Program-made: the position numbers and the translations under genes
Source: a virus
Length of the DNA stretch: 64,000 nucleotides
Virus record (IMG/VR): IMGVR_UViG_3300044911_002386
Coordinates: 64,001-128,000 of that record
Strand: one strand, 5' to 3'
Notes under the pieces: generated by a model
Seen by the model: only the letters and a program-made list of their open reading frames with translations
Databases searched by the model: none
What the model was told of the DNA's origin: nothing
In this document: one piece after another, positions 1-64,000 of the stretch
Layout: each line of letters begins with the position of its first letter
Numbering within the stretch: the stretch's first letter is position 1

Positions 1-735
1 GGGCGGAGCCGTCAACGCAATAGTTGTCGACATCTGATCGGATATAAGGTTGCCGGCACTATCACCGTAGATTTCGTGCATTAAAAAGTTGCCGGCTTCG
101 GTTACGATGCTTGCGTACAAATCGTTTTCAGACTGATTAGCGAAATCGAGCAATACTTTTAAACCTGTGTTTTCAAGCCGCATAACTTCGGACTCTGCGG
201 CTGTACCAACGTCTGCCGTAATTGGGGCAGCAGTTGTGCTCAGTTCTTGGGCTGTTGCAATGAGCGGGAGGTCGGTAGAGAACGCCAGGGCTTGCATGGG
301 CAACGTTGGCGTTTCTGTGCCCGCACTAATCATGTACTGAAACAGTGACCGACCTACGCTGTTGTCTGCCTGATAGTCGCCGATAATCGTAAGGCGCTGC
401 GGCGGGCCGTTTAGTTGCGTAACGGTTACTGTTTTTTTTGACGTGTCATAAAAATCAACGACGCTTAACGGCCAGTACGTCATCCGGTTATCGAGTGCAT
501 GTACGTAATCCGCTAACTCTGTCTGATGGACGTAACTCATCAACTCGCGCACGCGCAGATTGATAAAACGCGCGTCCGGATTACTGCCAAAGAGCACCCG
601 GCGTAACAATTTTAGTTCGTTAGATAACCGTACCGGCACAAACTCCAGTGGCACATATTCTGCCCCTGTGTCGCGTGTAATGTGATTGTCTTTGTAGGCT
701 TTGTTAAGTAAAAGCGTTCTTGCGTGATTAATCAT
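1..735 (-). CDS. Hypothetical protein, probably baseplate/tail-associated (runs off the window edge)
   Basis: Not in the ORF track. ATG at 735 overlaps the TGA of the upstream gene (ATGA); translates MINHARTLLLNKAYKDNHITRDTGAEYVPLEF..., read open by eye over its first ~90 codons. Lies downstream of the tape measure gene. Confidence 0.7.
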   Translation of the reverse strand, partial: MINHARTLLLNKAYKDNHITRDTGAEYVPLEFVPVRLSNELKLLRRVLFGSNPDARFINLRVRELMSYVHQTELADYVHALDNRMTYWPLSVVDFYDTSKKTVTVTQLNGPPQRLTIIGDYQADNSVGRSLFQYMISAGTETPTLPMQALAFSTDLPLIATAQELSTTAAPITADVGTAAESEVMRLENTGLKVLLDFANQSENDLYASIVTEAGNFLMHEIYGDSAGNLISDQMSTTIALTAPP

Positions 736-1232
736 TTTGTTGTGTCTTGTGGCGGGATGACATGAAACCGCAGCGACCACTGCCCAATCGGCACACCGCT
801 ATTGGCCGCGGTAACCTCTAAGCGCATTCCGGTAAGAAACGCCTGAAACGAGCCGCAATTGCTCGCGCCAATTTTAACTGCTTTTTTTAATTTGGACTGT
901 TTCTTTTCAGCGTATAACTCGTACAGGTTGCAAATTGTCGGCGGCTTTGTACCCGCCGCAGCCGGACCGCATGGTGCTGCGGCAAAAGAAATACCAGACA
1001 CGGTAATCTCGCCGATGCGGTCACCAAACGAATAAAAATACACAAAGCGATCAAGGGCGTGAAGGAACTGATAGTTGCCCTGCATTTCATGCACAAAGCC
1101 GGTCACAGGTAAGGATATAGCGGCGCCGTCAATTGTTACGTTAAAAGTTCCGCCGCCGGTGCCGCCAGAACCTTCGCACAGGTTGACGCGCACAACTGCG
1201 CCTTCGCATGGTGTAAATACAGAGGTTGCCAT
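732..1232 (-). CDS. Putative baseplate hub / tube-initiator-like protein
   Basis: 166 aa beta-rich ORF directly after the tape measure gene. YFYSFGDRIGEITVSG resembles tube-fold baseplate proteins. Function inferred from position. Confidence 0.5.
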   Translation of the reverse strand: MATSVFTPCEGAVVRVNLCEGSGGTGGGTFNVTIDGAAISLPVTGFVHEMQGNYQFLHALDRFVYFYSFGDRIGEITVSGISFAAAPCGPAAAGTKPPTICNLYELYAEKKQSKLKKAVKIGASNCGSFQAFLTGMRLEVTAANSGVPIGQWSLRFHVIPPQDTTK

Positions 1233-1242
1233 TTTCGACTCG

Positions 1243-4200
1243 TCAGGTTTTTGCGATTGTTATACCGCCAGGGTTGGTTTGCATTTGAGGCATGGTGGCT
1301 GTCAGGATTGCCCAGTCGAGCCCTACGATATTTAAGCGCCCTGTAATTTGGGTTGTGCCGCCGTCTTTACCTGCCGGTGTCGGGGCTGGTGGTGGCGTAG
1401 CCGCAACATTTGTTCCCGCAGTTTTTGCCTGGGCCACTTGTGCCGCGGAGTCTTGCACTCCTGGCTGCTCACCCGCTGTGGGTTTTTGTGCTTTAATGAC
1501 AGCAATTAGCTCGGTGAACGATTTGTTAAGTTCGCCGGCGGTCGTGGCCAGCAACTTGAACGACTCGTCAGTTGCCGCCGCAGTGTCTGCGGTTTTTTTC
1601 GTGCCGGCCTTATCGTCGACTTGTTCGCCCGTCGGCTGCCCGCTCGCCTCGCGGGCCTCTTTAACTTCCCGCTGCCGCGCGGTGTAATCTAGTACTTCTT
1701 TTTTCTTGTCGTCGCTTAAACCTAACGTGTCTAACTGCTTCAAGAACGCGTCAGAGTGTTTGCCGTCTGCACCTTTCTCTAAACTAGCGGTTACTAACTG
1801 TTCTAGTTTTTCGCCTTTTAGCGTGCCACCGGTAGCGTCTTCTAATACAGCTGCCGTGCCGCGTCGCTGATCTTCGACGGTCGCACCGATAATGCCCGCG
1901 GCCTTACGATCTTCGCGATCTGCTTTTCGGCGATTCTCCGCGATCTCGGCCTCTGTTTTACCGCGGCCTTTGCCCACCTCTGTCTCGGCGGCACTGCGCA
2001 TCTGCCCGACGGTATACTGCCCCTTATCGAGCAGATCTTGTTCACGTAAGCCGACTTCTTTAGACAGGTCAACGCCGGACGCCGACAACTCTTGTATCAT
2101 CTCGTCGTTTGTACGGCCGGTACGATCGCTGAATTTTCTTGAATAGACGGCTTTTAATTTAGCGTCGTCCATGCCTTTTAATGCTTCGGCACGTTTTGCT
2201 GATAGTTCCTGTTCGGTCACCAGCCCGTCGGCTTTCTCAAACCGCTTATCGCGGCGAGCGGCGATTGCACGGAGTTCTTCAGCCGCCGCGGCGCTTTCTT
2301 TTTTGTCGCCTGACCGGGTCTTCTGTTCGAGATCGTCTAGGTGCCGAGTGGTGACAAGGTGTTGATTTCCCGCGTCCCGCGAGGCGTTTAACTGCGGCAT
2401 CAGTTGGTCGGCCAGCGTCTCCCTAAACTTTTGATCGGGGATTATGCCAGCCAACTCTTTAATCAGGTTTTCTTTCGTAACGGCTTCGCCAGTCATACCG
2501 GTCTCAGCCAGATAATCCGACAGTCGGCCGAGCGGTGAACTATCTAATCCAAAGCCAAGCTTATATCGGCGATCGGCTTCTTCTTTTCGGGCTGTCTGTG
2601 CGTTGGCAAATTGTGCTTGCTGATCCTTGCTAAAAAGTTGATATGTGGCCACAGTGCCGCGGCCAGTTAACTGCTCAGACGAGGTGTTGAAACCCGCCAG
2701 CCGTGACTGCAGTGTTTGGTCGCGGCGATTTGGGTCATCGCCCAAGATTCCACGCACCGCGAACTCTGCTTGTTTGTTGGCTTCTGCACGGGCAGCGTCA
2801 TCGATCGTAATGCCTTGGCGCTCGGCGTCTGCGATTAATGCTGCCGCAAACTCATCTTTGATTGTCTTATTGATGTGATCGACGCGCTCTTTTTCGTCCA
2901 TGTGTGCGGTGTCAAGTGCTATCTCCGCAAACTTAGTGGCGATAACATTACGACCACGCACTGCCGCAGCGTCGCGACCATCGAGTTTATTGTCCGGGTC
3001 TTTGATATTGTCGAGGCCCTGTGCCAAGAATCCGCCAAACGCGTTACCACCCACACGCTCTAAATATTCTTGCCGCATGGTTCGCATGGCAGCACCCGAC
3101 TGGCTGTACTCCATGGTGGCCGAGTCAGCATGTAACGTCATGAACTCTTGATGCGTCATGCCGCCGGTTGCCGCAATACGCGACGCCTCTCGGAAGCCGC
3201 CGGTGCCAAGTTGCTCGTAAATATTGCCGGTTTTTACAACGTTACCGCTAGCGTCTTTAACTTCGTAGTTACCGTCGCCGCCTTCCTTGAGCGAATTAAC
3301 AGCTGCTTCCAATTCTGTGCCGGCATACTTGCTCGGATCTAACTCGTACGCACGGACCAATGCGGCGACAGACTTGGCGTTTGACGAGCCTTCGCCGCGG
3401 GCGGCCAACATGCCCGCCTGCTGTAACGCCTCTTCTTGGCTCATTGCGCCGTAGCGTTCAATAGATAATGCACCGCTCTGTCGCATTGACTGCACCATAG
3501 TTAGTGCTTCATTGACGGCATTCATTTTTGACGGGCCGGACAATCCAAGTGTGTCGCCGTACGCGCCCACAGATGCGGAGAAGCCTGCCAACTGGTCAAA
3601 GCCCATGCCGATCTCTTTAGCTGTCCCGCGCATCTCACGCATAATGCCAGCAACTCTTCCCGCGCCGACTTGGTGCATCGAGCCATGGCTTAAGTGATCG
3701 AGAGCCGCAAGCAGGGCGGGCACGGGAGCGTTTGGATTACCGCTGTCTCCGAAAATCTCTCTAATCGCGGCTAATGCTTCTGTGTGCTTTTTGACCGCAT
3801 TACCCGCTTTACTTGCGTCGACCTGGTTAGCGACGACGTCCATGCCTTCAAGTTGCAGTAAATCTTCAGGGTTCGCCGTGCCGACAGCGCCCTTTAACTG
3901 CGACATATTAAATCGCAGTTGACCTTTGAAGTCTTCCGTGTTGTCATCAAGCACTTTATTTTGTTTAACGATATCTGTGCCTGCGGCTCTGAACGCGGCA
4001 CCGGCGTCTGAATTACGGCCACCGCCTTCTGTTAAATAGTGTCGCCCATATTCTTTGGCGAGCCTGGTAAGCGTCTCGTCATCCATATTTTGATCGGCCA
4101 GCACTTTGACGCGCTCAGCCGGCGACAAGGCGCCGATGCTTTGCGGTAACAAACCTTTTTGAAATAAGTTCTCAGTGACTGTTGCCGCCTGTGACGCGGA

Positions 4201-5115
4201 GAAGCCGTGCATGCTATCAAGCCCGGCACGCTTTGCTTTTCGCTCCATACCGCCGAACGTCACCTCGTCTGCCGAAAGAACGTTGGCGTCATTTACAGCA
4301 CGATCAAATTTTGTAAGGGCTGCCGCTTTATCGGTTACTGTTGTCGCGGTGCCGCTTGGCTGATATCGCTTATACAGATCATTTACGCGGTCTTCTCCCT
4401 GATCGATAAGACGCTGGCTTACTTCGTCGTCGCGTACAATTCTTGAACTCTCAGCACGAGCGGCTTTTTGTAACGCTGCAGTCTGAGTTGGATCACCTGC
4501 CCGAGCATCGGCCACCATTTTTTCTACGTCCCCGGCAGGTTCGTACATAGTCGCGTACATACCGCGGGAAAAAGACTCTAGCGACCGGGCACTCATTTTT
4601 TTCGCGCCAGTAAGTGCGTCAGGCCGGTAATACCCAATACGGTTCGCGGCAGCGGCCATAGCCATGGGGTCGCCGGCACTGCCGAACATAATTTGCTCAA
4701 GATTCTCAGGGCCGACCATCATGCCCACCAGACCTTTAACTGTGGGGTCGTTTAACATTTGGGCCATGTTTAAAGCCTGGCCTCGATTTAAATCAGAGGC
4801 CGGCTTGTCAGTAACCATGCCGCGGGTGCCTAATAGCACATTGGCAAACCGCTGGTCACCTGCGGCGTTTGTTCTGTATAAATTTTGCTGGCTGCGGTTA
4901 AAGTACTCCCGCATTATGAACTGGTCGGCTTTGGCCTGCCCGGGGAACTGATGCGGCAAAAAATTGGTGGGGCCAGCAAATTGCTGCAAATAACTCGTCA
5001 TTAACGGGCCCGCAATAGCACCAAAGCCAGACGGGTTAAAACCCATGCTCATAGCCGGGTTGTAGGGTGCGGCGTATGTCCACGGCACGGGGCCGGGTGC
5101 TTGGAACCCATTCAT
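1243..5115 (-). CDS. Tail tape measure protein (putative)
   Basis: 1290 aa, Ala/Gly/Gln-rich and predicted helical; follows the overlapping chaperone-like ORF pair, downstream of sheath and tube. Confidence 0.75.
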   Translation of the reverse strand: MNGFQAPGPVPWTYAAPYNPAMSMGFNPSGFGAIAGPLMTSYLQQFAGPTNFLPHQFPGQAKADQFIMREYFNRSQQNLYRTNAAGDQRFANVLLGTRGMVTDKPASDLNRGQALNMAQMLNDPTVKGLVGMMVGPENLEQIMFGSAGDPMAMAAAANRIGYYRPDALTGAKKMSARSLESFSRGMYATMYEPAGDVEKMVADARAGDPTQTAALQKAARAESSRIVRDDEVSQRLIDQGEDRVNDLYKRYQPSGTATTVTDKAAALTKFDRAVNDANVLSADEVTFGGMERKAKRAGLDSMHGFSASQAATVTENLFQKGLLPQSIGALSPAERVKVLADQNMDDETLTRLAKEYGRHYLTEGGGRNSDAGAAFRAAGTDIVKQNKVLDDNTEDFKGQLRFNMSQLKGAVGTANPEDLLQLEGMDVVANQVDASKAGNAVKKHTEALAAIREIFGDSGNPNAPVPALLAALDHLSHGSMHQVGAGRVAGIMREMRGTAKEIGMGFDQLAGFSASVGAYGDTLGLSGPSKMNAVNEALTMVQSMRQSGALSIERYGAMSQEEALQQAGMLAARGEGSSNAKSVAALVRAYELDPSKYAGTELEAAVNSLKEGGDGNYEVKDASGNVVKTGNIYEQLGTGGFREASRIAATGGMTHQEFMTLHADSATMEYSQSGAAMRTMRQEYLERVGGNAFGGFLAQGLDNIKDPDNKLDGRDAAAVRGRNVIATKFAEIALDTAHMDEKERVDHINKTIKDEFAAALIADAERQGITIDDAARAEANKQAEFAVRGILGDDPNRRDQTLQSRLAGFNTSSEQLTGRGTVATYQLFSKDQQAQFANAQTARKEEADRRYKLGFGLDSSPLGRLSDYLAETGMTGEAVTKENLIKELAGIIPDQKFRETLADQLMPQLNASRDAGNQHLVTTRHLDDLEQKTRSGDKKESAAAAEELRAIAARRDKRFEKADGLVTEQELSAKRAEALKGMDDAKLKAVYSRKFSDRTGRTNDEMIQELSASGVDLSKEVGLREQDLLDKGQYTVGQMRSAAETEVGKGRGKTEAEIAENRRKADREDRKAAGIIGATVEDQRRGTAAVLEDATGGTLKGEKLEQLVTASLEKGADGKHSDAFLKQLDTLGLSDDKKKEVLDYTARQREVKEAREASGQPTGEQVDDKAGTKKTADTAAATDESFKLLATTAGELNKSFTELIAVIKAQKPTAGEQPGVQDSAAQVAQAKTAGTNVAATPPPAPTPAGKDGGTTQITGRLNIVGLDWAILTATMPQMQTNPGGITIAKT

Positions 5116-5507
5116 TTTTGTTCGTCTCCGCCGCCAAATTCGCGCTTATATTGCTCTACAAGTTTCTGCGTTTCTGCATCTAACATTGTATCGTTTTGAA
5201 GCAGTTGTTTAGGCTCAGTCTTTTCGACCCACGGCAAAATTAACTCCTGCAGGCGGTCGAGGGCCTCGTTCGCCTGGCTTTTTACGGAGTCAAAGCTTTC
5301 TGGCGTGAGCCGGCCGTGCGATATGTACGCCAGCCACTGCTGGTGTATCGCCGTGTGGATCTGCAGATCCTCTTGGCGCTGTATTTCACGCAGCACCAGG
5401 TTTTGCTTTAACCGCCAGTTTCTGTCCGTGGGATCGGCTCGGGAGTAGTCAATTGCCCCCGATACTGCAGCCCGCACCATGTAGGCTGCTATTCGATCCC
5501 GGTCCAA
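5112..5507 (-). CDS. Tail assembly chaperone, C-terminal (gpT-like) frame
   Basis: Overlaps the end of 5489..6496 in the -1 frame, has only a TTG start in the overlap, and its stop overlaps the tape measure start. Confidence 0.65.
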   Translation of the reverse strand: MDRDRIAAYMVRAAVSGAIDYSRADPTDRNWRLKQNLVLREIQRQEDLQIHTAIHQQWLAYISHGRLTPESFDSVKSQANEALDRLQELILPWVEKTEPKQLLQNDTMLDAETQKLVEQYKREFGGGDEQK

Positions 5508-6496
5508 AAACTTGGTTCTAACGCCATGGCTTCAAGTGCCTCAACAAGCCGCTGAAATTGTCGGAGGTGCGTTCCGACAAGCCGCTTGGTGACTTCTTGT
5601 GCCAATACTTTTGTATTTACGTAATCCAGCGTTGCTACTAATGGTGTCGCCAGCGGGTTGTCCTTGTCAGGCGTAAACGGCATTTCAGCCATCTCCGGCA
5701 CGACCGAGATTAATTTGCCGTCTTTATCGGCAAGGCTCTCTACGGAACAAGCCAGCCGGTAGTCCATCATCTGCGCGAACCACTCCGCCTCAGAGTTAAC
5801 AACCCCCTGCTGCTGGTCGATAATTAACTGCTTATAAATGGCTTTGGTTTCTTCTGTCAGAAGTGCCCGTAGCGTCACCCTGAGTTTCCCGCCAAAGAGC
5901 TCAAAAGTTCGTTTAAATCGCGTGTTGCCCAGCAGGCAAGCCACAAAATCTTCTTTGTCCCTGTCGGTAGCGTTTACGTCATACTTCTGTCGCATGTCCC
6001 AGCCACAGCGCGGGCAAAACGGCATAAAGGCCATTGCCGGCATCAGGGCCTCGTCCACTGAATCGGGCACTACAGGTGCCTCTGGCTGCGGTGCGGGCTT
6101 TGGTGCCGGGGCTGCCTCTGCTGCTGGAGTGGAAGCCATCGTCGCCCGGTCATCTACGATTTGCGGGCCTAAAATTTGTTCAACGGCCGCGGCGACATTC
6201 GGCGCCATACCCTCGGTTACGCTTTGTAGTTCTTTCTGTCGCGCCTGCCGTGCCTTTTCTTTGTCGCCAATGACGCGGGCTTCGGCGAGCATCGCGTTCA
6301 CCTGTGCGACGGCCTCGGCAGGCATTTTTTCAGCGTCTATCAACACGTCAGTGCGCGAGGACGCTGGAATCGTTTCTTTAGTTTTCAACAGAAAATCGCC
6401 AAGCGTCGCCGGGATTGGATCGCCGTCTTTCCAATTAAACTGCAGCAGCGTTTTTTTTGTGAAATCCGACAGGTACGGGTTTTCAACCAGTTCCAT
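5489..6496 (-). CDS. Tail assembly chaperone (gpG-like)
   Basis: 335 aa with a GAGGAG RBS, a CPRC motif and a helical C-terminal domain ending at a T-run; lies upstream of the tape measure gene. Confidence 0.6.
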   Translation of the reverse strand: MELVENPYLSDFTKKTLLQFNWKDGDPIPATLGDFLLKTKETIPASSRTDVLIDAEKMPAEAVAQVNAMLAEARVIGDKEKARQARQKELQSVTEGMAPNVAAAVEQILGPQIVDDRATMASTPAAEAAPAPKPAPQPEAPVVPDSVDEALMPAMAFMPFCPRCGWDMRQKYDVNATDRDKEDFVACLLGNTRFKRTFELFGGKLRVTLRALLTEETKAIYKQLIIDQQQGVVNSEAEWFAQMMDYRLACSVESLADKDGKLISVVPEMAEMPFTPDKDNPLATPLVATLDYVNTKVLAQEVTKRLVGTHLRQFQRLVEALEAMALEPSFWTGIE

Positions 6497-6511
6497 GTTT
6501 GCTCCTCGTTA

Positions 6512-9409
6512 TTAGTCGCGACCAATGATTGGGTACATGCCGTTGATTTTCTGTTTTTTAATCTCTTTGAATTCGGGATTACGGTACTCTTCCGCCAGCG
6601 TTCCTTGGTTCCCGCGATCTTTATCGCGCATGCTTCCGCCGGCGGACGTAACGATATTAAAGTCAACCATAGCGAAGCCCTCAGACTCCAGCCATTTCTT
6701 TCCCGGAAACGGATACGTCGGTCCGCAAGAAACATTCGTAACCGGTTTCTCGGTCCAACGTTTTGGAATGTCGCCCGTGAGGCGGGCCATCTGCTGCCAG
6801 CGATCTTCGAACAATAAGAAGTCTGGAATTTTGTATTGTTCGTCGGTACGGAACGAGAACTCCATGATGTCCATCGTTCCGGCATTGCCCGGCCGGCCAG
6901 TTTTGTACCAAAGTTGTTCCAGCATTTGATCGTCGATTTGATCAGCAATCTTTGGCAGTTCTTTTTCAATAAGTTGTTTCACCGTATCAAGTGCTGGCAA
7001 TGCTTGATCAGCACAGTCGCCGTCACATGGGGCAACGAAGATCATTCCCTTCGCGGCTTGGCCCGTAAAAATATGGCCATTTTGACTGGCACACAATATG
7101 CTGCCGTCCAAGATCATATTGCCGCCAGCAATAATGTCTCGGTCTGTCATGACTGGGCCGCAAAGCAGCGTGGCACTGCTTCTGAAGGCATTTGCTTTTT
7201 TCGTTTCGTCGTCGGCACCAGCACGGAAGAAGTGGAGGATCTGCCCGTTTTGCCCAACGTAGTTAAACAGGTTATTGGACTTTGTGACGATGTCTGCTTC
7301 GCCGCGGCCGGCGTCAATTGTGATATTGCCCGGTTTAATTTTGCTCCCGCCGCCGCCAGTGCGAAGGTAGATCTTTTCGCCCAGTGCGACGACTTCAGAC
7401 TTCGGCGCCCTAAGCACTATGCCGCCGAAGATAACGTCGTCGCCGCATTCTTCAAATTTGTATACGGGACTTTTTGCACGGCTTTCAATAAGCACGCCGC
7501 CCTCTTTTTGAGACGAGTCGTTGCCGGCGAGCAGCATGAGGTTTTGCTCGCTTTTAATACGCACGTTTTTCTCTGTCGTTGAGATGTCGACATCGTCTAC
7601 TGCTCGCACAATGCAGTCGGCTCCGGACCACAGTTGCGTAGAGCGACCAGACTTGAGCCACACGTCGCCGGGCGCGGACATCGTAAGACAGCCGGCAGAC
7701 ATCTTTATTTCTGCGCCGTAACCATCTGTAATTACAACACTGCCGTCTTCAAGCAACGAGATCGAACTTTCCGACTCGTAAAACTTTTGTGTTTTATAGC
7801 GGTGGTCTACGCGTATTTGCTTGGGTTGCGGCTCCGGCAAATACATTTTTGATTTAAGCGTTGAAAAACTTGGAATCTTGTGGTTATATTGTGCGTGCTT
7901 TAGCTCGCTTTGCTGCCACAGTTTGAAATCTTTCGTGTGCCAGTGGAACGGATGTATTCCAGCGTAATTAAACAAATACCCATGCAAGTCAAGAACAGCA
8001 CTAGCTCGTTGAAGATGGGGGTGATCACCGCTAGTCTTTATGTCGCCTGTTATCTCATGCTCTGGGCCTGCGCCTGTTTTGCCGCATGCCTTATAATTTG
8101 TCTCGGCATCGTCCCCTTTACTATCCTCCGGGCGGCGAAGACGTGTTGGCATAGGAAGCAACATTCGCTTCGCTAACACAATACCTTTTGCCGACGCAAT
8201 GAACCTGCGGCCGTCCATTGCGATATTGTCTTCGTGCAGACCAACACATGGCTTAAGTTCCATCGTGTTCGTGTCTGGATTGCTTCCGCCGCCGCCGGTA
8301 CACGGATTTTCGTAATCTTGGCTTCTTACCGTGGCCTCATATACCTTGCCCGCATCTCCGCCGCCTGTTTTTTCGTACGTCCATACGTTTACGCCTTCAG
8401 GTGGGGCGTGTAAAACATAGCGACCGCCTTGGCCGAGATAGCCGTAAAAATGTTGCGTCCGATGGTATGGCTGCTGGTAAAGATTTTTACTTTCCCAGTG
8501 CGCGAAGTATGGCTTAGCGTTCGGGCAGTGGATGTCTTCGAATTGAAACTCTTTAATGGTCGGCTGCCCTGGCGTAAGTATGCCGACAGCCTCCCACGGA
8601 AAAGCCGTGTAACCTTGAATGTCGTTGTACTCGGCTTGGTCCATGAACGCATCACGCTCATGGCCGGCAGTCCAAAGTTGGAATTGCGTGCCAGCAACAC
8701 GTAGCAAACTGTCATGATAAAAACTGAACACGCCGCAAAACTCATTCACCGATAACTGTGCCATAAAGTCATCGACAGTAACTGCAACACCTGTTGTGCT
8801 CACCGCACCCCACTCGCCTCCAAGCGTGGCGTCAAAAGGTTTCAGTGCACTGTAGTTAGCTAAGTTGCTGCTATTCGGCTGCTTGATGTGGACTTTGTGG
8901 GCTTCGTCTACGCGCTTTCTGGACGCTTGCGTAATGTAAGGATTAACAGCGCGTTTGCCGGTATCGTACGGGTCGGGAATAGCGCCGATGATGTAATACT
9001 TGTTTATCTTGTCGTGCCACATCACCATGACACATGTGCCAAGGCAATAGTGCTGCAGTTCTGTTGGGCCAAAGAAGCCCTGCGTTGTACCGCAAACGGC
9101 GGTCGCTAGAATCGGGCATATTGCTTTTTCAAGATGCACGCGATACGAATTTACAATTGGCGTGCCGTCAAGAATCCAGCCAATTAAAATACGCCCGCCT
9201 TCTTGCAGGCCGTTTTCGTAACTGCTAAGTTTTTGAAACGGGTCGGCTACGGAGTCAGTCTGCGCTCCGTACGCGGCGTTAGCGCCCTTAGCGGCGTACT
9301 GCGTATTGTTCTGAAGAATACGCGTGTGAATCGTGTTGTCGGTAAACTGGGCTGCCGGCGAAATGGGTCTAATACCCACTGGCGTAGGCTGATCACTCAT
9401 GTTGTCCAC
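6512..9409 (-). CDS. Baseplate central spike / Gp5-VgrG-like protein (putative)
   Basis: 965 aa with repetitive short beta-strand segments (SISLLEDGSVVITDGYGAEIKMSAGCLTMSAPGDVWLKSG...VDISTTEKNVRIKSEQN) typical of spike beta-helices; within the tail operon. Confidence 0.55.
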   Translation of the reverse strand: MDNMSDQPTPVGIRPISPAAQFTDNTIHTRILQNNTQYAAKGANAAYGAQTDSVADPFQKLSSYENGLQEGGRILIGWILDGTPIVNSYRVHLEKAICPILATAVCGTTQGFFGPTELQHYCLGTCVMVMWHDKINKYYIIGAIPDPYDTGKRAVNPYITQASRKRVDEAHKVHIKQPNSSNLANYSALKPFDATLGGEWGAVSTTGVAVTVDDFMAQLSVNEFCGVFSFYHDSLLRVAGTQFQLWTAGHERDAFMDQAEYNDIQGYTAFPWEAVGILTPGQPTIKEFQFEDIHCPNAKPYFAHWESKNLYQQPYHRTQHFYGYLGQGGRYVLHAPPEGVNVWTYEKTGGGDAGKVYEATVRSQDYENPCTGGGGSNPDTNTMELKPCVGLHEDNIAMDGRRFIASAKGIVLAKRMLLPMPTRLRRPEDSKGDDAETNYKACGKTGAGPEHEITGDIKTSGDHPHLQRASAVLDLHGYLFNYAGIHPFHWHTKDFKLWQQSELKHAQYNHKIPSFSTLKSKMYLPEPQPKQIRVDHRYKTQKFYESESSISLLEDGSVVITDGYGAEIKMSAGCLTMSAPGDVWLKSGRSTQLWSGADCIVRAVDDVDISTTEKNVRIKSEQNLMLLAGNDSSQKEGGVLIESRAKSPVYKFEECGDDVIFGGIVLRAPKSEVVALGEKIYLRTGGGGSKIKPGNITIDAGRGEADIVTKSNNLFNYVGQNGQILHFFRAGADDETKKANAFRSSATLLCGPVMTDRDIIAGGNMILDGSILCASQNGHIFTGQAAKGMIFVAPCDGDCADQALPALDTVKQLIEKELPKIADQIDDQMLEQLWYKTGRPGNAGTMDIMEFSFRTDEQYKIPDFLLFEDRWQQMARLTGDIPKRWTEKPVTNVSCGPTYPFPGKKWLESEGFAMVDFNIVTSAGGSMRDKDRGNQGTLAEEYRNPEFKEIKKQKINGMYPIIGRD

Positions 9410-9458
9410 CTTTCGGTGTGGTTACGGGCCTAAGCCCCAGGCGTTGCCGCCTATACCA

Positions 9459-9493
9459 TAAACGGCGGCTGCGTAAAACGCAACCGCCGTTTT
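9459..9493 (-). terminator. Intrinsic terminator-like hairpin after the tail tube gene
   Basis: AACGGCGGCTGCG-taaaa-CGCAACCGCCGTT, 13-bp stem with one G-U/mismatch; short T-runs on both sides. Confidence 0.65.
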
Positions 9494-9520
9494 CTGGTTA
9501 TACGCTGTCTAATCTACTGC

Positions 9521-10027
9521 TTACGCCTTCTCGTAACCGAGATCCGTAAACATGAAACCGAGCGATTCGTTAATTACAACATCGTTCGCCGAAACCGACG
9601 CACCGACAGAGTTCAAAGTCGCACTAATGAGCGTGTACTTCACGCCACCAGCCTCGCCGCAGCTCTCGCCTTTGCAAGAAGCCTGCGCCGCGTTTAAATA
9701 AAGGTTCTTCGGATTGCAGATGTTGCCAAACTTTGTAGCCAAGTCGCGGAATGTGTCAGAGCCGGAAACGACGCGGTTAAACGTCGCGTTACCCTGCCGA
9801 CGACCGCCAACGTAGTACACAAGCGACGAGCCAATCTCGTACAGCATGTTTACATTACGTTGAATTTGAAACTGCACTTGTTGCACTAAAGCTCCGCCGT
9901 TTGCACCGCCGTTGCCCGCGCCGCCAGAATCCTGCGACCACGTGAGCTTAACGTTATCGGCTAAAAACGAACCGCCGTGCGTCTGGTCTTCACCGCATGT
10001 GTTTGCGAAAACACTTGTTTTTGCCAT
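9521..10027 (-). CDS. Tail tube protein
   Basis: 168 aa directly after the sheath, AAGGAG RBS; QQVQFQIQRNVNMLYEIGS...G.ATFNRV pattern of contractile tail tube proteins. Confidence 0.8.
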   Translation of the reverse strand: MAKTSVFANTCGEDQTHGGSFLADNVKLTWSQDSGGAGNGGANGGALVQQVQFQIQRNVNMLYEIGSSLVYYVGGRRQGNATFNRVVSGSDTFRDLATKFGNICNPKNLYLNAAQASCKGESCGEAGGVKYTLISATLNSVGASVSANDVVINESLGFMFTDLGYEKA

Positions 10028-10046
10028 ACCTTAACTCCTTGTGTAA

Positions 10047-13000
10047 TTAGACCACTAAGTGTAACTCGATGTTATTGAGCGGCGCCGGAACCGTGAGGTC
10101 GAGGATCACCTCGATCCGATCCTTTAACAGCGGATGGATACGCAGCACGCGGATGCTTCCATCAATGAGCTGCGAACCGACCTCCGCCGTTGTGCCGTTC
10201 GTAGCCAACGCAGAAATTGTCTCTGTCATCCGGTTACGCAACAGCGTTACCATCGACGGAGTCGCGTTAGTGCGGCCGATGTACGGACGCAGCCGACGCA
10301 GGAACAGATAAGACATCGAGTCAACATTGCGCCGAATCATTTCTTCACGACGGTTCAAGTCGAGATTGTCCGTGGTCAGAGCGTGCCGCGAGTGCGGCGT
10401 ACCGTCACGGTCTTCGGTCACAATCCACACGCCAGCTTCCGCAAGCCTGTTTAACTGTGTTTCGTTGAAGTACTTGTACGACCGAGTGAAATCGTCGAAC
10501 CCAGCTACTTCAACATTTGTTAAACCTTGCTGCGGCACTACGCCACTCGCGAGGCCAGCGATGGCCGCAGCGAGATAGTAGCCCGGCTGCAGGACGCCAG
10601 CCTCGCCGACCTGATCGGGCCATACGGCCACGACACGTCGGCTGCTGAGGGCACCGGCCTGCTGTGCAATGTCGTCAGCGATCTCATTCCGGTTGTTGTT
10701 GTGGTAGATCTCAACACGCTGCGCTGCGTTAACGGGAGCGTCAGCGCCCGAGTAAAGCCGCAGTGTGTTTTCAGAGAGAACCTCGTCAACAACAAATTCT
10801 TCGTACTGCTCTTCAGAAAATCCGTCTACGGTAAACAGGTAGCGAACAACGTCGCCGGGGCGAACATTGTTAGTGATAAAGTAACCAGAACCTGTCGGAA
10901 CACGCAGTCGTGTGTACTGCATATTTGTCGCGTTCGGATCATCTTCAAGCACCGCAAGCACGGGGTCAGCAATTACATTGCCAGAGACACCGGCGATAGC
11001 AGCGCCTTCACCGACAACCAGTACGGTCGGGCGAGACTTGAGGGCTACGACCGCGGCCTTCCAGTTATTAGCAAATTCATTGGACTCCGAAACGGTTTGA
11101 GCCGCCCAGAGGTTGTGCACGAGTGTGTTAAACGTCAGCGGAACAAGGTTGTAGAGATCATCGCGACCCTTGAGTCGTTCTAACACCTCAACCCAGCTAT
11201 CCAGATTTTCAGGGTTACGTACAGCGGTGTACTTCACAGCCGTGCCGTTCGAGTTCGACAGCGCTTTGTACACGCCCCACTTGAGCGGATTGTCCGGATC
11301 AAGTTGTCCCTTGATTTGATCAAGGTCGCCAGGGTTGTTGATAGCGTTAACTTCGTCGGCAAGATCAGCAAGCCATTCGCGGTACTGAACGTACATTGTG
11401 CCAGAGTACACAGGCAGCGGCTGTTCGGCGCCGGCAGCCGTCCACTCGGGGTGGTACGCTGTTACGCCTTCTTTGACGCAGATCTGTGTGGCTTCGGTTT
11501 CGTAATTTACGTCCGGAGCCGCCTCTACCCTGTTTTCGGCAACCTGGATGTTGTCTTTGATGAACAACTTCAGGTCGAGTTCCGTGGCTGAAGCCATCAG
11601 TGCCGGCAGGTCGTCGCGCAGGATTAAACGACGGACCGGACCAGCCTGGGACGATGTAACCGGAATGTACCACTTGTCGCCCTTACGAAGGCCGATGATG
11701 GTATCTGCGCCGGTTAATGTCGCTGTGGCTGTGGCTGTCGCATTTCCAGCACCAGCCGGAGGCGCAGAAATTGTGATCGTCGGGGCTGATGTATAACCAG
11801 CTCCGCGATTTGTCACAGTAATACTGACTACATTATCGCTGTCAGCACCGGTTCCCAGCACCGCTGTGCCGGTCGCGGTAACGCCGCCAGCCGGAGCCGC
11901 AGAGAATGTAACGGTAGGTGCGGAGGTGTAACCAACACCGGGCGAAGTAACGGTTATGATGGGATTAACAGACGTGGCTAAAGCACCGCCGGTATCGCCA
12001 ACGAATTTGACCCGCACACCGCTAGAACCCACCGACACGCCAGTCGCATAAGTGCTAGAAGTTACAGACGTCGGGCCAGAATAATCTAAGCCCTTCGCTG
12101 TCCGCACAGAGATCTCAGGCTGCGTGGCCCACGTGCCGCCCTTCGTGCACTCAATGATATAAGTGTCATTTTTGGCGCCAGTATACTGTCCATAAATCTT
12201 TCCAGCCGAAACAGTGTTCGGCGACGTGGCAACGATTGCAGCCTCTACGTTATCGTAAGCCTGCCCGACAAGCACACGCCACTTTTGGCCGACCACAAAA
12301 CTTGTTGCCGGGATGCCGTTCGTTGTAGCAGTGGCGGCACAGGGGCCGGCACTGGCGTTGCTGAACACCAATTTTAAGCCACGCGTGCCGACTGCAACCT
12401 CATCACCAAAATCGCCCGGGTCGAGTTCCGCTACGTTGTCGCGACCGCTGGCACTTGTGACGCGCAGCCGAGCAGCCTGACATGTCGCAACAGAACTTTT
12501 AATAACTTCGACTAAATACTCTTCTACAACGTCACCGCTGGCTAAACCGTTATAACCGTTATAGCCCACAGCAGCCGACTCGGCGACAGTAACACAGTTA
12601 ACGAGCGTGCTACCGTGTACGACGCTGATGTTAGCGGCAGCCGCGGCACCGGAAACAGGATCTTGGTTATCGTCATCGGCATAAGCCGCTTCAATTACAG
12701 AGTTCGTGGCTTCACTTGCAAAACCGGCGACCGTTGTCGTCAGTTCAGTCTCGACGCATGAATCTGCTGTGTCCGTGACCGATCGCAGATAAACAACGTC
12801 GCCGAGTTGCACGTCGCGGTCATTAAATACGTCGCTGCGTGTCTCGCCGCCGTTGGTCTTGAACTTGAGAACGTTCGACTGAATCCAGTTAGTCTTGCCG
12901 GCAACTGGCGTAACGTTGTGGTTCGCAGGATCGCCGACATTATGCGAGTAATAAAGTAACAGAGCGTCGTCGATGTAGAGTTTTGTGTAACTCGGATCGA

Positions 13001-13217
13001 CAAGGCTGCCGGGCTCGCGGCCAGGCCACGAATAGCAAGTGTCGTCTAACCGATTATAAAGTCCAAGGCGAGTATCGTTTTTCTCAGCCAGAACGTTATA
13101 TCGGTGGAGCATCGCATGCGGACCAGCAATGTGGGCACGCAGCGGCTCAGTGATCTCCGTGGGGACGATCGAGAACTCTTGGAAAACAAGAACTTGTGGT
13201 TTTACGTAGCTCGACAT
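10047..13217 (-). CDS. Tail sheath protein
   Basis: 1056 aa. N-terminus YVKPQVLVFQE; C-terminal sheath core (GYYLAAAIAGL...QLNRLAEAGVWIV...REEMIRRNVD...DRIEVILDLTVPAPLNNIELHLVV). GGAGG RBS. Confidence 0.9.
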   Translation of the reverse strand: MSSYVKPQVLVFQEFSIVPTEITEPLRAHIAGPHAMLHRYNVLAEKNDTRLGLYNRLDDTCYSWPGREPGSLVDPSYTKLYIDDALLLYYSHNVGDPANHNVTPVAGKTNWIQSNVLKFKTNGGETRSDVFNDRDVQLGDVVYLRSVTDTADSCVETELTTTVAGFASEATNSVIEAAYADDDNQDPVSGAAAAANISVVHGSTLVNCVTVAESAAVGYNGYNGLASGDVVEEYLVEVIKSSVATCQAARLRVTSASGRDNVAELDPGDFGDEVAVGTRGLKLVFSNASAGPCAATATTNGIPATSFVVGQKWRVLVGQAYDNVEAAIVATSPNTVSAGKIYGQYTGAKNDTYIIECTKGGTWATQPEISVRTAKGLDYSGPTSVTSSTYATGVSVGSSGVRVKFVGDTGGALATSVNPIITVTSPGVGYTSAPTVTFSAAPAGGVTATGTAVLGTGADSDNVVSITVTNRGAGYTSAPTITISAPPAGAGNATATATATLTGADTIIGLRKGDKWYIPVTSSQAGPVRRLILRDDLPALMASATELDLKLFIKDNIQVAENRVEAAPDVNYETEATQICVKEGVTAYHPEWTAAGAEQPLPVYSGTMYVQYREWLADLADEVNAINNPGDLDQIKGQLDPDNPLKWGVYKALSNSNGTAVKYTAVRNPENLDSWVEVLERLKGRDDLYNLVPLTFNTLVHNLWAAQTVSESNEFANNWKAAVVALKSRPTVLVVGEGAAIAGVSGNVIADPVLAVLEDDPNATNMQYTRLRVPTGSGYFITNNVRPGDVVRYLFTVDGFSEEQYEEFVVDEVLSENTLRLYSGADAPVNAAQRVEIYHNNNRNEIADDIAQQAGALSSRRVVAVWPDQVGEAGVLQPGYYLAAAIAGLASGVVPQQGLTNVEVAGFDDFTRSYKYFNETQLNRLAEAGVWIVTEDRDGTPHSRHALTTDNLDLNRREEMIRRNVDSMSYLFLRRLRPYIGRTNATPSMVTLLRNRMTETISALATNGTTAEVGSQLIDGSIRVLRIHPLLKDRIEVILDLTVPAPLNNIELHLVV

Positions 13218-13312
13218 GCTTCAGGCCTCCATGCCTAAAATTTGTGTGCGGTTCAGCGCGTAACGAGTAGTATACACAACCACTCTAGCAACAAAAAACA
13301 CTTCTCCGCGAT

Positions 13313-14053
13313 TTAATAGGTCAGTAAATCCGATGCCTTGAAGACAATCCGCTTTAGGCGCGGCGCATACGGCTGGAGCGTCCAAGCCTCCTCGGCCATG
13401 TATGCTACGTTAACAGGTACGGCATAACCCTGTATAACTTCTTGGATTTCTCCTATACCGCCGACATCGCTTACAAAGAATCGGTGAAGATCCATTTGCT
13501 CGCGGATCATCGGCGAAAACTTGATTAAAAACTTAACTACTTCAGTGGCTAAAAATTCTGTTTCGGCGCCGTTCTGGGACAGGCAGAACAATGTGTGGCT
13601 GCCGTCCCATAAACCCGCATACGACGTGCTTCCAGTATAAGCATTGGTACTTGTAATGTCACCAATACCTTGTTTTTGCCACTTCCACCCGTTTCGTTTA
13701 ATAAGTATTGCGGGTCGTTTGTCTATTTGATTCGGCACCCAGCGTGTAATGCTCTCAATAAGGATAGGGCCGTATACCTTTTCGTACGTATCGTTTTCGG
13801 CCGGTTTCCAATCATTTAATTCTTGCAGTTGCTGCCGGAGTTTCGGGTCGTCGATATTGTCGGTGTCTGCGAAATGCCCGATAAGCAGTTGTCGAAGAAA
13901 ACCGGTCATAACGTGGGGGCGCATGCCGTACGAGCACAAGGCACTCACTTTCGGCAGGCGGTTTTCGGTCTCGCTGCCTTCCGGAAACAGGTCTTCAACT
14001 TCCGGCGGGTTTTGGTTTTGCGGGCAGTCGCTCACGGGCTTCTCTCTTTTCAA
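13313..14053 (-). CDS. Tail terminator / neck protein (putative)
   Basis: 246 aa immediately upstream of the sheath; RPAILIKR motif and beta-rich C-half. True start may be the GTG at 14035. Confidence 0.55.
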   Translation of the reverse strand: MKREKPVSDCPQNQNPPEVEDLFPEGSETENRLPKVSALCSYGMRPHVMTGFLRQLLIGHFADTDNIDDPKLRQQLQELNDWKPAENDTYEKVYGPILIESITRWVPNQIDKRPAILIKRNGWKWQKQGIGDITSTNAYTGSTSYAGLWDGSHTLFCLSQNGAETEFLATEVVKFLIKFSPMIREQMDLHRFFVSDVGGIGEIQEVIQGYAVPVNVAYMAEEAWTLQPYAPRLKRIVFKASDLLTY

Positions 14054-14135
14054 TAAGTTGTAACCGCGGCCAGAGTTGCAGTTTTTTATCGTTAAACACT
14101 ATCGGCGACGTGAGTTTAATCTTATCAAGAAACAT
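13995..14135 (-). CDS. Small hypothetical protein (46 aa)
   Basis: Not in the track. ATG is coupled to the upstream stop (TAATG); MFLDKIKLTSPIVFNDKKLQLWPRLQLIEKREARERLPAKPKPAGS. Confidence 0.35.
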   Translation of the reverse strand: MFLDKIKLTSPIVFNDKKLQLWPRLQLIEKREARERLPAKPKPAGS

Positions 14136-15400
14136 TAGATATCCCAGAATCCGTTCGTACGGTCTTTGCTGTTATTTAATGGTTTAATGTTAGGGCGTGG
14201 TGACGGTGCGGCTGCGGGCGCCATTTGCGGTAACGCTGGCACGGTCACTTCTATGTACGCTACATCCGGCCCATACTCGCCTAACTTCTCAAATAAGATA
14301 GCGTACTCGCCTGGGTCTAGTTTTAAAGACTCAGTCCATCGGCCATTTGCTCGAGTAGTTGTGCCCGCTACTGCCAAGTTTCGCGGAGTGTCTGTTTCTG
14401 CATCGTCAAACACGGCACGCGTAAACACGTACACAGAGGCACCAATTATCGGGCACCCGTCGATGCTTGCGGTGTATATTAAATTTTCTTGTCCGCCGTA
14501 ATTGTGGTCGATAGCGATGGCACCACAACCTTTCACAGGTAGCGTCGGGCCGGGTCGTGATTCAGGCTCGCCGCCGACCTCTAAACTGTACACCGAGTTA
14601 TTAAAAGGCACTAAACCCATTTTGACAGAATAAACAATTGGAACTCCGCGAATGCTCGCCGCCACCTGTATTGTCTCTACCCGCCAGCGCTCGTCACTAG
14701 CACCGTTTACCCATATATCGTTTTTATTGAGTGCCGGAAAACCAATTACACGGGCAGTGACATACGCGTTCTCTCGCGTCGAGCCCTTTACTTCATTGTT
14801 TACGTCTTCTTGAATAATTTCGGGTGATAGATCCCAGCACTGTAGGCCAAGCGGTGGATGGAACCCAATTTCAAACCCTGTGCCGCTACAGATGTCACAG
14901 TTGGCGTCTGTAATTTCTTGGGTCAACTGATCACGGCAACGTTTGCACGGCTTTCCGTAGCGATAAGGTTTAATTAGGTAGCCCGGAACAGATACAAGCC
15001 TGTTACGCAGTTGCTCTTTACGCATGATCTCACGTGCAAGGAGCCAGTCTTTTTCTGTCAGGTCGCCGTAGCAGTTGGCCGCCTGCGAAACGTATACGCC
15101 GACAGAAGTTGTTAATTTAACTCGGTAATGCGACAGAATATCGTACCCGCCCTCGCGCCACGCGGCATCTGCTGCCGTGTATGTATTGACGACAGGATTG
15201 CCGATATCTTTCCAATCAGGTGTGTCGCGAAGACCGGTGTGGCCGAACTGAAGTTGAAACGTATACGGGCCGGGGTCATTAAATAACGGCTCTAATTGCC
15301 ACCACACACGCGTTACGCCGCGAACCATGTGGTCGACTGAGATTCGGCGGAACGGGAAGACGCGCTGTTGGGTCATTTGATAACCTGTGCGGAATGACAT
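14135..15400 (-). CDS. Head closure / neck protein with Zn-finger (putative)
   Basis: 421 aa; CKRC...CDICSGTGF Zn motif followed by a beta-barrel-like segment (ARVIGFPALNKNDIWVN...RWRV); position between adaptor and sheath. Confidence 0.55.
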   Translation of the reverse strand: MSFRTGYQMTQQRVFPFRRISVDHMVRGVTRVWWQLEPLFNDPGPYTFQLQFGHTGLRDTPDWKDIGNPVVNTYTAADAAWREGGYDILSHYRVKLTTSVGVYVSQAANCYGDLTEKDWLLAREIMRKEQLRNRLVSVPGYLIKPYRYGKPCKRCRDQLTQEITDANCDICSGTGFEIGFHPPLGLQCWDLSPEIIQEDVNNEVKGSTRENAYVTARVIGFPALNKNDIWVNGASDERWRVETIQVAASIRGVPIVYSVKMGLVPFNNSVYSLEVGGEPESRPGPTLPVKGCGAIAIDHNYGGQENLIYTASIDGCPIIGASVYVFTRAVFDDAETDTPRNLAVAGTTTRANGRWTESLKLDPGEYAILFEKLGEYGPDVAYIEVTVPALPQMAPAAAPSPRPNIKPLNNSKDRTNGFWDI

Positions 15401-15465
15401 AACTTTTTTGATGCGTTCCGCACCAAACGTCCAGCCATTCTACATTTTACACATACCGCTGATAT

Positions 15466-15513
15466 CTAAAAAAATGGGGCTAGGCGGTACTATGATCCGT
15501 CCAGCCCCATTTT
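15466..15513 (-). terminator. Intrinsic terminator
   Basis: AAAATGGGGCT (15471-15481) pairs with AGCCCCATTTT (15503-15513); the A7 run at 15468-15474 reads as a U-tract on the minus strand. Confidence 0.7.
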
Positions 15514-16167
15514 CCCTACGCTTTTCACTTGGGACGCATCCCAAGGCTACCGATTACTCGGCAGCGGCGGCCCACCGACTTTCGTCTTCCCGGTCGTGAC
15601 GGTAACACTTATATGACGCTGAGTGCCAGACGCGTGTGGCAGCCGACGTTATTATTTTAAAACAGCGTCTAAGTGGCTTGGTGGGAGGAGCATGTTATGT
15701 GGCCGTCAAGGGCCACACAACGTGACGCAATTGAGTGTGCACGCGGCACGCGGGTATACAGCATTTGCAATTGTCTTGACCTGCATGCAATGCCTAGTCC
15801 CCGCCACAAATGTGATGTGAGCGTTGAGAGCGGGCGGCGTTTCGAATTAATTACAACGGTAGTACTCCCGTTCTTTTTTCGACGTCCCGACCGACTCAAG
15901 CCGACATCTAAGGGTTTATTTGTGATTTACCCCCGAAATTGTTAACCCGACAAGGCGTTAACTTTTTTCTCCGGGCTGTATTCGGACAGCCTGTTTTTTC
16001 CGTTCGCAACCGCACGAATGCGGTCACTTACCGCGTGTTGCGAATACCCGCAGCTGCCGACGGAAAAAGCAGCAGCCCGGGTTTTTAAAAAGGAACTGTA
16101 TCAGGGCCAGGTCATGAGGCACCTCCTTTCAGTACCGCGTGCCGGGAATGGTGCCCGTGCATCACGT

Positions 16168-17607
16168 TTACCGAAGACTTAAAGCAAGCCCTTTAAGCAT
16201 GCGCCGCTGACTGTGACAGCCCCAGATCAGCGACAACTTCTTAAGGGAGTCCGGTACCCACCCCGGACAGTCTTCGGGCGTCGATGTGACCACACGATTG
16301 CGCAGGCCGCCGTGGCGACCACTGGCGTTGTGCAGCCAAATCAACCTTGTTACCTGCCGCAATCCCGCCAGTTGTTCGTACATGTCTACCGCGTCATGGT
16401 CGCCGACGGCGATCACTACGCGGAGCTTGTACGAAGACTTGCCCGTAATAATGGTCCGGAACAGCGTCCTTAACGCCGTACCGCGAACATCAACGGGCCT
16501 GCCATTAAACCACGGCATGTACGCATCGACGTGTTCTTCGATGCAGCCGTTGCTATGTGGCAGAACGAGTACGTCGGAGCCGCTAACTCCTGCGTACCCG
16601 GCGGCATTGGCGATGTCACACGCGGCCTGTGCCTGCTTGGCACAAGACGGCGAAACATCAGGAAGGATTAACGTCACCGGTCGCCCGGAAATGACGTCCT
16701 CCTTCAGCGCGTTGGGTAGCGGTCGTTTGACGAGCAACCGCTTAACCAACCTACGACTGTCGTACACAGGAATCGGTCCGACGTTGCCGCCGGTATTTCC
16801 TGTGTTGCCCACGAGCCTGTTAAGCAACTCTGCCATCTGGCTTCGCAGCGCCGCGGGTACAGCCCGCAAGCGACCGTTAGCACTCGACAGGGCGTGCCGA
16901 GACGCCAGCGACGGCCCAGACGCCTCTGCGGCCTGACTAAACGACACAGCCTGGCGTGCCTTTTTAAGGGCTTGTTTGGCTCCGCAACGGCGGTAACCGC
17001 TCGGCTGTCGTTTGGCGTTCTGGGCGGCTTTCTTCGCTTCTGCCAAAGCCTTCGCCTTAGCAGCAGCAAGATTGTCTGCTAACTTCTTTCTTGCCGCCGC
17101 GGCCTGTGCCTCGGCTTCGGCTTGCCGCTGCCGTGCCGCTTCGTCTGCACGCCAGTCTTCGGCTGCTTCGCGGGCCTTAGCCATGTCCTTGGCTGAGGTG
17201 CTGGGCTCGGCCTGAGTCTCAGCATCTGCGTCCTCGTGGCCGTCCGCATCGGCGTCGCTGCCCTCGCCGCTTTCCGGCTTAGGCGGCTGCGGCGGTTGCT
17301 TGGCTGGCTGCTCCTGTTTAATTATGTCTTTAACAGAAGCATTGGGCCCGTACTTGCGGCACAAGCGGTCTACGGCGTGATGCGGGTCCAGGTAGGCATA
17401 CATCGCCCGCGTGCCGCGCGGTGCGAAGTTACTTGCTACGGACATCCAGAGATGCCCGTTGTGTACAGCCCCGACAGCCACAATATTCAAACCAACTAAG
17501 TGGTTTGCCAATTGGGCAATGTCTCGAACACCCTCTGCCACCAAGGTGTTCGGATTCGTCCTCGACTTATGCAGCAAACGCTGCACCTGCCGGATTGTTA
17601 AATCCAT
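16168..17607 (-). CDS. VWA (MIDAS) domain protein, partner of MoxR ATPase
   Basis: LILPDVSPSC (DxSxS) and later VIAVGDHD; acidic/coiled-coil linker. Start moved to ATG 17607 (AAGGAG RBS). Confidence 0.75.
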   Translation of the reverse strand: MDLTIRQVQRLLHKSRTNPNTLVAEGVRDIAQLANHLVGLNIVAVGAVHNGHLWMSVASNFAPRGTRAMYAYLDPHHAVDRLCRKYGPNASVKDIIKQEQPAKQPPQPPKPESGEGSDADADGHEDADAETQAEPSTSAKDMAKAREAAEDWRADEAARQRQAEAEAQAAAARKKLADNLAAAKAKALAEAKKAAQNAKRQPSGYRRCGAKQALKKARQAVSFSQAAEASGPSLASRHALSSANGRLRAVPAALRSQMAELLNRLVGNTGNTGGNVGPIPVYDSRRLVKRLLVKRPLPNALKEDVISGRPVTLILPDVSPSCAKQAQAACDIANAAGYAGVSGSDVLVLPHSNGCIEEHVDAYMPWFNGRPVDVRGTALRTLFRTIITGKSSYKLRVVIAVGDHDAVDMYEQLAGLRQVTRLIWLHNASGRHGGLRNRVVTSTPEDCPGWVPDSLKKLSLIWGCHSQRRMLKGLALSLR

Positions 17608-17676
17608 GCAAACTCCTTGGCGGTAAGGGTAAGGGGGCACGATTCCCGCCACAGAATCGTGCCCCCTGAACAACCG

Positions 17677-18498
17677 TCACACCCGCTTGATTTCTCCAAG
17701 CAGGGCCGCACCCGGCGTGCGGATTTCCTTAACGATCGCCTCTCGGTCGCGCTTGGCCTTCACCAAGAACGCGTCGATCAGCATCTCAGCCTCGTCAATC
17801 GACGAGACGAGATCTCTGGCCCGCAGAAGTTCACGCAACTCCTGCAGCGAGGGCTTAGACTCGCCTCGCGTGCGGATAGTGTTAGCCATTCGCACGACGA
17901 GCCGGCACGCACCTCCCGGAGCACCCGTTGTCTTGCGGAGAACATCGATCTCGACGTTCTCCGGCAAGAACTCCATCGTCACCCGGAAGCAGCGGCGCTT
18001 AACCGCTTCCGGAATCTCCGCTTCTTCGTTCGCGGTTAGAACTACGAACAAATTGCGAAGAGTCGCCTGATGCATTTTGTGTCGTGCATCGGGCACCCGA
18101 CCGTGCTGAAGAAAGTCCAGCACAAGCGGGTAGAAACGACTGCCAGCCTTTTCCACCTCGTCAAGCACCAGCACGACCTTCTGTTCGTGGCTGGCACGAA
18201 CTGCACGCAGCAGTTGCCCGTCCAAGTAGGCGTCGTCAGCCTGTTGAACGCCGACCGCCACTTGGCCGATGTCGACACCCTGCTGCATCTCCTCAGCCGT
18301 CAACCATGGATGGCACGGCACAAACAGATGCATTGCGTTCATGCTTTTTGCAAAGCACTCGGCAAAGAACGTCTTGCCCGTGCCGGGGTCTCCGACGAGG
18401 AGAACCGCACGGAGCAGGTCCGTGATCGTCGCCAGCCATCGCGCGGCCAGCAGTTCACCCTTGCGGGCGTGGTATCCGGGCAACAGGTTTCCAACCAT
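17677..18498 (-). CDS. MoxR-family AAA+ ATPase
   Basis: Walker A GDPGTGKT, DGQLLRA, Walker B LVLDEVEKA, sensor LTAN, arginine finger EAVKRRC. Start at ATG 18498 (AAGGAG RBS). Confidence 0.88.
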   Translation of the reverse strand: MVGNLLPGYHARKGELLAARWLATITDLLRAVLLVGDPGTGKTFFAECFAKSMNAMHLFVPCHPWLTAEEMQQGVDIGQVAVGVQQADDAYLDGQLLRAVRASHEQKVVLVLDEVEKAGSRFYPLVLDFLQHGRVPDARHKMHQATLRNLFVVLTANEEAEIPEAVKRRCFRVTMEFLPENVEIDVLRKTTGAPGGACRLVVRMANTIRTRGESKPSLQELRELLRARDLVSSIDEAEMLIDAFLVKAKRDREAIVKEIRTPGAALLGEIKRV

Positions 18499-18542
18499 GC
18501 ACATCTCCTTCTTAGGGAATGAATAGAACCGGGGATACAAAA

Positions 18543-18574
18543 AATATGCCATTAAATTGCGAATTATTTAGGTG
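18543..18574 (-). promoter_or_regulatory. Repeated promoter-like motif CACCTAAATA-N13-TGGCATATT (copy 1)
   Basis: Same two blocks and identical spacing as the copy at 19359-19390; upstream of moxR, just after a terminator. Confidence 0.65.
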
Positions 18575-18586
18575 CTCGCCAATAGC

Positions 18587-18627
18587 TAAAAAAAACACTC
18601 CGCGCGGCCGTAGCCAGGCGGAGTGTT
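18587..18627 (-). terminator. Intrinsic terminator
   Basis: AACACTCCGC...GCGGAGTGTT 10-bp stem followed on the minus strand by T8. Confidence 0.8.
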
Positions 18628-18714
18628 AAACTCGAAAGTTTTAAACAACACACCCTAGGGATGATCGCCCACGGCACCGCAAATGCGGCAGCAGCGCTAA
18701 CTGCCGCATAGGCG

Positions 18715-19263
18715 TCAGTTTGCCGACGGGTTCCATTTCTGGTTCAGCGGCGTTGCAGTGCCGCTGATGGGCTTTGCCTGCGGCGGCGTGGCAGCCCCGG
18801 CTTCTTCCGCCAGCAGTCTCGGAAGATGCGCGTCGTAGAGCGTCTCCACGATGTGCTCCATATCGGTGTGTTCCAGTGCGCACATCGACATAGCCTCAAG
18901 CACGCTCATCACCGCGGCCAACTTGTGGGCCGCCTCCATCGCTTTCTCCGCAAGTTCCTCCGGCGCGATCCGGCTCTCCGGCGGAACGTTATCCGGGTCC
19001 CCAATGCGGACGAGCACCCGGCCCGCCTGATTGAGAGCCTGCTGCACGCTGTGGATGGTCATCGTGACCAGCAGCGTGGTGCTCACCCCCAAGGCCGCCT
19101 TCATGGCGTCTTTGACATCTTTGTCGTGCAACGAGTCGCCGACATTTTTCCGTATCTCGTTGATATCGTCGAGCGGCGTCTTCTTGCCACTCTCTTGTTG
19201 CTCGGCGAACATCTTCTTCATCCCCCGCAGAAAAAACTGCGTGATGTCATTCACTGCCTTCAC
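18715..19263 (-). CDS. Hypothetical helical protein
   Basis: GC-rich coding bias; likely GTG start at 19263 with GGAG RBS; flanked by the repeated promoter motif and a terminator. Confidence 0.7.
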   Translation of the reverse strand: MKAVNDITQFFLRGMKKMFAEQQESGKKTPLDDINEIRKNVGDSLHDKDVKDAMKAALGVSTTLLVTMTIHSVQQALNQAGRVLVRIGDPDNVPPESRIAPEELAEKAMEAAHKLAAVMSVLEAMSMCALEHTDMEHIVETLYDAHLPRLLAEEAGAATPPQAKPISGTATPLNQKWNPSAN

Positions 19264-19358
19264 AGGTAGTCTCCACTTCTGTGAGCACACAAAAACCCAA
19301 AAACGCAAATGTGCGTGCCAACACAATTGCGTCTGACATGTAGCCCTGGGCTACAAAG

Positions 19359-19390
19359 AATATGCCAGAAATTGGGCACGTATTTAGGTG
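19359..19390 (-). promoter_or_regulatory. Repeated promoter-like motif CACCTAAATA-N13-TGGCATATT (copy 2)
   Basis: Matches 18543-18574 in both blocks and in spacing. Confidence 0.65.
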
Positions 19391-19549
19391 TTACAGAACC
19401 TATGCCAAAAAGATTTTGGACCGCGATTCTGTAACATGTCCACGGTTCGCGAACTGCGGACAAGCGACATATTCCAAATTCGCGAATTGCGAAAGTGCTA
19501 GGAAACAAAGCACTTACGTCAAATTTTCCAGTTTCCAGAATGAGATAGT

Positions 19550-20557
19550 TTAATAACGAATACGGATGGCGTCGGTGTAGGCGCTGTACTTATACGACGA
19601 CGTTACTTCACCGTAGCAACTCTCTAAGTTAATGCTGGCTTTCGTAGCTCGCACCCATTCTCGATACGCCTGCCACCTGGCCTGGCCGGCACGTTCGTAG
19701 GCTGCTTCTTTATTCTGGTCGTCTACCTGCAGCCCGCCAGCAGAATACGACAACTGATTACGCCTATACTGCTCCGCCACCATAAAAAACAGATTCGCAC
19801 AAATACCTTCAAGCCAGTGATAGCGGAACGGGAAATTTTGTGTGTTGTATGTCGTGTCGAGCGGCGGCGGGATTTCGTTCCAGTATTGCACAGGGCGCAC
19901 AATTGCCAATGCGATTTCTGCGTCGTCAAACATCAGATTATCCAGCAAGAAACTTTCGCCGGGGCTTGAGTCGCGAAGGTGCAGTCGAATCTCTGCAACG
20001 CTCGGGGGCCCGCCCACACGACCGGCTTCTTCGAATGTGCTGCGATTAATAACGACATAAAACAAGTTTGAAAACACAACGCACGGCTGGGCTGCATTCT
20101 CTGCTGCTACGTCAAGCAAAGCCATCTCGGCGTAGTAGATGCCGGGCAAACCAACCATTTGCTTTGTCAACGCTGCCCGGACAATGCCGTGCTCTGCGTC
20201 GTGCACTGTTGCTGTCACCTGCGTGACCGGATTCGTATTACCGAGGGCTAGCTGTTCTTTTAAACGCAACACAACTGTAAAAGATAACGGCGCTGTCACG
20301 CCGCCAAAGCCACACGGCCGTAAATCTACCGGCACGCCATCCTTGTTAATCATCTGCCATTCGACAGTTGAGCACTGGCCTTGTGTAACCGATATAGCCC
20401 GCATCTTTGACAACAATTGCTGCCCGTTCTGCGAAGTTACCGGGGCCTGCAACTTGTTCTGTATTGCACAAGATACGGGATTTAAAACTTGCGGCGTATT
20501 GGCGTTGTCGCAGCACTGAACTAACGGATGCGACGTCGGCGTTGCAATTACTACCAT
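19550..20557 (-). CDS. Head-tail adaptor protein with N-terminal Ig/BppU-like domain (putative)
   Basis: C-half EIRLHLRD...FDDAEIALAI...WNEIPPP...NQLSYSAGGLQVDDQNK resembles large-phage adaptors; two genes downstream of the MCP. Confidence 0.65.
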   Translation of the reverse strand: MVVIATPTSHPLVQCCDNANTPQVLNPVSCAIQNKLQAPVTSQNGQQLLSKMRAISVTQGQCSTVEWQMINKDGVPVDLRPCGFGGVTAPLSFTVVLRLKEQLALGNTNPVTQVTATVHDAEHGIVRAALTKQMVGLPGIYYAEMALLDVAAENAAQPCVVFSNLFYVVINRSTFEEAGRVGGPPSVAEIRLHLRDSSPGESFLLDNLMFDDAEIALAIVRPVQYWNEIPPPLDTTYNTQNFPFRYHWLEGICANLFFMVAEQYRRNQLSYSAGGLQVDDQNKEAAYERAGQARWQAYREWVRATKASINLESCYGEVTSSYKYSAYTDAIRIRY

Positions 20558-20591
20558 AAATCACTCCGTGTATAGTTCTAGTGTACAAACA

Positions 20592-20623
20592 GCAAGGGCT
20601 GGCCGCTTAAGCAGCCAGCCCTT
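20592..20623 (-). terminator. Intrinsic terminator after the capsid operon
   Basis: CAAGGGCTGGCCGC-ttaa-GCAGCCAGCCCTTG inverted repeat. Confidence 0.7.
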
Positions 20624-20650
20624 GTAAAAATTCAAACCGATTTTTTTTAA

Positions 20651-20971
20651 TCAAGTCCACCCCGTCGGCGTCACTGTGCCGAGCGTGTTGTTATTGATCC
20701 GCAACTGATCAACGCTATTGTCGGTCGCGTCGAGCATGTAAACAGCGGGCGAACTTAAAATATCGATCTTGTTTGTCTCAAGGGCCTTTTCAAGAGCCTT
20801 GAATTGTCGCTGACTGCCCCTGCCGCCGTTACCAAGCTTAGCTACGAGGTCGCCCGCAACCGTGTAGGTTGCGTCCGCTTCAAGCCGCTTGCCGTGGGCG
20901 CCAAGGAAACCGAACACGCGGGCGGCGCCCGATGTGTTCTTAACTGTCGTGTATAAACCGGGTACTGGCAT
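20651..20971 (-). CDS. Hypothetical protein, capsid operon
   Basis: 106 aa, GGAG RBS, same high-expression codon bias as the MCP. Confidence 0.75.
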   Translation of the reverse strand: MPVPGLYTTVKNTSGAARVFGFLGAHGKRLEADATYTVAGDLVAKLGNGGRGSQRQFKALEKALETNKIDILSSPAVYMLDATDNSVDQLRINNNTLGTVTPTGWT

Positions 20972-20989
20972 TGTTAATTACTCCATTCT

Positions 20990-21376
20990 TCAGGATGCGT
21001 TCTGCATAGCAGCGGAAGCCGCGGCTTGCAGCGTCAGAACAGCATTGGCAATCGCCGGCTGCTCTGCCGCCACGTCAGCGGCCCCCTTGAAAGCGGCCAC
21101 TTTCTCAACCGGGCCAGAAAGGCCCGCCGCGGCGAGGACGGCGTCGAGTCGCTGGTTAGCAGCCGACAGTCCCGAAACCTGCGCCGCAGCGGCCTTTTCT
21201 TGTTCCGCCGTGTAGAGCACATGTAACTTGTTCGCAATCGACCACATTTCAGAGGCCTCCTGCTCCGACCGCGGGGCAACCCCGTGGGCGGCAAGTTTCT
21301 CGAAGAAATACGGCGCAGCAAGTTCAGCCACAATCGTGGCATAAGCCTGCTCAGCCGCTTGTTTAATCTGATCCAT
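20990..21376 (-). CDS. Hypothetical head-associated protein (K-x-A motifs)
   Basis: ATG 21376 with AAGGAG RBS; IKQAA, EKAAA and EKVAA motifs. Confidence 0.75.
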   Translation of the reverse strand: MDQIKQAAEQAYATIVAELAAPYFFEKLAAHGVAPRSEQEASEMWSIANKLHVLYTAEQEKAAAAQVSGLSAANQRLDAVLAAAGLSGPVEKVAAFKGAADVAAEQPAIANAVLTLQAAASAAMQNAS

Positions 21377-21408
21377 CTCTGTGCTCCTTTGGTTAGTTTT
21401 TACACGAC

Positions 21409-22335
21409 TCACTTGAAGTCAACACGGGCCAGACCGTTCGTATGACCGAACGAACCACCCTGCGTGTTGTAGGCAAAGTACTCAAGCATGTAAGCCTCAC
21501 GACGGATGTACATCGTGGTGGGTTCCAGCTCGTAGTTCTTGCCGATAAACTTCGGCGAAGCGAACATGAACAGCGAATCGTCCGGAACGAGGTCGCGCTT
21601 GATCGTGACGATCCAGCGGCAGTTCAGGAAGTTGGTTTCAGCCCAGCCATTCTTGATGATGTCCTGGCTGAAATCGCCACCCATTTCGTCGCGGCCGAAC
21701 TTGAGAAGTTCCTTGATCGTGATGTTATTCACGAGGCAGGTCTCAACTTCAAAGTGCGACGGCGTACGGGGCATAACCTTGAGGGCGTCAACCAGCGTTT
21801 CGCGGGTGATGCCACCAGAGATTTCCTCGTACTGAACCGTTTCCGACATCGTGACTTCGGTGCCAGGCGTCGGGAGTACGGCCTTGAAAGCGGCAATAAA
21901 CTTCGAGTCTTCCTCGGCGAGCATGTCCTTGATCATGTTGTCGCTGAGCACCTGACGGATGTCGATGACATACGTACGGAGTTCGTCGACGTCCTTCACA
22001 GCACGGGGCGACACGATCCGGTCAAACATGACGCGGTAGCGCGGGCCACGGATGTAAAAGTTGATCGGGAGTGTCGCAAACGGAAGCGACACAGCCGCCG
22101 GGGAATCGGGCTCCTTGTCCACAACCTTGACGGGCTTGTCAGTGTCAACCTGACGGTCGAGCTCGTCGTTGGTGATGGTCAGCGGCGGCATAATCCGCCG
22201 GTAGAACCCGTCTTCACGCATCTTGGTGCGCGTGAAGTCGTTAACAGCATCAATGGCCTGCTTCTGCATGCCGGGGGTATCAAGCTGTTCAAACAGCGTC
22301 TCGTTGAGCAGTTGAACTTCTTGCTGAGTGGGCAT
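21409..22335 (-). CDS. Major capsid protein (HK97-fold, putative)
   Basis: 308 aa, GGAGG RBS, very strong codon bias. FTRTKMREDGFYRRIMPP...EEDSKF...GSFGHTNGLARVDF pattern. Order protease-scaffold-decoration-MCP. Confidence 0.85.
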   Translation of the reverse strand: MPTQQEVQLLNETLFEQLDTPGMQKQAIDAVNDFTRTKMREDGFYRRIMPPLTITNDELDRQVDTDKPVKVVDKEPDSPAAVSLPFATLPINFYIRGPRYRVMFDRIVSPRAVKDVDELRTYVIDIRQVLSDNMIKDMLAEEDSKFIAAFKAVLPTPGTEVTMSETVQYEEISGGITRETLVDALKVMPRTPSHFEVETCLVNNITIKELLKFGRDEMGGDFSQDIIKNGWAETNFLNCRWIVTIKRDLVPDDSLFMFASPKFIGKNYELEPTTMYIRREAYMLEYFAYNTQGGSFGHTNGLARVDFK

Positions 22336-22354
22336 CGTTTGGAACCTCCATGTT

Positions 22355-22385
22355 CCTTAGTTAGTTAGTTAATTAGTTAGTTAAG
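22355..22385. repeat. (TTAG)n / (CTAA)n microsatellite upstream of the MCP RBS
   Basis: ttagttagttagttaattagttagttaa. Confidence 0.8.
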
Positions 22386-22392
22386 GGTTAGA

Positions 22393-22959
22393 TCACGGAT
22401 CGATCGTCGCCGCGGTACCAGCCGGCAGCCAGACGCACCAGAACGAGAGCGACTGCACGTTGTTATGGTTCTTCTTCTTACCGCTCGACACTACGCCGCA
22501 AACCGGGTTCACGTACTGAACCACGGACGCATTTGTAAGCACACCGCCTGTGGCGGCATTGGAGTTGCTGGCAGTCGCCGTGAGGAGATCGCCAGGAACG
22601 TAAGTTCGCGACGAATCAAACTCAGTCGACGAGATCTCGTAGCCACCAGTAGCCACCAGGCCCGACAACTTGCCCGTCGGCGAAATCGCCTTGTGCATGA
22701 AGTTGTTCGCAGCCGTCTGGCCGGGGTTGCTTACGTCAGCGTCTTCCGAACCGTTTAACAGGAAAATAGAAACACCAGTAGCGTGGCAGCCGGGACGGAA
22801 GTTACCGTCGGCATCGACGTGCACAACGCGACCACGCGGTACGGCAAACGTAACCACGTTAGAAGCAGCGAGCTTGGCGTCGTAATCGAGCGACGCCATA
22901 TCGAACCAGCCCTTCTTTACGTCAAGGCCGTGTTCAAACATCAGATCGGGAGCAGGCAT
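22393..22959 (-). CDS. Capsid decoration / cement protein (putative)
   Basis: 188 aa beta-rich, directly upstream of the MCP; GGAGG RBS; Y.PGDLLTA motif of beta-tulip-like decoration proteins. Confidence 0.6.
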   Translation of the reverse strand: MPAPDLMFEHGLDVKKGWFDMASLDYDAKLAASNVVTFAVPRGRVVHVDADGNFRPGCHATGVSIFLLNGSEDADVSNPGQTAANNFMHKAISPTGKLSGLVATGGYEISSTEFDSSRTYVPGDLLTATASNSNAATGGVLTNASVVQYVNPVCGVVSSGKKKNHNNVQSLSFWCVWLPAGTAATIDP

Positions 22960-23020
22960 TGTTAGACCTCCATGTCTTTGTCAATTTGGGACGTTGTATC
23001 CCGGGGTTTCGTTATCGAGC

Positions 23021-23446
23021 TCAGGCTGTGGGCGGATTCAAACCAAGGCCCGTGAACAACTTCACGTCAGAAGCCTTGAGGCGACCATCGCGGGCACCCA
23101 CATACCCGCTCGTCAGGCTGCCCGCAGGGTCATAACCGGCAGTCTTTGTAGCGACCGGCGTGCCGAGACGGGCCAACTCAGCGGCGTTTTTATGCGTCGC
23201 TAACTTGATGACCAGTTCCATTGTGCGAGCCGGGTCACTTAAGGCGGCGGCAAGCGCTTCCTTCTGGTGCGGCTCGATGCGCTCGTTGTCCACGCAAGCC
23301 TGAACGGCTTCGGGAATAAGACGGGCGACCTTTTCAGTTTGCTCGTCCCGCTCCTGCAGTACCGCAGCAGCCTTCGTCATCGCCGCATCGGAGTAACCGA
23401 TGTAGTCGATGATGTTTTGAACAAGCGCGTTATTGTTTTTCGACAT
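23021..23446 (-). CDS. Hypothetical head protein / scaffold-like
   Basis: 141 aa helical, GGAGG RBS; TKAA, EKVA and TKTAG motifs. Confidence 0.7.
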   Translation of the reverse strand: MSKNNNALVQNIIDYIGYSDAAMTKAAAVLQERDEQTEKVARLIPEAVQACVDNERIEPHQKEALAAALSDPARTMELVIKLATHKNAAELARLGTPVATKTAGYDPAGSLTSGYVGARDGRLKASDVKLFTGLGLNPPTA

Positions 23447-23465
23447 TAGAAAACCTCCGTGTATA

Positions 23466-24854
23466 TCAACGGTTTACGAGTTCGATGACGTGCTGCTTCA
23501 TGATGTCCCGAAGTTGCCGAGACCGCTTGGTGCGGGCCTCTTTGACCTGGAACTTACCAGCACGTTTAAAATTCATTACAGCAGCACCAATGGACCGCAG
23601 TTCGCTGGCTCGCTTGGCAGCGGCCATCTTGGGTGCCATGCCAGCGGCTTCCGGCGGCATACCAGCGGCTTCCGGCGGCATACCAGCGGCTTCCGGCGGC
23701 ATTCCGCCTGCAGCACCACCGCCCTCGCCGCCAGCAATGGCCTCAAGCAGCGCTTCCGGCGGAATGCCGAGTTCTTCCAGCGCCATAGCCAGTTCTTGTA
23801 CAGCCTCGTCTTCCGAAGGGCCAGCACCTTCCATGCCGGCGCCTTCCATGCCAGCACCACCAGCCGCAGCCGGATCGCCACCCTCAGCACCGAGCATTTC
23901 TTCCAGGCCGGCCGGAGCCGCACCGGAACCAACGTCAGCCGGGGCACTGTGATCCTCACCTTCCGACGCTTCCTCTGTCGGGTCCGCGGCGGCCTGCTTT
24001 GAACTTAAAAAACCCATGAACAGGTCGGCCATTTCGTCAGCCTCGCGGAGAGTGTTCGCGCACACCTCGCGCACCGAAGCCTCGGCCGCGGCTTTGTCCA
24101 TCCCAAAGTGTGCGGCTAACTCATAGCCCGCCTTAAACGCAGCCGCTTTCTCGTCGCCAGCGTCGGACTTTTCTTCCTTCTCATCACCGGCGTCGGACTT
24201 CTCGTCGCTGTCTTCGCTGCCGGCTTCGGAACCGGCTTCGGCCTTGCCGCTGCGGAGCGCAGCGAGATCCGAGCCGTCGATCTTGCCGTTGTCATTAACG
24301 TCTAACTTTTTTTGGCCGCCTATTAGGTGGTCGTCAGACTTCTTTGTTAACTTGTCCGTGCCAAAGTTGATAAGGTTCGCGAGGATGTCGTTGCCGAGGT
24401 TACCGCAGTGATTGCGTGCTTCCTTGAACGAGGCCGACGAGTACTTCTCGCCGTCGTTGGTCTTGGCGGGATGCGATGTGCCCGGGTCATCCTTCGTGCC
24501 CTTGAAATCCTTTTCGGCAGCGGGATCTTCGCCGGTCGACTTGGCATTTGTATTGATGTTTAACTGCACTTCGTTCTGCCGACCCTCTTGCGACATTTCC
24601 GGAGTGTTGTCTACAGCTAACGCACCCTGCTGCTTCTTGATGTCGGTCTCGTACTCGGAAGCACGCGCACCGGTGTCAGCATTCTGCACACTGTTATCAA
24701 CGCTGGTCGTCGGGTGCGAAGAGGCGCCCTGATAGCCGCCCGGATCAGAAGGCGTGGGGCCAGCTACTTTTTCAGCAGCGGCTTTTGTGCTCTGCGAAAT
24801 TTCGTCAGCAAGAGCATTGAGTTGAGCGAAAAGGGAACGTTGCATCCGTGCCAT
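23466..24854 (-). CDS. Prohead scaffolding protein (putative)
   Basis: 462 aa acidic low-complexity protein directly after the protease; contains an EF-hand-like loop DVNDNGKIDGSD and GMPPEAA repeats. Confidence 0.6.
   Translation of the reverse strand: MARMQRSLFAQLNALADEISQSTKAAAEKVAGPTPSDPGGYQGASSHPTTSVDNSVQNADTGARASEYETDIKKQQGALAVDNTPEMSQEGRQNEVQLNINTNAKSTGEDPAAEKDFKGTKDDPGTSHPAKTNDGEKYSSASFKEARNHCGNLGNDILANLINFGTDKLTKKSDDHLIGGQKKLDVNDNGKIDGSDLAALRSGKAEAGSEAGSEDSDEKSDAGDEKEEKSDAGDEKAAAFKAGYELAAHFGMDKAAAEASVREVCANTLREADEMADLFMGFLSSKQAAADPTEEASEGEDHSAPADVGSGAAPAGLEEMLGAEGGDPAAAGGAGMEGAGMEGAGPSEDEAVQELAMALEELGIPPEALLEAIAGGEGGGAAGGMPPEAAGMPPEAAGMPPEAAGMAPKMAAAKRASELRSIGAAVMNFKRAGKFQVKEARTKRSRQLRDIMKQHVIELVNR
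23641..23702. repeat. 21-bp tandem repeat x3 (GMPPEAA)
   Basis: ccagcggcttccggcggcata repeated. Confidence 0.9.
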
Positions 24855-24897
24855 TGTTATCTCCTTTGGGGCCTAATCGTTGTGCGATTAGTTTCCG

Positions 24898-26352
24898 TTA
24901 CATGATGTAATTTTGCAGTACACAGTGGTTTGCTGTCAACAAGTTATTTCCGTATTTATCACAAATGGCGGCGAAAGCGGCAATCTTATACAACGCGTAA
25001 TGTTGCGCAAGTGCTGTTTCTGCGTTCCCAGTTGCTTGTTTCTCACACGGAATGTTATCTAACCGAGCGTTACGAATCGCGGCTAAGTATGCACGCTTTT
25101 CGATGTTACTCGGTAATACGCTGTGGGTTTGCGCTACTTTCTCTGCCCACACCCTAACAGCAGCCGGAGCCACACTCGAAGGGTAGTAAACATTATTCTC
25201 CAAAAGCGTCGCCATGTCTAGATCATTTGCAACTTTTGTAAAAATATTGGGCAGGGCTTTCGCAACAGCCCCGACGAGGTCCTCACTTGCTGTCTTTAAA
25301 GTCAGTGCTAAAAAGTCGCGCAGCGGCAGGATAACACCGGCGTCAGCCAGCCCACGCAACACGTCTGACATTTTAACAAATGAGCACGCACTTACATCAA
25401 TAGGCGGCTGTACTTCCGGCGATGAAGCCAGGGCAAGTTTGGTCCACTCAGCACTGTTCTGGGTGGCTTCGGCTTGGACAAGTAAGTTTAAAGCCTCTAA
25501 CTGTGCGTGAGCCCGCTTGCTTGAGTTACCATCTAAGTTAAATCCAATCGGTGCGGTGACGCCAAGGTGCTCAGCCAATTCAGCGCCAGAAAGAATGGCT
25601 GTACCAGCGGCTTTTTCAAGCCGGCCAGATACATACGCAATTCGGTCAGCCGGGCGAAACACGTGAGAAATGTCAAAAAACGCACACTTCGTATTGTCGG
25701 CGTGTAGCACGTGACCGTCCGCCAGCACCCGACCGATGTTGTGCTTTAAACCGCCCGCCTTGCAGTGCCCGCCGTTCTCTGGTGAGTCGCAATACTCAGC
25801 CCGGGTACGAGCCGTGTTGCCGCAAGAAGAGCATTTGTCGAAAGGAATTTTGCAGGCCATCGATACCGGGATCTCTTTCCCGTTGGCCAGTTTCTCAAGT
25901 TCTTTGTCAGCAATTAAACCGCCATTGCGATCGGCCGCTTCTTTTGTGCCATTTAACGCGCAGACAAGTTCAATTCGGTGCATGGGCTCGTGGTAGGCAC
26001 TGGCCTTCACGATGCCGAATGACTTGGCCGGATTCTTGTTGGCGTGGTCCCGATAGAACCTGGCTAACTTTTCAAACGTGTTGTGATCTTTACGGCATGT
26101 GTCTCGTGTAAAGCCGTCGCCGTTGCGGTTCGGGCCGTAGTCCTCTGTGGCACCAATCGCGATCATGTGCACAGGAACTTCATCTTTTGCAAACTTAATG
26201 TTTTCAAGTTTATGGGCAAACTCCGCACCGGCTCGTTTAACGAATGCCTGCTTGTCGGCACCGATGAGGCCGCGGCTTGAGATCTTAATAATCTCCGCGA
26301 CTGGCTCACTAAAGTCTTGAGCGTGCGGCTGAATAACTTTGATCATGCTCAT
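24898..26352 (-). CDS. Prohead maturation protease (HK97/U9-like serine protease)
   Basis: NRNGDGF...FYRDHAN (His)...IPVSMAC (Ser) followed by CSSCGN..C and FFDISHVFRPADRIA; first gene of the head operon. Confidence 0.75.
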   Translation of the reverse strand: MSMIKVIQPHAQDFSEPVAEIIKISSRGLIGADKQAFVKRAGAEFAHKLENIKFAKDEVPVHMIAIGATEDYGPNRNGDGFTRDTCRKDHNTFEKLARFYRDHANKNPAKSFGIVKASAYHEPMHRIELVCALNGTKEAADRNGGLIADKELEKLANGKEIPVSMACKIPFDKCSSCGNTARTRAEYCDSPENGGHCKAGGLKHNIGRVLADGHVLHADNTKCAFFDISHVFRPADRIAYVSGRLEKAAGTAILSGAELAEHLGVTAPIGFNLDGNSSKRAHAQLEALNLLVQAEATQNSAEWTKLALASSPEVQPPIDVSACSFVKMSDVLRGLADAGVILPLRDFLALTLKTASEDLVGAVAKALPNIFTKVANDLDMATLLENNVYYPSSVAPAAVRVWAEKVAQTHSVLPSNIEKRAYLAAIRNARLDNIPCEKQATGNAETALAQHYALYKIAAFAAICDKYGNNLLTANHCVLQNYIM

Positions 26353-26376
26353 TTGCTAGTTCCTTATCCGTTAATT

Positions 26377-27366
26377 TTATCGTGCATTTACGGCGCCACG
26401 GCTGCCGGCGTAACCAAAACGACTAGCCTGTTGGCGCGCTTGTTCTGCCGCAGTGTTTTGTATCCACGCTATCGTTTTTGCCATATCGCGGTCGTTGTTC
26501 AAATAAAACTCTTCCCCGCCCGGAAACTCACGAATCCTATTAATCATTTGTAGCAAGTTAGTTTTGTCTTGCGGGTTTGTCATCGCAATCGGCTGGCCGC
26601 TAGGTGTTTTCGTGTAGATATCTAAATCGTCTTTTGGCAATAAACCAGTCTCCCGCAGTTCAGCCATGCTCGTTGCCGGTTTTCCAGTTTTACGTTCATA
26701 CGACTCTAATAAACCACGAAAACGGTCTTGATACTGCGTCGTTCGCCCGGTTAATTTCTTATACCACGGCATTTTGCCGGTTTGCACCCAATTTAAAAAA
26801 TCACTCCCGCCGGCGTTTGGCGACACGCCGTCAGCTAACGGATGCCGAGACGGGCCCTGTTTGTATAAATCAGTTTCCATGTGGGGTTTAATAGCGTCTG
26901 GCCTGTAGCCCTTATACGGCACAACGCTTACTGTGCCGTCAGCGTTTGTTGTCAGCGCAACTTGCTCGGTCGGCTTATCGGCTACGCGCATTGGCGTCGT
27001 TTCTACTCGCTGTACGTCTTTTGGTTTGACAGCGGCAGGCGCAGCCGACGGTGTAATTTTAGCCGTCGGGGTAGTTGACGGCGTCGGGGCAGCGCTGTTA
27101 CCGCCGTTCATAAAGTGGGCGAGGCCAAGGCCGCCAAGGCCGCCGAGCGTGCCGTAATAAAGGGCGTTGCGTTTCTTATTGCGGCCCTGCGTCGCACCAA
27201 TGAGTGCGCCGATACCCGCCCCGCCAAGGCCGCCAAGTAAATAACGCCCGGCGTCACCACCGACGAACGCGGTTTTAATTTGCATTAAGTTTGATGGCAG
27301 TGTTTCGCCAGTAACGGCGCTGCGGGCTAACTGACCTGCCAATTTTTCAAAGTCGTTGTTGTTCAT
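26377..27366 (-). CDS. Glycine-zipper putative internal virion protein
   Basis: EKLA and IKTA motifs, then LLGGLGGAGIGALIGA...GTLGGLGGLGLA hydrophobic hairpin. Confidence 0.7.
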   Translation of the reverse strand: MNNNDFEKLAGQLARSAVTGETLPSNLMQIKTAFVGGDAGRYLLGGLGGAGIGALIGATQGRNKKRNALYYGTLGGLGGLGLAHFMNGGNSAAPTPSTTPTAKITPSAAPAAVKPKDVQRVETTPMRVADKPTEQVALTTNADGTVSVVPYKGYRPDAIKPHMETDLYKQGPSRHPLADGVSPNAGGSDFLNWVQTGKMPWYKKLTGRTTQYQDRFRGLLESYERKTGKPATSMAELRETGLLPKDDLDIYTKTPSGQPIAMTNPQDKTNLLQMINRIREFPGGEEFYLNNDRDMAKTIAWIQNTAAEQARQQASRFGYAGSRGAVNAR

Positions 27367-27369
27367 GTC

Positions 27370-28980
27370 TTACGCAAGTTCTTCTTGGAGTTTGCGGGCC
27401 GAAAGCATTGTTTGATCCCGCTCGGCTTTGAGTTTATCCATTTCAAGTAATTGTTTCGCGTCAAAATCGGCAAGTTGTCCGGCCTCTAAACGTTTCCGAA
27501 GCATGGCACGTAAGACAGCCGGGGACTGCACGACGTTTGGCGCCGCGTCGGCTACTTCATTAAACGCCAATGCTACTTCTTGAGGGCTATAACCAGAGAT
27601 GACGTCGTCATTAAGCATCAAGTCGTGAAGCGTGGCTTGAGCGCGAATATTTTTAAGCGTCAGTTCGTGGTCGGGCGAGGAGATCTCTTTCAACATCTTT
27701 AAACCAATGTCGCGCGGCTCTTTGTCTAAGCCAAGAATGCTTTTAGCCATCCCGGCTGGCGAGGCAGCACCAGCAAGACCAATTTGTTCACCAACAGTGT
27801 TGACTGGCCGGTTAGCACTCTCAAAAAACGTTTGTAAGTTTTTTTCGTAATTGCTGGCACCACCCTTGCCGCCACCGCCACCACCACGATTACCGCCGCC
27901 ACCGCCGCCACGGTTGCCCTGCGGCTTCTTCTCTTCCGGCTTTTCGGGCTTAGGAGATGGCTTTGCCGGCGGTGCAGGCGGTGCAGGCGGAGCAGGCGGG
28001 TTAATGCCGAATAATGTCGCCGCAAGACTCGGCGGTAATCCTGGCCCGGCAGATACAGGAAAATGCCCGCCACGCGGGCCTGCTGCTTGCTTTAAAGTTA
28101 CGCCGTTAGAGAAGTCTACCGGCGCCTGCAGCACCGAACCTGTAAGAAAAGTGGCTACTTTCTTATTACTAATTACTGGCGTCTTTTTTTTTAAGTCCGC
28201 GCTCGCTTTGACATATTCTTCCGTCAGGATAACAACATTTTGTACGCGGGCGTACAGGGGGTTATCGCCAAAGTGGTTGTTGTTCGTTGCCGCTTGCTTT
28301 TTAAACTGAGGATAAACTTCGGCCACCTTGTGCAGCACCGAAACACCCTCGTCGCCGAAACGTAAGCCAACCTGACGAACAGCGTCGGCGAACGACATGT
28401 TTCCCGGAGTGCGGAAATACTCAACTACGCCGTCAAGCGCCGCGGCGGCTTTAGAGTACGCAGCCGTAGCGATGCGGCGCCGCTCCTCGTCAGCCAACTG
28501 CTCGGCACGTTTGACGCTATAGGCCCGCTCAGCGGCGAATTGCTCGTCACGCGGATACGGCACATATGTCTTTGCCGGTAATGCCACTTGAGCCGCTGCG
28601 GCCTTCTCCTGCTCAGCCACGCGGCGAGCGAGCATGCCGGCAGGCGAAACGGCGTAGTCCGTAGATACAATTTCTTGCCGCACGATTTCTGCCGACGTTT
28701 TAACAGCCTTGGGGTACAGAGCATCTAAAACCGTGGGGGCGTCAGCCAGTTGGAAATCAGCCGACTTTTCAGTCGTGTTTTCGCCTTGTTCGCGTTGCTT
28801 GGTGGTGCGGCCTGTGTTGTACGCATGCACCATAAGGTTAATATGCCCCGCGGGAATATCGGCGGCGGCGGCACTCTTAATGATTGCAGCGTTTGGCGAT
28901 AGCCCTTCGTTGACTAATGCTGCAGCTTTTTCAATCGCAGCAATTAACTTTTGTTCGGCTTCTTTGCTCAATGTCTGCAT
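27370..28980 (-). CDS. Putative internal virion protein (536 aa)
   Basis: Long ORF coupled to its neighbours; many K-x-A/S motifs (EKAA, IKSA, EKSA, VKTS, KKQA, KKVA, LKQA); Pro/Gly linkers. Confidence 0.75.
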   Translation of the reverse strand: MQTLSKEAEQKLIAAIEKAAALVNEGLSPNAAIIKSAAAADIPAGHINLMVHAYNTGRTTKQREQGENTTEKSADFQLADAPTVLDALYPKAVKTSAEIVRQEIVSTDYAVSPAGMLARRVAEQEKAAAAQVALPAKTYVPYPRDEQFAAERAYSVKRAEQLADEERRRIATAAYSKAAAALDGVVEYFRTPGNMSFADAVRQVGLRFGDEGVSVLHKVAEVYPQFKKQAATNNNHFGDNPLYARVQNVVILTEEYVKASADLKKKTPVISNKKVATFLTGSVLQAPVDFSNGVTLKQAAGPRGGHFPVSAGPGLPPSLAATLFGINPPAPPAPPAPPAKPSPKPEKPEEKKPQGNRGGGGGGNRGGGGGGKGGASNYEKNLQTFFESANRPVNTVGEQIGLAGAASPAGMAKSILGLDKEPRDIGLKMLKEISSPDHELTLKNIRAQATLHDLMLNDDVISGYSPQEVALAFNEVADAAPNVVQSPAVLRAMLRKRLEAGQLADFDAKQLLEMDKLKAERDQTMLSARKLQEELA

Positions 28981-28982
28981 TG

Positions 28983-29912
28983 TTATTCTCCCGGGAATCG
29001 CAGATTTTCGATCAGGGGCTGATTTTCTAGTTTACCACCAGTCGCCACAATGATCATTTCGCTGTTGTTTAATTCTGCCGCGCCACTATCAAAGGGTACC
29101 ATTTTTATAGCTTCAGAATCCAGTTTCGTCCCAACGCGGAATGGCAGGGCCGTCAACATAGCCCCGATATTCTCCACAATGGATACCTGCGCTTTAGTAG
29201 CGTTTTCTGTCGTTCTTTCAATTTCAACATATTTGGCGAACGAGTCGATAAGCGGTAATTGTGTATGCGTGTTGGCCTGCACGGTAAGCGTCGCCAGTGC
29301 CGCCTTGTACTTCATGGCACTAATTGCAAAATCCTGGAAAAAGCCAGAGACGTTCTCAGGGTTTTGCGGGCGGCTGACCGGGCAAAATCTGTTAATGACG
29401 GCATCTAGCACCATCGGGCCGCCGTGATAACCCATTAACTTCCAGAGCAAGTCGTAGTGTCGTTCCTGCAATCCGCGAGTAACGGCATCACCCATCACGA
29501 CATTCACAACATAATCGGTGTGGGCCATCTTTTCGCGAACATCAAAAAATACGTTGATATACGCGTTAATAATCTCTGGCGTCGTGCCGACCTTAGCAGC
29601 AATCTCGGCGTCCGTTTCTCCTGCTAATACACGGGCTTCCACGGCCCACTTTGACGGTGCTTTATCCTCCACCCACAGTGAGTGGGCCCAGAACAATTCC
29701 GGGTCGCGGAGATGCAGGGCGTACAATGCTTGCGGCCTGCTGCCAGCTAACTCAAAATGCCGTTTCAGCCGGCTAGCACGGCGTACCCACTTAAAGCCTT
29801 CCGCACCGTCTAATTTGCGAGACGCCTTGGGCCCGCCGGCATCAATATTTACCGCCCGCAGCCACCGCCAACTAGGCGACCGTCGAGGGTTATCGCGAAG
29901 GGCGTTTAGCAT
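28983..29912 (-). CDS. Hypothetical protein (309 aa)
   Basis: Translationally coupled ORF; HTH-like segment DAEIAAKVGTTPEII. Confidence 0.75.
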   Translation of the reverse strand: MLNALRDNPRRSPSWRWLRAVNIDAGGPKASRKLDGAEGFKWVRRASRLKRHFELAGSRPQALYALHLRDPELFWAHSLWVEDKAPSKWAVEARVLAGETDAEIAAKVGTTPEIINAYINVFFDVREKMAHTDYVVNVVMGDAVTRGLQERHYDLLWKLMGYHGGPMVLDAVINRFCPVSRPQNPENVSGFFQDFAISAMKYKAALATLTVQANTHTQLPLIDSFAKYVEIERTTENATKAQVSIVENIGAMLTALPFRVGTKLDSEAIKMVPFDSGAAELNNSEMIIVATGGKLENQPLIENLRFPGE

Positions 29913-30295
29913 TAGCGCAGCGTCGGCGTGTCTACGGTGACAGAGAACACAAAGTTTTTAACTGCCGCCGTCGTAATTTTAAGATACAGGTAGCGCTGCG
30001 GATTAGTCGGCGAGCCGTCACGATTGAGATACGACACGTTTAAGTCGTTTTTAAAAGCCGCAGCCTGGTCAAACGTCAGCACTTTGAATGTGTCTGCCGG
30101 TAACGCGTTGTTCGGCGCCTTATCCTGCTTGCTCGAATACAGCGTGGCAGTGAAGTTACCTGTTGCACCACCAGCCGCCTCGACGAGGTTGTAGCCTTTT
30201 AAAACGCCACGATGCGGCATTGGAATGGCCACCGTCGTTGCCGACCCGGCATTCGTCGTAAACTCTTTACTGCCTGACCAAACTGTGCTGGGCAT
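29912..30295 (-). CDS. Hypothetical beta-sandwich protein
   Basis: 127 aa, beta-rich, RYLYLKI near the C-terminus; coupled to neighbours. Confidence 0.7.
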   Translation of the reverse strand: MPSTVWSGSKEFTTNAGSATTVAIPMPHRGVLKGYNLVEAAGGATGNFTATLYSSKQDKAPNNALPADTFKVLTFDQAAAFKNDLNVSYLNRDGSPTNPQRYLYLKITTAAVKNFVFSVTVDTPTLR

Positions 30296-30305
30296 AGTTC
30301 ACCTA

Positions 30306-32711
30306 TTAAGAGTTGGCAACGGGACCTAAGTCGACGTCGCTGTTGGCTTCTTCTGGATACGGCTCGATTGTCTTTTGCTTCAGGAACAAGATGACGTCGC
30401 CAAGCATCTCAAATGCGTTACGCAGCGAATCTTCCAGTTCCGGCATGTCGGCCTTGCCATAACGATCGGCAAACCGGTCGCCATGCCAATAAAACATAAA
30501 CAAGATGCGCCCCAGTTTGTCGAGGCCCTTTGTCAGTTCACCCATGTAGCGATCTACCATGCCGTCGTCGCGTACAGTTCGCAACATGGAGCCAATCATC
30601 GCTGTGTCAAATACTTCGCGTTGACCGCTTTGAGCGGCGTCGATTACCGAGCGTAAATCTTTTTGATCTAACTCAGTGTTCGGGTTGTAAACGCTGCGAT
30701 CCGTCTGACTAGCAGCCATGCCCGACACAGGCATACCGACGTCAATACCGAGTTGTGTTGGAACGCTCGTGCCCATGATGCTTTCGCCGCCCATGACCGC
30801 GCCGGGATCACTCGGAGCGTTCGGGGCACTGTTGATCATCATCGGGCTGCCGTACGGCTCGGCATATTTTACGCGGCACTCAAACTTTCGTTTATCAGCC
30901 GCTTGTTTCAGAATGTCGCGGGCGGCTTCTTCTCGTAAACCGTGCTGCCGTACTAACGACACCAGTGCCTGCTTTTCAGACAGTTCTTTTTCAACGAGTT
31001 GTTTTTGCCCGCTGTGAATCTCTACAGCGTGACCGTTATTTGTCACAGTTAAAGACGATGTTTTTTGCATCAACTCCATCTGGGCGTCAAGCAGGTTGCC
31101 CGGCATCAGCGGCGGATCTTTGCTTTCGCCGCAACCGCATGCACCCTGCCCTTCAGCCGAATCGACGTCGTCTTCGCCCGGCTCGCACTTCAGCATCTTG
31201 AACCCTTCCGGCACAAAGATGTCGCCCATGCTGGCACGCAGCGACGAACCCTTTTTACCGTTTAAATGCAGCCGCACGCCGTCGCGGTACTTGTCGTAAT
31301 TAAGCGGGTCAGAGTAGCAACACGGAGAAATGCTGCCCTTGGGCGGAAACTTTGTGTAATCCTCGAGATGCACTTCGTACACCGTCGAGCCATTTGTTTC
31401 GCCATATTCGCGAAGGCTCCGAACCGGGGCGGTAGTGTCGCCGCGCTTGTTAAGCAGCATTACGCGCGAGCGACCGGACGGAAGGCTTTTGGCTTCCGGA
31501 AGACCGTCATACCATTTGTCAAACTCTTCGCCCTCTACGCGGGAAAGTGCAAAAACATGGTCAGCCCGTGTGTTAATCCAGTCGGCTTTACCGTCAATGC
31601 GAACGACCGTGACGAAGTTAGACCGCTTGGCGGCACCCATCGGGAATACGGCCACGTAGCAGCGTTCAATATTGCCCGGCTTGACGAGGATTTCGTACAG
31701 ACCGCTCTCGGTCGGATTAAACAGCCGCTTCTCGACTTGGATATGGTAGGGAATCGAAACGTTGTCGCGATCCCGCTTGTCGAGAATCAGCACGCCGTCC
31801 CGCAAAAGTTTTTCCTGGTCTTCTTCTGTGTGACCCGGCGGTAACTTAGTCTGCACCGTCGTATCGAGCGTAATGACTTCAAGCGACTTTTCAGCCGCTG
31901 GCGTTTTGGGAGCCTCAGACAACACGCTCGCCACTTTTGTGCGGCTTACGCGAGCCGACGCCTGTGCTACGGCCTCTTTGACGATATTTAAACCGTGGAA
32001 CGAGTCGATGGCCTCGGCGAGTTCGGGGGCTTTCTTGCAGCTGTTAACCAGCGTGCTTAACATTTGCATGCTGGCTTCTTTTAAGAACGCCGGCAGGTTG
32101 ATCGCACTGCCAAGTTCGGCAAAAGCCTGGGCGGTATTCATCGTGGCCGATTTCGCAAATGCCGGCATGGCCGCAGTCATCATCTCTTTGAGCGTGGGCT
32201 GCGCCGAGCCGAACTTTGACGGGCTGCGGGAAAGTTGCGTGAAGTCCGGCTGCCGTTGGCCAAGATTCGACAGATTTCGATCGACGCCGTTGCCAAGGAT
32301 GTTCGGCTTTCGATTGATTAAATAGTTGATCCAGTTTTCTTTGAGCGGTACGAACATATCCTGATTTTTGATGTACAGGAGTTCGTGCCCTTTCAAGTCG
32401 CCGTTTAAAAAGAATACCGGGGCGTAAAGCCACTGGGCACCGACTTTAAAAGCAAATACGCCAACGGCTTTTGTGTTCTCGCGGTTGCGGTCCAATAATT
32501 GGAAACCGACTTCGTGATCAAGCAATTTGGGCGCTGAGTCACGCAAGTAAGCGTGGGCCAGGTTAGAAAACGCCTGTTCAAAAGAAGTGTCATCGCCACG
32601 GCCGCCAATTTCGGCCTGTTTGACTTGGCTGCGGTCGTGAGACCTAACTACCTTCAGCCAGTGCTGCCACGACGCTTCTTTTTTGCTTTTGTTGTACACG
32701 GCCACCTCCAT
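30306..32711 (-). CDS. Large putative virion protein (801 aa)
   Basis: Long ORF after the RNAP genes; K-x-A/S motifs (VKQAE, AKSA, LKEAS, TKVAS, QKTSS, VKYAE). May start at a GTG a few codons in (GGAGG). Confidence 0.75.
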   Translation of the reverse strand: MEVAVYNKSKKEASWQHWLKVVRSHDRSQVKQAEIGGRGDDTSFEQAFSNLAHAYLRDSAPKLLDHEVGFQLLDRNRENTKAVGVFAFKVGAQWLYAPVFFLNGDLKGHELLYIKNQDMFVPLKENWINYLINRKPNILGNGVDRNLSNLGQRQPDFTQLSRSPSKFGSAQPTLKEMMTAAMPAFAKSATMNTAQAFAELGSAINLPAFLKEASMQMLSTLVNSCKKAPELAEAIDSFHGLNIVKEAVAQASARVSRTKVASVLSEAPKTPAAEKSLEVITLDTTVQTKLPPGHTEEDQEKLLRDGVLILDKRDRDNVSIPYHIQVEKRLFNPTESGLYEILVKPGNIERCYVAVFPMGAAKRSNFVTVVRIDGKADWINTRADHVFALSRVEGEEFDKWYDGLPEAKSLPSGRSRVMLLNKRGDTTAPVRSLREYGETNGSTVYEVHLEDYTKFPPKGSISPCCYSDPLNYDKYRDGVRLHLNGKKGSSLRASMGDIFVPEGFKMLKCEPGEDDVDSAEGQGACGCGESKDPPLMPGNLLDAQMELMQKTSSLTVTNNGHAVEIHSGQKQLVEKELSEKQALVSLVRQHGLREEAARDILKQAADKRKFECRVKYAEPYGSPMMINSAPNAPSDPGAVMGGESIMGTSVPTQLGIDVGMPVSGMAASQTDRSVYNPNTELDQKDLRSVIDAAQSGQREVFDTAMIGSMLRTVRDDGMVDRYMGELTKGLDKLGRILFMFYWHGDRFADRYGKADMPELEDSLRNAFEMLGDVILFLKQKTIEPYPEEANSDVDLGPVANS

Positions 32712-32778
32712 GCGGCACTAAACGTAACGAAACGCTGACTGTTTACTACTTTAGCGTGTTACAGCCTATTATCCTACA

Positions 32779-34665
32779 TTAAACGCCTTCCGGCTTCCAC
32801 CCGCTTGTAACACCTGTAACGCCAAATTGCTCGCCGCGGGCTAAAGCCGGGACGTAACTGCTGCCGGCCGCGTCGCTCGTTAAACCGCGGTGTACGCTGT
32901 TCAGCAGGCCTTTTTCTTGATACGACCCCAGCATGCGCGTCATCCAGTCCGGGTCGTGTGAGATGTTTGACATTCCGCGAATCATTTCAGGCTGAAACGG
33001 TGGGGGTTCTTTGTGCGCCTGCACGCTCGCGATGTTGTACTTTTTTAAGTTTTCGTTGACAGATTTACTTATTTTTGTGCCGATAGAATAATGCAGCACG
33101 GGCCGCTCAAGATAATGCCCTGTTAACGTTGTAGGGTTGCCCGCAACGCTCCCCGGGCGCGGCTGCCAGTTGCGCTCCAGCATCGAATACGGCACAACGT
33201 CTTCTGGCGCGTGGTCGCCGTATTCGTCGAGCATGCGGACATGATTCACAATGCCTCGCGACAGCAATTCGATATTTCGGCGGTGCGGGCTCATGCCGCT
33301 GTTTTTCATAACTTGCCGCATAGCTTGCGTAAAGTAACGCCGGCCCTCGCCAATACCCTTGTGCTTAACAATCTCGGCCGGATTCGGCATGCCGTCTGAA
33401 ATCGCGTCGCCGGCTTCAAGTGTGTCGCCCTTTTTAACGGCGACAGTGCGGTCGGCCCCGACGTAGTGTTCTTCGCCGTCGATGGTGACGTATACGCCGC
33501 CTTGCGGTGCTTGGCGGATCTCCTGCACTTTGCCGTCGCGCTGGGCGTGAGCGGCGCCATCCGGGTATGTCTTCGGCACCTGTACCAAGGCATTTAACGC
33601 CTTGAAGCCAGAAATAGACCCGGCACCGCCGACACCGCCAGAATGCTTCGACGACAATTGCCCCTGCGATACCGGCTCGGAGAGCGCCTGAACTGCTGCA
33701 ATTCCAACGTAGTCACCGGCCGGCGGTAGCCGGCCCTTTTCGCGAAATCCGACGTCTTTAGCGAAAACTCCGCCGTCACTCGGACCGCCCACAGTCGGGC
33801 TGCGGACAAGAATATCCTTGACGCCCATTTTTTTAATGTCTTGCAGGATTTTGGGCGTCAGGACCGTGTTTCGTTTATACGGCCCCGCAGGTCGCGAAAG
33901 CAGGGCACCTTCGTTATCCGGGTCATCGACGTCTGTAGGGAAGCCACGCTCGCTCGCTGTGCTGTTCCATTCTTCGTCATCGTCATCGTCGGCGGTAACG
34001 AGCAGGCGGTGCGCCATTTGGGTCAATTGCTTGCCGTAAAAGCCGGCGTCTGCCGTAGCCGTCTTAGTATCAATTACACCCTTGCGGGCGCCGAAGGCGC
34101 CCGCAAAATACTCGGCGGGTCTTAAGCCTCGGCTGTAACTGTGCAGCACCGGCAAAGGAATCGGATCGTTTTTGTGGTCGACATATTGCATGTCGGCACC
34201 AATGATCGAATTCAGCGAGTATTTATTGCCGACACCAGACCCCAACACCTGGTGCATCAAAGGATTATCATTACCTTTAGCCTCGGCATAAACGTCCTCT
34301 ACTAGTTTCTGCTGAATAGTTGAGGCTAGTTCTAGGATCTTCTGCGTTCGCTGTTCTTCGGAGAATTTGCCGTTCGCCATGATCGCACGCAGACCGGCAC
34401 GAGCCTTTATCTGGGCATGGCGAGCGGCAAGCGTCTGCTTAATATCTTTGAGCCCGAAAGACAGGCCGCCGGTCGTATGGGCCGACTCGTGAGCGACGTC
34501 GTGCAGCCGCTTCATGACATCTCGATATTTGTCTGGGTACTGCTCGGCTAGTTTTGTCGCCAAGGCACCCATCGTCTTTTTATCTAAGACACGATCGTAG
34601 TCCCGCAGATCTTCCGGGAGTGCGTCGTTAATCAGAATTTGACCAAGCGTGGTTTTTAACATCAC
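32779..34665 (-). CDS. rpoC: Phage RNA polymerase beta-prime subunit, C-terminal part
   Basis: Bridge helix GLRPAEYFAGAFGARKGVIDTKTATADAGFYGKQL; trigger loop VGIAAVQALSEPVSQGQLSSKHSGG; VRSP; HRRNIELL. Confidence 0.92.
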   Translation of the reverse strand: MMLKTTLGQILINDALPEDLRDYDRVLDKKTMGALATKLAEQYPDKYRDVMKRLHDVAHESAHTTGGLSFGLKDIKQTLAARHAQIKARAGLRAIMANGKFSEEQRTQKILELASTIQQKLVEDVYAEAKGNDNPLMHQVLGSGVGNKYSLNSIIGADMQYVDHKNDPIPLPVLHSYSRGLRPAEYFAGAFGARKGVIDTKTATADAGFYGKQLTQMAHRLLVTADDDDDEEWNSTASERGFPTDVDDPDNEGALLSRPAGPYKRNTVLTPKILQDIKKMGVKDILVRSPTVGGPSDGGVFAKDVGFREKGRLPPAGDYVGIAAVQALSEPVSQGQLSSKHSGGVGGAGSISGFKALNALVQVPKTYPDGAAHAQRDGKVQEIRQAPQGGVYVTIDGEEHYVGADRTVAVKKGDTLEAGDAISDGMPNPAEIVKHKGIGEGRRYFTQAMRQVMKNSGMSPHRRNIELLSRGIVNHVRMLDEYGDHAPEDVVPYSMLERNWQPRPGSVAGNPTTLTGHYLERPVLHYSIGTKISKSVNENLKKYNIASVQAHKEPPPFQPEMIRGMSNISHDPDWMTRMLGSYQEKGLLNSVHRGLTSDAAGSSYVPALARGEQFGVTGVTSGWKPEGV

Positions 34666-34901
34666 GGTGTCCAGATAATATCTTGAAGCGGCTTGGGTTT
34701 AAATTCTGTTATTTTTACAGTCTTAGTAATGCCGAGAGATCGAAGCACGGACTGGAAGTCGGGGTCATTTACCGTGGAAAACACAATTGACTCGGTCAGT
34801 TGTGTTGCCACGATAATTGGATTACCCATGTCGTCTTCAATTACGACGCTATGGGCCGGCGTGTCCGCTGGTTGCAGGTTAAATTGCGTTTTAACCCGCA
34901 T
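34662..34901 (-). CDS. Hypothetical protein (79 aa) between RNAP genes
   Basis: GGAG RBS; stop overlaps the beta'-C start (GTGA). Confidence 0.7.
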   Translation of the reverse strand: MRVKTQFNLQPADTPAHSVVIEDDMGNPIIVATQLTESIVFSTVNDPDFQSVLRSLGITKTVKITEFKPKPLQDIIWTP

Positions 34902-35535
34902 TGCTCTCTAAACTCCTCCGTAACGCCTTGATCGCCGACGCCTTGGTATGCAGATCTAAAATCTGACCGGCATTCCAGTTGGCACCTTTCGCCATCTCAG
35001 GCGGCATAGCCTCGGGAGGCATACCACCGGGAGGCATACCAGCCGCGGCAGGGTCTTGCGGCGGAGGCGGAGCCATAGGACCGCCGGGGAGAGCCGATTC
35101 GGCAGGCGGGGCACCAGTCGTGCCCGGAGGAAGAACAAGCGACTCAGGAGCGACTTGCACGCCCATGGCGTTCATAATCGATGTTAACTGCTGTTGCATG
35201 TTGTACAGCCGCATATCGATCATCTGCATCATCTGCTCAGGCTTTAACTTCTGGCCGCCGGCCGGCGCAGCGGGAGCGGGCGCAGCCGCAGGCATCGCAG
35301 CGGGGGCGGGAGCACCTCCCATTGCAGCCATCGCGGTGGCCGGATCAACCGGTGCAGCCGGGCCGGCGGGTGGAACGGCACCCATAGCAGCCGGGTCCAT
35401 AGGCGGCGCACCGCCCATAGAAGGATCAACAGGCGGGGCTGCACCCATAGACGGGTCACCGCCGCCAGGCGGAACGACGGCCGACTTCTCGAATTGATCG
35501 CGGGCCATCGACATTAAATACGGGTTGATCGCCAT
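34891..35535 (-). CDS. Pro/Ala/Met-rich low-complexity protein between RNAP genes
   Basis: ATG 35535 with GGGAGG RBS; EKSA near the N-terminus, AKGA near the C-terminus, short coiled coil IDMRLYNMQQQL. Confidence 0.7.
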   Translation of the reverse strand: MAINPYLMSMARDQFEKSAVVPPGGGDPSMGAAPPVDPSMGGAPPMDPAAMGAVPPAGPAAPVDPATAMAAMGGAPAPAAMPAAAPAPAAPAGGQKLKPEQMMQMIDMRLYNMQQQLTSIMNAMGVQVAPESLVLPPGTTGAPPAESALPGGPMAPPPPQDPAAAGMPPGGMPPEAMPPEMAKGANWNAGQILDLHTKASAIKALRRSLESNAG

Positions 35536-35551
35536 GAAAGCCTCCCTGTGT

Positions 35552-38500
35552 CTATTTATCTTCCACAATGTGTACGGGCGTGTCTACGTTGATTTCGCCG
35601 CGCCGGTAAGCCGCCACAGCCTCTAGTTTGCTTTTAAACACGCGTGGTTTACTGCGTTGATTTATTCTACTCGATGCTAGGTACAGCCCAGTCTGGTAAT
35701 CCTTGTTTGGAACGTAGTGAGCCTTGAAGCTGGACGTACTAAACAAGTTCTTACTAGGTAACATCTTATCAAGTGCTTCTTTTGCCGCCTCATTTGTGCT
35801 GGGAACGTGATATTGCATAGCGTCCCCGTCAAAATCTGCACCAAACCCCTTCGTGATTACCGGGTTAACCTCCATGACCTTATTTTTGGTCAAGCGCGGT
35901 TTAAATGCCATCACGCCGTAGCGGTGCAAGACGGGCGCCCGGTTAATTACAATGGGCTTAGCGTTCATCTGGGTGTTTAATTCGTCGAAGGCGGCTTTGT
36001 TTTTGTCTTCAACAGCCTGGAGTGCCTGCATTCGAGGTAAGCCACGACGAACAAGGCCGCGAATAACAAACGGCTTGTAGATATCCCAGGCTTTCTCTTC
36101 AGGCAGGGCTACTTCGTCCATATCCAGATCAGAGTTCGGCGTAATGACAGCGCGGCCGACCAAGTCAACAGTGCTCGAAAGCAGTTTTCGCTGCATGGTG
36201 CCGAATTTAGGACTGTCGCCGAAGATCTTGGCTAAAAACCCCTGGACGTTCTTTTCGACGTTCTTGGGGTTAGTCGGAGCACCTAAGCCAGTCACACCCT
36301 TCATTGAGTTGTAAACAGCCAGCCGCTCGTCGCCATAGTCTGATAAGGCCCCAGATGCTTCTTTCAGTGTTGAATTAGCATCAAATAACTCTTTGTAAAG
36401 GTAATTGGGGTTATCTACGAGCGGGAGCTTCTTTGGCCCCATCGTCGACACAGGGCGGAAAGCAGGCGGAATAACTGGAACCTGATTAATCATCCAGTCT
36501 TTCGGATGGATATTGGTCGATTCGGCTGACTTAAGGAATCCAAGGCGCCGAACAGCCTCATCCCGAACTGTCTTCCGACCAGACTTGATGTCTTCCCTTG
36601 CCTGCTCGATGGCTTTAGGGAGATTAATGCTGGCCAGGGCTTGTTGAATAGCCTTGGGGCCTGTTGCGTCACCCAGTTGTTCCCGGCCGGCCAAGATCCC
36701 CAGGAATTTCTTCTCTGTCAGGCCCAAGACGCGGCGAATAGGTTCTTCCATGACGGGATTGGGCATCGGCTCTTGAAGCGTAATCTTTGCCCACCGACTG
36801 CCGCCATGACCGCCCGTAAGTGACTCATCAAACAAGCCGCCTTTAATGGGCTTGAGATTTCCCTTCCAATCGACAGTCTCGGCGCTCTTGAGTTCCCGGT
36901 CGCCTGTAAGGGCCGCGGCGTCTTTGTCTGTCATGGCCATAATGTGCGTCTTGGTTCCAGTCCGCACAGTATTGATGCCAGCACCCTTTAATTGATTTAC
37001 GAACTTCTCATACACGTGTGGAACCTTGGGCAGCGGAGCGTCATACCCGGCCATGAATTGCGACCAGTACTCAGGGTTCGCTTGGCCACGTACCATCTTG
37101 GCGTCGCGGATTACTTTGCCAGCACCGTGCGAAAGCAAAGCCCCCAGTTCCAGCATGCCGACACGCTTTGCACCCTCAGAGCCGCCTTTGGCCGGTGTAC
37201 CTTCGGCTGTATAACCCGCCATCGCTCGGCCCTGGCCTTTGGATTCAGCCGTGTGGTGCAGTTTCATGAAAAACCGCTGGCCAGTTAATATTCCAGGAAT
37301 TTTATGGCCGCTCTCTGGGTTAATAACTTCTTCGGTGTCAGATAACCCGTGCTTGGCGAGTTCCTGCTGTGCAAACTCGACCAGGTCTTTCTCACTGTCG
37401 AAATCTTTGATCTTGTACGGTTTACCGGTCTTAGCCGCGACTTTACCCAACGCTGCTTCAATAATCTGGGCAGGGTTCACGCGTGAAATTAAACCAAGCG
37501 GGCTGACAAGCACTTCAAATGGGTTGCCGTCTTTGTCGTGCGGCATTTGATTATCCGGCACAACTTCCGCAATGACGCCCTTATCCCCGTAGCGACCAGT
37601 TAACTTATCGCCCGACTCCATCTGGGCCTGGCTCTTTACAACCACGGACACGCCCTTCTTTGTGTGCTCGACGTCAGTGACAATACCTGGCGAATGATGG
37701 TCCCAGGTCAGCGTGTCATTCGAGAAACTACCTGCCCGGCCGCGGTGCACTTTTCCGTACACCTGTTCTTTCTTTTTGGCGACTAGCACTAACGGGTCGC
37801 CGAAGTTGACGGTCGTGCCTTTTTTGATCGCGCCCTGGTCGTCAAAGTTATCGAGCAGTTTTTTGTCGTACTCACTGGGAAACAGACTGACAAACGCCTT
37901 TTTACCGACGTGCGTGTTGTCGTCCCACTCGGCCTCGTTCTGGTACATGTGCTCAGACGTTAGGCGCTTGGCCGCGGATTCCGAGATCACGATGGCGTCT
38001 TCGTAGTTCTTGCCGCGGAAAGGCACATACGCCACACGCATATTCATGCCGAGGGCTGCCGCTCCGCTCTTATCGGTAAAGTTGCTTGTGGCGATAATCT
38101 GGCCGGGTTTAATCACGTCGCCGGGCTGAACGGCTGCTTTTTGCGTCCAGAACGTCTTCCGATTAAACGGCATGTCGTTGTACAAGTCGACGGTCTTTTT
38201 CGTACCGTCACGCAGCCGAAGAACAATGTTGTCGGGTGTAACCTGTAGCACCTCGGCAGGCTCGTCTGCTTTAACCGTGCCCATCTTGGCGCCGATCAGA
38301 TCTTCGTGCGATATGTTCTCGTCGTCATTTGTAGCAGACTGTACGAGCGGGGCTTCGGCGTTTACGAGCGGCAAAGCCTGTGTAAACATTCGAGCGCCCA
38401 TGATCACGCGCTGCCCTTTGACCATAGACTTCATCGGCACCATGTTTGTAAGTGCCGAGAAAGTGTTGTCCATGTTCGGAACGGTGTACTGTGCGTCTTT

Positions 38501-39925
38501 CCGCGGTACATACTTAATCTTGCCGCCAACTAGTGCCGCAACCATCGGAAGATCTGACTTGTCTTCACCGGGGAACATCAGCGGCATGTCCGTAAGTTCT
38601 TGCGGCGTTTTGTATTCGGTTTTCCCGGTGTTTGCATTCCGCACCGGGATTACGAACGTATGTAAGTTTTTCCCGCTTTTTCGTGCCCCGGCGGCAAAGC
38701 GCATGTCCACGCCGACCTTGCCAGATTCCGGCGTACGCAAATAGTCAATGAATCCGAAATGGCTTGGCTGCACCGAGCGCGATTCGGCCGGGATGGCGTC
38801 CATGCTGCCGATCCCGCCTTCGCCGAGCCGGGTGACGCGCGTTTGGTGGTCAAAGATTTCGGCCGGGTTGATTTCTTCAAGACTTGATCCAAGGCCGGAC
38901 CCTAAAAGAGCGGCCTGAATCGACTTATTGAACACGCCAGTCGGAATGTGGTCTAAAGATTTTTTTGCCGTGGCTTTCCAGAGCAGTTGCCGCAGCACCG
39001 AGCGGTCTTTAACGAAACGCTCTGCCAGCAGGTCCTCGGGGCCGAACACAGACTGAAACGCCATGCTGTCTCGATCGTCCGAGTCCGCCTCTTTGCGATT
39101 AACGGCAATCAGTTTTTTCGTGATGTCGAGAATGGCGTCAGGCGTTAAATTTTTGTACGGCTTGCCCAGCGTTCGACTAGTGACTTCTTCGTCGAACTCT
39201 GTTTTGTTGAACTCAGTGGCAATAGCCTTGATCTTCGCCAGTTCATCCGCTTTCGGATCTGGCGAGTACACAAGGCGCTGATAAAGTTTGTCGAGTGTTC
39301 CGGCGTCACCTTGCTGCATGTTGACAGCAGTGATCTCGTTACCCCAGGTATCACGCAGTTGTTTGTCTGTGACACCAAGAGTTTTCAAAAGCGGCATCAG
39401 CGGAATCTGCGCCTGCCCAATTTGAATTTTGAACACACCAGTTTGCGGGTCTAAGTAGTACCGGTGCGAACGGCCTTTACCTGGAAGCGTGTTAACGTGG
39501 GCCTCTAACTCGCCGTTGTCTTTTTGTCTGGTAAACACGCCGGGACGCAAACGTAATTGATGAGCCAGCGTGTATTCGACGCCCTTGTTCACGAATGTGC
39601 CGGAGTCCGTTAAGTACGGCACACTGGCTAACGTGACGGGCCGATTGGCGACGGGCGTATTCGTCTTGTTATCCGTCAGCGTCCATGTGCCACGGAGTTT
39701 TCGCGACAGGTTGCCGCGTGTAAGCACAGCACGCTTTTGATCGGCTTTGGTAAACGCTTCCGGGCCGTCGTACGCTACGTCGTTTAATTGCAGCGTGTAC
39801 AGATCGTTTTTAATTGGCTCGATGCTCTGTGCACTCTGCAAAGCATTGTTAAAAATGCTTTGACGCAAAGCGGGAACATCGCCAAATTCGCGGGGCTGTT
39901 CTTGAGGCGCGTTTAAGGGCAGCAC
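35552..39925 (-). CDS. rpoB: Phage RNA polymerase: beta fused to N-terminal half of beta-prime (catalytic)
   Basis: Beta motifs QLRLRPGVF, RSVQPSHFGFID..RTPESGKVG, GKNYEDAI, GDKLTGRYGDKGVI, MKLHH, KRVGMLE. Beta' motifs KGGLFD, VPVIPPAFRP, GRAVI, NRAPVLH and active-site GADFDGD (35822-35842). GTG start with GGAGG RBS. Confidence 0.95.
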   Translation of the reverse strand: MLPLNAPQEQPREFGDVPALRQSIFNNALQSAQSIEPIKNDLYTLQLNDVAYDGPEAFTKADQKRAVLTRGNLSRKLRGTWTLTDNKTNTPVANRPVTLASVPYLTDSGTFVNKGVEYTLAHQLRLRPGVFTRQKDNGELEAHVNTLPGKGRSHRYYLDPQTGVFKIQIGQAQIPLMPLLKTLGVTDKQLRDTWGNEITAVNMQQGDAGTLDKLYQRLVYSPDPKADELAKIKAIATEFNKTEFDEEVTSRTLGKPYKNLTPDAILDITKKLIAVNRKEADSDDRDSMAFQSVFGPEDLLAERFVKDRSVLRQLLWKATAKKSLDHIPTGVFNKSIQAALLGSGLGSSLEEINPAEIFDHQTRVTRLGEGGIGSMDAIPAESRSVQPSHFGFIDYLRTPESGKVGVDMRFAAGARKSGKNLHTFVIPVRNANTGKTEYKTPQELTDMPLMFPGEDKSDLPMVAALVGGKIKYVPRKDAQYTVPNMDNTFSALTNMVPMKSMVKGQRVIMGARMFTQALPLVNAEAPLVQSATNDDENISHEDLIGAKMGTVKADEPAEVLQVTPDNIVLRLRDGTKKTVDLYNDMPFNRKTFWTQKAAVQPGDVIKPGQIIATSNFTDKSGAAALGMNMRVAYVPFRGKNYEDAIVISESAAKRLTSEHMYQNEAEWDDNTHVGKKAFVSLFPSEYDKKLLDNFDDQGAIKKGTTVNFGDPLVLVAKKKEQVYGKVHRGRAGSFSNDTLTWDHHSPGIVTDVEHTKKGVSVVVKSQAQMESGDKLTGRYGDKGVIAEVVPDNQMPHDKDGNPFEVLVSPLGLISRVNPAQIIEAALGKVAAKTGKPYKIKDFDSEKDLVEFAQQELAKHGLSDTEEVINPESGHKIPGILTGQRFFMKLHHTAESKGQGRAMAGYTAEGTPAKGGSEGAKRVGMLELGALLSHGAGKVIRDAKMVRGQANPEYWSQFMAGYDAPLPKVPHVYEKFVNQLKGAGINTVRTGTKTHIMAMTDKDAAALTGDRELKSAETVDWKGNLKPIKGGLFDESLTGGHGGSRWAKITLQEPMPNPVMEEPIRRVLGLTEKKFLGILAGREQLGDATGPKAIQQALASINLPKAIEQAREDIKSGRKTVRDEAVRRLGFLKSAESTNIHPKDWMINQVPVIPPAFRPVSTMGPKKLPLVDNPNYLYKELFDANSTLKEASGALSDYGDERLAVYNSMKGVTGLGAPTNPKNVEKNVQGFLAKIFGDSPKFGTMQRKLLSSTVDLVGRAVITPNSDLDMDEVALPEEKAWDIYKPFVIRGLVRRGLPRMQALQAVEDKNKAAFDELNTQMNAKPIVINRAPVLHRYGVMAFKPRLTKNKVMEVNPVITKGFGADFDGDAMQYHVPSTNEAAKEALDKMLPSKNLFSTSSFKAHYVPNKDYQTGLYLASSRINQRSKPRVFKSKLEAVAAYRRGEINVDTPVHIVEDK

Positions 39926-39928
39926 GGC

Positions 39929-40951
39929 TTACCTCCCTGAAAGGGCGGCGAGTGCGTCCGGATCTACGTACGGCGTTTGATTCAGTTCCTGCAGGCGGGC
40001 TTTCGAGTTGCGTGCCCGCATTAAATTCTCCGCCTTGGTGCGTGACTTTGTCTGGTCATACATGTACTTTGCCCCGAGTGCGCCGGTGCCAAGTGCAGTT
40101 AACAAAGCGGCGGTCCACGCATTGTTGCCAGTTTCTTGTACGGTACGTGCGGCGGCAATCCCTGCATTTTCAAGTGCTCCGGGCCCGCCTGGTTTGCTCA
40201 AACCCAACCCCTGCGACATACGAGAGAAAAAGCCCGGAGGTGCCGGTGGTGCTTCGGCTTGCTTCATACAGGCGTAAACATTGTCAAGTTCCGCCGCTTC
40301 TTTGCCGGTTAACGCATTAAAGTAAGCACGGCGAGCCGTTTCGACTTCGTCTTCAATATCTTTTTTACGCTTATCAGCCGACATCGAGTTAACAAGTTGC
40401 ATGCCGCCGTAGCCACCGCCCATCGCCGCAATAATGTTCGCGGCTTGCCGCCAGCCGTGCTGTGCAGTATTTAGACTCGGTGGTGCATTTGGGTCAAAAG
40501 TCGGCCAGATGGCAGAAGGGATAAATTGCGTCGGGATTAAATTTTTCGACAGCGATTCTTGAAAGTTCGCCATTAGTCCGCCGGCAGACGCATCCGCGGC
40601 TAACTTAAATGACGGCATCGTCATATTTTTCGGCAGCCAACTGGTCTCTTGTTTTTTGGCTACTTGTTTCCGTTTACTGATTTTTTGCTTTTTTTGCGGG
40701 GCCGCTTCGGGAGACGGGTTGTGCAGCAGTCCTTGTAACTCAGACAACTGCGAAGAACCAGCACCATTAATAAGGTGATACAGTGCCGTACCACCAGCAC
40801 CAAGCCCAAGCCCCCAGAGAGCGCTATTTATTAACTCTTTACCGTATTGCTGGTGATACGGCCGCGCGGCTTCCGAGTCGGCCGGCACGCCTACGTTAAA
40901 TTTTGCACCTTCGGCGTACTCGGCCAAATTTTCAGCGTGTTTCGTAGTCAT
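39929..40951 (-). CDS. Glycine-zipper putative internal virion protein
   Basis: TKHA, FKLAA, GKEAA and MKQAE motifs; three Gly-rich hydrophobic segments (ALWGLGLGAGG, AAMGGGYGG, LLTALGTGALG). Confidence 0.75.
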   Translation of the reverse strand: MTTKHAENLAEYAEGAKFNVGVPADSEAARPYHQQYGKELINSALWGLGLGAGGTALYHLINGAGSSQLSELQGLLHNPSPEAAPQKKQKISKRKQVAKKQETSWLPKNMTMPSFKLAADASAGGLMANFQESLSKNLIPTQFIPSAIWPTFDPNAPPSLNTAQHGWRQAANIIAAMGGGYGGMQLVNSMSADKRKKDIEDEVETARRAYFNALTGKEAAELDNVYACMKQAEAPPAPPGFFSRMSQGLGLSKPGGPGALENAGIAAARTVQETGNNAWTAALLTALGTGALGAKYMYDQTKSRTKAENLMRARNSKARLQELNQTPYVDPDALAALSGR

Positions 40952-40954
40952 GCA

Positions 40955-41308
40955 TCAACTCTTTTTTGTTGGCAACATTCCGTATACCTGGAACCACTCT
41001 AACCAGACGCGGTAATGATTATTTTCCTCGTCCCAGTGGTCGCTGCGTTTAAGCAGCCTATACCAGCCGTTTACTATTTTATCGTTTATCTCGTCAAACT
41101 CTGCTTTTTGCTTTTCGTCCCACAAAACAAACATTTTTGACTTAAAGTCGTACTGCAGTTCAAGATTTTCAACCTCATCCTGCTTAAGATTTCCAAGTGC
41201 AGCATCACTACCAATAACCGGAAAACCGTCCATCGTGCCCGGCCAATTCAGAGCATGCTGCCCGTGCTGGCCGCCACCAACTTCTGCGTGATATTTACGC
41301 GTGCTCAT
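40955..41308 (-). CDS. Hypothetical protein (117 aa)
   Basis: Coupled ORF, AGGAG RBS. Confidence 0.75.
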   Translation of the reverse strand: MSTRKYHAEVGGGQHGQHALNWPGTMDGFPVIGSDAALGNLKQDEVENLELQYDFKSKMFVLWDEKQKAEFDEINDKIVNGWYRLLKRSDHWDEENNHYRVWLEWFQVYGMLPTKKS

Positions 41309-41697
41309 ATGCTCCTGCTTTGTCGGTATTTCTGTGCTTTCCGGTTAGCTTTAGCCCGGGCAGCGTAGATCTTGTAGGTGTCCGCAAGTTCCATAGCTTT
41401 AATGTCATCGGCTGAGATGTCGGGTTCTGTAACCCGTGCCGCGCCGTAACCAAGGCCAGCACCTATGCCCAGCCCGGCGGCAGCTGGCAGACCAAGTGCT
41501 GTACCCGTCACGCCAGGTGCCTGGCTCGCAAGCCCAATACCACCGCCAAGTAACAGCGTCGGTAAAATGTAGTTCATGTAGGCTTTTTTCTCAGCTGCCA
41601 GTTTAATGCGCTGCTGTAGTTGATCGCCGTTTAGACCCTCTTCGGCGCAGCGGGTAATGAACCCGAGCCGAAAAGCCTCGTTAGGGGTCATGTCCAT
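41305..41697 (-). CDS. Glycine-zipper small protein
   Basis: EAFRLGF...IKLAAEKKAY followed by LLLGGGIGLA...AAGLGIGAGLGYGAA. Confidence 0.75.
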   Translation of the reverse strand: MDMTPNEAFRLGFITRCAEEGLNGDQLQQRIKLAAEKKAYMNYILPTLLLGGGIGLASQAPGVTGTALGLPAAAGLGIGAGLGYGAARVTEPDISADDIKAMELADTYKIYAARAKANRKAQKYRQSRSI

Positions 41698-41698
41698 A

Positions 41699-42193
41699 TT
41701 AAAAATCTCCCGGCAAAATCAGTTTCTTTGGTGCGGATTGCCCGGCAGTAAAGTCCGGGGTTACGTGCTTTCCAGTATCTTTCCCGATCGGTAAAACACC
41801 GGGCAGTGCCGTATTAAAATTAGCACCGCTGGCCAAAGATATCTTACTCTTTTTGCCGGGGCGATGTCGCCTAAACCACTCGTCGACTACAGGGTCATTT
41901 CGGTCTCCCTGCTCGCGGGCCTCCTGGGTGCAGGCCACCATATTATCAATAGCCTGCTGTAAATCCATGCGATCCGCGGAAAGCCAGGAAGCTTTACTCG
42001 GGTTTGTGGCGGCAATGTGCCGCAGTCGCTTGGCTTCGTCGCTCAGTGCCTGCGCTCGCAAAAGAAACTCTTTGCGGGTTAGCACAAAAAAATCGCCGGT
42101 GTCTTCGTCATGAAGACAAACAAAGCCGTTCTGAGCGTAGAACTTTAACCCCCGGAAAGTGTAACACTTTCCAGTAATTTTCTGGACAGACAT
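41699..42193 (-). CDS. Hypothetical protein (164 aa)
   Basis: AAGGA RBS; coupled to neighbours. Confidence 0.75.
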   Translation of the reverse strand: MSVQKITGKCYTFRGLKFYAQNGFVCLHDEDTGDFFVLTRKEFLLRAQALSDEAKRLRHIAATNPSKASWLSADRMDLQQAIDNMVACTQEAREQGDRNDPVVDEWFRRHRPGKKSKISLASGANFNTALPGVLPIGKDTGKHVTPDFTAGQSAPKKLILPGDF

Positions 42194-42202
42194 GTAATTT
42201 CC

Positions 42203-42526
42203 TTACTGGGCGTCAGCCGAAACACTTCTAGCGGGCCAGCCTTTTCCGGGTGCCGTTAGTTTTTCCGCCGGGGCGTCAATAGCCCGCATGCCCGTGCGGT
42301 TTTCGCAGTCGGGGCATTTTGTCCAACCCTGGCCATCGCCAGATCGGACCCGGCCTGTGCCGTTACATGTCTTACAGTCTTTTGTGTCCGGCTTTGGTGC
42401 CGTATCCGGCGCGACGTGAATCAAAGACGCATAAGCGGCCTCGGCTGCCACTGCGGGAACAAAGTTTGGGTCGGCCGGCGCCGCCGCAGTAAAAAGGCTT
42501 AATAACCAAAAAAGCCAGTTAAACAT
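42203..42526 (-). CDS. Exported protein with DnaJ-type Zn-finger
   Basis: Start moved to ATG 42526 (GAGG RBS); signal-like MFNWLFWLLSLFTAAA; CKTCNGTG...GDG...CPDC. Confidence 0.7.
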   Translation of the reverse strand: MFNWLFWLLSLFTAAAPADPNFVPAVAAEAAYASLIHVAPDTAPKPDTKDCKTCNGTGRVRSGDGQGWTKCPDCENRTGMRAIDAPAEKLTAPGKGWPARSVSADAQ

Positions 42527-42536
42527 AAAAACCTCG

Positions 42537-43562
42537 TTAAATGTTGCCGCGAGCGCCGTAGCTCTTGAGTTTCTTAGGCGGCCAACCGGCCGCACCAGAC
42601 ACCGCAATCATGTCGCGATTCTTGATGTCCGACCATCGCGACCAAAATGAGCCGACGGGAATACTGATGTTTGTACCGTAAATAATTCTCGGACCATCGT
42701 TCCAATCACCCCAAGAATTTTGGACCAGCACCAGCGGTTCTTTGTAGAGTTTAATAATTTCCGGCCGGTCGTCTACAGCGATATACGCCATCGCGTGCGC
42801 CCATTGTTTTGTGCGGCGGCTGACGCCATTAGCGTCACGATTTGATTCAAAGCCCTCACTACCGCACGAGCTAATCCCATAACCGTTCGCCAGCATGTCG
42901 CGGAGTTCTTCATATGTATGAAGCACTGTCGCTGTGCGGATAAGATGATCTTTGCCGATTTGCCGCCACGCTTCCGGCGGCGTTTTATTGCCATACAGCC
43001 CCGCGTTACGCGAACTGTAACGGGTCAGATCTACACCAATTTCGTCATACTTTTTTCGCAGCCACATGCCGCTGTCGTTCATCGCGACTTTAACAGCGTC
43101 AGAGCAGAACCAACCGTCGCCGGAGTGCCGGCGCCAATTATAAAATGCTTCCGTGCTCAACACGCCGTTTAAGCGTGCCTCGTCACTAACCTCGGGTGCA
43201 CCCTCAAGCCGGCCTGAAACTTCGTCAGGCTGCCCACTTGTGATGTCTGTGCACATCGTGGTTAAGCACGCGTTACGCGTCGACCAACTTACGCAGTCGC
43301 CGCGCCCCTGTGCTCCGCCCGGCAAACAGTCCGGGTACAGTTTAAGAATTTCAAGAAACGTCAGGCTGAGTTTGTCTTTACCTGAGTCTTCCAGGCCAAA
43401 GGTAGAGCACGCCATGGCTCCGTCGGGAAGGCCGCCCGCAGCAGCAATTTCTGCCTGAAGCTGGGCTGTTTTTTCGGGATCGCATAATGCACCCAAAAAG
43501 CCCGCTTCATATGCTGCCACAACGTCATAGACGTTTGCAAACAACTTCTCTTCGAAAGCCAT
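42537..43562 (-). CDS. Papain-like cysteine protease (C1 family)
   Basis: QGRGDCVSWS (oxyanion Q, catalytic C), WAHAM (H), VQNSWG (N). Confidence 0.88.
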   Translation of the reverse strand: MAFEEKLFANVYDVVAAYEAGFLGALCDPEKTAQLQAEIAAAGGLPDGAMACSTFGLEDSGKDKLSLTFLEILKLYPDCLPGGAQGRGDCVSWSTRNACLTTMCTDITSGQPDEVSGRLEGAPEVSDEARLNGVLSTEAFYNWRRHSGDGWFCSDAVKVAMNDSGMWLRKKYDEIGVDLTRYSSRNAGLYGNKTPPEAWRQIGKDHLIRTATVLHTYEELRDMLANGYGISSCGSEGFESNRDANGVSRRTKQWAHAMAYIAVDDRPEIIKLYKEPLVLVQNSWGDWNDGPRIIYGTNISIPVGSFWSRWSDIKNRDMIAVSGAAGWPPKKLKSYGARGNI

Positions 43563-43577
43563 GGCGTCTCTCCAAAA

Positions 43578-44090
43578 TCAAGCGTCAGCGTCAGGGGTGA
43601 CTTCCGGTTCCGGCGTTACTTCCGGTTCCGGCGTTACTTCCGGTTCCGGCGTTACTTCCGGTGCTGCTTTTTCGCCAACCAGCGTGATCACAAAACCACC
43701 AGGCTGGCCCGGCGGCAGCGTGTCTACCGCTACGAAGCGGTGAAATGCCGGTACCGACGAGTTACCCGCATCGTCAACGTCGACGAGCGTTAAGACAACC
43801 TCAGCGTTCTGCGGAACAGTTACTGTGCCGAGATCAACCGAGTTGCCAGCAAAAGAAGTCGCACCCTTGTTTTCACCGTTAACGTCAACAGAGAAAACGC
43901 GTGTTACTACGTCAGAATCGGTCGGCGGTGCTACGACAACCGCATATGTTAAAAGATCTGCCATGTATTCTCTCCTTACTTGGATACAACGTAAATACTG
44001 CGGGGCCACGGGCGGTTCTTGTCCTCGCAGTATAAGGACAAGCCACGCAACTAAACATACTACAACAAAAAGTGTAAACAACGAAGGCAT
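43578..44090 (-). CDS. Membrane-anchored Ig/FnIII-like protein with PEVTPE repeats
   Basis: N-terminal TM helix; VDVDDAGNSS...DTLPPGQPG FnIII/Ig-like ending; internal ATG at 43964 with AAGGAGAG RBS. Confidence 0.7.
   Translation of the reverse strand: MPSLFTLFVVVCLVAWLVLILRGQEPPVAPQYLRCIQVRREYMADLLTYAVVVAPPTDSDVVTRVFSVDVNGENKGATSFAGNSVDLGTVTVPQNAEVVLTLVDVDDAGNSSVPAFHRFVAVDTLPPGQPGGFVITLVGEKAAPEVTPEPEVTPEPEVTPEPEVTPDADA
43600..43662. repeat. 18-bp tandem repeat x3.5 (PEVTPE)
   Basis: acttccggttccggcgtt repeated. Confidence 0.9.
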
Positions 44091-44527
44091 TATTTGGCCG
44101 AGTTAATGATGACGTCGCACGCTTCAACAATCTTTGAGCGCGTCTGTTCGTTGCCCGGCAGCACGTCGTCTGTTCCGAGCGTGGTCAAAAATACTTGCTC
44201 AATTGCCTCATCTAATCCTGGATACTTATTCACCTGTGTGATTGCGAGTTGCAGCGTGTTCTCCTGCAGATCGCTCCACTGCTCGGTCGTTACGACGCGC
44301 TTGCCGGCATCGCGATTAACGACAGCCCGTAATGCTTTGTATATGCCGCGAACGTCCGCCTTGTCAGCAGCTGCAGCGTCGGCAAGCAATTTTTGGATTG
44401 TCGGATCAGTCTTGTCAGTGCTGCTGTCTTCGACAACAACCGGCGCCTGCTGATATGTGCCGCGAATATACGGCTCAGCAAACGAGGCCAACAGTACTAG
44501 ACCGGCCAACCAAACTAACCTTTTCAT
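44090..44527 (-). CDS. Exported / membrane-anchored protein
   Basis: MKRLVWLAGLVLLASFA signal peptide-like; helical remainder. Confidence 0.75.
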   Translation of the reverse strand: MKRLVWLAGLVLLASFAEPYIRGTYQQAPVVVEDSSTDKTDPTIQKLLADAAAADKADVRGIYKALRAVVNRDAGKRVVTTEQWSDLQENTLQLAITQVNKYPGLDEAIEQVFLTTLGTDDVLPGNEQTRSKIVEACDVIINSAK

Positions 44528-44802
44528 ACAACACCTTTCGACGGTTGCTTGTGCTCAACAATAACGCGAAGAAGATTCGTGCACGCCTCAACGCCTTCGG
44601 GGCAGTCTTCGGCAGAAAGTTTATCGCGCAGGTTTGTAACCGCAACGATATCGTTAACGAGCATAACGGCGATCGATTGCTGTACTTCCGGTGCCCTCTC
44701 TGCACCGACAGTTTTAGTCAGCAACGACGCAATCTGCTGTCGGTATGCCGCCAGCATTACAGCAACAAACACTACACTCGCTACTATTTGAAACGCAGTC
44801 AT
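44524..44802 (-). CDS. Small single-TM protein
   Basis: N-terminal TM helix IVASVVFVAVMLAAY; GGAGG RBS. Confidence 0.75.
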   Translation of the reverse strand: MTAFQIVASVVFVAVMLAAYRQQIASLLTKTVGAERAPEVQQSIAVMLVNDIVAVTNLRDKLSAEDCPEGVEACTNLLRVIVEHKQPSKGVV

Positions 44803-44828
44803 AGGTTACCTCCAAAACAGTTATTCTA

Positions 44829-45650
44829 TCAAGTTTGCGGCACGAGCACGTACGGCCGCCCATTAATGACTAATGTACCGTGAATATGCGGCGCAGCGTC
44901 TTTTGTAATTGCGTATTTTTCTTTACGCTTACCGTATAGTTTGACAATTTCTTTAATGTCGCCCTTTTGTGGGCCAGTTACATTTGGATCGTAATAAGGC
45001 GCCATTAAATTGCCAGAATTTAAATGTGGCAAACCAAGCGCGTGCCCAAGTTCGTGGCAGATCACCGCTACGGCCATATTAAATGACCACGGCTCGGCCT
45101 CGTCGAACATCTGATCTAATTGCACGTTTTCAGTTACGCCGCACGGTAATTCGCTCCAGGCCAGCGTGCCGCCCTTGTTATCTAATCCGCTAGCACGGCC
45201 AACGCCTGATCGAGCATAAATGTTTGCTTTATCTGAGCCGTCAACGCGGGTCGGCTCAATATCGCAAACTTCGGCCCACTGCGAAAAAGCAATGTCGTAC
45301 GCTTCTTTAACCTGCTCGTCTGTTACGCCTGGAAGCGTAATGTCGTGATAGTACGTAATCTTTTTATGCAGCCACTTGCACGGAGCACCGCCAGGCGCCG
45401 TCAGATTAAAATCTGGTAGCCCGCATCGCGGCCTGTGAATGCGACTAGCAGTGCGTGGCTCAACGGCGCCGGTCGGCTCCAGGCCGTTAAACTCCTGATA
45501 GGCTTTTACAGCCCGCGATAAATCGGCCCCGCGAATTGTCTTAACCTTCGCCCACGGTGTTTCACCAAAGTAACCAAGGTCAAAGAGTTTTTTCAGTGTT
45601 TCATTAGCGGAGAGAATTTCGTTTTTTTGTTTTTTTGGCGTCCTTGCCAT
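44829..45650 (-). CDS. Matrixin (M10 metalloprotease) with peptidoglycan-binding-like prodomain
   Basis: PGBD-like AVKAYQEFNGLEPTG; cysteine switch PRCGLPD; zinc motif HELGHALGLPH; Met-turn LMAPYY. Confidence 0.92.
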   Translation of the reverse strand: MARTPKKQKNEILSANETLKKLFDLGYFGETPWAKVKTIRGADLSRAVKAYQEFNGLEPTGAVEPRTASRIHRPRCGLPDFNLTAPGGAPCKWLHKKITYYHDITLPGVTDEQVKEAYDIAFSQWAEVCDIEPTRVDGSDKANIYARSGVGRASGLDNKGGTLAWSELPCGVTENVQLDQMFDEAEPWSFNMAVAVICHELGHALGLPHLNSGNLMAPYYDPNVTGPQKGDIKEIVKLYGKRKEKYAITKDAAPHIHGTLVINGRPYVLVPQT

Positions 45651-45662
45651 ACTGTGTCACCT

Positions 45663-46067
45663 TTATTGTTCTTTCGCTAGTTCGATTAATTCGTCCAGCG
45701 TGGCGTCATCAGCCGACTCGCCCAGTTCGTAAAGTGCCGTCAAAATAGGGTTAGCGTCGTGCCGGCTGTCCTGTTTGTCCGCACAACAGTCGCGCCACAA
45801 AAGGTTTGCCCGGCGCCGCAAACGAATTAGTTTGCGGGCGGGCAACGATCGAATGTCTTTGATGTCTTGTTTAATCTCGTCGGGTTTTCGCAACTCTCGG
45901 CAGTAATAGATAATCTGCAGCATCAACGAAATAATCGCGAGTACCAAAAGCGGGTCGAACTGAACTGAGTTGTCAGCCCGAAACACCAACTCGTTTGTAA
46001 GTCGATCCCGCAGTGCCGACAAACGCGGCGAAGCATCGACCCGCTTTTGGAGATCTCCGTTTGTCAT
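45663..46067 (-). CDS. Single-TM hypothetical protein
   Basis: FDPLLVLAIISLMLQIIYYC hydrophobic helix. Confidence 0.72.
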   Translation of the reverse strand: MTNGDLQKRVDASPRLSALRDRLTNELVFRADNSVQFDPLLVLAIISLMLQIIYYCRELRKPDEIKQDIKDIRSLPARKLIRLRRRANLLWRDCCADKQDSRHDANPILTALYELGESADDATLDELIELAKEQ

Positions 46068-46068
46068 G

Positions 46069-46443
46069 TTATTGCTGTGCGGTCATCCGCATTTTTTCAA
46101 TGGTGGTCGCTTCCAAATAGTGGTAGCGATGGCTCAGGATAGTCGCCCGCAGTTGATTGCGGTTCGACAGATACTTCCACACCAATGCCGCGTTCACAAC
46201 AATGACCTGCGTCGCACCCACGACGGCGGTCAACGCCTGCGTCAGCTCAGCAGCTGTTGTGTTGCTGACCCAGCCAATAAGCACAGCCACAGCCACAAGA
46301 TTAGCCACAGCCGAACCAGCCATTGTCCAAAAATCAGACGACATCCAGTTTCCAACGCCCGTTTCGGCGGTGTTGTTGGCCGCCTCATTTAACATCCGCA
46401 TTTCTTCGCGGACAGTATCAACGCTTACTTTACGTGTCGACAT
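46069..46443 (-). CDS. Holin-like membrane protein
   Basis: Two TM helices after SSDFW, basic C-terminus; AGGAGG RBS; first gene of the protease/membrane cassette. Confidence 0.55.
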   Translation of the reverse strand: MSTRKVSVDTVREEMRMLNEAANNTAETGVGNWMSSDFWTMAGSAVANLVAVAVLIGWVSNTTAAELTQALTAVVGATQVIVVNAALVWKYLSNRNQLRATILSHRYHYLEATTIEKMRMTAQQ

Positions 46444-46508
46444 AGAGCCTCCTAGAGTAAAAGCACAACACTATATTGTGCCTTAACAGTTACAAATTCG
46501 CAAGCACG

Positions 46509-47504
46509 TCAGCGCATGCCTAACATAGATGGCACAATAGCGTGCATCATTCCGCCCCATAACCCCATGTCCTGGAGTTTCTCTTGGGCTAGCGGCGTTA
46601 AGCCGGCCATTGCAGACAACGCTTTGCCGGCCATCGTCGCGGTGGCTAGGCCAACGCCGGCGGACGCGATACCGTTAATAACATCAGACGGCCTGATAAT
46701 CGGCGACTGTAGACCAGTGCCTAAACCAGTCATCATGCCGCTTGCCGCAGCGGCATAAGCCGGCGGTGTGTGATTTTCAAACCCGTTATAAAAACCTTTA
46801 CGGGCGTCGTTCCAAACTGCGTTGTTAAATTGTTGGATATTAACCGACGGCGCCATGATGCCCGAGTCACCGGGAATAGCCGGATTCAATTCTGGCGCGT
46901 AAACGCCAAACTGCGAGTTTTTAATTGTCCAGCCACGCAAAAAACTTGTATTTTTGGCTCGCGCATTCGCTGCCGCATTGTTCGCCCCAAGGCCAACGCC
47001 GCCCAAGCCGCCGATAAGCGCCAGCGTATTTCGCAGCTTACCGCGCTCTAAGTAGCGCTCCGGGAATAAGTTTTCAATCAGTGTGCCGGCACCATACCCA
47101 AGACCGCCAGCAGCCAAGCCCGTAACAATAGCGTTGGTCAGAGGGGTTGGCCCGCCAAGCGCGTTTTGTGCGGCATCAAATGTTGGCGCGATACCGGTAA
47201 TGCCTGCTTTTTTTACAACAATCTCTTCGGCAATGTTCAGGGGCGCTAAACGCTGAAATACACACGACCATTGCGGCATAGCCGCTGCGTACTTTTGTTG
47301 GGTTTCGCTGCTCGGGTCGTGACTCGCGTACACAGTCAGTGTATTGGTCGCCGGACGCCACGTGACAAAACTGGTGCTCAGTAAGCCGGTGTCTTTTACG
47401 GCGTCAACGTGGGCGGCTTTAATGTGTGCCACAACAGGCAGCAACGCAGCCACCCTGTTGGGTACCTGTTCCCACGCGGAAATATCGTGCGACGGCTGCA
47501 TCAC
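46509..47504 (-). CDS. Glycine-zipper putative internal virion protein
   Basis: IKAAH, KKAG and IKNS motifs; GLAAGGLGYGAG and ALIGGLGGVGLGA segments. Confidence 0.72.
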   Translation of the reverse strand: MMQPSHDISAWEQVPNRVAALLPVVAHIKAAHVDAVKDTGLLSTSFVTWRPATNTLTVYASHDPSSETQQKYAAAMPQWSCVFQRLAPLNIAEEIVVKKAGITGIAPTFDAAQNALGGPTPLTNAIVTGLAAGGLGYGAGTLIENLFPERYLERGKLRNTLALIGGLGGVGLGANNAAANARAKNTSFLRGWTIKNSQFGVYAPELNPAIPGDSGIMAPSVNIQQFNNAVWNDARKGFYNGFENHTPPAYAAAASGMMTGLGTGLQSPIIRPSDVINGIASAGVGLATATMAGKALSAMAGLTPLAQEKLQDMGLWGGMMHAIVPSMLGMR

Positions 47505-47746
47505 GTTAACACTCGAAATAACTGCACGGCAAAAGCCAGAATTACGACAATCCAGGCAATCAGACCGCTGAGAGCTAAAAAAACAATAAACGACGTCAGA
47601 GTCAATGCCGGGAACAATTTCTGAATAGGTATTTTACGAAACAGCAGCAATGCACGCATCCATTGCGGCGACGGCTTGTCCGGCGTTACGTCTGGTGTCG
47701 GCGAAGGTTTCGGCTTTGGCTGCCAGGGCCAGTTTATTTTGCTCAT
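47501..47746 (-). CDS. Small membrane protein
   Basis: Pro-rich N-terminus, long hydrophobic C-terminus; coupled to neighbours. Confidence 0.65.
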   Translation of the reverse strand: MSKINWPWQPKPKPSPTPDVTPDKPSPQWMRALLLFRKIPIQKLFPALTLTSFIVFLALSGLIAWIVVILAFAVQLFRVLT

Positions 47747-49590
47747 CGCGGTGTTCCTAAAAAGTTGCCGCCAAACCGCTCGATTGTTTGATCTACGATT
47801 GATGGCTGCGGCATATTGCCGTGAAAAGCCTGCAGGGCTAATTGATGGCGATAAGCCGGGTTAATAAACGCCTGATACGACTGATTATTCCGCTGGGCTT
47901 GCAGCATCCAGTCGCCCCGTCTTTTAATTTCAGCCATGTGATTACGGATGTTCTCAAACACAGGCTTCTGCATGTCATACGCGAAAGGACCGCGGCCAAA
48001 TACCGAGTTCCGCAGTTCATTTAAATACACGCTGTTCGCCGCGGCTTTTACGCCAGCCGGAATAACGGTCGGATCTATGTGGAGCCTGAAATTCGTGGGC
48101 CGGTGGGTAATGCCTTTGTATTTCGGCTTAGCGTCGTCGATTACCCAGTCATCAGGCGATTGTGCCATCAAGCGCCGAATGATCGCGGCCTTGTGGTCGT
48201 AGCGCTTGTTATCCGAATGTTCTTTTGCCGCTAAAAGGTCTTTGAGGATTTCGGGCTGCGCGGCTTTCTCTATTTTTTCTTGCTTGTCGTAGTAGGCCGC
48301 GTCTTCGGACAAGTGATCCTTGGCAATTTCTTTGGCGATTTGATCGTTGTCGGTGTGCTCGTGCTCATGCCGTGTTCCCCTAGTTAATTCTTTTTTCAAA
48401 AACTTATTATCGGCCTTGCCGTCGGCTTCGCCACCAGATAACAGATCCGCCTGTTTCTGCTGGCTTTGCAGTTTTTGCAGTAGGGCCGAAAGGTCTTGCC
48501 CTGGTTTGTATTTCAGCGTGCCCGGAAGTTTGTCATACGCCGCAATCGTGGGCGTGTGAAACTTATAGACAAGATCGGCAATACGCTTTTTTTCTTGCTC
48601 GACGTCCGGCGTCCATTTTTTTGCGGGGTCTTTTTCGTACCGCTGTTTTGTGCGGCTAAGGCGTTGTTCGTACGCCTGCTCGACAGGCGGGTTTACATGC
48701 ACCCTTTTGTATTTGCTTAAAATCTCAGGCGGAAGATACGACAGCTGCACACCCTCGACCACGGCGGGCCCGTCGTTTTTCTCCAACGTTTGCATAGCCG
48801 TTTGCCGCATCAGTGCCCGAAAGTCTTGTTCTTTGGGCGAGCCGGCTGGCAAATGATTATCCGGCGTATTGTCGTCAAGAAACTTTTGAAAATTGGGATC
48901 TTGATCGACCGATACGCGCGGCAGTTTTAATTTTTCGGCTAGGGCTTTTGACAGCGTAGATTTGCCGGCCCCAGAATGCCCGCTTACGAGCACAACCTGG
49001 CTCGGGTCCGCGGCAGCGGCTTTGCGTACCTCATTGTCGCCGAGCACGTTCTTTTTTCGTACTGCGACCGTGATGTGAAACGGATGGCCCTTCGGCAGCG
49101 GCGACAATCCGTAACTCTTGCGAATTGCGGTTAAGCCGGGGCTCGAGACTTGCACGGCCCAAACTTTGCTTACGCCGCTAATGCCTCGGACGGTTATTTC
49201 TTTTAACGGCCCAAGTGTGTAGCCAAAGTTGTGGCCACGCTCATTGATCTTATCGGCACCCACCGACTGCACTTCGTCGGCAGTCATCACAGAAATATGG
49301 GCGTTCAAAAGATCTGCGTCAACGTTGGGCACATTCATCGCGCCGGCCAACGGCAGTTCTGCCCCGGGCGCCACCAAGGCGTCAAATAATCCACGGACTA
49401 ACGCGTTTGGCACAGATAGCAGAAGCCATCCGCTTTTTGCCAGATACAAGCGGCCAGATAATGAATGATTTGCAGCCGTCTTTGTTCCCGTGCGGCCAAG
49501 CCAGCCAATGGCGTTGCCAAGCTGGTACACGGTTTGATCTTCCAACGATGTTTCCCACAACAGCGGATCAAGACTGAATAAGCTGTTCAT
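47743..49590 (-). CDS. Multidomain protein: 2H phosphoesterase + P-loop kinase + DUF5661-like + unknown modules
   Basis: HIS (aa98) and HIT (aa172) 2H motifs; GHSGAGKST P-loop; G..HEHEHT....AKEIAKDHL.E...YY motif. Confidence 0.8.
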   Translation of the reverse strand: MNSLFSLDPLLWETSLEDQTVYQLGNAIGWLGRTGTKTAANHSLSGRLYLAKSGWLLLSVPNALVRGLFDALVAPGAELPLAGAMNVPNVDADLLNAHISVMTADEVQSVGADKINERGHNFGYTLGPLKEITVRGISGVSKVWAVQVSSPGLTAIRKSYGLSPLPKGHPFHITVAVRKKNVLGDNEVRKAAAADPSQVVLVSGHSGAGKSTLSKALAEKLKLPRVSVDQDPNFQKFLDDNTPDNHLPAGSPKEQDFRALMRQTAMQTLEKNDGPAVVEGVQLSYLPPEILSKYKRVHVNPPVEQAYEQRLSRTKQRYEKDPAKKWTPDVEQEKKRIADLVYKFHTPTIAAYDKLPGTLKYKPGQDLSALLQKLQSQQKQADLLSGGEADGKADNKFLKKELTRGTRHEHEHTDNDQIAKEIAKDHLSEDAAYYDKQEKIEKAAQPEILKDLLAAKEHSDNKRYDHKAAIIRRLMAQSPDDWVIDDAKPKYKGITHRPTNFRLHIDPTVIPAGVKAAANSVYLNELRNSVFGRGPFAYDMQKPVFENIRNHMAEIKRRGDWMLQAQRNNQSYQAFINPAYRHQLALQAFHGNMPQPSIVDQTIERFGGNFLGTPR

Positions 49591-49606
49591 GGGTTTTCCT
49601 TGTACG

Positions 49607-49678
49607 CTGCTCGGCTAGGATTCGAACCTAGAACCATCGCATTAACAGTGCGCCGCGCTACCGTTGCGCCACCGAGCA
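49607..49678 (-). tRNA. trnN: tRNA-Asn (GTT)
   Basis: TGCTCGG/CCGAGCA acceptor stem, D-arm, anticodon loop CTGTTAA, T-arm CTAGG-TTCGAAT-CCTAG, discriminator G; CCA not encoded. Confidence 0.93.
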
Positions 49679-49828
49679 ATAATTCAACGCGAGCCGCCGA
49701 TCGCTTCAGCACTCGTGGCCGAAGACGCGTGGACAGCGGACACGCAATGGTTGACCATGGCCTGTGCGGACAGCAGCAGCAACACCGCACAGAACGCACT
49801 GGCGCCCCACGCGGCGACACTCAATTGT

Positions 49829-50185
49829 TTACGGACGTTCATTGTCATGTTGATGCAACTCCTCATGATCACGTTCATGGTGGATGATGACTTTAATACC
49901 GGCACCAGATAACAACGAAATCGCCAAATCGGTTAGCGTCGAGCCGCCCATGCCGGCCAGCACGCAAATCCCAATTAGGCCGTATACATTTTCTGTCCGG
50001 CAGTAATTTTGATACCAAATCAGTGCGATGGCTAACCCCAGAAAACCGGCGTTAAGCATCGAGCTGATGACATTAAGTTTAGACAGTTTTTTGGCAAACC
50101 GCAAAAGAGTTGCCAAGCCTGCGAAGCCCGCGGCCCCGAAAGCACTGATAAATACGGCAATAGCGTGCAAATTTTCGTCAGACAT
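49829..50185 (-). CDS. Holin-like three-TM membrane protein (LydA-like)
   Basis: Three Gly-rich TM helices (..GLIGICVLAGMGG..), charged His-rich C-tail. Confidence 0.6.
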   Translation of the reverse strand: MSDENLHAIAVFISAFGAAGFAGLATLLRFAKKLSKLNVISSMLNAGFLGLAIALIWYQNYCRTENVYGLIGICVLAGMGGSTLTDLAISLLSGAGIKVIIHHERDHEELHQHDNERP

Positions 50186-50220
50186 GATGATAACCGCTTG
50201 ATATTGCTTGCTTTATGTTA

Positions 50221-50540
50221 AATGCGTCAAAAGCCCTCGCGATCCCCTTCCGCGAGACCGACCCTGATTTAAACCAGGGTTTTACGACGACTTACAAAAG
50301 TAAAATTTACTTTGTGTGGCATTCGCCGTACCTCCAACCGCGCTCACGACTATATCTGACCGCGGAACCTGCCGAACTTTGCCGCATCCCTGCGGTAAAA
50401 AACGACCCTAACCAGCCGGCCACCACGACTAACTTTTGACGCACTTCAATTTTAACAGTATTACCCTGGCCGCGATAATCGGGCTGGCAATAAAGATAGG
50501 TTGTCAAAGATCGGTGGCTGGCAGTCTTTTACCGCCCGGC
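50221..50540 (-). ncRNA. Candidate structured RNA / leader
   Basis: Multiple perfect stems in a ~360-nt intergenic gap with no credible ORF (see findings). Confidence 0.4.
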
Positions 50541-50550
50541 TGTCAGTACG

Positions 50551-51012
50551 TTAGATATATCGCATCGGCTCGTTGCTGCACAGGCCGGCTGGCTCGTAAA
50601 GTGCTAGCCAGTCTTCGCCGGCTGTCTCTGGAAATACAGCAATTGACCGAGATGTTAACTCGTGCCCCGGGAGCGTCCATACAAATTGTGCACTTGTTAA
50701 CGCCAAGCCCTGCGTATCTAAAAACGAGTGGGCGCTGACGTTACATAAAGCGTCCAGGGTGGCCGGATCGTGAGCGCGGCACCAGACGCGCTGCTTGGAT
50801 AGCAGGGCAGGTGGCGCGGGATTAAAGCCGCCGTCGTAGGGCAAGATAAAAGTGCCGCAGTGGAATACGACATCGACACAGACATGCCAGCCGGCTTTGA
50901 GGGCTTTTTGAATATAGGCAAGTTTATTTTCATTGTCTGGCTGTCGCCCGTCGATGTTCCCGAGGTGCGAAATAATAATACCGTCAAACGGCGTCCTACT
51001 TCTTGCCGCCAT
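50551..51012 (-). CDS. GDPD/PI-PLC-like phosphodiesterase homolog (degenerate)
   Basis: IISHLGN...NENKLAYIQKALKAGWHVCVDV matches the HRG...EN...G.D.E.DV pattern with substitutions. Start moved to ATG 51012. Confidence 0.6.
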   Translation of the reverse strand: MAARSRTPFDGIIISHLGNIDGRQPDNENKLAYIQKALKAGWHVCVDVVFHCGTFILPYDGGFNPAPPALLSKQRVWCRAHDPATLDALCNVSAHSFLDTQGLALTSAQFVWTLPGHELTSRSIAVFPETAGEDWLALYEPAGLCSNEPMRYI

Positions 51013-51089
51013 ATAACATCCTTGTAGCCAAAGCAGAAAACAACGGAGCCATCGTAGCGACCGACTTGCGGCCTGTCTACGGCCCTGCG

Positions 51090-52124
51090 TCAGAGAATCT
51101 TGGCTGCAATTAAGCAACCACGCGCGACGGCATGCAGGGGGTCATTGGCGTGCCGCACTTCTTTAATTGGTAATGGAAATCCGTTGTCGTCCAATTTTTT
51201 TGCGAACACGTCAATAAAGCCTTTGGCCTGGCTGGTCCCTCCGGCAATTACAACCGGCAACGGATCTTTAAATTTGGGTAACGCCTTGTGGCCAGCAATC
51301 GCGTGCGCCAGCATTTTGGTCGTGTAGTCAATCAACCGCTCGTAATACGCACTTACAGCAGCCAGCACCGGATTATCGTTCTGTTCGCCAATCGTGAAGT
51401 CACCCTGCTCTTTCTCGGCCTGTACCACCGAGTCTTTTTCACCAGTAGCGACGGCGGCCATACGGTCAATCCAGTCGCCGGATTTGGTGGTGCTAAACAT
51501 GACTGTCGGCTCACCATTGAGCATGATGCAGCAGTTCACCATGCCAGCGCCGCATGACAGTGCCACGCCGGTGTAGTCATCTTTCTCGAGTTCGGAATAG
51601 CACAGCGCCTCGGCTTCGTTGATCGCCCGGGCCATGTACCCGCATTCGGCCAAAATGGTCATAACCACGTCTTCGTGATACCCAACGTCAAAGTCTTCGT
51701 CTTCTTGGTCGACGGGCTGGGCCGGAACGCAAAACACAAGTTTTTCGTGGGGTTCGCTGGCCGTGCCGACGACTTCTTTCAGGATGTACGCCAGGATGCG
51801 CCGAGCGTCTTTTTCCTTGGCCGAAACAACGCCCCGGAACATGGGCCGTTTGGCTGACTCGTTGCGCTCGATGGCTTTTTCAATAGCGTCTTGCCCAAGA
51901 AGAATAAACGTGCCGTCAGCGTCTTTGACGAATAACTTGCCCTGCAGGCCTTTCTCAATCATCTTCGTGGCCACGGGGGTCGTCGGCTTGATGGCAAAGA
52001 ACGCGTCACGCAGTTCCTTGTACTTCACGTAGTCGAACTTATCGTCGCTGGTGTAGCTAACGGGGGCTTCGGAGTCTGAAGCCAGGACAATGAATGAAGT
52101 ACCAACGTCTAAACCTTTGGCCAT
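51090..52124 (-). CDS. Actin-family ATPase (MreB/MamK/volactin-like)
   Basis: Phosphate-1 GLDVGT, connect-1 INEAEA, phosphate-2 SCGAGMVN, adenosine IAGGTS, connect-2 AVARGC. Confidence 0.9.
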   Translation of the reverse strand: MAKGLDVGTSFIVLASDSEAPVSYTSDDKFDYVKYKELRDAFFAIKPTTPVATKMIEKGLQGKLFVKDADGTFILLGQDAIEKAIERNESAKRPMFRGVVSAKEKDARRILAYILKEVVGTASEPHEKLVFCVPAQPVDQEDEDFDVGYHEDVVMTILAECGYMARAINEAEALCYSELEKDDYTGVALSCGAGMVNCCIMLNGEPTVMFSTTKSGDWIDRMAAVATGEKDSVVQAEKEQGDFTIGEQNDNPVLAAVSAYYERLIDYTTKMLAHAIAGHKALPKFKDPLPVVIAGGTSQAKGFIDVFAKKLDDNGFPLPIKEVRHANDPLHAVARGCLIAAKIL

Positions 52125-52125
52125 T

Positions 52126-52455
52126 TTATTTACCCTTTAATTGTGCCAGTTTGGAAACCGAGGCATTAATGGTGTCTTGTTTTGCCGTGGTTGTCCCGAG
52201 CTCCACGTCCGAGGCTTTCTGCAGCCCGTCTGTATTAATCTTTGTCACGACTTTTGTTTCATTGATGTCAATTGTACTGATGTCTGGCTGCAGCACGGGC
52301 GTGGGCCGTCCAGATCGCGATGGCTTCGCGAGCGGAGATTGATATACCGGCCCAGCCGGGCCCGTAAGCCGACTCGCAATAATATCGAGGCGCCCAAGAA
52401 TATAGCCAAGTGCGAAAGCCAGCAAAATGGACACATGTATGATGTAACTATCCAT
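52126..52455 (-). CDS. Membrane-anchored protein, putative actin partner
   Basis: N-terminal TM helix, disordered linker, amphipathic C-terminus [11 protein letters not shown]; stop lies 1 nt before the actin ATG. Confidence 0.7.
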
Positions 52456-52885
52456 GAGACTCTGGTACCACAAGTTTCGGTTCCCAGACAGTATAAGGGT
52501 TTACGGCTTTAGGCATAAATAACGGCAGCGTTTCGCAGACGTCAAACTGATCTTCTAGTTTTTTAAACTCTCGCGGATCTGTGGCACCGACGCCCTCCGG
52601 CAGGTCGTCAATCCAAATGTCGATTTTGTAGCCGCGTTGTAACGTCATTGCCCGCTTTGGACCGTGATTACAGAAAATACAGTCCTTTAAAAGTTTAAAA
52701 GTGTCTTCGCCAAATACGTGCAGAAGTTGCAGCCTATTAGCCGGCGAATCAGTACGCCCTGTCACGCAGATCACTGTGTGTCCGCGGCTCACAAACAACC
52801 GCAACATATACCGCCACATTTCCACGTCGCTGGTGAACGTGCGGTCAAAATCAATAGCGATCGTGGTGAGCCTGTACGGCGTCAT
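52448..52885 (-). CDS. HAD-superfamily hydrolase
   Basis: IAIDFDRT (DxDxT), VTGR, K, IWIDD. Start at ATG 52885, coupled to the upstream stop. Confidence 0.85.
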
Positions 52886-53142
52886 GCGTGCCAGTTGCTC
52901 ATGTATTTCACGGCAATGTACGTGCCGATAAACGCCCCGCACGCTAGCGGAATGAGATACCACGGGTTGTGCAGATAGTTCATGACACCGTAAGCGCCCA
53001 AACTATACAACACGGCGCTAATTCCGCTGGCTTTCAAAGCCTGCTGACGACTGACGCAAATCACGTACAGGGCGTACAAAATGTCAAACAAAATGTAGAC
53101 GACAAATACTGTTCCGGCGGTGGCCCAACTGAAGTTTTCCAT
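52882..53142 (-). CDS. Small three-TM membrane protein
   Basis: 86 aa, three hydrophobic helices ending [12 protein letters not shown]. Confidence 0.7.
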
Positions 53143-53161
53143 GGCAGTACTGTCTCGTGTG

Positions 53162-53638
53162 TTAAGGTCGCGAGTTGACCGCCCGGAAAGCGTGCGCCAG
53201 CGTATCGCCTAAAATCTGTCGAATACGCTCACAGTCTTCATAACTATCTTGCAACTGATCTTCATAAAAAATACGCAAGTACGTCGCCTCGATGGGGTTG
53301 TTGATCATCAGTGCGTCAAGTTGTGCAAGACGCGTGGCGTAGTTCTTGATGACTTCTTCTTCTAGCTTTAAAGCCTCAACCAGTGCCGACTCCGTATTAC
53401 GACAAAGCGGAAACTGTTTGCCGCTGGAATTTGGCAGATTAAAGTGCAGCCCAAACAGCCGATCTAGAAACTGCTGGACATGCTGCATTTCCCCTTTGGC
53501 GGACTCCAAGAAAAACTCTCGGTATTCGGCCGCGTGGATGCCGATTACAGATGACGCGTGATAAAGATAAAACTGCAAATGCGTCCATTCGTTCTGTAAG
53601 TCCGCGTTCATCAGGTCTAAAAACTGCGGGAGCGTCAT
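53162..53638 (-). CDS. Ferritin-like / bacterioferritin-like protein
   Basis: DLQNEW...Y...EMQH...DRL...LEEE...Y...ED four-helix di-iron pattern; AGGAG RBS. Confidence 0.8.
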   Translation of the reverse strand: MTLPQFLDLMNADLQNEWTHLQFYLYHASSVIGIHAAEYREFFLESAKGEMQHVQQFLDRLFGLHFNLPNSSGKQFPLCRNTESALVEALKLEEEVIKNYATRLAQLDALMINNPIEATYLRIFYEDQLQDSYEDCERIRQILGDTLAHAFRAVNSRP

Positions 53639-53668
53639 GCTGGTCTCCTATTTAATAGCGTGTTAAAG

Positions 53669-53914
53669 TCAGTCAATGTCGGTGTCGTTATCCAATTCGC
53701 CGTTCGAGACGACGTGCTCAAAGATGTCCATGGTTTTTTTGCAGCGCATCTCGTGCAGCAACTCGATGCCCATTACCGCGTTGGCAATTTTGTCCGTGTC
53801 CAGTGCGTCTTCTGTGACCATCTCAGATAAGAGCTGCAGGTCGTCTACCGTCTGCCAGCACGCCATGAGGGCCTGCTCTAAATCAAACCGGTCGTACGTT
53901 GCTTTAATTGACAT
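53669..53914 (-). CDS. Hypothetical acidic protein
   Basis: DRFDLEQALMACW small helical phage protein; AAGGAG RBS. Confidence 0.7.
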   Translation of the reverse strand: MSIKATYDRFDLEQALMACWQTVDDLQLLSEMVTEDALDTDKIANAVMGIELLHEMRCKKTMDIFEHVVSNGELDNDTDID

Positions 53915-54404
53915 GATGTTCACGCTCCTTTTTTAAAACCCACCACGCATTTTGCCATTGCTGCCGCACACTATCGCTGAATGTCACTGATGTCTGGCCG
54001 GGCAAGATTTTACTGGCCGGAAGAATATAAAACAGCCGTAGTTCCGTATGCACAAAAATAAATGCGTCTAGTTCGTTTTTGCGATAACTCGTCGTAACGC
54101 CGTTTGTACTTCGCCGCAGGTCGAATACGTAACTCTTGTCTGTGCGACGTTTCTTGGTTTCCTGCCCTTTAACCTGCACGCGTTTAATTACGTCGCCAAA
54201 GTACGTGATGCGGTCGACGCCGATATCAAACCGCGGCACGCAAGGCATAATGCCGTGGCGGAACATCTCGTTCTCCGCCATGTTTTCCGCAATTGCCGCG
54301 ATCACATGCGCGTCTGGCAATTTAGAAAAGTTTGGCCCCAGCGTCTCGACGTCTGGCACCGGCGGCACGAGCACCTTCGACGTGAACCGGTTTTTTGCAT
54401 CCAT
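53904..54404 (-). CDS. PD-(D/E)xK endonuclease, free-standing
   Basis: E...RFDIGVD...RVQVK...Y...ELDAFIFV pattern of group I intron-associated PD-(D/E)xK nucleases. Confidence 0.75.
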   Translation of the reverse strand: MDAKNRFTSKVLVPPVPDVETLGPNFSKLPDAHVIAAIAENMAENEMFRHGIMPCVPRFDIGVDRITYFGDVIKRVQVKGQETKKRRTDKSYVFDLRRSTNGVTTSYRKNELDAFIFVHTELRLFYILPASKILPGQTSVTFSDSVRQQWQNAWWVLKKEREHHVN

Positions 54405-54420
54405 GCAAAACGACCAGGGG

Positions 54421-54717
54421 TTATTTGTAGGTGTAACGTTTCGTTGGATCGCGGGGCGGTGGATCTGTGAAACAAACCGTCAGTAAATCAAACACGGCCG
54501 ACGTAAGGATCGGGGCCAGGCAAAACAACATCACACCGCCGCAAATAAAAGCACCGATGTCGCCGAAGAATAACACCAACGGAAAAAACGTTAGTACGCA
54601 AAGCAGCATGCAACCAAATGCCCGTCGGTGCAGCCGTTCTCGCTGTGCCCACCTTTTGTTTTTTTTGACGGTCGCATGTTCGTCGAGCAAGCGGTCGAGT
54701 TCAGGTACGGCGCTCAT
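54421..54717 (-). CDS. Two-TM membrane protein
   Basis: Two hydrophobic helices; coupled ORF. Confidence 0.65.
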   Translation of the reverse strand: MSAVPELDRLLDEHATVKKNKRWAQRERLHRRAFGCMLLCVLTFFPLVLFFGDIGAFICGGVMLFCLAPILTSAVFDLLTVCFTDPPPRDPTKRYTYK

Positions 54718-54720
54718 GAG

Positions 54721-55290
54721 TCATCTGCGTGCAAATACTAAGGCTGACCGCGCAATGTGGTGGGCACTATCAAGTGCCGAGTACTGCCGCACACGCGCAC
54801 TGTCTTCGGGAAGCATATTAAACCCGGCAACGTTAAATTGGTCAACCCAATATTTATCGTCTTTACAGTTTACATGGTGGTAACCGCCCTGCTCCGGAAC
54901 GGCGTGCGAAAGCATGACAAACTTCGCCCCCTGAAACGTCGCCATTAAGTTCGGCACGTACGGCTCAGCAATGTGCTCGACGACTTCGACGCAGTAAATT
55001 AAATCTACAGCACAGTACAGCGGGGCATGCGTTATGTCATGTAAAATTGTTGGAAAACTTGACATTTCGACGTTCTTTTTTAACCCGTCGACGGCTACGA
55101 CTAGCGGCCCAAGTTTGGAGAAAAAATGGGCACTGTAGCCCAGTCCGGAGCCTAAATCCAACAGCGTCCGCACAGCAAACCGGTCTACGAGATACCGCCA
55201 CGTCGTCGGAGAATATGTAAACGGATCGCCTTCGTTGATATTGCCGCCCAGGTGCGGATTAGCGTCGTCTGTAACGAACGTGTAGGTCAT
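54721..55290 (-). CDS. Class I SAM-dependent methyltransferase
   Basis: LLDLGSGLG, VAVDG, CVEVVEHI, QGGYHHVN. Confidence 0.88.
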   Translation of the reverse strand: MTYTFVTDDANPHLGGNINEGDPFTYSPTTWRYLVDRFAVRTLLDLGSGLGYSAHFFSKLGPLVVAVDGLKKNVEMSSFPTILHDITHAPLYCAVDLIYCVEVVEHIAEPYVPNLMATFQGAKFVMLSHAVPEQGGYHHVNCKDDKYWVDQFNVAGFNMLPEDSARVRQYSALDSAHHIARSALVFARR

Positions 55291-55886
55291 GCCTGCTCCG
55301 GCCGGCTAAAGACGCCGACATAAAACTCGCCGTTGAGGCCATCGGCATCGGCGACACCTTGAAAATGGAAGTCTGTGTGCCAGCCTGCTTCTTTGAACGG
55401 TGCCATAAGCATGGGCGCCGTGAGCGTGTGCAAATGCCCTGTGTATGGCGGCAAATTAATCCACTCAAATAGCCGTACTCGTTTGGCTACTCGGATTGAC
55501 TGCTGAAGGACGGCAGTCGGATCTTCGACGTGCTGCAAGCAGTTGTAGATCCATGCCTCGTCAAACTTGGCACCAGGAAGTATGTCGCTGAGTTCTTCCC
55601 CGCGGCAGAACACACGCGAAATAGCTGCCGCCGTATAGCCCAGCTCCAAAGAGCCGTAATTAATCGGGTCAACCGCACAGCCAAACCCGACCTGGACGCG
55701 CTGCAGAATAGAGAAGGGCCCGCAGCCAATATCGACCACAGCCAGGTCGGGAGAATCTTTGATACCCAGCCAGCCGGCAACCGTGTCGCCCTTTTTAATT
55801 TCTACACTGTACTGCTGCGGTGTGTTCAACCACCAGTCGCGCTCCCATTTCTGCGCCTTCTCCCACTCAACCTGATTGGGTCGCAT
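55287..55886 (-). CDS. Class I SAM-dependent methyltransferase
   Basis: VVDIGCGP, AVDP, NCLQHVEDP. Confidence 0.85.
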   Translation of the reverse strand: MRPNQVEWEKAQKWERDWWLNTPQQYSVEIKKGDTVAGWLGIKDSPDLAVVDIGCGPFSILQRVQVGFGCAVDPINYGSLELGYTAAAISRVFCRGEELSDILPGAKFDEAWIYNCLQHVEDPTAVLQQSIRVAKRVRLFEWINLPPYTGHLHTLTAPMLMAPFKEAGWHTDFHFQGVADADGLNGEFYVGVFSRPEQA

Positions 55887-55949
55887 GTGTACTCCGTTGC
55901 GGGGTGTGCCGTAATCTACAGCGGTCCACCCAAACTAGTCAACGGGGCA

Positions 55950-56663
55950 TTACAACTTTTTCAAGATAGCGGCTACAAGCGGATGGCGCACCACGTCATT
56001 TGTTGTGAATTTAATCGTGCTAATGCCGGCCACATCCTGAAGTCTAGCCACGACGTCGACCAGCGGCGGCGGGCTATACGGCAGGTCACTTTGAAACGGG
56101 TCACCGGTAACAATGACCTGGGTATTCTGCCCAAAGCGCGAAAGAAATAACTTGAGTTGCTGGTAGCTCGCGTTCTGCGCTTCGTCAAAAATGCAAATAG
56201 CGTTATTGAATGTTCGCCCGCGCATGTAGCACAGCGGCGCTAGCATAATGCTCTTATTGATGATTTCCCGTTTGGGGCCGCACTTACCAATCAAAGCGTC
56301 CATCGTGTCATACAACGGAGCCATGTACGGATTAACTTTCTCGCCGAACGTGCCGGGAAGATAACCCAGCCGCTCGCCCGCTTCAACGATGGGCCGCGTT
56401 AACACGATGAATTCGCGGCGCTTGTTTAATACTTCGTTGAGCGCATACGCCATAGCCAAGAACGTTTTGCCAGAGCCAGCCGACCCTAGCAAAAACGTCA
56501 TGGGGCTTTTGCTCATCGTATTCCAGGCATGCTTCTGACTGGCGTTGCGCCACTCAATAATCAGCGATGCGCTTTTGTCTTGTTTCTCCAGTTGTTCTAC
56601 TGCTTTGACTTTCCTCTTTGCTTTTCGCTCAGCCTTTCGAACCGACTTGTTGTTTGTTCGCAT
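55950..56663 (-). CDS. phoH: PhoH-family ATPase
   Basis: GSAGSGKT, LTRP, LGYLPG...EKVNPY, RGRTF, DEAQN, GDPFQSD, VVRHPLV. Confidence 0.95.
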   Translation of the reverse strand: MRTNNKSVRKAERKAKRKVKAVEQLEKQDKSASLIIEWRNASQKHAWNTMSKSPMTFLLGSAGSGKTFLAMAYALNEVLNKRREFIVLTRPIVEAGERLGYLPGTFGEKVNPYMAPLYDTMDALIGKCGPKREIINKSIMLAPLCYMRGRTFNNAICIFDEAQNASYQQLKLFLSRFGQNTQVIVTGDPFQSDLPYSPPPLVDVVARLQDVAGISTIKFTTNDVVRHPLVAAILKKL

Positions 56664-56710
56664 TGCGGCGTTCCTTGCCTATTTTTTATCGCGGCTGGTT
56701 GTGCAATAAG

Positions 56711-58537
56711 TTACCTTACCGGTGTGGGTACTTTTGTTTTTACCGGCGTGACGCTTGCTACGCTGTTCGCCGGGGCCGTTGATTGCACAGGTTGTGGCTT
56801 AATGTTTGGCTGCAGCGGCGCAGGTGGCAAATAACCGTGATGCGCCCCAACCATAGATTGAAACGGGTTCATTTTTTGCCCCGGCCGCACTGTACCTTTT
56901 CGGGTGTACAGGTTGTACAACTGCTGATCAGTGCTTTTTGGATTAAAGTGAATTCCGTGCTGCTTAAACGCGGCTTCGGCGTACGGGCGATCGAACGCCG
57001 TTTGGCTGAATTGTGATACTGGTTGTGCCGCCTTCTTCTCAGTCTTTTTTTTCTTGCTCTTACTTCCAGCCGGGCGGCACGAATTATTGCTATACGGCTT
57101 CTTCCCTGGAACCGGCTCGTAACCTTCCCAACACCGTGCGGCTTTTAAAGCAGCGTGTTTCAGTACAATTTTTTGTGCGATGTTCATAGAGGCACGTGTT
57201 TCCTTCCCTTCTGTTGGCGCGAAAAATCCTCGTTCAGCCAGTTCAGCGTGCATGGCTGCGTCAGCGGCGGCATCAGTGTCGACGCCGAAAGCATTGCCCA
57301 GTGCCATGCCCCAGCTACCTTTGCCGCCGCTTCTCGCTTCTTGCAGTCGTGCGTCGCGTTCTTTTTGTGCGGCTTGCAATGCTTGGTTGTACAAATAGCC
57401 TTGCTGCCCCGTCTCGTCATACTGTTGCTGAAGGCGTGCGAATAACGCCGCGGCTTCTTCTCGGGTCTTGGGCGCGTATTCGCCGTGCATGCCCATTAAA
57501 TAACTATTGGCAAGTTCTGGGTTGGTAGCGTGCAGTTGCCGCAACTGCTCAAACTTCGCCCGTTCAGCGTCGAGCATCCGTTGACCAACAGCCGCACCCT
57601 GGCCTTGTGGTGCCGCCTTAATAGCATCTTGAATTTTTTGCTTTACAGCCGCGTCCGCACCGGGGGCAAACATACTTGAGTCCCGGGCTTCTTCAGGAAT
57701 AGCGCCGAAAAAATTAGCAGCGTCGCCCAGCATGCGGCCCATACCAGCCTGTGTGTTTTCACCAAGCATGCCCATGGCACCGGCACCGACACCAAGAGCG
57801 CCGATGCCAAGACCGCCTAAGATCCCCATCAGCCCGTCACCCGATAAAAGACTGATTAATGCCGCAGGCACGCCGACCATAAACGCGGCCTGACCTGTCG
57901 GACCTAACCCGTCCCACATTCCCATGGCCTGGCCGTACCATGTCGGGTCTTGTGTTTTCGTAGGATCTCCGCCGGCCTGATCTGTAATAAAGTTATCGCG
58001 GGCAGGTGCGGCGGCTTCGGTGTCGCCTTGCATGACACGGCTCGCCGCATCTAACGTCTCGGGTGTGGCGGTTGCTTTAACTTGTGCTGTCACATTCGGT
58101 ACTAATTGTTTTTCAATTTCCGCTTTGGCTTCTGGTGTTTTAGCCGCAGAAAGCGTCGCCTGAGCGTGCTCGATTAACTTCGGCATCTTGTCATTAGCCG
58201 GAGACGTTTGCGGGGCTTGATTAGCCGGCTGTGTCGGGGCAGGCGTTGGTGGTGCCTGCGGCGGCTTCATAACGTTCGGTACGGGTGCCGCGGGCGCTGG
58301 TGCAGGTGCTGGTGCTGGGGCAGGCACAGGCGGCATTGGTGCTGGTGCTGGGGCAGGCACAGGCGGCATTGGTGCTGGTGCCGGCGCGGGTGCCGCGGGA
58401 GGTAAACTCGCGGCGTTATTTCCAGCACCTGCCGGCGGGGCACCTAATGGTTTGATCGGTTGTGTACCGGCAGTCGGTTGAACTACCGGCTCGGCATACT
58501 TCTCAAGACCGCGACTAAGAATCTGCTTAATCTTCAT
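56711..58537 (-). CDS. Putative internal virion protein with Pro-rich linker, glycine zipper and CWxGY motif
   Basis: EKYA, LKHA, LKAA and KKAA motifs; ILGGLGIGALGVGAG; CWEGYEPVPGKKPYSNNSCRP. Confidence 0.75.
   Translation of the reverse strand: MKIKQILSRGLEKYAEPVVQPTAGTQPIKPLGAPPAGAGNNAASLPPAAPAPAPAPMPPVPAPAPAPMPPVPAPAPAPAPAPAAPVPNVMKPPQAPPTPAPTQPANQAPQTSPANDKMPKLIEHAQATLSAAKTPEAKAEIEKQLVPNVTAQVKATATPETLDAASRVMQGDTEAAAPARDNFITDQAGGDPTKTQDPTWYGQAMGMWDGLGPTGQAAFMVGVPAALISLLSGDGLMGILGGLGIGALGVGAGAMGMLGENTQAGMGRMLGDAANFFGAIPEEARDSSMFAPGADAAVKQKIQDAIKAAPQGQGAAVGQRMLDAERAKFEQLRQLHATNPELANSYLMGMHGEYAPKTREEAAALFARLQQQYDETGQQGYLYNQALQAAQKERDARLQEARSGGKGSWGMALGNAFGVDTDAAADAAMHAELAERGFFAPTEGKETRASMNIAQKIVLKHAALKAARCWEGYEPVPGKKPYSNNSCRPAGSKSKKKKTEKKAAQPVSQFSQTAFDRPYAEAAFKQHGIHFNPKSTDQQLYNLYTRKGTVRPGQKMNPFQSMVGAHHGYLPPAPLQPNIKPQPVQSTAPANSVASVTPVKTKVPTPVR
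58305..58381. repeat. 33-bp tandem repeat x2.3 (APAPMPPVPAP)
   Basis: ggtgctggtgctggggcaggcacaggcggcatt repeated. Confidence 0.85.
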
Positions 58538-58928
58538 CGCTATCCTCAGCCGCGGGGTCGCCGTTGGAGTAGACGTCTTTGTCGTTATGGTGCGTGCTCA
58601 ACTCAAGCAGCCGCGCCTCACTTGTTGCCTTAATGCTGTGATACATTCCAGGCGGAACGTGAAACGCAGCATCCGGCCCAAGTGTTAAATTTGACGCCGT
58701 TGCAGTGTTTTCGTCATAGCCATATGTTAACACAACGTTCCCAGATTCGACGTACAGGACTTTGTCTTTAACGCGGTGATACGACCATGGCGTCGTTTTG
58801 CCCGCTTTAATGAGCAACTTTTTCCCGCAATACCGTCCGTTCCAAATCCAATCCTCGTGGCCCCAATCTTCTGCGACATAAACACGCTGCTCGGCGTTGA
58901 GAATAAACTTCTTGGCAGATTCAGCCAC
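58527..58928 (-). CDS. Cupin-fold protein (sugar isomerase-like)
   Basis: WGHE.WI...YCGK.L...YHRVKD..LYVESG...HVPPG.YH...ELSTHH.D.D. GTG start at 58928 with GAGGAG RBS. Confidence 0.85.
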   Translation of the reverse strand: MAESAKKFILNAEQRVYVAEDWGHEDWIWNGRYCGKKLLIKAGKTTPWSYHRVKDKVLYVESGNVVLTYGYDENTATASNLTLGPDAAFHVPPGMYHSIKATSEARLLELSTHHNDKDVYSNGDPAAEDSDED

Positions 58929-59136
58929 GAGTGCACTCCTCTTGGGTGTTCTGGACTTTTGACATATACGCTTGTCGTGCCGGGGCCGTCTCTTCGACAA
59001 GTTTTTTCCAGCCTGCTACCGCCGGCCGACATTCACCGCCGTCGCAGCACGTCTCGACGATGATGTGGCAAAACGGACAGACGTGTTTTGAGCGAATCTC
59101 GACTAATGCGGATTCACATGCGGGGCAAAGTGCCAT
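58921..59136 (-). CDS. Small Zn-ribbon protein
   Basis: CPAC...CPFC...TCCDG; coupled at both ends. Confidence 0.65.
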   Translation of the reverse strand: MALCPACESALVEIRSKHVCPFCHIIVETCCDGGECRPAVAGWKKLVEETAPARQAYMSKVQNTQEECTRG

Positions 59137-59762
59137 TACAGTTTAGCCTGTGCAAGAACTGAAGATGCCGGGACAGCCGACGCTATGTTTTTAACAACCT
59201 CTGTCGGTCGCGGCAATGTCGGATACAAGCCAGACGTCCATCCGCTCGGGGCGCCCGTGACTGCGTTCATAGACGGCGGTTTCATACCAACCGCGCCCCA
59301 GTTCGGGCCTTTAATTCTGTCAAAGTTTCCCGTGCCCGCCGCATATAAATCATGGGCTGCGTCTCCCGGGCCGTAACCAACTCGCCGCAGAGCCGGCTCG
59401 ACGCGCGACGAGTATGTGTGTGCGGCGTTTTGAGCCATGGCCGGCAAACGTTGCATTAGGTTTTGCCCCGCGGGTGTTTGCGAGGCTATGACGCCGCCAG
59501 TACCCGCAGTCGCCGCCGTACCGGTGCCCATGCCAGCAATCGTCGGGGCCGCAGCAACACCACCGGCCGCAGCACCTGCTGCCGCTCCAATTCCCATCGC
59601 GGCTTGGCCGGCCCGCATTAAACCCTTTTCACCGCGTTCGTAATTGCGCTGTTTTGTAAACGGGTTATACCAGCGGTCTAAGACATTACCGTAAGACCGC
59701 AAAAAACTCGGCTCGGCAGCCAGTTTTTCGCCGAGGGCACGGCCAAAAGAAAAAGCCTGCAT
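59136..59762 (-). CDS. Glycine-zipper putative internal virion protein (paralog A)
   Basis: MQAFSFGRALGEKLAA leader; shares a ~55-aa block with 59812..60627. Confidence 0.75.
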   Translation of the reverse strand: MQAFSFGRALGEKLAAEPSFLRSYGNVLDRWYNPFTKQRNYERGEKGLMRAGQAAMGIGAAAGAAAGGVAAAPTIAGMGTGTAATAGTGGVIASQTPAGQNLMQRLPAMAQNAAHTYSSRVEPALRRVGYGPGDAAHDLYAAGTGNFDRIKGPNWGAVGMKPPSMNAVTGAPSGWTSGLYPTLPRPTEVVKNIASAVPASSVLAQAKL

Positions 59763-59811
59763 GTTATTTCTGCCCAGCGATTAATTTAAATGTATTGACT
59801 GTATTCACAAC

Positions 59812-60627
59812 CTAGTGCACACCCGCATGCTCAACGCCACCGTGCCCGTGTCCGCCGCCTACAAAGTTATGCAGTGTGTGGTGTAAGCCGTGCGCCCCTT
59901 CATGCATACCTTCGTACGGCAGCGTAACGGAGTGCGGCAACAGCCCCATTAAATTACCAGACGTGTTCACCGGGTTCATGTGTTTTGCGATACCCGTGTT
60001 GGGGTCCAAGGCTTGAGCAAAAGGATGGTGCTCTATCGTCTCATGAAACTCGCGTGCCGAGTGCGGCAATTTTTTCCATAGTGTGTTCTTCAGATCATTG
60101 ACCCGCATCGCCCCGTCAGTCGCAAATCGGTTAAAAGAGTTTGCCGCACTTGAAGCCGCGTTCGCCATCGTCGGGAACATTCGCTGTGCCGTGGGACTTT
60201 GTGTCGCAGCAGCACCGCCGGCCCCTGCACCGGCTACGGTGCCTGCCGCAGCGGCATTACCGGCAAAATACGCCGGCAGGCTGCTAACTGGCGTGGCGGC
60301 CAACGTGGGCGCGGCGGCAGCGACACCACCGGCCGCAGCCCCAGCTGCAGCACCAATACCCATAGCAGCCTGACCGGCCCGCATTAAACCTTTTTCGCCG
60401 CGCTCGTAATTACGCTGTTTTGTAAACGGGTTGTACCAGCGGTCTAAAACATTGCCGTAGGACTGCATAAAACTAGGGTTCGTGCTAGCCGACGGTTTAG
60501 AACCCATTGGCTTGGGGCTCATTGGATTAGGGCCTTGAAGAGGCTTAGAGCCGCTGGTAATTAATCCGCCGGCTGGGCCAGCGGCTACTTTTTCTGCTAC
60601 AAACCGCCCAAACGAAAATGCATTCAT
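59812..60627 (-). CDS. Glycine-zipper putative internal virion protein (paralog B), His-rich tail
   Basis: MNAFSFGRFVAEKVAA leader; shared block; C-terminus HEGAHGLHHTLH...HGHGGVEHAGVH. Confidence 0.75.
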   Translation of the reverse strand: MNAFSFGRFVAEKVAAGPAGGLITSGSKPLQGPNPMSPKPMGSKPSASTNPSFMQSYGNVLDRWYNPFTKQRNYERGEKGLMRAGQAAMGIGAAAGAAAGGVAAAAPTLAATPVSSLPAYFAGNAAAAGTVAGAGAGGAAATQSPTAQRMFPTMANAASSAANSFNRFATDGAMRVNDLKNTLWKKLPHSAREFHETIEHHPFAQALDPNTGIAKHMNPVNTSGNLMGLLPHSVTLPYEGMHEGAHGLHHTLHNFVGGGHGHGGVEHAGVH

Positions 60628-60753
60628 GGTGTTGTTCCGCAATTGTATTACAGTTTGTATATCAGGTTGACACGCAACGGCACGAAGTTACGCGGGGGCA
60701 AAGTCACAGTATAGCATTCCGCGCCCCGCCAAGGGACCGTATCAGCAGCCGGA

Positions 60754-61134
60754 TTACTTAGCATAACCCGTGTCCGTTTTGTACAGGCAAAATTTGCGGT
60801 GCTTGGCCCGACGATACTCAGCCACCATCTTGCGTACTTGTAAATTACAGCAATGATAGTCCATGTAATGACCGAATACAATGTGGCAAGGATCTTTGCA
60901 CAGCGTCAGTAAATTGTCTGGGTCCAGTTCACGCTTCGGATCAAAACTCACCGGGATCACATGGTGCACGATTAAATTTTTCGTTCTCCCGCAGGCTTGG
61001 CAGCACGGCTCTTTCGCTAGATGTGCTTTCCGCACAGTAAGCCACTCACCAGCCCGTTGTCGCTGAGCAAGGATGTACCGCGGACGCCAAGACATCGGTA
61101 TCCGCTGCCACAACCATGCCAGGACGTTTTTCAT
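60754..61134 (-). CDS. HNH endonuclease
   Basis: CQACG...VHHVIP...NLLTLC..CH. Confidence 0.88.
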   Translation of the reverse strand: MKNVLAWLWQRIPMSWRPRYILAQRQRAGEWLTVRKAHLAKEPCCQACGRTKNLIVHHVIPVSFDPKRELDPDNLLTLCKDPCHIVFGHYMDYHCCNLQVRKMVAEYRRAKHRKFCLYKTDTGYAK

Positions 61135-61256
61135 GGCGGAACCTTTGTGCTGCCTTTTACATGCTTCGGCTCATAAGGACAATTAACGCATCGGCGACCA
61201 CAACAGGATTTCTTGGCCAATAAAACTTCGCGGGGCAATGGCTTGTATTTTCCCAT
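61131..61256 (-). CDS. Small Cys-rich protein (DUF5522-like)
   Basis: Not in the track; MGKYKPLPREVLLAKKSCCGRRCVNCPYEPKHVKGSTKVPP; coupled at both ends (TAATG, ATGA). Confidence 0.75.
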   Translation of the reverse strand: MGKYKPLPREVLLAKKSCCGRRCVNCPYEPKHVKGSTKVPP

Positions 61257-61606
61257 TATTTCAAGGCTTGCGTAAAGTGCTGCTCGTAGGCTGAATAAAT
61301 TTCAGCGTACGCCACACCCCACGCCGCATCATGAGATAACTTGTTGAACTGCTCGTCAGTCGTGGCGGAATCCAGCCGATGATTCCAAGCCCGTGCGTGG
61401 GCCCATTCGTGAACCAGCACGTCCATGGCTTTGTTTTCATCCAATCGAGAGTCGATCTGGATATGAAACTGTTTGCCCGTCTTCCAGCACCGACCCTCAA
61501 GCCGCGACGGAATTCGCAGGCGCCGGACTGAGACAGGGAAGCCGGCCGCAAACTTGGTCTTGAGCAGCCGCAACAATGCGTGATAATTCTTGTACCGTGC
61601 CGCCAT
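61256..61606 (-). CDS. HExxH zincin-like metallopeptidase
   Basis: VLVHEWAHA...H...WG; ATG 61606 with GGGAGG RBS. Confidence 0.75.
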   Translation of the reverse strand: MAARYKNYHALLRLLKTKFAAGFPVSVRRLRIPSRLEGRCWKTGKQFHIQIDSRLDENKAMDVLVHEWAHARAWNHRLDSATTDEQFNKLSHDAAWGVAYAEIYSAYEQHFTQALK

Positions 61607-61662
61607 ACCGCAGTCCTCCCTGACTGACGCTGTAGGCGACATCCATGCCGCCGGAGCGTTAA

Positions 61663-64000
61663 TTATAACTGGGAGGGCGTCGCTTGTCGGCCTGCCTTTT
61701 GGGCGGCGGCTTTTTGCTGTAAAAATGGGATGTTAATTTTGCTCAAATCTGGCTGAAGGTCTTTTAATGCTGGCAACGACCAGGACTCTTCATCCTCCGT
61801 GCCGCCCGACTCATTGTTTTCTGGCTTTGTCACTGGTTTACGGGTCGCCCGGCGGAGCACGCGCTTTTTCGTCTTTTTGACCTTCCCTGCCGCCGGTTTC
61901 CGTTTTCGACGGACCACCTTCTTCACGGCTTCTTCCTCGGCGGTCTGGTTGTTCATGGCACCGAGCACCCGCTGATACAGTTTTTTACCCAGTGCATTGC
62001 CGCCGTAAATACCCAAGGCGGGCAAGCCAGCATGTAAAAGCAAGTTGGCAAGACCCGGATCTTCAATTCTGTTATCGAACTTAGATATCAATTTACGTGC
62101 GTGGCCGGCCGCGGTGTTGCCGCCAAAAAATCCAAGGCCGGCGCCGGTGCCCGCCGCGAAGTTTTCTGGATTCTTGGTCAAACCGCCATAAGCAGCCCCA
62201 AGCAGGGCCGACGCGCCGAGTGCCCGAGAACCCTGCACAAGTGGATTCTTCGTGACAGCGGCTTGGTCTTTAATATTGCTGAATGTGGGTACGCCGCCGA
62301 TGACGCTGTTGTGAATATAGTTGATATACCCAGGCACGCCTTCATACACGACGTGCGGCAACGAGTCTTGAAAAAACGTTTTAGTTTGAAAACGCAATTT
62401 ATCGGCCGTCGTAGCGTTGGGGTGTTCTTTCGCATACCGGGCTACCTGCATGCTTAGGCTCGGCCAGTTGTCCTCGTGAAAAATCCAGTTCTTGCCGTGC
62501 CGATGAAAGTGCATGCCGGTATACGGATGCCGTAACGTGCGGAATTGCGTCTGCCCGCGCTCTGGCACGGCGACATACGACGGCAAAAACCCAAGTGCTT
62601 TCAAATCTTTTTCAGCAAAAGACGACGCTGGTAAAAAACTTCGCGGCAACGAGCCGATCATGTCAGAGGAAATATCTGGTGTTTTGCGGTGCTTCATTAA
62701 GGAGTTTAATAGCGTTCGGCGCGTGGCCTCTATCTGTGCAGCACGTACTGGAGGCCGCGGGACTTCTGTCGCATACGCCTTAAACACGCTATCTAAATCA
62801 CTTCGGGACGGTTTAATATCTCGGCTATTCAGTCGTTGCGGTAATTTTGATAGCCAGCCTGCAGCGCCTCGGGCAGCAGTTGCTGTTCCCCGGGCGGCGT
62901 CGCCCATTGTGTTCTTTGCGTCGCCGAACGCCTCCATGGCGTCAGCCGCTTTCTCGGCAAACCACGTAGCAACGCCGGCAACGGGATCAATGTAATTTGA
63001 GTTTTTCACGCTACCCTCTTCGCGCAGGATCTTGCGGAAGACTTCGTTCAGGCGTTCTTTATCAGCAGTTAAATGCTCTAACACTTCATCACCTGTGCGT
63101 TCGCGTTGGTAACCCATCAGTTTACCCAACCACGACGGATCTTCAGAACTAGAGATATACCGCTGCACGGCGACGTTCTTCAGTTCTTCGGGCAAGTCTT
63201 GATGGCTGTCAAATCGTAAACCCCGGCCCTTGGCTTGTTGGCTGCGAGACTCGTGCCAGTGCGGGTCTAACAGCTGTATTAAACTCGTGCCCTTGGTGGA
63301 GATACCCTCGGCTGCGGCTGGGCCTAACAGCAATGCCCGCAGTTTGCCCTCGTTGTAATCTTTGAGGGCCTGCTGGCGTTGCTTTACCGGAATGCTACCG
63401 TGGAAAATACCGTGCGGAATCTTGGCTTTCTCTAACGCCGAACTGTATGGCTTCAGGCCAGAGTCAATAAAGTTGGAATAAATGATGGCTTTTTTACGGG
63501 GGTCTGAGTCCAGCACGCCTTGCAGGTTTTTCATGGCCGTCTGTAACTTGGACGATTGCCCGAACGCGCGGCCTGGATCTTTGTCATATCGAAATGGCTG
63601 CGTAGACAACGAGACTTGGCGAAGGCCCGTGAGAAAACTATTTAACTTGGCCAATTCATCGCGGGACATGGGAAACTCTTTGTCGAGTTTCCAGAGAAAG
63701 CCCGGCGGGATCTTCGTACGAATGGCTTTCTGAATCTTTTGCTGGTCGGGCGACAGGGGCACGCGAATGACTTCTTCATTCACGTTGACGCCTTCTGGAG
63801 TCTTACTGGGCTGATAATCAATCTTGCCCCGTAGCAAACCCCGTAACTGGTCTTCGTTCTTGACAACTCCTCGCTCACCAGGCGCCACACCGCGAAACCA
63901 ATTGACCACGCCGGGGTTCACACTCTCGTAGTCAATAAAACGCTTCTCAAAGTCTTCGGGCGTAATGTTCTTGTTGTGCAGCATGCCCAGCAAGTTAGCC
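61663..64000 (-). CDS. SNF2/SF2 helicase-like protein with C-terminal extra modules (5' partial)
   Basis: HELICc motifs KAIIYSNF, LLGPAAAEGIS.KG, DPHW....QQA.GRGLRFDSH; then VKNS/EKAA linkers, an unknown domain and a glycine zipper. Frame is open to the window edge. Confidence 0.85.
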   Translation of the reverse strand, partial: ANLLGMLHNKNITPEDFEKRFIDYESVNPGVVNWFRGVAPGERGVVKNEDQLRGLLRGKIDYQPSKTPEGVNVNEEVIRVPLSPDQQKIQKAIRTKIPPGFLWKLDKEFPMSRDELAKLNSFLTGLRQVSLSTQPFRYDKDPGRAFGQSSKLQTAMKNLQGVLDSDPRKKAIIYSNFIDSGLKPYSSALEKAKIPHGIFHGSIPVKQRQQALKDYNEGKLRALLLGPAAAEGISTKGTSLIQLLDPHWHESRSQQAKGRGLRFDSHQDLPEELKNVAVQRYISSSEDPSWLGKLMGYQRERTGDEVLEHLTADKERLNEVFRKILREEGSVKNSNYIDPVAGVATWFAEKAADAMEAFGDAKNTMGDAARGTATAARGAAGWLSKLPQRLNSRDIKPSRSDLDSVFKAYATEVPRPPVRAAQIEATRRTLLNSLMKHRKTPDISSDMIGSLPRSFLPASSFAEKDLKALGFLPSYVAVPERGQTQFRTLRHPYTGMHFHRHGKNWIFHEDNWPSLSMQVARYAKEHPNATTADKLRFQTKTFFQDSLPHVVYEGVPGYINYIHNSVIGGVPTFSNIKDQAAVTKNPLVQGSRALGASALLGAAYGGLTKNPENFAAGTGAGLGFFGGNTAAGHARKLISKFDNRIEDPGLANLLLHAGLPALGIYGGNALGKKLYQRVLGAMNNQTAEEEAVKKVVRRKRKPAAGKVKKTKKRVLRRATRKPVTKPENNESGGTEDEESWSLPALKDLQPDLSKINIPFLQQKAAAQKAGRQATPSQL

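Follow-up and report, generated by a model that had tools for sequence, protein, structure and literature searches.

The window analysed here is a stretch of 64,000 nucleotides of DNA from a large, uncultured phage, and the genes and sites characterised below lie on its minus strand. Its head module (20651-41697) contains the gene of a predicted prohead serine protease of 484 residues (24898..26352), which is located upstream of the scaffold and capsid genes. The major capsid protein (21409..22335) has a single K-x-A, at K25 (22255-22263), and a K-x-A near the N-terminus is also found in the capsid proteins of Salmonella phage Arash and Vibrio phage D69. Next to these genes are a small motif-dense head/core protein (20990..21376) and a motif-dense core protein (23021..23446), whose families have observed-to-expected K-x-A ratios of 2.45 and 3.15, together with a probable scaffold (23466..24854), assigned from its position and composition, in which 8 of 10 K-x-A sites are conserved in at least 95% of orthologues. 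Further head proteins are encoded at 27370..28980 (motif-dense, weakly related to Arash virion protein gp220), where site K297 (28084-28092) is kept in 96% of orthologues despite 13% local identity; at 30306..32711, a homologue of Arash virion gp218 with a family ratio of 2.36; at 34891..35535, a protein of low complexity in which sites K17 and K183 are conserved; and at 39929..40951, a variable protein that has a glycine zipper and a weak relationship to Arash virion gp221, with partly conserved sites and no bulk excess of K-x-A. The densest carriers look like scaffold and core proteins that are cut up, not like injected cargo. Pfam and PHROGs gave no name to the protease, capsid or scaffold, and no portal gene was found across the 167.8-kb contig.

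Is K-x-A really enriched, and where? A sequence-only reading of this DNA had proposed a genome-wide K-x-A/S signature, and all the examples it quoted were found in the named ORFs. In the head module, 1,600 gapped residue pairs were ranked against within-protein shuffling, which holds the composition of each protein. K-x-A took rank 1 of 1600 with 89 occurrences against 52.1 expected (P=2.1e-6), so that the alanine half of the signature stands under a composition-matched null, while the serine half does not (K-x-S, 26 vs 26.2). R-x-A (27 vs 34.9), K-A and K-x-x-A show no enrichment in the head module, and I/L-x-E is outside its top ten pairs. The preference for A/S falls on the residue following Ala, not on the third motif position: a small residue comes next in 44-62% of sites. 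The fuller consensus is hydrophobic-x-K-x-A-[S/A]. As the reading had noticed for tail and metabolic genes, there is no excess outside the head module, with 37 vs 44.9 in tail genes, 12 vs 15 in fibre genes and 104 vs 104.7 in the remaining genes, metabolic ones included. Its genome-wide scope failed, since the upstream genes of the window (41699-64000), taken in bulk, have 40 vs 48 expected. The first 45 residues contain K-x-A in 14 of 19 head proteins (6.1 expected, P<0.001), in 14 of 37 proteins of the accessory region (9.6 expected, P=0.054), in 1 of 24 tail proteins and in 0 of 10 fibre proteins; the simple gene caller placed some ORF starts wrongly (e.g. 28983..29912), with a slight effect on these leader counts. 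Orthologue comparison, in which the counts ignore phylogenetic kinship, shows the sites surviving as conserved islands within diverged regions. The K-x-A excess is limited to proteins that are probably internal to the head, and it is conserved among them.

For the protease at 24898..26352, modelling supports an assemblin/T4 gp21 fold at residues ~55-248, in agreement with the earlier suggestion that this ORF encodes the head protease. The model (pLDDT 88; 37 from a shallow alignment) matches the VZV protease 1vzv with a VIA-align Z of 11.1 (rmsd 2.7, 115 aligned) and T4 gp21 5jbl with a Z of 10.2 (rmsd 2.7, 128 aligned), unrelated folds lying well below at Z<=5.9. The top Foldseek matches are the same families, yet at E>0.05, and the language-model neighbours belong to S77/S80/S78 (similarity 0.90-0.91). 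No Pfam family was matched at E<=0.001, so PF03420 (Peptidase_S77) was not; a profile search against PDB sequences gave no match, and a predicted protease-peptide complex, which counts in neither direction, scored 0.19. From the fold, His103 (26044..26046), invariant in 124 homologues, is predicted to be catalytic, Ser164 (25861..25863) to be the nucleophile, and Asp227 (25672..25674) is a candidate third triad residue; the latter two are likewise invariant in 124 sequences, with Glu for Asp227 in phage G. In several homologues an intein is inserted three residues downstream of Ser164. The protease itself has 16 K-x-A sites against 4.9 expected. Ahead of the catalytic domain is the near-invariant K39-R-A41 (26230..26238; K in 122/124), and directly past it is K247-A-A249 (25606..25614), which resembles a release site and has counterparts in Arash, phage G and Catera. 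Conserved sites also lie inside the domain (K95, K137, K154). Because some K-x-A lie there and in the RNA polymerase, not every one can be a productive cut.

The motif also closes the N-terminal leaders of some accessory proteins. The gene upstream of the protease (26377..27366) has a conserved leader of ~30 residues that K-x-A closes (K31, 27268-27276); behind it come a hydrophobic segment rich in glycine and a payload that changes while the leader stays constant. An F-x-F-G leader closed by K13-L-A (59718-59726) begins the protein of 59136..59762, and its paralogue (59812..60627) shares this leader, with K13-V-A (60583-60591) as its end. A variable accessory protein (56711..58537) has a leader site, K13 (58493-58501), that persists in 64% of homologues with a local identity of 9%. 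Seven BLAST families have in common a leader with F/Y-x-F-G and a closing K-x-A at 13-18, and ten leader-bearing proteins have glycine-rich hydrophobic segments (association P=0.07). Does the leader occur outside this genome? Among 227 protein families of relatives without a homologue here, [FY]-x-x-G followed by K-x-A was found in the first 45 residues of 9 (1.4 expected), and K-x-A-[AS] in 19 (8.2 expected). The AF-x-x-G element described in the sequence-only reading is present, but only in three families of this genome and in unrelated membrane proteins; AFKAGY lies within the scaffold, at residue 239 (24123-24140), and AFRLGF in the leader-helix protein of 41305..41697 (helix 41659-41676, K-x-A at 32/37, then a glycine zipper) is followed by R-C-A with no near K-x-A. 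Judged from these sequences, the short shared leader ending in K-x-A appears on unrelated payloads in a subset of accessory proteins only, and a packaging-tag role for it is plausible.

Domain junctions, the other place where the motif had been reported, give a divided result. The protein of 47743..49590 is a modular polyprotein (2H phosphoesterase, P-loop kinase, DUF5661-like and others) with K-x-A at junctions K37, K190, K379, K442 and K515. In its family 47 of 64 junctions carry the motif against 13.0 expected, while other accessory families have 9 of 63 against 13.5, with no enrichment. At 61663..64000 is the 3' part of a 1151-aa protein that starts beyond the window; its SNF2-like helicase domain, which has K226-T-A on one side and K723-A-A (62944-62952) on the other, finds its match in gp217, a stand-alone helicase of the Arash virion.

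The two RNA polymerase subunit genes (32779-34665, 35552-39925) are an internal negative, with 15 K-x-A against 14.2 expected and family ratios of 1.01 and 0.87, and they lack a conserved leader with K-x-A. In Arash the homologous subunits are among the top virion proteins (PMC10585845), and by that comparison the subunits here would also be located in the virion. The notion of a label on the entire cargo finds no support in this case, the best-documented virion cargo of Arash.

How far does the motif extend beyond this genome? In the same scan I-x-E, the known cleavage site of T4 head proteins, ranked 1 in the T4 heads, while A-x-E ranked only 160 in SPN3US and was not recovered, so the scan is validated on one of two controls. 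K-x-A has no signal in either head set (ranks 42 and 256). In contrast, it ranked 1 in the D69 head set (68 vs 38) and is in excess in the head sets of Arash (65 vs 39) and Bacillus phage G (27 vs 15), while the tail sets of D69 (4 vs 10) and Arash (32 vs 37) have no excess. Homologous proteases with 30-40% identity are found in Arash (gp222), Vibrio phages D69, D148 and D181, phage G (gp19; hhalign 99%) and the cluster C mycobacteriophage Catera (gp94), whose head proteins show K/R-x-A. The protease family comprises about 2,000 clusters at E<=1e-10, and the motif travels with it across phages of Salmonella, Vibrio and Bacillus/Lysinibacillus hosts. Phage G gp19 has been annotated as head maturation protease (PMC12484599), and N-terminal sequencing, the one experimental hint that our searches brought up, showed that the phage G capsid protein is shortened from 282 to 255 residues (PMC5646251). 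This places the cut after Ala27 (computed 28.17 kDa, reported 28.2), between A and Q of V-A-L-A-Q. The site is not K-x-A, which is absent from that protein; R-V-A lies two residues earlier. Mass spectrometry of Arash virions detects motif-dense proteins at high reported coverage, which counts against cleavage, although the figures look unreliable (100% from 2 peptides) and are too noisy for mapping cuts. Our literature searches found no paper on K-x-A specificity and no phage with observed cleavage at K-x-A, though phage G processing may have been noted in print.

What does the motif do? The enrichment, its restriction to the head, the conservation, the protease fold and the invariant His/Ser/Asp are computed results, and we consider it probable that the 24898..26352 protease recognises K-x-A, in the form hydrophobic-[E/T/V]-K-x-A-[S/A]. 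Cutting after Ala (P3 Lys, P1 Ala, small P1') is favoured over cutting after Lys, by a clear but not decisive preference. By analogy with T4, the scaffold, the core and some accessory proteins would assemble inside the procapsid. The protease would then trim itself at the sites bounding its own catalytic domain, cut the motif-dense core proteins to fragments, take about 27 residues off the capsid protein, remove the leaders of the accessory subset and split the modular polyproteins.

A compositional artefact of Ala/Lys-rich helical proteins might be suspected, since scaffold-like proteins are rich in both residues and the choice of the head group took into account the region named in the sequence-only reading. 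This is largely refuted: the null preserves composition, the neighbouring pairs are not enriched, an Ala-rich 1290-aa protein of the tail region is non-significant (15 vs 10.9), the excess is replicated in independent genomes and missing from T4 and SPN3US heads, and in a family outside the window 249 of 385 lysines sit in K-x-A against 59 expected. Hardly more credible is that a host protease or another phage protease (trypsin-like beyond the window, matrixin-like at 44829, papain-like at 42537) reads the motif. The genome does encode trypsin-family and M10-family proteases, and trypsins often cut after Lys, but tblastn against the complete Arash genome, where the motif and the 24898 homologue are both retained, gave no match to any of these, and across the host range given above it is the 24898 family that the motif tracks. 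An uncut binding or assembly signal such as a scaffold-like docking helix, or an HK97-like cut after the Lys of hydrophobic-x-K-x-A, is improbable too, though less so. Numerous sites fall in probable helices and have a hydrophobic residue in the middle, and the strongly kept hydrophobic residue at -2 (91% of sites in Arash, 80% in D69) would suit a T4-like P3 with P1 Lys equally well; HK97-type proteases cut after Lys. Against it, the sites flank the protease's own catalytic domain, the phage G capsid is cut after Ala, and Ala is fixed and often followed by a small residue, the P1-P1' pattern of assemblins. SPN3US sites, A-x-E followed by S and cut after E, share this pattern (PMC10052503).

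A broader proposal, that K-x-A with an AF-x-x-G leader is a general label by which a large cargo set from all over the genome enters the head to be cleaved and injected, gains from the leader excess in the 227 families, the seven families sharing a leader, the constant leader before changing payloads and the glycine-rich segments. We consider it rather unlikely in view of the upstream bulk count and the leader test there, the unlabelled RNA polymerase, the junction enrichment in one family only and the few families with AF-x-x-G. Recognition of K-x-A by the prohead protease would agree with a narrower version, in which the leader tags a subset of about 8-12 proteins. One might go further, tentatively and with less than even confidence: the F/Y-x-F-G...K-x-A leader could be a portable capsid-loading tag, and swappable modules (2H phosphoesterase, kinase, helicase, membrane-inserting peptides) could be packed as polyproteins, cut in the head by the K-x-A protease and injected as effectors.

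Prohead proteolysis is a known principle; in T4, phiKZ and SPN3US, whose proteases have been characterised, the cut follows Glu. If true, a Lys-x-Ala rule would be the specificity of a large and widespread family, to which the proteases of phage G, Arash and the cluster C mycobacteriophages belong. Sequence could then be used to predict internal head proteins and mature domain boundaries in genomes that are largely without annotation. Should the leader prove to be a packaging tag, there would be a second capsid-targeting system besides that of T4.

Among known systems, the herpesvirus assemblins (VZV 1vzv, HCMV, KSHV) are the best fold match (Z 11.1). They share the probable P1 Ala with small P1', and their release site is resembled by the K-x-A that directly follows the catalytic domain here; they differ in having Val/Leu at P3 where Lys would stand here, His instead of the candidate Asp/Glu as third triad residue, and no bacteriophage context. 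T4 gp21 (5jbl) is similar in fold (Z 10.2), in His-Ser-acid order and in gene position upstream of scaffold and capsid genes, and T4 also has many sites in core proteins, one near the capsid N-terminus, and short leaders on internal proteins (PMC5694885). In contrast to T4, the protease here has no sequence-level Pfam match, an insertion rich in Cys behind the Ser and a C-terminal tail of 235 residues, the motif is Lys-x-Ala and not I/L-x-E (x-x-Glu), some substrates are polyproteins, and the leader, whose targeting role is putative, is on a subset only and absent from the RNA polymerase subunits, unlike the T4 capsid targeting sequence. phiKZ gp175 and SPN3US gp245 (MEROPS S80; A-x-E sites) differ in motif; here the leaders are shorter, the capsid protein is of HK97/phage G type and the RNA polymerase subunits are split in another way. 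Closest are the relatives themselves: Arash has a homologous protease and the same motif, but its paper does not mention protease or cleavage, while the phage G papers covered here name gp19 or give the mature capsid length, with no motif stated.

Does the head region of this phage carry a short motif beyond what composition explains? Each of the 1,600 residue pairs at gaps of 0-3 was counted and compared with its expectation from within-protein shuffling. In 19 head-module genes (20651-41697), K-x-A ranked first, with 89 occurrences against 52.1 expected (P=2.1e-6). The sequence-only reading had proposed a genome-wide K-x-A/S signature, and each example it quoted was found in its named ORF. 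Serine as an alternative third residue was not borne out, since K-x-S is flat in the head module (26/26.2, observed/expected), as are R-x-A (27/34.9), K-A and K-x-x-A. Nor does the genome-wide scope hold: no excess appears in tail (37/44.9), fibre (12/15), upstream window (40/48) or all other genes (104/104.7). K-x-A falls within the first 45 residues of 14 of 19 head proteins (6.1 expected), 14 of 37 accessory proteins (9.6 expected, P=0.054) and 1 of 24 tail proteins. The two sets of counts establish K-x-A as the motif, assign the A/S preference to the residue after it and show that the signal does not span the genome. The head module without its polymerase genes gives 74/37.9, and the polymerase genes alone 15/14.2. 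Neighbouring head-region genes (19550, 20651, 22393, 28983 and 29912, named by first coordinate) have observed/expected ratios below 1; 28983 matches Arash gp219, which was undetected in Arash virions. The densest carrier in the genome lies outside the window, on the plus strand (genome 37840-39009; L173:4841-6010). Of the 20 lysines in its 389-aa product, 13 sit in K-x-A (249 of 385 in orthologues), and the protein shows weak similarity to Arash virion gp242 and D69 gp296.

The window covers bases 64001-128000 of its source contig (167,811 bp, almost all genes on the minus strand). The contig has dozens of uncultured relatives of ~200 kb each. Its closest cultured phages are Salmonella phage Arash and Vibrio phages D69, D148 and D181, followed by Bacillus phage G and cluster C mycobacteriophages. 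The tail sheath (10047..13217) is homologous to Arash gp236, and the head-module major capsid protein (21409..22335) is related to Arash gp226 (28-30%) and phage G gp27 (26%). Also present are two genes of a multi-subunit RNA polymerase, plus a variable accessory region. An actin-like protein (51090-52124; Pfam Volactin, E 2e-61) is highly conserved in >200 viral contigs, and 53162-53638 encodes a ferritin-like protein. No portal gene was found in the whole contig by profile or tblastn; given the size of the relatives, this may reflect an incomplete contig or a highly diverged portal.

In position-equivalent head genes K-x-A again ranks first in D69 (68/38) and reaches 65/39 in Arash and 27/15 in phage G; the tail genes of D69 and Arash show no excess. 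Catera has a looser version, K/R-x-A. As controls, T4 head proteins rank I-x-E first, the known gp21 site, while SPN3US places A-x-E only 160th; neither set gives prominence to K-x-A (rank 42 in T4, 256 in SPN3US). In extended form the consensus reads hydrophobic-[E/T/V]-K-x-A-[S/A]; the -2 hydrophobic residue is found at 91% of sites in Arash, 80% in D69 and only 35-40% in this genome and phage G. Among orthologues the sites persist as islands within diverged sequence: K297 of 27370..28980 is retained in 96% (local identity 13%), K409 of the probable scaffold (23466..24854, minus strand) in 95% (26%), and K183 of 34891 in 96% (33%).

Which enzyme might read this motif? Pfam gives no family name for the predicted prohead protease (24898..26352, minus strand). 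A model of its residues 1-260 (pLDDT 88) matches VZV protease (Z 11.1) and T4 gp21 (Z 10.2), with unrelated folds at Z<=5.9, and its language-model neighbours are Peptidase_S77/S80/S78. H103, S164 and D227 do not vary across 124 homologues. Inteins occupy three positions in homologues (P0141, P0149, P0154, P0155, P0161, P0176, P0191 and others), most commonly directly after the Ser-Met-Ala/Ser motif, and in several lie three residues past S164. In the homologue alignment, invariant cysteines shortly after the predicted catalytic Ser (25762-25839; C172, C174/177, C188, C197 region) suggest a zinc-binding insertion, absent from T4 gp21. K39-R-A41 and K247-A-A249 bracket the catalytic domain, and the K247 site stands at the equivalent place in Arash, phage G and Catera. 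Phage G gp19, annotated as head maturation protease (PMC12484599), is a clear homologue. The genome also encodes a protease judged papain-like by eye (42537), a matrixin carrying a peptidoglycan-binding domain (44829; both within 42537-45650) and a trypsin-like protease (L174:5374-6255, outside the window). None of these has a match in Arash, so they cannot account for the common motif. We consider it likely that K-x-A is the prohead-protease cleavage site.

Where would the cut fall? Herpes assemblins fix P3 and P1, leave P2 free and have a small P1'. The SPN3US site, A-x-E↓S (arrow, cut), has the same arrangement (PMC10052503). By analogy, the present motif would read K-x-A↓[S/A]; a cut at hydrophobic-x-K↓x-A is a possible alternative. 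The only experimental datum found on cut position is the phage G capsid protein, shortened from 282 to 255 residues on maturation according to N-terminal sequencing (PMC5646251). That cut falls after Ala27 (computed mass 28.17 kDa, reported 28.2), and the datum gives the position of the mature N-terminus, whichever enzyme made it. Because its site, V-A-L-A↓Q, is not K-x-A, it speaks for Ala at P1 in this family without confirming Lys at P3.

Do the sites label cargo? It had been proposed that K-x-A/S and AF-x-x-G leaders mark a large set of proteins throughout the genome for packaging, cleavage and injection. Leader and junction patterns do hold in an accessory subset. The gene upstream of the protease has a ~27-residue leader ending in K-x-A, kept in 17/17 family members from relatives, with payloads from several unrelated clusters behind it. 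An F/Y-x-F-G leader with a closing K-x-A at 13-18 is found on 59136, 59812 and five more BLAST families in relatives; this arrangement was counted 9 times (1.4 expected) in a set of 227 families that are independent of this genome. Glycine-rich hydrophobic segments come after many leaders (P=0.07). An AF-x-F-G element like that of the 59136 leader stands at the C-terminus, not the start, of another protein (genome 135403-136011; L174:11404-12012). As for domain junctions, of the 64 mosaic junctions in the 47743 family, a cassette polyprotein of variable length, 47 have a K-x-A no more than 12 residues away (13.0 expected), and K-x-S and R-x-A are raised there to a lesser degree; other accessory families show no K-x-A junction excess. 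The first module of 47743-49590 is a 2H phosphoesterase (Pfam 2H-SAK), which, if packaged and released, could act as a counter-defence nuclease. In the 1151-aa protein (3' part, 61663..64000, minus strand), K226 and K723 flank a helicase domain that matches a stand-alone Arash virion helicase over residues 232-690.

The polymerase subunits count against the wide claim. In Arash, their homologues belong to the most abundant proteins of the virion (PMC10585845). The subunits show no K-x-A enrichment and, over ~30 orthologues of each, no conserved K-x-A leader, although Arash gp206 does begin with one. In the polymerase (32779-39925), beta and the N-terminal part of beta-prime form one fused 1457-aa protein, next to a separate 628-aa part; the split is the same in Arash gp206/gp216 and in D69. 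Moreover, AFKAGY, cited as a leader element, lies inside the scaffold, and in SPN3US uncleaved head proteins are the majority (PMC10052503). Thus a genome-wide cargo label is overstated, while a leader-tagged cargo subset is plausible.

We found no published description of K-x-A specificity in the literature covered, which leaves out the 2020 phage G proteomics paper. The K-x-A specificity is real, has probably not been described before and belongs to a known mechanism. The likeness to T4 gp21 is in working mode, core-protein degradation and a capsid targeting sequence both being T4 features (PMC5694885), but neither by sequence nor by motif is the protease a member of the gp21 family, S77.

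Follow-up and report, generated by a model that had tools for sequence, protein, structure and literature searches.

Gene layout and catalytic residues of the two chains

The window analysed here is a stretch of 64,000 nucleotides of viral DNA (positions 64,001 to 128,000 of record IMGVR_UViG_3300044911_002386), and all features given window coordinates below lie on its minus strand. Two of its genes encode an RNA polymerase (RNAP) of bacterial type. Chain A (35552..39925; 1457 aa) contains the whole β subunit (residues ~30–990) followed by the N-terminal part of β′ (β′-N; E. coli β′ ~22–554). Chain B (32779..34665; 628 aa, with the true start probably at its second codon) resumes β′ from E. 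coli ~569 and contains the bridge helix, trigger loop, jaw and C-terminal part of the clamp. The coordinates of both ORFs were confirmed, and the fused and split layout of the original prediction, with both double-psi catalytic barrels on one chain, was borne out by domain mapping and PDB matches. The HMM mapping proposed at that stage placed Rpb2_3 (349–411), Rpb2_6 (578–905) and Rpb1_2 (1321–1386) on chain A and Rpb1_5 on chain B; an Rpb1_1 match at chain A residues 1107–1190 scored below the family cut-off. Sequence matches in the PDB covered β on residues ~60–1000 and β′ on residues ~1060–1454 of chain A, and corresponded to β′-C in chain B. The β/β′ junction (chain A residues ~984–1000; 36925..36976) consists of a few residues connecting the final β strand to the initial β′ strand, and the DNA around it (36880–37060) is open in frame.

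The catalytic residues of chain A are retained (K774, K782, E642/D643, R815, H891, R1329, D1364/D1366/D1368), so that the β lysine pair and the β′ DxDGD triad, the latter in the loop GADFDGD (residues 1362–1368; 35822..35842), are present with their surroundings. The bridge helix, clamp helices and flap are also present, the flap with a shortened tip. In the trigger loop of chain B, Q929 and the histidine H936 are retained, R933 is replaced, F935 is Lys and the SI3 insertion is absent. The two-chain enzyme would thus be expected to synthesize RNA, and the equivalents of Q513S, S531T, I572D and S574R predict that it would be resistant to rifampicin. Inteins in relatives are located at conserved motifs, which was counted in favour of a working enzyme. 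The β′ zinc-binding domain (E. coli 66–97) is deleted in the window's enzyme, in Salmonella phage Arash, in Vibrio phage D69 and in the related locus L107; the window's subclade has also lost the second zinc site, which these three retain. In chain B, the omega-contacting part of the β′ C-terminus is degenerate. Cysteine is absent from chain A (P 1e-7), chain B and the sigma factor described below, as it is from 101/103 homologous A chains and 120/120 homologous sigmas.

The enzyme is 27–30% identical to bacterial RNAP. Its total of about 2085 aa was described in the original prediction as far below the about 2750 aa of E. coli β + β′. This comparison overstates the reduction, because the gap to E. 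coli is mostly due to lineage-specific insertions; β + β′ of B. subtilis amounts to 2392 aa.

The RNAP genes belong to a late head operon, where they are flanked by homologues of Arash virion proteins and precede the capsid gene; this confirms the position among late head genes given in the original prediction. Between the chain A and chain B genes lie a clade-conserved 225-aa Pro/Met-rich ORF (34891..35568), for which no Arash homologue was found, and, upstream of chain B, a 79-aa ORF (34662..34901) that is kept in 79 loci and matched no family. Chain B is followed in the loci examined by an 801-aa protein (30306..32711), a homologue of Arash virion gp218 that is enriched in K-x-A motifs and gave no usable match in an Atlas search. 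The homologue of Arash virion gp222 (24898..26352; K-x-A 16 observed vs 4.9 expected) is a putative prohead protease, because its gene precedes scaffold-like and capsid genes. The major capsid protein (21409..22335) was assigned as HK97-type from language-model features and is not of the Gp23 (PF07068) type. A conserved 117-aa ORF (40955..41308) lies two genes upstream of chain A. An SNF2-type helicase, represented in the window by the 3′ part of its 1177-aa gene (61663..63993), is homologous to Arash virion gp217, which abuts gp216 in Arash; in the relative P0228, the helicase is joined to chain B. The terminase of the lineage belongs to PF05876.

Conservation of the layout and its relation to known enzymes

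In lake run X3, which may be the window's own source, a contig of 15.7 kb spans 32500–39410 with zero differences. Conservation across loci is stronger proof of the layout. The fused junction was found in 50/50 and a further 44/44 junction-spanning loci (~95 in total, not all independent; 38–83% identity), at a position identical in Arash and D69. Of the distant β′-C representatives matched from the first positions of the profile, 146/147 start at their own N-terminus, and the catalytic motif was found in 0/150 distant representatives. GADFDGD, rather than NADFDGD, occurs in 108/120 close homologues, and each of five genomes (5/5) holds one RNAP locus. The lineage comprises more than 120 clusters when grouped at an identity of 79% or above, and clustering at 50% gave no fewer than 150 representatives. 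Some homologues carry labels of metagenome-assembled genomes (Betaproteobacteria, Saccharibacteria, Izimaplasma), which may reflect mis-binned phage contigs. The listing of sequencing runs showed no RNA run holding the sequence.

Maximum similarity in organization was observed with Arash (OQ632216), which has in common with the window's phage the fusion point, split point, zinc-binding-domain deletion and head-operon context, along with homologues of the sigma factor, helicase, terminase and sheath. Arash gp206 is 32% identical to chain A over 97% of its length, and gp216 is 25% identical to chain B over 97%. Arash differs in that it keeps its second zinc site and has YDGD instead of FDGD, a chain A loop bearing K-x-A, and gp196 as a second sigma. 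The Vibrio phages D69, D148 and D181 show the same layout. Literature searches on the layout, these Vibrio phages and K-x-A cleavage returned nothing beyond the Arash paper. The two-chain layout is therefore conserved, is present also in cultured phages and is without prior description in the literature searched.

The phylogeny was based on an unrooted tree with nine named bacterial genera, one Mycoplasmatota genus, five cyanobacteria, one unlabelled bacterial-type contig and one NCLDV; archaea, Thermus, Planctomycetota, CPR, phiKZ and published mReC sequences were outside its scope, and v128, F013, F116, F098, F053 and F088 were omitted as redundant or partial. The window's enzyme and Arash formed one clade (SH-aLRT 100, from fast searches), placed outside the sampled Bacteria. 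Nesting within a host rpoBC clade, which would have spoken against the original prediction, was not observed among the sampled Bacteria. Sisterhood with cyanobacteria was rejected (AU p 0.0003), whereas monophyly with the RNAPs of Gp23-capsid phages was not rejected in this tree without published mReC sequences (AU p 0.39); the AU tests used 5000 replicates, which is below the recommended number.

Several known enzymes share single elements of the layout. In Helicobacter and Wolbachia, the β C-terminus is joined to the β′ N-terminus as in chain A, but these are cellular enzymes that have alpha and omega and in which the fusion takes in the whole β′. Cyanobacterial and plastid RpoC1 + RpoC2 likewise result from a cut in β′ between catalytic barrel and bridge helix. 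This cut lies at E. coli ~589, ~25 residues later than the 554/569 found here, and their β is separate; a split RNAP of cyanobacterial type was rejected on the cut site and the AU test of descent. Both barrels are found on one chain, as in chain A, in crAss-like, YonO and other single-chain two-barrel phage RNAPs, of which the crAss-like ones are virion-carried. All these enzymes are too divergent for cellular HMMs, whereas the window's enzyme aligns along its length to bacterial β/β′ and requires a second chain. The phiKZ/AR9 enzymes, virion-carried for early transcription and lacking alpha and omega, are a proposed parallel. Their core is made of 4–5 chains, each genome encodes two such enzymes and no sigma is recognisable by sequence, compared with two chains, one enzyme and a sigma70-family factor here, and the window's enzyme is much nearer to cellular RNAP. 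Assignment to the phiKZ/AR9 type was rejected, since neither a split β with 4–5 chains nor two RNAP sets per genome was found.

The mReC phages, cited in the original prediction as a described lineage with deep-branching multi-subunit RNAP, differ from the window's lineage in terminase, capsid and subunit layout. The mReC phages (PMC7481178) and the Gp23-capsid RNAP phages RHph_Y65, Carin-5, YerA41 and Va2 are likewise tailed, with an alignable bacterial-type multi-subunit RNAP outside cellular clades. In the entries examined, their β is separate, their β′ is mostly whole and the zinc-binding domain is kept, unlike in the window's lineage, and where examined their RNAP lies among replication or other non-structural genes instead of head genes. 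The Gp23 (PF07068) capsid was detected in 0/5 genomes of the window's lineage vs 5/5 positive controls, and the terminase of the lineage, assigned by Pfam to PF05876, contrasts with PF03237/VOG01069 in mReC, among whose terminases PF05876 was not found. The window's enzyme does not have the separate β and β′ of at least 800 aa with NADxDGD by which mReC is delimited; because the lineage mostly carries GADFDGD, it would fail the mReC filter. Membership in mReC was rejected on these subunit, motif, capsid and terminase grounds, for the mReC entries examined.

Sigma factor, candidate promoter and search for alpha

The original prediction found no alpha or sigma in the window. For sigma this applies to the window and not to the genome, where a sigma70-family gene is located on the minus strand at 61265–62089; it precedes the window by 2 kb and lies inside the tail/baseplate block. 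It was missed by PF04542 alone and recovered with PF04539 and homology to Arash gp10 (E 8e-17); homologues occur in 5/5 genomes. Regions 3 (40.2 bits) and 4 (24.5 bits) score above cut-off, and the divergent region 2 was profile-aligned to SigA. A complex model of this sigma with chain A residues 985–1457 scored 0.72 (best of three controls 0.00), with at least 52% of contacts shared between runs, a partner pLDDT of at least 66 and an interface on the β′ clamp helices (1168–1203). The mark applied is reached by 58/80 solved complexes and 2/110 mismatched pairs. The model suggests that sigma binds the two-chain core, although it may reflect likeness only, because sigma–β′ complexes have already been solved.

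A repeat finder identified TAAAT-N15-GGCATA in seven copies, all on the coding strand (0.04 expected); none of the other spacings of 10–21 occurred on this strand. One copy (19361..19386) lies upstream of a 203-aa ORF, and another (18545..18570) is preceded by a hairpin with a T-run and followed by an AAA ATPase gene. Three close relatives contain 7, 4 and 5 coding-strand copies, which are not independent because they are positionally orthologous. A relative with 58% identity lacks the motif, and in Arash and relatives further away it does not rise above background. These promoter-like sites are found ahead of blocks of non-structural genes, and in every locus they are more than 10 kb away from the RNAP gene. 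The phage sigma may read this candidate promoter, which provides a template for the lake-phage enzyme; since the motif is similar to the sigma28 consensus, a host sigma could also read it. A screen of intergenic DNA for enriched k-mers returned tRNA T-loops only. The word TTAGCTATC comes after hairpin and T-run elements and was not found ahead of head genes.

Alpha (PF01000, PF01193) was absent from the phage's own genome (82% complete) and from complete relatives, with controls detected in 14/14 cases, which agrees with the original prediction; a divergent substitute is possible. When the 117-aa neighbour was compared with known structures for an alpha-NTD/RPB11 fold, the best match (Z 3.9, rmsd 4.6, 69 aligned) was to unrelated proteins, and no alpha or RPB11 chain was among the matches listed. 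The β–β′N fusion may stand in for the alpha dimer during assembly. An AlphaFold model of chain B, built on 14 close sequences, reached a pLDDT of 42 and could not be used.

Probable virion packaging and alternative readings

In Arash particles (PMC10585845), Gp206 was the top protein by spectral count (128 unique peptides/3516 spectra), and Gp216 (40/1210), sigma Gp10 (24/467), helicase Gp217 (38/1148) and capsid (30/1333) were also detected. Replication enzymes gave 2–3 peptides each, and the second sigma Gp196 was absent. The paper labels the chains β and β′, with the fusion unmentioned. These homologous chains support the predicted virion-packaged enzyme, and by analogy the uncultured phage of the window probably packages its RNAP. 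We assign a probability of about 0.78 to the whole explanation, in which a bacterial-type, two-barrel DNA-dependent RNAP would be synthesized late in infection, in the form of two chains, and loaded into the head with the phage sigma70-family factor and SNF2 helicase. After injection, it would transcribe the early non-structural blocks from TAAAT-N15-GGCATA, without the host enzyme. The low identity to Arash (32%/25%) and its different host were counted against this explanation, as was late-gene transcription, which it does not cover.

Whether phage multi-subunit RNAPs include a fourth class, widespread and represented by this lineage, is evenly balanced. Such a class would have a self-assembling two-chain core, free of alpha and omega and, in this subclade, of zinc; it would be injected as a preassembled holoenzyme that includes a true sigma70-family factor, use its own sigma28-like promoter and enter the head via K-x-A polyprotein processing. 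If so, it would be the simplest natural form of a complete bacterial transcription machine. Reviews to 2026 (PMC13282480, PMC7824862) treat phage multi-subunit RNAPs mainly via phiKZ/AR9, with 4–5 chains and no recognisable sigma. The present lineage is large, alignable to bacterial RNAP and includes cultured members on laboratory hosts, so that alpha-free assembly, the need for the zinc-binding domain and holoenzyme packaging and injection can be tested with gp206, gp216 and gp10.

In an unlikely variant, the packaged chains would depend for assembly or activity on the alpha (and omega) of the host or on a phage subunit that escaped recognition. The closeness to bacterial RNAP and the conserved 117-, 79- and 225-aa neighbours and 801-aa protein, which have no assigned role, would fit it. 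The degenerate omega-contacting region and the range of hosts, from Salmonella and Vibrio to lake bacteria, argue against it, as do the phiKZ/AR9 enzymes, which lack alpha and show no stable binding of host subunits (PMC13282480).

K-x-A was found in the first 100 residues of 89/102 chain-B extensions (46.7 ± 4.7 when shuffled), with no enrichment of the control motifs K-x-G, R-x-A and E-x-A, which suggests that it links chain B to head cargo and may mark processing by the head protease. The window's own chains are not enriched (A, 13 vs 10.6; B, 2 vs 3.6). Recutting of chain A by this protease would give a three-chain virion enzyme whose mature layout differs from the gene layout. An insertion at ~1082 in Arash and D69 does carry K-x-A, a motif enriched in their head proteins, but neither the window's chain nor any of the close relatives has this insertion, and the literature search found no K-x-A cleavage; we regard recutting as improbable.

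The authors of the Arash study name carry-over as an alternative, as their preparation contained 116 proteins including replication enzymes. The RNAP could accordingly be a non-virion enzyme, produced during infection for middle or late genes, and the single RNAP per genome would be compatible with this. The 128 peptides of Gp206 vs 2–3 for replication enzymes, the location of the RNAP genes in the late head operon and of sigma in the tail/baseplate block, and the promoter-like sites ahead of non-structural blocks, distant from the RNAP gene, make this reading very improbable. An assembly or sequencing artefact, to which frame breaks inside β in a few relatives (L052, L076, L099, L114) might point, or contamination with host rpoBC, can be dismissed, since the junction and split are identical in ~95 loci and cultured phages, the gene context is that of a phage and the clade does not fall within the sampled Bacteria.

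Two genes for a near-complete core enzyme

The virus contig comprises 167,811 bp (82% complete; close relatives reach about 200 kb), of which the window covers bases 64001–128000, and its DNA is present in lake metagenomes. Both RNA polymerase (RNAP) ORFs were found on the minus strand of the window, at the positions and sizes originally claimed: chain A at 35552–39925 (1457 aa) and chain B at 32779–34665 (628 aa). Pfam and PDB searches bore out the predicted fusion, placing the catalytic half of beta' together with beta on chain A, and the remaining beta' on chain B. One RNAP locus is present in each of five genomes. An assembly error as the source of the fusion or split is ruled out by the relatives: the junction lies within a single ORF in all 50 junction-spanning loci of the first scan and in 44 further loci with identity down to 38%, many of these loci being closely related to one another. 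Chain B is a separate gene in every locus where it is in range. The catalytic motif was found in none of 150 distant chain-B representatives, and 146 of 147 begin at the same point. Frame breaks or inteins occur within beta in a few relatives, never at the junction. In one relative (L052:4580–24375) the RNAP genes contain about ten inteins and beta is interrupted by a frame break; chain B of this relative has an extension led by K-x-A, a motif proposed to mark head-protease processing. The redrawn-subunit RNAP is confirmed as an observation, and its interpretation is supported with corrections.

In Salmonella residue numbering (beta and beta' lengths equal to those of E. coli), the last strand of beta (~1339) is followed, after a few residues, by beta' residue ~22. 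These beta C-terminal and beta' N-terminal ends adjoin in cellular enzymes. Chain A stops at ~554 and chain B takes up beta' again at ~569, and therefore the cut takes out a variable loop, whereas the cyanobacterial beta' is cut at ~589. A Calothrix plasmid (L142:6124–9123) carries a stand-alone, shortened rpoC2 copy, and similar loci occur in metagenomes (L143, L183).

Beta residues K1065, K1073, E813, D814, R1106 and H1237 are retained, as are beta' residues R352, R425, D460/462/464, R780, K781, Q929 and H936. In beta', N458 is replaced by G in most close homologues, R933 by S and F935 by K. The beta' zinc-binding domain (66–97) is missing throughout the lineage, and the second zinc site in the window's subclade only. 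Cysteine is absent from chains A and B and from the sigma factor described below; chain B of Arash and D69 retains four cysteines. The enzyme is shorter than that of E. coli, as originally noted, but the reduction had been overstated: most of what is absent relative to B. subtilis consists of lineage-specific insertions and tails, so that the enzyme is a near-complete minimal core rather than a fragment. The changes Q513S, S531T, I572D and S574R in the rifampicin pocket predict resistance.

Phylogenetic position

A tree from concatenated sequences (1493 columns, 40 taxa) groups the fused lineage with Arash and D69 in a single clade (SH-aLRT 100), and the sampled Bacteria form a clade of their own (SH-aLRT 100); the lineage is not nested within the sampled host rpoBC. 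Placement as sister of cyanobacteria, proteobacteria or Bacillota was rejected (AU p below 0.001). Sisterhood to all Bacteria and to other phage RNAPs were both compatible with the tree (AU p 0.39 each), and we claim no donor of the RNAP genes because of long branches and thin sampling. The lineage departs from mReC, the tailed-phage group with deep-branching RNAPs (PMC7481178), in subunit layout, capsid and terminase. In its presumed way of working, the window enzyme is closest to the phiKZ/AR9 virion RNAP, but it lies outside that group. A 175-kb contig of the window phage lineage (L072, CAYWRU010000001.1) is filed as a bacterial MAG.

Particle proteins and signs of packaging

The same two RNAP genes were found in the cultured Salmonella phage Arash (OQ632216; gp206, 1525 aa; gp216, 606 aa) and in Vibrio phages D69, D148 and D181, which have terminase, sheath, protease-like and other head proteins in common with the window genome. 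The window RNAP belongs to this Arash-type lineage. In Arash particles, no protein was detected more than Gp206, with 128 peptides and 3516 spectra. Signals were also strong for Gp216 (40 peptides, 1210 spectra), helicase Gp217 (38 peptides, 1148 spectra) and sigma Gp10 (24 peptides, 467 spectra), against 2–3 peptides for replication enzymes; the authors raised carry-over into the preparation as a possibility and did not mention the beta–beta' fusion (PMC10585845).

K-x-A is enriched in head-module proteins of the window genome and of Arash and D69. In 102 distant relatives, chain B runs on into a C-terminal extension, with K-x-A in its first 100 residues in 89 (46.7 in shuffles); three control motifs were flat. 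Some extensions match proteins that are separate in the window genome, including the helicase. Together, these matches and the K-x-A richness suggest that the extensions are putative polyprotein cargo, freed by the head protease. The window's own chains lack K-x-A enrichment. An insertion with K-x-A in beta'-N, observed in chain A of Arash (L063:19899–24476) and D69 (L064:14908–19491), is a testable candidate cleavage site. Parts of a cysteine-free 615-aa protein (47743–49590, minus strand) with 2H-phosphoesterase, P-loop kinase and DUF5661 domains recur as chain-B extensions in relatives.

Sigma factor, candidate promoter and other elements

The original prediction had recognized neither alpha nor sigma in the window. 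For alpha this held, as alpha profiles gave no match in complete relatives of the phage. For sigma it did not hold beyond the window: a sigma70-family gene (274 aa, minus strand) lies about 2 kb before it, in the baseplate block (genome 61265–62089; L057:5265–6089). The protein is homologous to Arash virion sigma Gp10 (E 8e-17), its regions 3 and 4 score above Pfam cut-offs, and homologues were found in five of five genomes. In a complex model it sits on the chain A clamp helices, with a score of 0.72 (best control 0.00), contact agreement of at least 52% and partner pLDDT of at least 66. Of 80 solved pairs, 58 reached the score mark, compared with 2 of 110 mismatched ones. Because complexes of this kind have already been solved, likeness may account for the pass.

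TAAAT-N15-GGCATA occurs seven times in the genome, twice within the window, always on the coding strand (0.04 expected), and other spacings gave no copy on that strand. Six copies lie outside long ORFs and the seventh inside a doubtful, mechanically called 235-aa ORF. Three relatives have 7, 4 and 5 coding-strand copies at matching positions (with a spacing control), and the motif is not common to distant lineage members. The copies stand ahead of non-structural blocks, with none near the RNAP/head operon. The layout resembles that of sigma28 promoters, TAAAGTTT-n11-GCCGATAA (PMC2859248), which would fit a short sigma with regions 2–4, and we infer that the phage sigma reads this motif. The word TTAG(C/A)T(A/C)TC directly follows hairpin and T-run elements (window 15469, 18589 and 47578; genome 138069–140299 and 42409, minus strand), four times just upstream of the candidate promoter.

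About 12 imperfect ~70-bp repeats, starting with TTTGAAAGAAAAAACC followed by pentamer-like units, occupy a gap without long ORFs (L055:13620–14460, genome ~32620–33460), possibly as an origin or regulatory array. Several imperfect repeat families of 28–34 nt occur at the contig start (L054:250–1830). The contig has about eight tRNA genes, including tRNA-Asn (window 49606–49678, minus strand), and a tmRNA gene call (L058:17223–17577, minus strand). An actin-like protein (window 51090–52124, minus strand) matches Pfam Volactin (208.8 bits, cut-off 35) and, weakly, MamK, BeeR and salactin. The protein at window 44829–45650 (minus strand), with a peptidoglycan-binding domain and an M10 (matrixin) metallopeptidase, is a possible endolysin. 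An AAA_5 ATPase (window 16168–18552) and a distant VWA-domain protein (L055:894–4316) could form a MoxR–VWA pair.

Follow-up and report, generated by a model that had tools for sequence, protein, structure and literature searches.

The Locus and Its Phage

The virus record to which this DNA belongs occurs in lake metagenomes and corresponds to a large, uncultured phage. It comprises 167,811 bases, is estimated to be 82% complete, and includes the window (the whole stretch of 64,000 nucleotides that was analyzed) as one of its parts; complete relatives have ~200 kb. The window encodes an HK97-fold capsid protein and an extended run of head, tail and accessory genes on one strand, among them the gene for a 615-aa protein described in this article. 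The phage also encodes beta and beta-prime pieces of an RNA polymerase, and its likeness to phages with multi-subunit RNA polymerases (mReC, PMC7481178) lies in homologous genes. The closest cultured phages are Salmonella phage Arash (OQ632216) and the Vibrio phages D69, D148 and D181 (28-29% identity in the capsid protein). Arash and D69 have homologues of the capsid protein, protease, terminase, RNA polymerase subunits and helicase of the lake phage. A promoter scan gave nothing exceeding shuffled sequences. The features of the locus are the following:

47743..49590, minus strand: modular polyprotein gene, 615 aa, with a leader, 2H, kinase, DUF5661 and two unassigned modules
49474..49590, minus strand: leader, aa 1-39, ending in Lys-x-Ala 37-39 (49474-49482), with a predicted helix at 20-33 and an aromatic-x-x-Gly motif
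49024..49473, minus strand: 2H phosphoesterase module, aa 40-189, family 2H-SAK, with His98-x-Ser (49291-49299) and His172-x-Thr (49069-49077)
49015..49023, minus strand: Lys-x-Ala 190-192, joint after 2H, the most disordered linker (pLDDT<50 at 179-194)
48457..49014, minus strand: P-loop kinase module, aa 193-378, optional, with a predicted NMP/shikimate/gluconate-kinase fold
48448..48456, minus strand: Lys-x-Ala 379-381, joint after the kinase, present at 9/10 kinase-DUF5661 joints
48268..48447, minus strand: DUF5661-like helical module, aa 382-441 (Pfam DUF5661 match below cut-off)
48259..48267, minus strand: Lys-x-Ala 442-444, the least conserved joint (K-x-A in 57/94, K-x-A/G/S in 87/94)
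48049..48258, minus strand: 70-aa module, aa 445-514, two helices and three strands with conserved His/Trp/Asp, containing the non-boundary Lys-x-Ala 467-469
48040..48048, minus strand: Lys-x-Ala 515-517, joint before the last module (92/94)
47746..48039, minus strand: helical C-terminal module, aa 518-615, no family assigned
49606..49678, minus strand: tRNA-Asn(GTT), 15 nt upstream of the 615-aa gene and on the same strand

A sequence-only reading had described this open reading frame (47743-49590, minus strand, 615 aa) as a chain of enzyme modules, and the elements that it listed were all recovered: HIS at 98, HIT at 172, the P-loop at 204-212, the DUF5661-like motif, and Lys-x-Ala (K-x-A) at 37, 190, 379, 442 and 515. 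A sixth site, KAA 467-469, had been omitted; it falls in a helix predicted for the 70-aa module, and only 9 of 36 homologues keep it. Pfam assigned 2H-SAK to residues 96-182 (E 2.7e-10), AAA_18 to 200-321 and, below the cut-off, DUF5661 to 405-442. In the DUF5661-like module Glu409, His412, Asp425 and His426 are invariant, a pattern that suggests a possible metal site. The 70-aa module (aa 445-514) recurs in 27 of 118 distant 2H proteins, and an atlas search with it gave no match.

The AlphaFold model of the full-length protein (mean pLDDT 78, pTM 0.37) shows a dip of local confidence at each of the five listed K-x-A sites and depicts the protein as folded modules, or beads, without a fixed arrangement. 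Fold searches with this model (pdb, pdb_via_wide, viral) returned kinases only. Ten cluster members of 556-615 aa retain the same K-x-A sites, and contigs from an independent lake run span the gene as two overlapping pieces, one of them unbroken across 2H and kinase; the fusion is therefore not an assembly artefact. PADLOC matches were dismissed as P-loop or Nudix noise.

Modules Are Exchanged at Lys-x-Ala

The protein contains six K-x-A triplets compared with 4.9 expected from its composition, no excess over chance, and the observed/expected ratio across 43 homologues is 1.18. The signal resides in the placement of the triplet at module boundaries, not in its number. When boundaries were set without using the motif, from the kinase fold (residues 193-381 by structural alignment alone, which sits between two K-x-A sites) and from conserved cores, the placement of K-x-A there exceeded chance. 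A K-x-A triplet is not in itself enough to mark a joint, since it also occurs in helices of the protease domain described below and inside the 70-aa module.

A homologue search found 447 proteins, and module strings were read in the best 120 of them. These share a constant frame, leader-2H-DUF5661-70aa-100aa, into which variable modules are inserted (kinase, three Nudix types, a Cys-rich peptide, a helical module and others), giving 20 different strings. K-x-A occurs at most 14 aa upstream of the optional modules in 86 of 92 distinct flanks (shuffle mean 26, max 41), flanks that are not independent because many represent one inherited site after 2H, and at most 14 aa downstream in 79 of 95 (shuffle mean 36, max 50). 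Most cases carry K-x-A in 31 of the 33 junction types. The exchange of modules at K-x-A among homologues, which had been suggested as a check on the polyprotein reading, is thus borne out in these best 120 homologues.

The pattern extends to distant relatives. A profile search yielded 894 2H-SAK-family representatives at 50% identity, the best 144 of which were examined. In these representatives, which share <50% identity, K-x-A precedes the 2H core in 112/135 (shuffle mean 30, max 51). It follows the core in 101/117 (shuffle mean 37, max 53), and Gly, Ala or Ser comes directly after the triplet in 103/114. The neighbours that follow 2H vary and include pyrophosphatase, Nudix, C39 peptidase, LigD phosphoesterase, DNA ligase and GNAT modules. 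A looser alignment-end test on distant proteins, which is noisy, gave only a 1.85-fold enrichment (46/218 vs 25 and 53/225 vs 29).

The motif could be a by-product of Lys/Ala-rich helical linkers or of a DNA recombination hot spot, the protein being an ordinary cytoplasmic fusion. The chance-level count within the protein agrees with such an origin, as does the frequency of K-A and K-x-x-A in the flanks, and one deletion did occur at a microhomology: a relative with 87-89% DNA identity lost the kinase at such a short stretch inside the P-loop, keeping site 190 and losing site 379. Against it, composition-keeping shuffles fall far short of the observed placement. In addition, codons at the K-x-A sites vary synonymously, with 28 different 9-mers encoding the two sites that flank 2H, which indicates selection on the peptide; on this ground a DNA-repeat origin of the joints was rejected. 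The distribution of the motif over the genome, described in the next section, adds to these objections, and an accidental origin is considered highly improbable.

Lys-x-Ala in Head Genes and the Prohead Protease

The same triplet is frequent in the head-assembly genes of the window, where three features are relevant:

20990..32711, minus strand: head-assembly gene block with six K-x-A-rich genes
24898..26352, minus strand: predicted prohead protease, aa ~16-240, with a long extension at the C terminus; the protease domain closes with K-x-A at 247
21409..22335, minus strand: major capsid protein, whose only K-x-A is at 25-27; HK97-fold model match, homologue of the Arash major capsid protein

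The six head-block genes contain 58 K-x-A compared with 24.4 expected (2.4-fold), a contrast whose significance is optimistic because the set was picked after the counts were seen. Counts were 23 vs 34.2 expected in 23 tail/baseplate genes and 43 vs 49.3 in 38 left-arm genes, and neither the reversed triplet A-x-K nor R-x-A was enriched. The same head-gene contrast was found in 40-49 homologues per gene, with observed/expected ratios of 2.0-3.3. The head genes of Arash and D69 are likewise rich in K-x-A, and in the lake phage, Arash, D69 and phage G the enrichment is confined to head genes.

The protease gene is located ~21 kb from the 615-aa gene. By structure comparison its product resembles T4 gp21 (5jbl; VIA Z 9.6, rmsd 3.3, 141 aligned residues), followed by the VZV protease (Z 7.5) and a herpesvirus protease (5.4), with unrelated folds at <=5.0; Foldseek alone gave a weak match (E 0.085). 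His62, His103, Ser164 and Asp227 are invariant. The K-x-A at 247 is kept in 46/47 homologues, and Arash gp222 and phage G gp19 likewise have a site at the end of the protease domain, the place at which SPN3US gp245 is known to cleave itself (PMC10052503). Several other K-x-A lie within helices of the protease domain, so that the triplet is not solely a linker mark; by analogy, these sites would fit a self-destruction of the enzyme such as that of T4 gp21, which destroys itself. Some relatives of the protease carry intein-looking insertions beside the Ser.

In the major capsid protein, Lys and Ala of the K-x-A at 25-27 are fixed in 49/49 homologues with five different middle residues, and the capsid proteins of Arash and D69 (28-29% identity) have K-x-A at the same place. 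A large residue comes next in this case, and the site could be structural.

Altogether, the polyprotein reading gains from module swapping at K-x-A, from the tie of the motif to head-assembly genes and from the presence of a prohead protease in the window; the K-x-A inside one module counts against it. A related possibility is that the protein is packaged without being cut internally, K-x-A acting as a binding or addressing tag (or with only the leader removed) and the chain being delivered as one polyvalent protein. Many K-x-A do lie in helices of folded domains, nearly all mapped cuts in SPN3US remove propeptides while ~80% of its head proteins are uncut (PMC10052503), and some polyvalent proteins travel unprocessed (PMC5512222). 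Delivery of an uncut chain accounts poorly for the retention of the tag at every internal joint whichever modules meet, for the small residue that follows it, as in assemblin sites, and for its position where the protease domain ends, which recurs in three distant groups of phages. For these reasons it is regarded as quite unlikely, and processing by the head protease is preferred.

The Leader and a Possible Link to the Virion

The leader (aa 1-39) is a candidate capsid-addressing propeptide, as judged from its sequence. An aromatic-x-x-Gly followed 4, 7 or 10 residues on by K-x-A is present in 58 of 111 distant leaders (shuffles 7.6, max 15). Six proteins of the genome carry this motif (1.3 expected), including a scaffold-like protein and two other N-termini; in related loci a loose form occurs mainly in the 2H polyprotein family. 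Part of the leader helix may be a piece of the 2H domain, given that an atlas match begins at residue 28.

The helicase gene (record positions 125663-129196) also encodes a K-x-A-joined chain, and one part of this chain is the helical module that in relatives is found within the 2H polyprotein. Its homologue in Arash, gp217, is abundant in virions according to a protein list that also includes probable contaminants, and RNA polymerase is the most abundant virion protein of this phage (PMC10585845). RNA polymerase is not K-x-A-enriched in the lake phage or Arash, nor is the Arash helicase; K-x-A is therefore not needed for packaging. The Arash virion table gives 86.6% coverage for the capsid protein, contains no termini and has some rows at 100% from two peptides, and nothing was drawn from coverage.

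The 2H Module: Family and Possible Substrates

The module that is constant in these chains has intact catalytic motifs, His98 being invariant and His172 present in at least 90% of 40 members, and its gene is single-copy in 15 of 18 near-complete relatives. It belongs to 2H-SAK (PF22547; 41 bits, cut-off 27), which matches 40/40 close and 89/89 distant members, and the model matches a stand-alone 2H-SAK structure (TM 0.64 by match). A PDB sequence search with the 2H domain and its profile gave no real match. The lake-phage domain differs from this stand-alone form in being flanked by K-x-A and a leader. It is absent from Arash, D69 and phage G, and tblastn against cultured phages gave no match.

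The label Acb1-like, which the sequence-only reading had attached to this module, holds at the superfamily level, where the His-x-Ser/Thr pair is shared, and fails at the family level: none of 40 members matched Pfam Acb1 (PF23474) at E<=10, while T4 Acb1 scored 2.7e-60 as a control, and a profile comparison with T4 Acb1 (hhalign) gave 1% probability. No usable alignment was obtained over the aromatic cage and C-terminal lid of Acb1 (Glu141/Trp147). T4 Acb1 (gp57B, PMC9117128) resembles the module in having two His-x-Ser/Thr motifs ~70-75 residues apart within ~150 aa. It differs in being a stand-alone protein of another family by profile, whereas the lake-phage 2H is a module in a chain.

A functional Acb1 analogue that degrades the cyclic di/trinucleotides of CBASS would be a narrower claim, compatible with a head cargo. 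The shared catalytic pair (PMC9117128), the near-core, single-copy status of the gene in the lineage, partner modules that act on nucleotides, such as Nudix, and the counter-signal role proposed for 2H domains of polyvalent proteins (PMC5512222) would agree with it. Besides the profile results, no Trp-bearing lid sequence was found after the second 2H motif, and T4 Acb1 was found in infected-cell lysate and is not shown as cargo; judged from sequence, this specific activity is unlikely. The failed Acb1 profile test lowers the case for the module being Acb1, not the case that it may degrade defence nucleotides. If the protein is a cargo, its most likely task, put at somewhat less than even odds, would be to clear away nucleotide signals, or cyclic-phosphate products, that arise early in host defence, rather than to exert the specific activity of Acb1.

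The Kinase Module and the Adjacent tRNA

The modelled kinase module superimposes on gluconokinase 3t61 (VIA Z 14.0, rmsd 3.3 over 163 residues), which places it in the NMP/shikimate/gluconate class. The combination of a 2H cyclic phosphodiesterase with a 5' kinase next to a tRNA gene had raised the alternative of an RNA end-healing enzyme for tRNA repair. Both 2H motifs are intact, the P-loop kinase fold is common to polynucleotide kinases (PHROG 505, E 0.042), one atlas cluster shows 10% tRNA-ligase CPD, and the tRNA lies only 15 nt upstream. This alternative found little support in the comparison of relatives. The kinase is rare, being present in 11/120 homologues (best 120 of 447) and in 1/43 loci; it directly follows 2H in 3, and other modules often stand between the two. 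A Pnkp/Trl1-like system would call for a stable phosphodiesterase-kinase linkage. No Rnl1, Rnl2-type or RtcB ligase was found in the genome itself (82% complete) or in five relatives that are 98-100% complete, T4 serving as positive control, although a divergent ligase may have escaped this search. In polyvalent proteins, no RNA ligase was ever seen together with a 2H domain (PMC5512222). The repair could still be completed by a ligase of the host. The tRNA immediately precedes the gene in about half of 51 related loci; in the others it lies at a distance of ~4-5 kb or was not seen. With no fixed position, tRNA-Asn is a neighbour rather than a partner. That tRNA repair is the main role is thus very unlikely.

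A Probable Head Cargo Freed by the Prohead Protease

The interpretation favoured here, with a probability of about 0.7, is that the 615-aa protein is a head cargo cut after K-x-A by a gp21-like protease. The gene product would be an internal head cargo precursor, which its short helical leader would address to the assembling prohead. There, the protease of T4-gp21/assemblin fold would cut after Lys-x-Ala, the signal at which it would also process scaffold-like proteins and itself. The leader would thereby be lost and the modules released, to enter the next host along with the DNA. A tag at the end of every module allows a chain to gain, lose or rearrange single modules while the rest stay intact, as is observed in the homologues. 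The fixed member would be a catalytically intact 2H-SAK phosphodiesterase, and the optional ones (Nudix, kinase, pyrophosphatase and others) would act on nucleotides. We infer cleavage after the Ala by this protease, loading through the leader, delivery at infection and a nucleotide signal as the substrate.

Similar elements are known in other phages. The T4 internal proteins IPI-III and Alt have a capsid targeting sequence that is cut by gp21. The proteases of SPN3US and phiKZ cleave after a P3-x-P1 triplet, A-x-E for SPN3US gp245 and S/A/G-x-E for phiKZ gp175, and gp245 cuts off its own C-terminal propeptide (PMC10052503, PMC13282480). The lake phage resembles T4, phiKZ and SPN3US in having a gp21-fold protease in the head block, a triplet in scaffold-like proteins, protease and capsid protein, and a short leader that ends in the signal. 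In those phages the signal ends in Glu (in the T4 type, a hydrophobic or small residue-x-Glu), whereas in the lake phage it is Lys-x-Ala, with Ala at the presumed P1 and K-x-A, not x-x-E, at the joints. Moreover, the mapped cuts in phiKZ and SPN3US mainly remove propeptides, while the presumed lake-phage signal recurs between enzyme modules. Cleavage at K-x-A in phages was not found in the literature searched, the phage G structure work of 2020 being left aside.

Polyvalent proteins (Iyer et al., 2017, PMC5512222) are likewise strings of shuffled, unrelated domains that include 2H, are predicted to be packaged and show no link of 2H to RNA ligase. They have hub domains such as zincin metallopeptidase or MuF; neither these nor any other embedded peptidase was detected in the 615-aa protein by Pfam or PHROG, two of its modules being unassigned. 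In contrast to these proteins, the lake-phage chain would be processed in trans, with the head protease acting at a defined motif; such a mechanism was not found described in PMC5512222.

Biological Significance

The broadest form of this proposal is that a ~200-kb, RNA-polymerase-encoding lineage uses Lys-x-Ala as a plug-in code for a leader-loaded chain whose modules, freed by the protease, include a virion-delivered, non-Acb1 2H enzyme that destroys defence nucleotides before phage gene expression; that every element holds together is rather unlikely. A pre-loaded anti-signal enzyme would act earlier than those made after infection, and the 2H-SAK family (894 representatives at 50% identity) represents a large pool of candidate anti-signal enzymes. 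The cut rule can be tested in a cultured phage, since Arash has both the protease and the motif, even if it lacks the 2H gene. If it holds, a gp21-type protease specific for Lys-x-Ala would join the Glu-specific ones of T4, phiKZ and SPN3US, polyvalent proteins would gain a concrete release mechanism, and the enzymes that such phages carry into the host could be read from sequence, module by module.

Modular Architecture of the 2H Polyproteins

Optional modules without a Pfam match occur in the 2H-polyprotein homologues P0023, P0028, P0050 and P0026. A Cys-rich peptide of 25 aa, which also lacks a Pfam match, is an optional module in 38 of the best 120 of 447 homologues and resembles metallothioneins; one optional module without a Pfam match resembles acylphosphatase when judged by eye, and another is of the alpha/beta type. 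One close relative (L130:2256-3497) has lost the kinase through a deletion at a brief stretch of DNA microhomology, which joined a P-loop stub in frame to the DUF5661 module; this deletion is present in two assemblies.

K-x-A Motifs in Other Genes and in Phage G

The Lys-x-Ala triplet (K-x-A) found at the module joints also occurs in the following genes of this genome:

window:61663-63993 (genome 125663-129196), helicase gene organised as a chain with K-x-A joints, with two modules at the N-terminus
window:59136-60642, two adjacent genes with near-identical leaders ending in K-x-A
G000:37801-39009 (genome coordinates), + strand, 402-aa gene outside the head block, K-x-A 13 observed vs 3.0 expected

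The helicase homologue in the cultured Salmonella phage Arash is bare. One of the two N-terminal modules of the helicase here is common to the 2H polyproteins of relatives. In both adjacent genes the leader is followed by a common block, and the bodies are low-complexity Gly/Ala sequence. The 402-aa gene is a candidate scaffold or core protein, and Arash gp242, which has a similar start, contains 8 K-x-A (3.5 expected). Head genes of Bacillus phage G (L124:2140-11592) that are rich in K-x-A include gp11 (5 observed/2.2 expected), gp14 (5/2.3), gp19 (8/2.5) and gp21 (7/2.8); the capsid protein of this phage contains no K-x-A.

Insertions in Prohead Protease Homologues

Three prohead protease homologues (L042:4788-7382, L054:4722-7334, L049:3409-7302) carry one or two large insertions each, which adjoin the presumed catalytic Ser and a conserved Gly-x-Asn motif. 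The insertions have Cys...His-Asn ends and are apparently inteins.

Neighboring and Transcription Genes

window:51090-52124, actin-fold protein encoded by the phage, matching Pfam Volactin at E 1.9e-61
window:44829-45650, fusion of a peptidoglycan-binding domain and an M10 matrixin-like peptidase
window:32779-39925, RNA polymerase, two genes
genome 61265-62089, sigma-like gene, matching Arash gp10

The actin-fold protein lies near the 2H gene in 54 related loci. A conserved group of small membrane proteins is encoded downstream of the 2H gene; the peptidase fusion lies within this group, and together they are possibly lysis genes. The RNA polymerase is split as in Arash gp206 and gp216.
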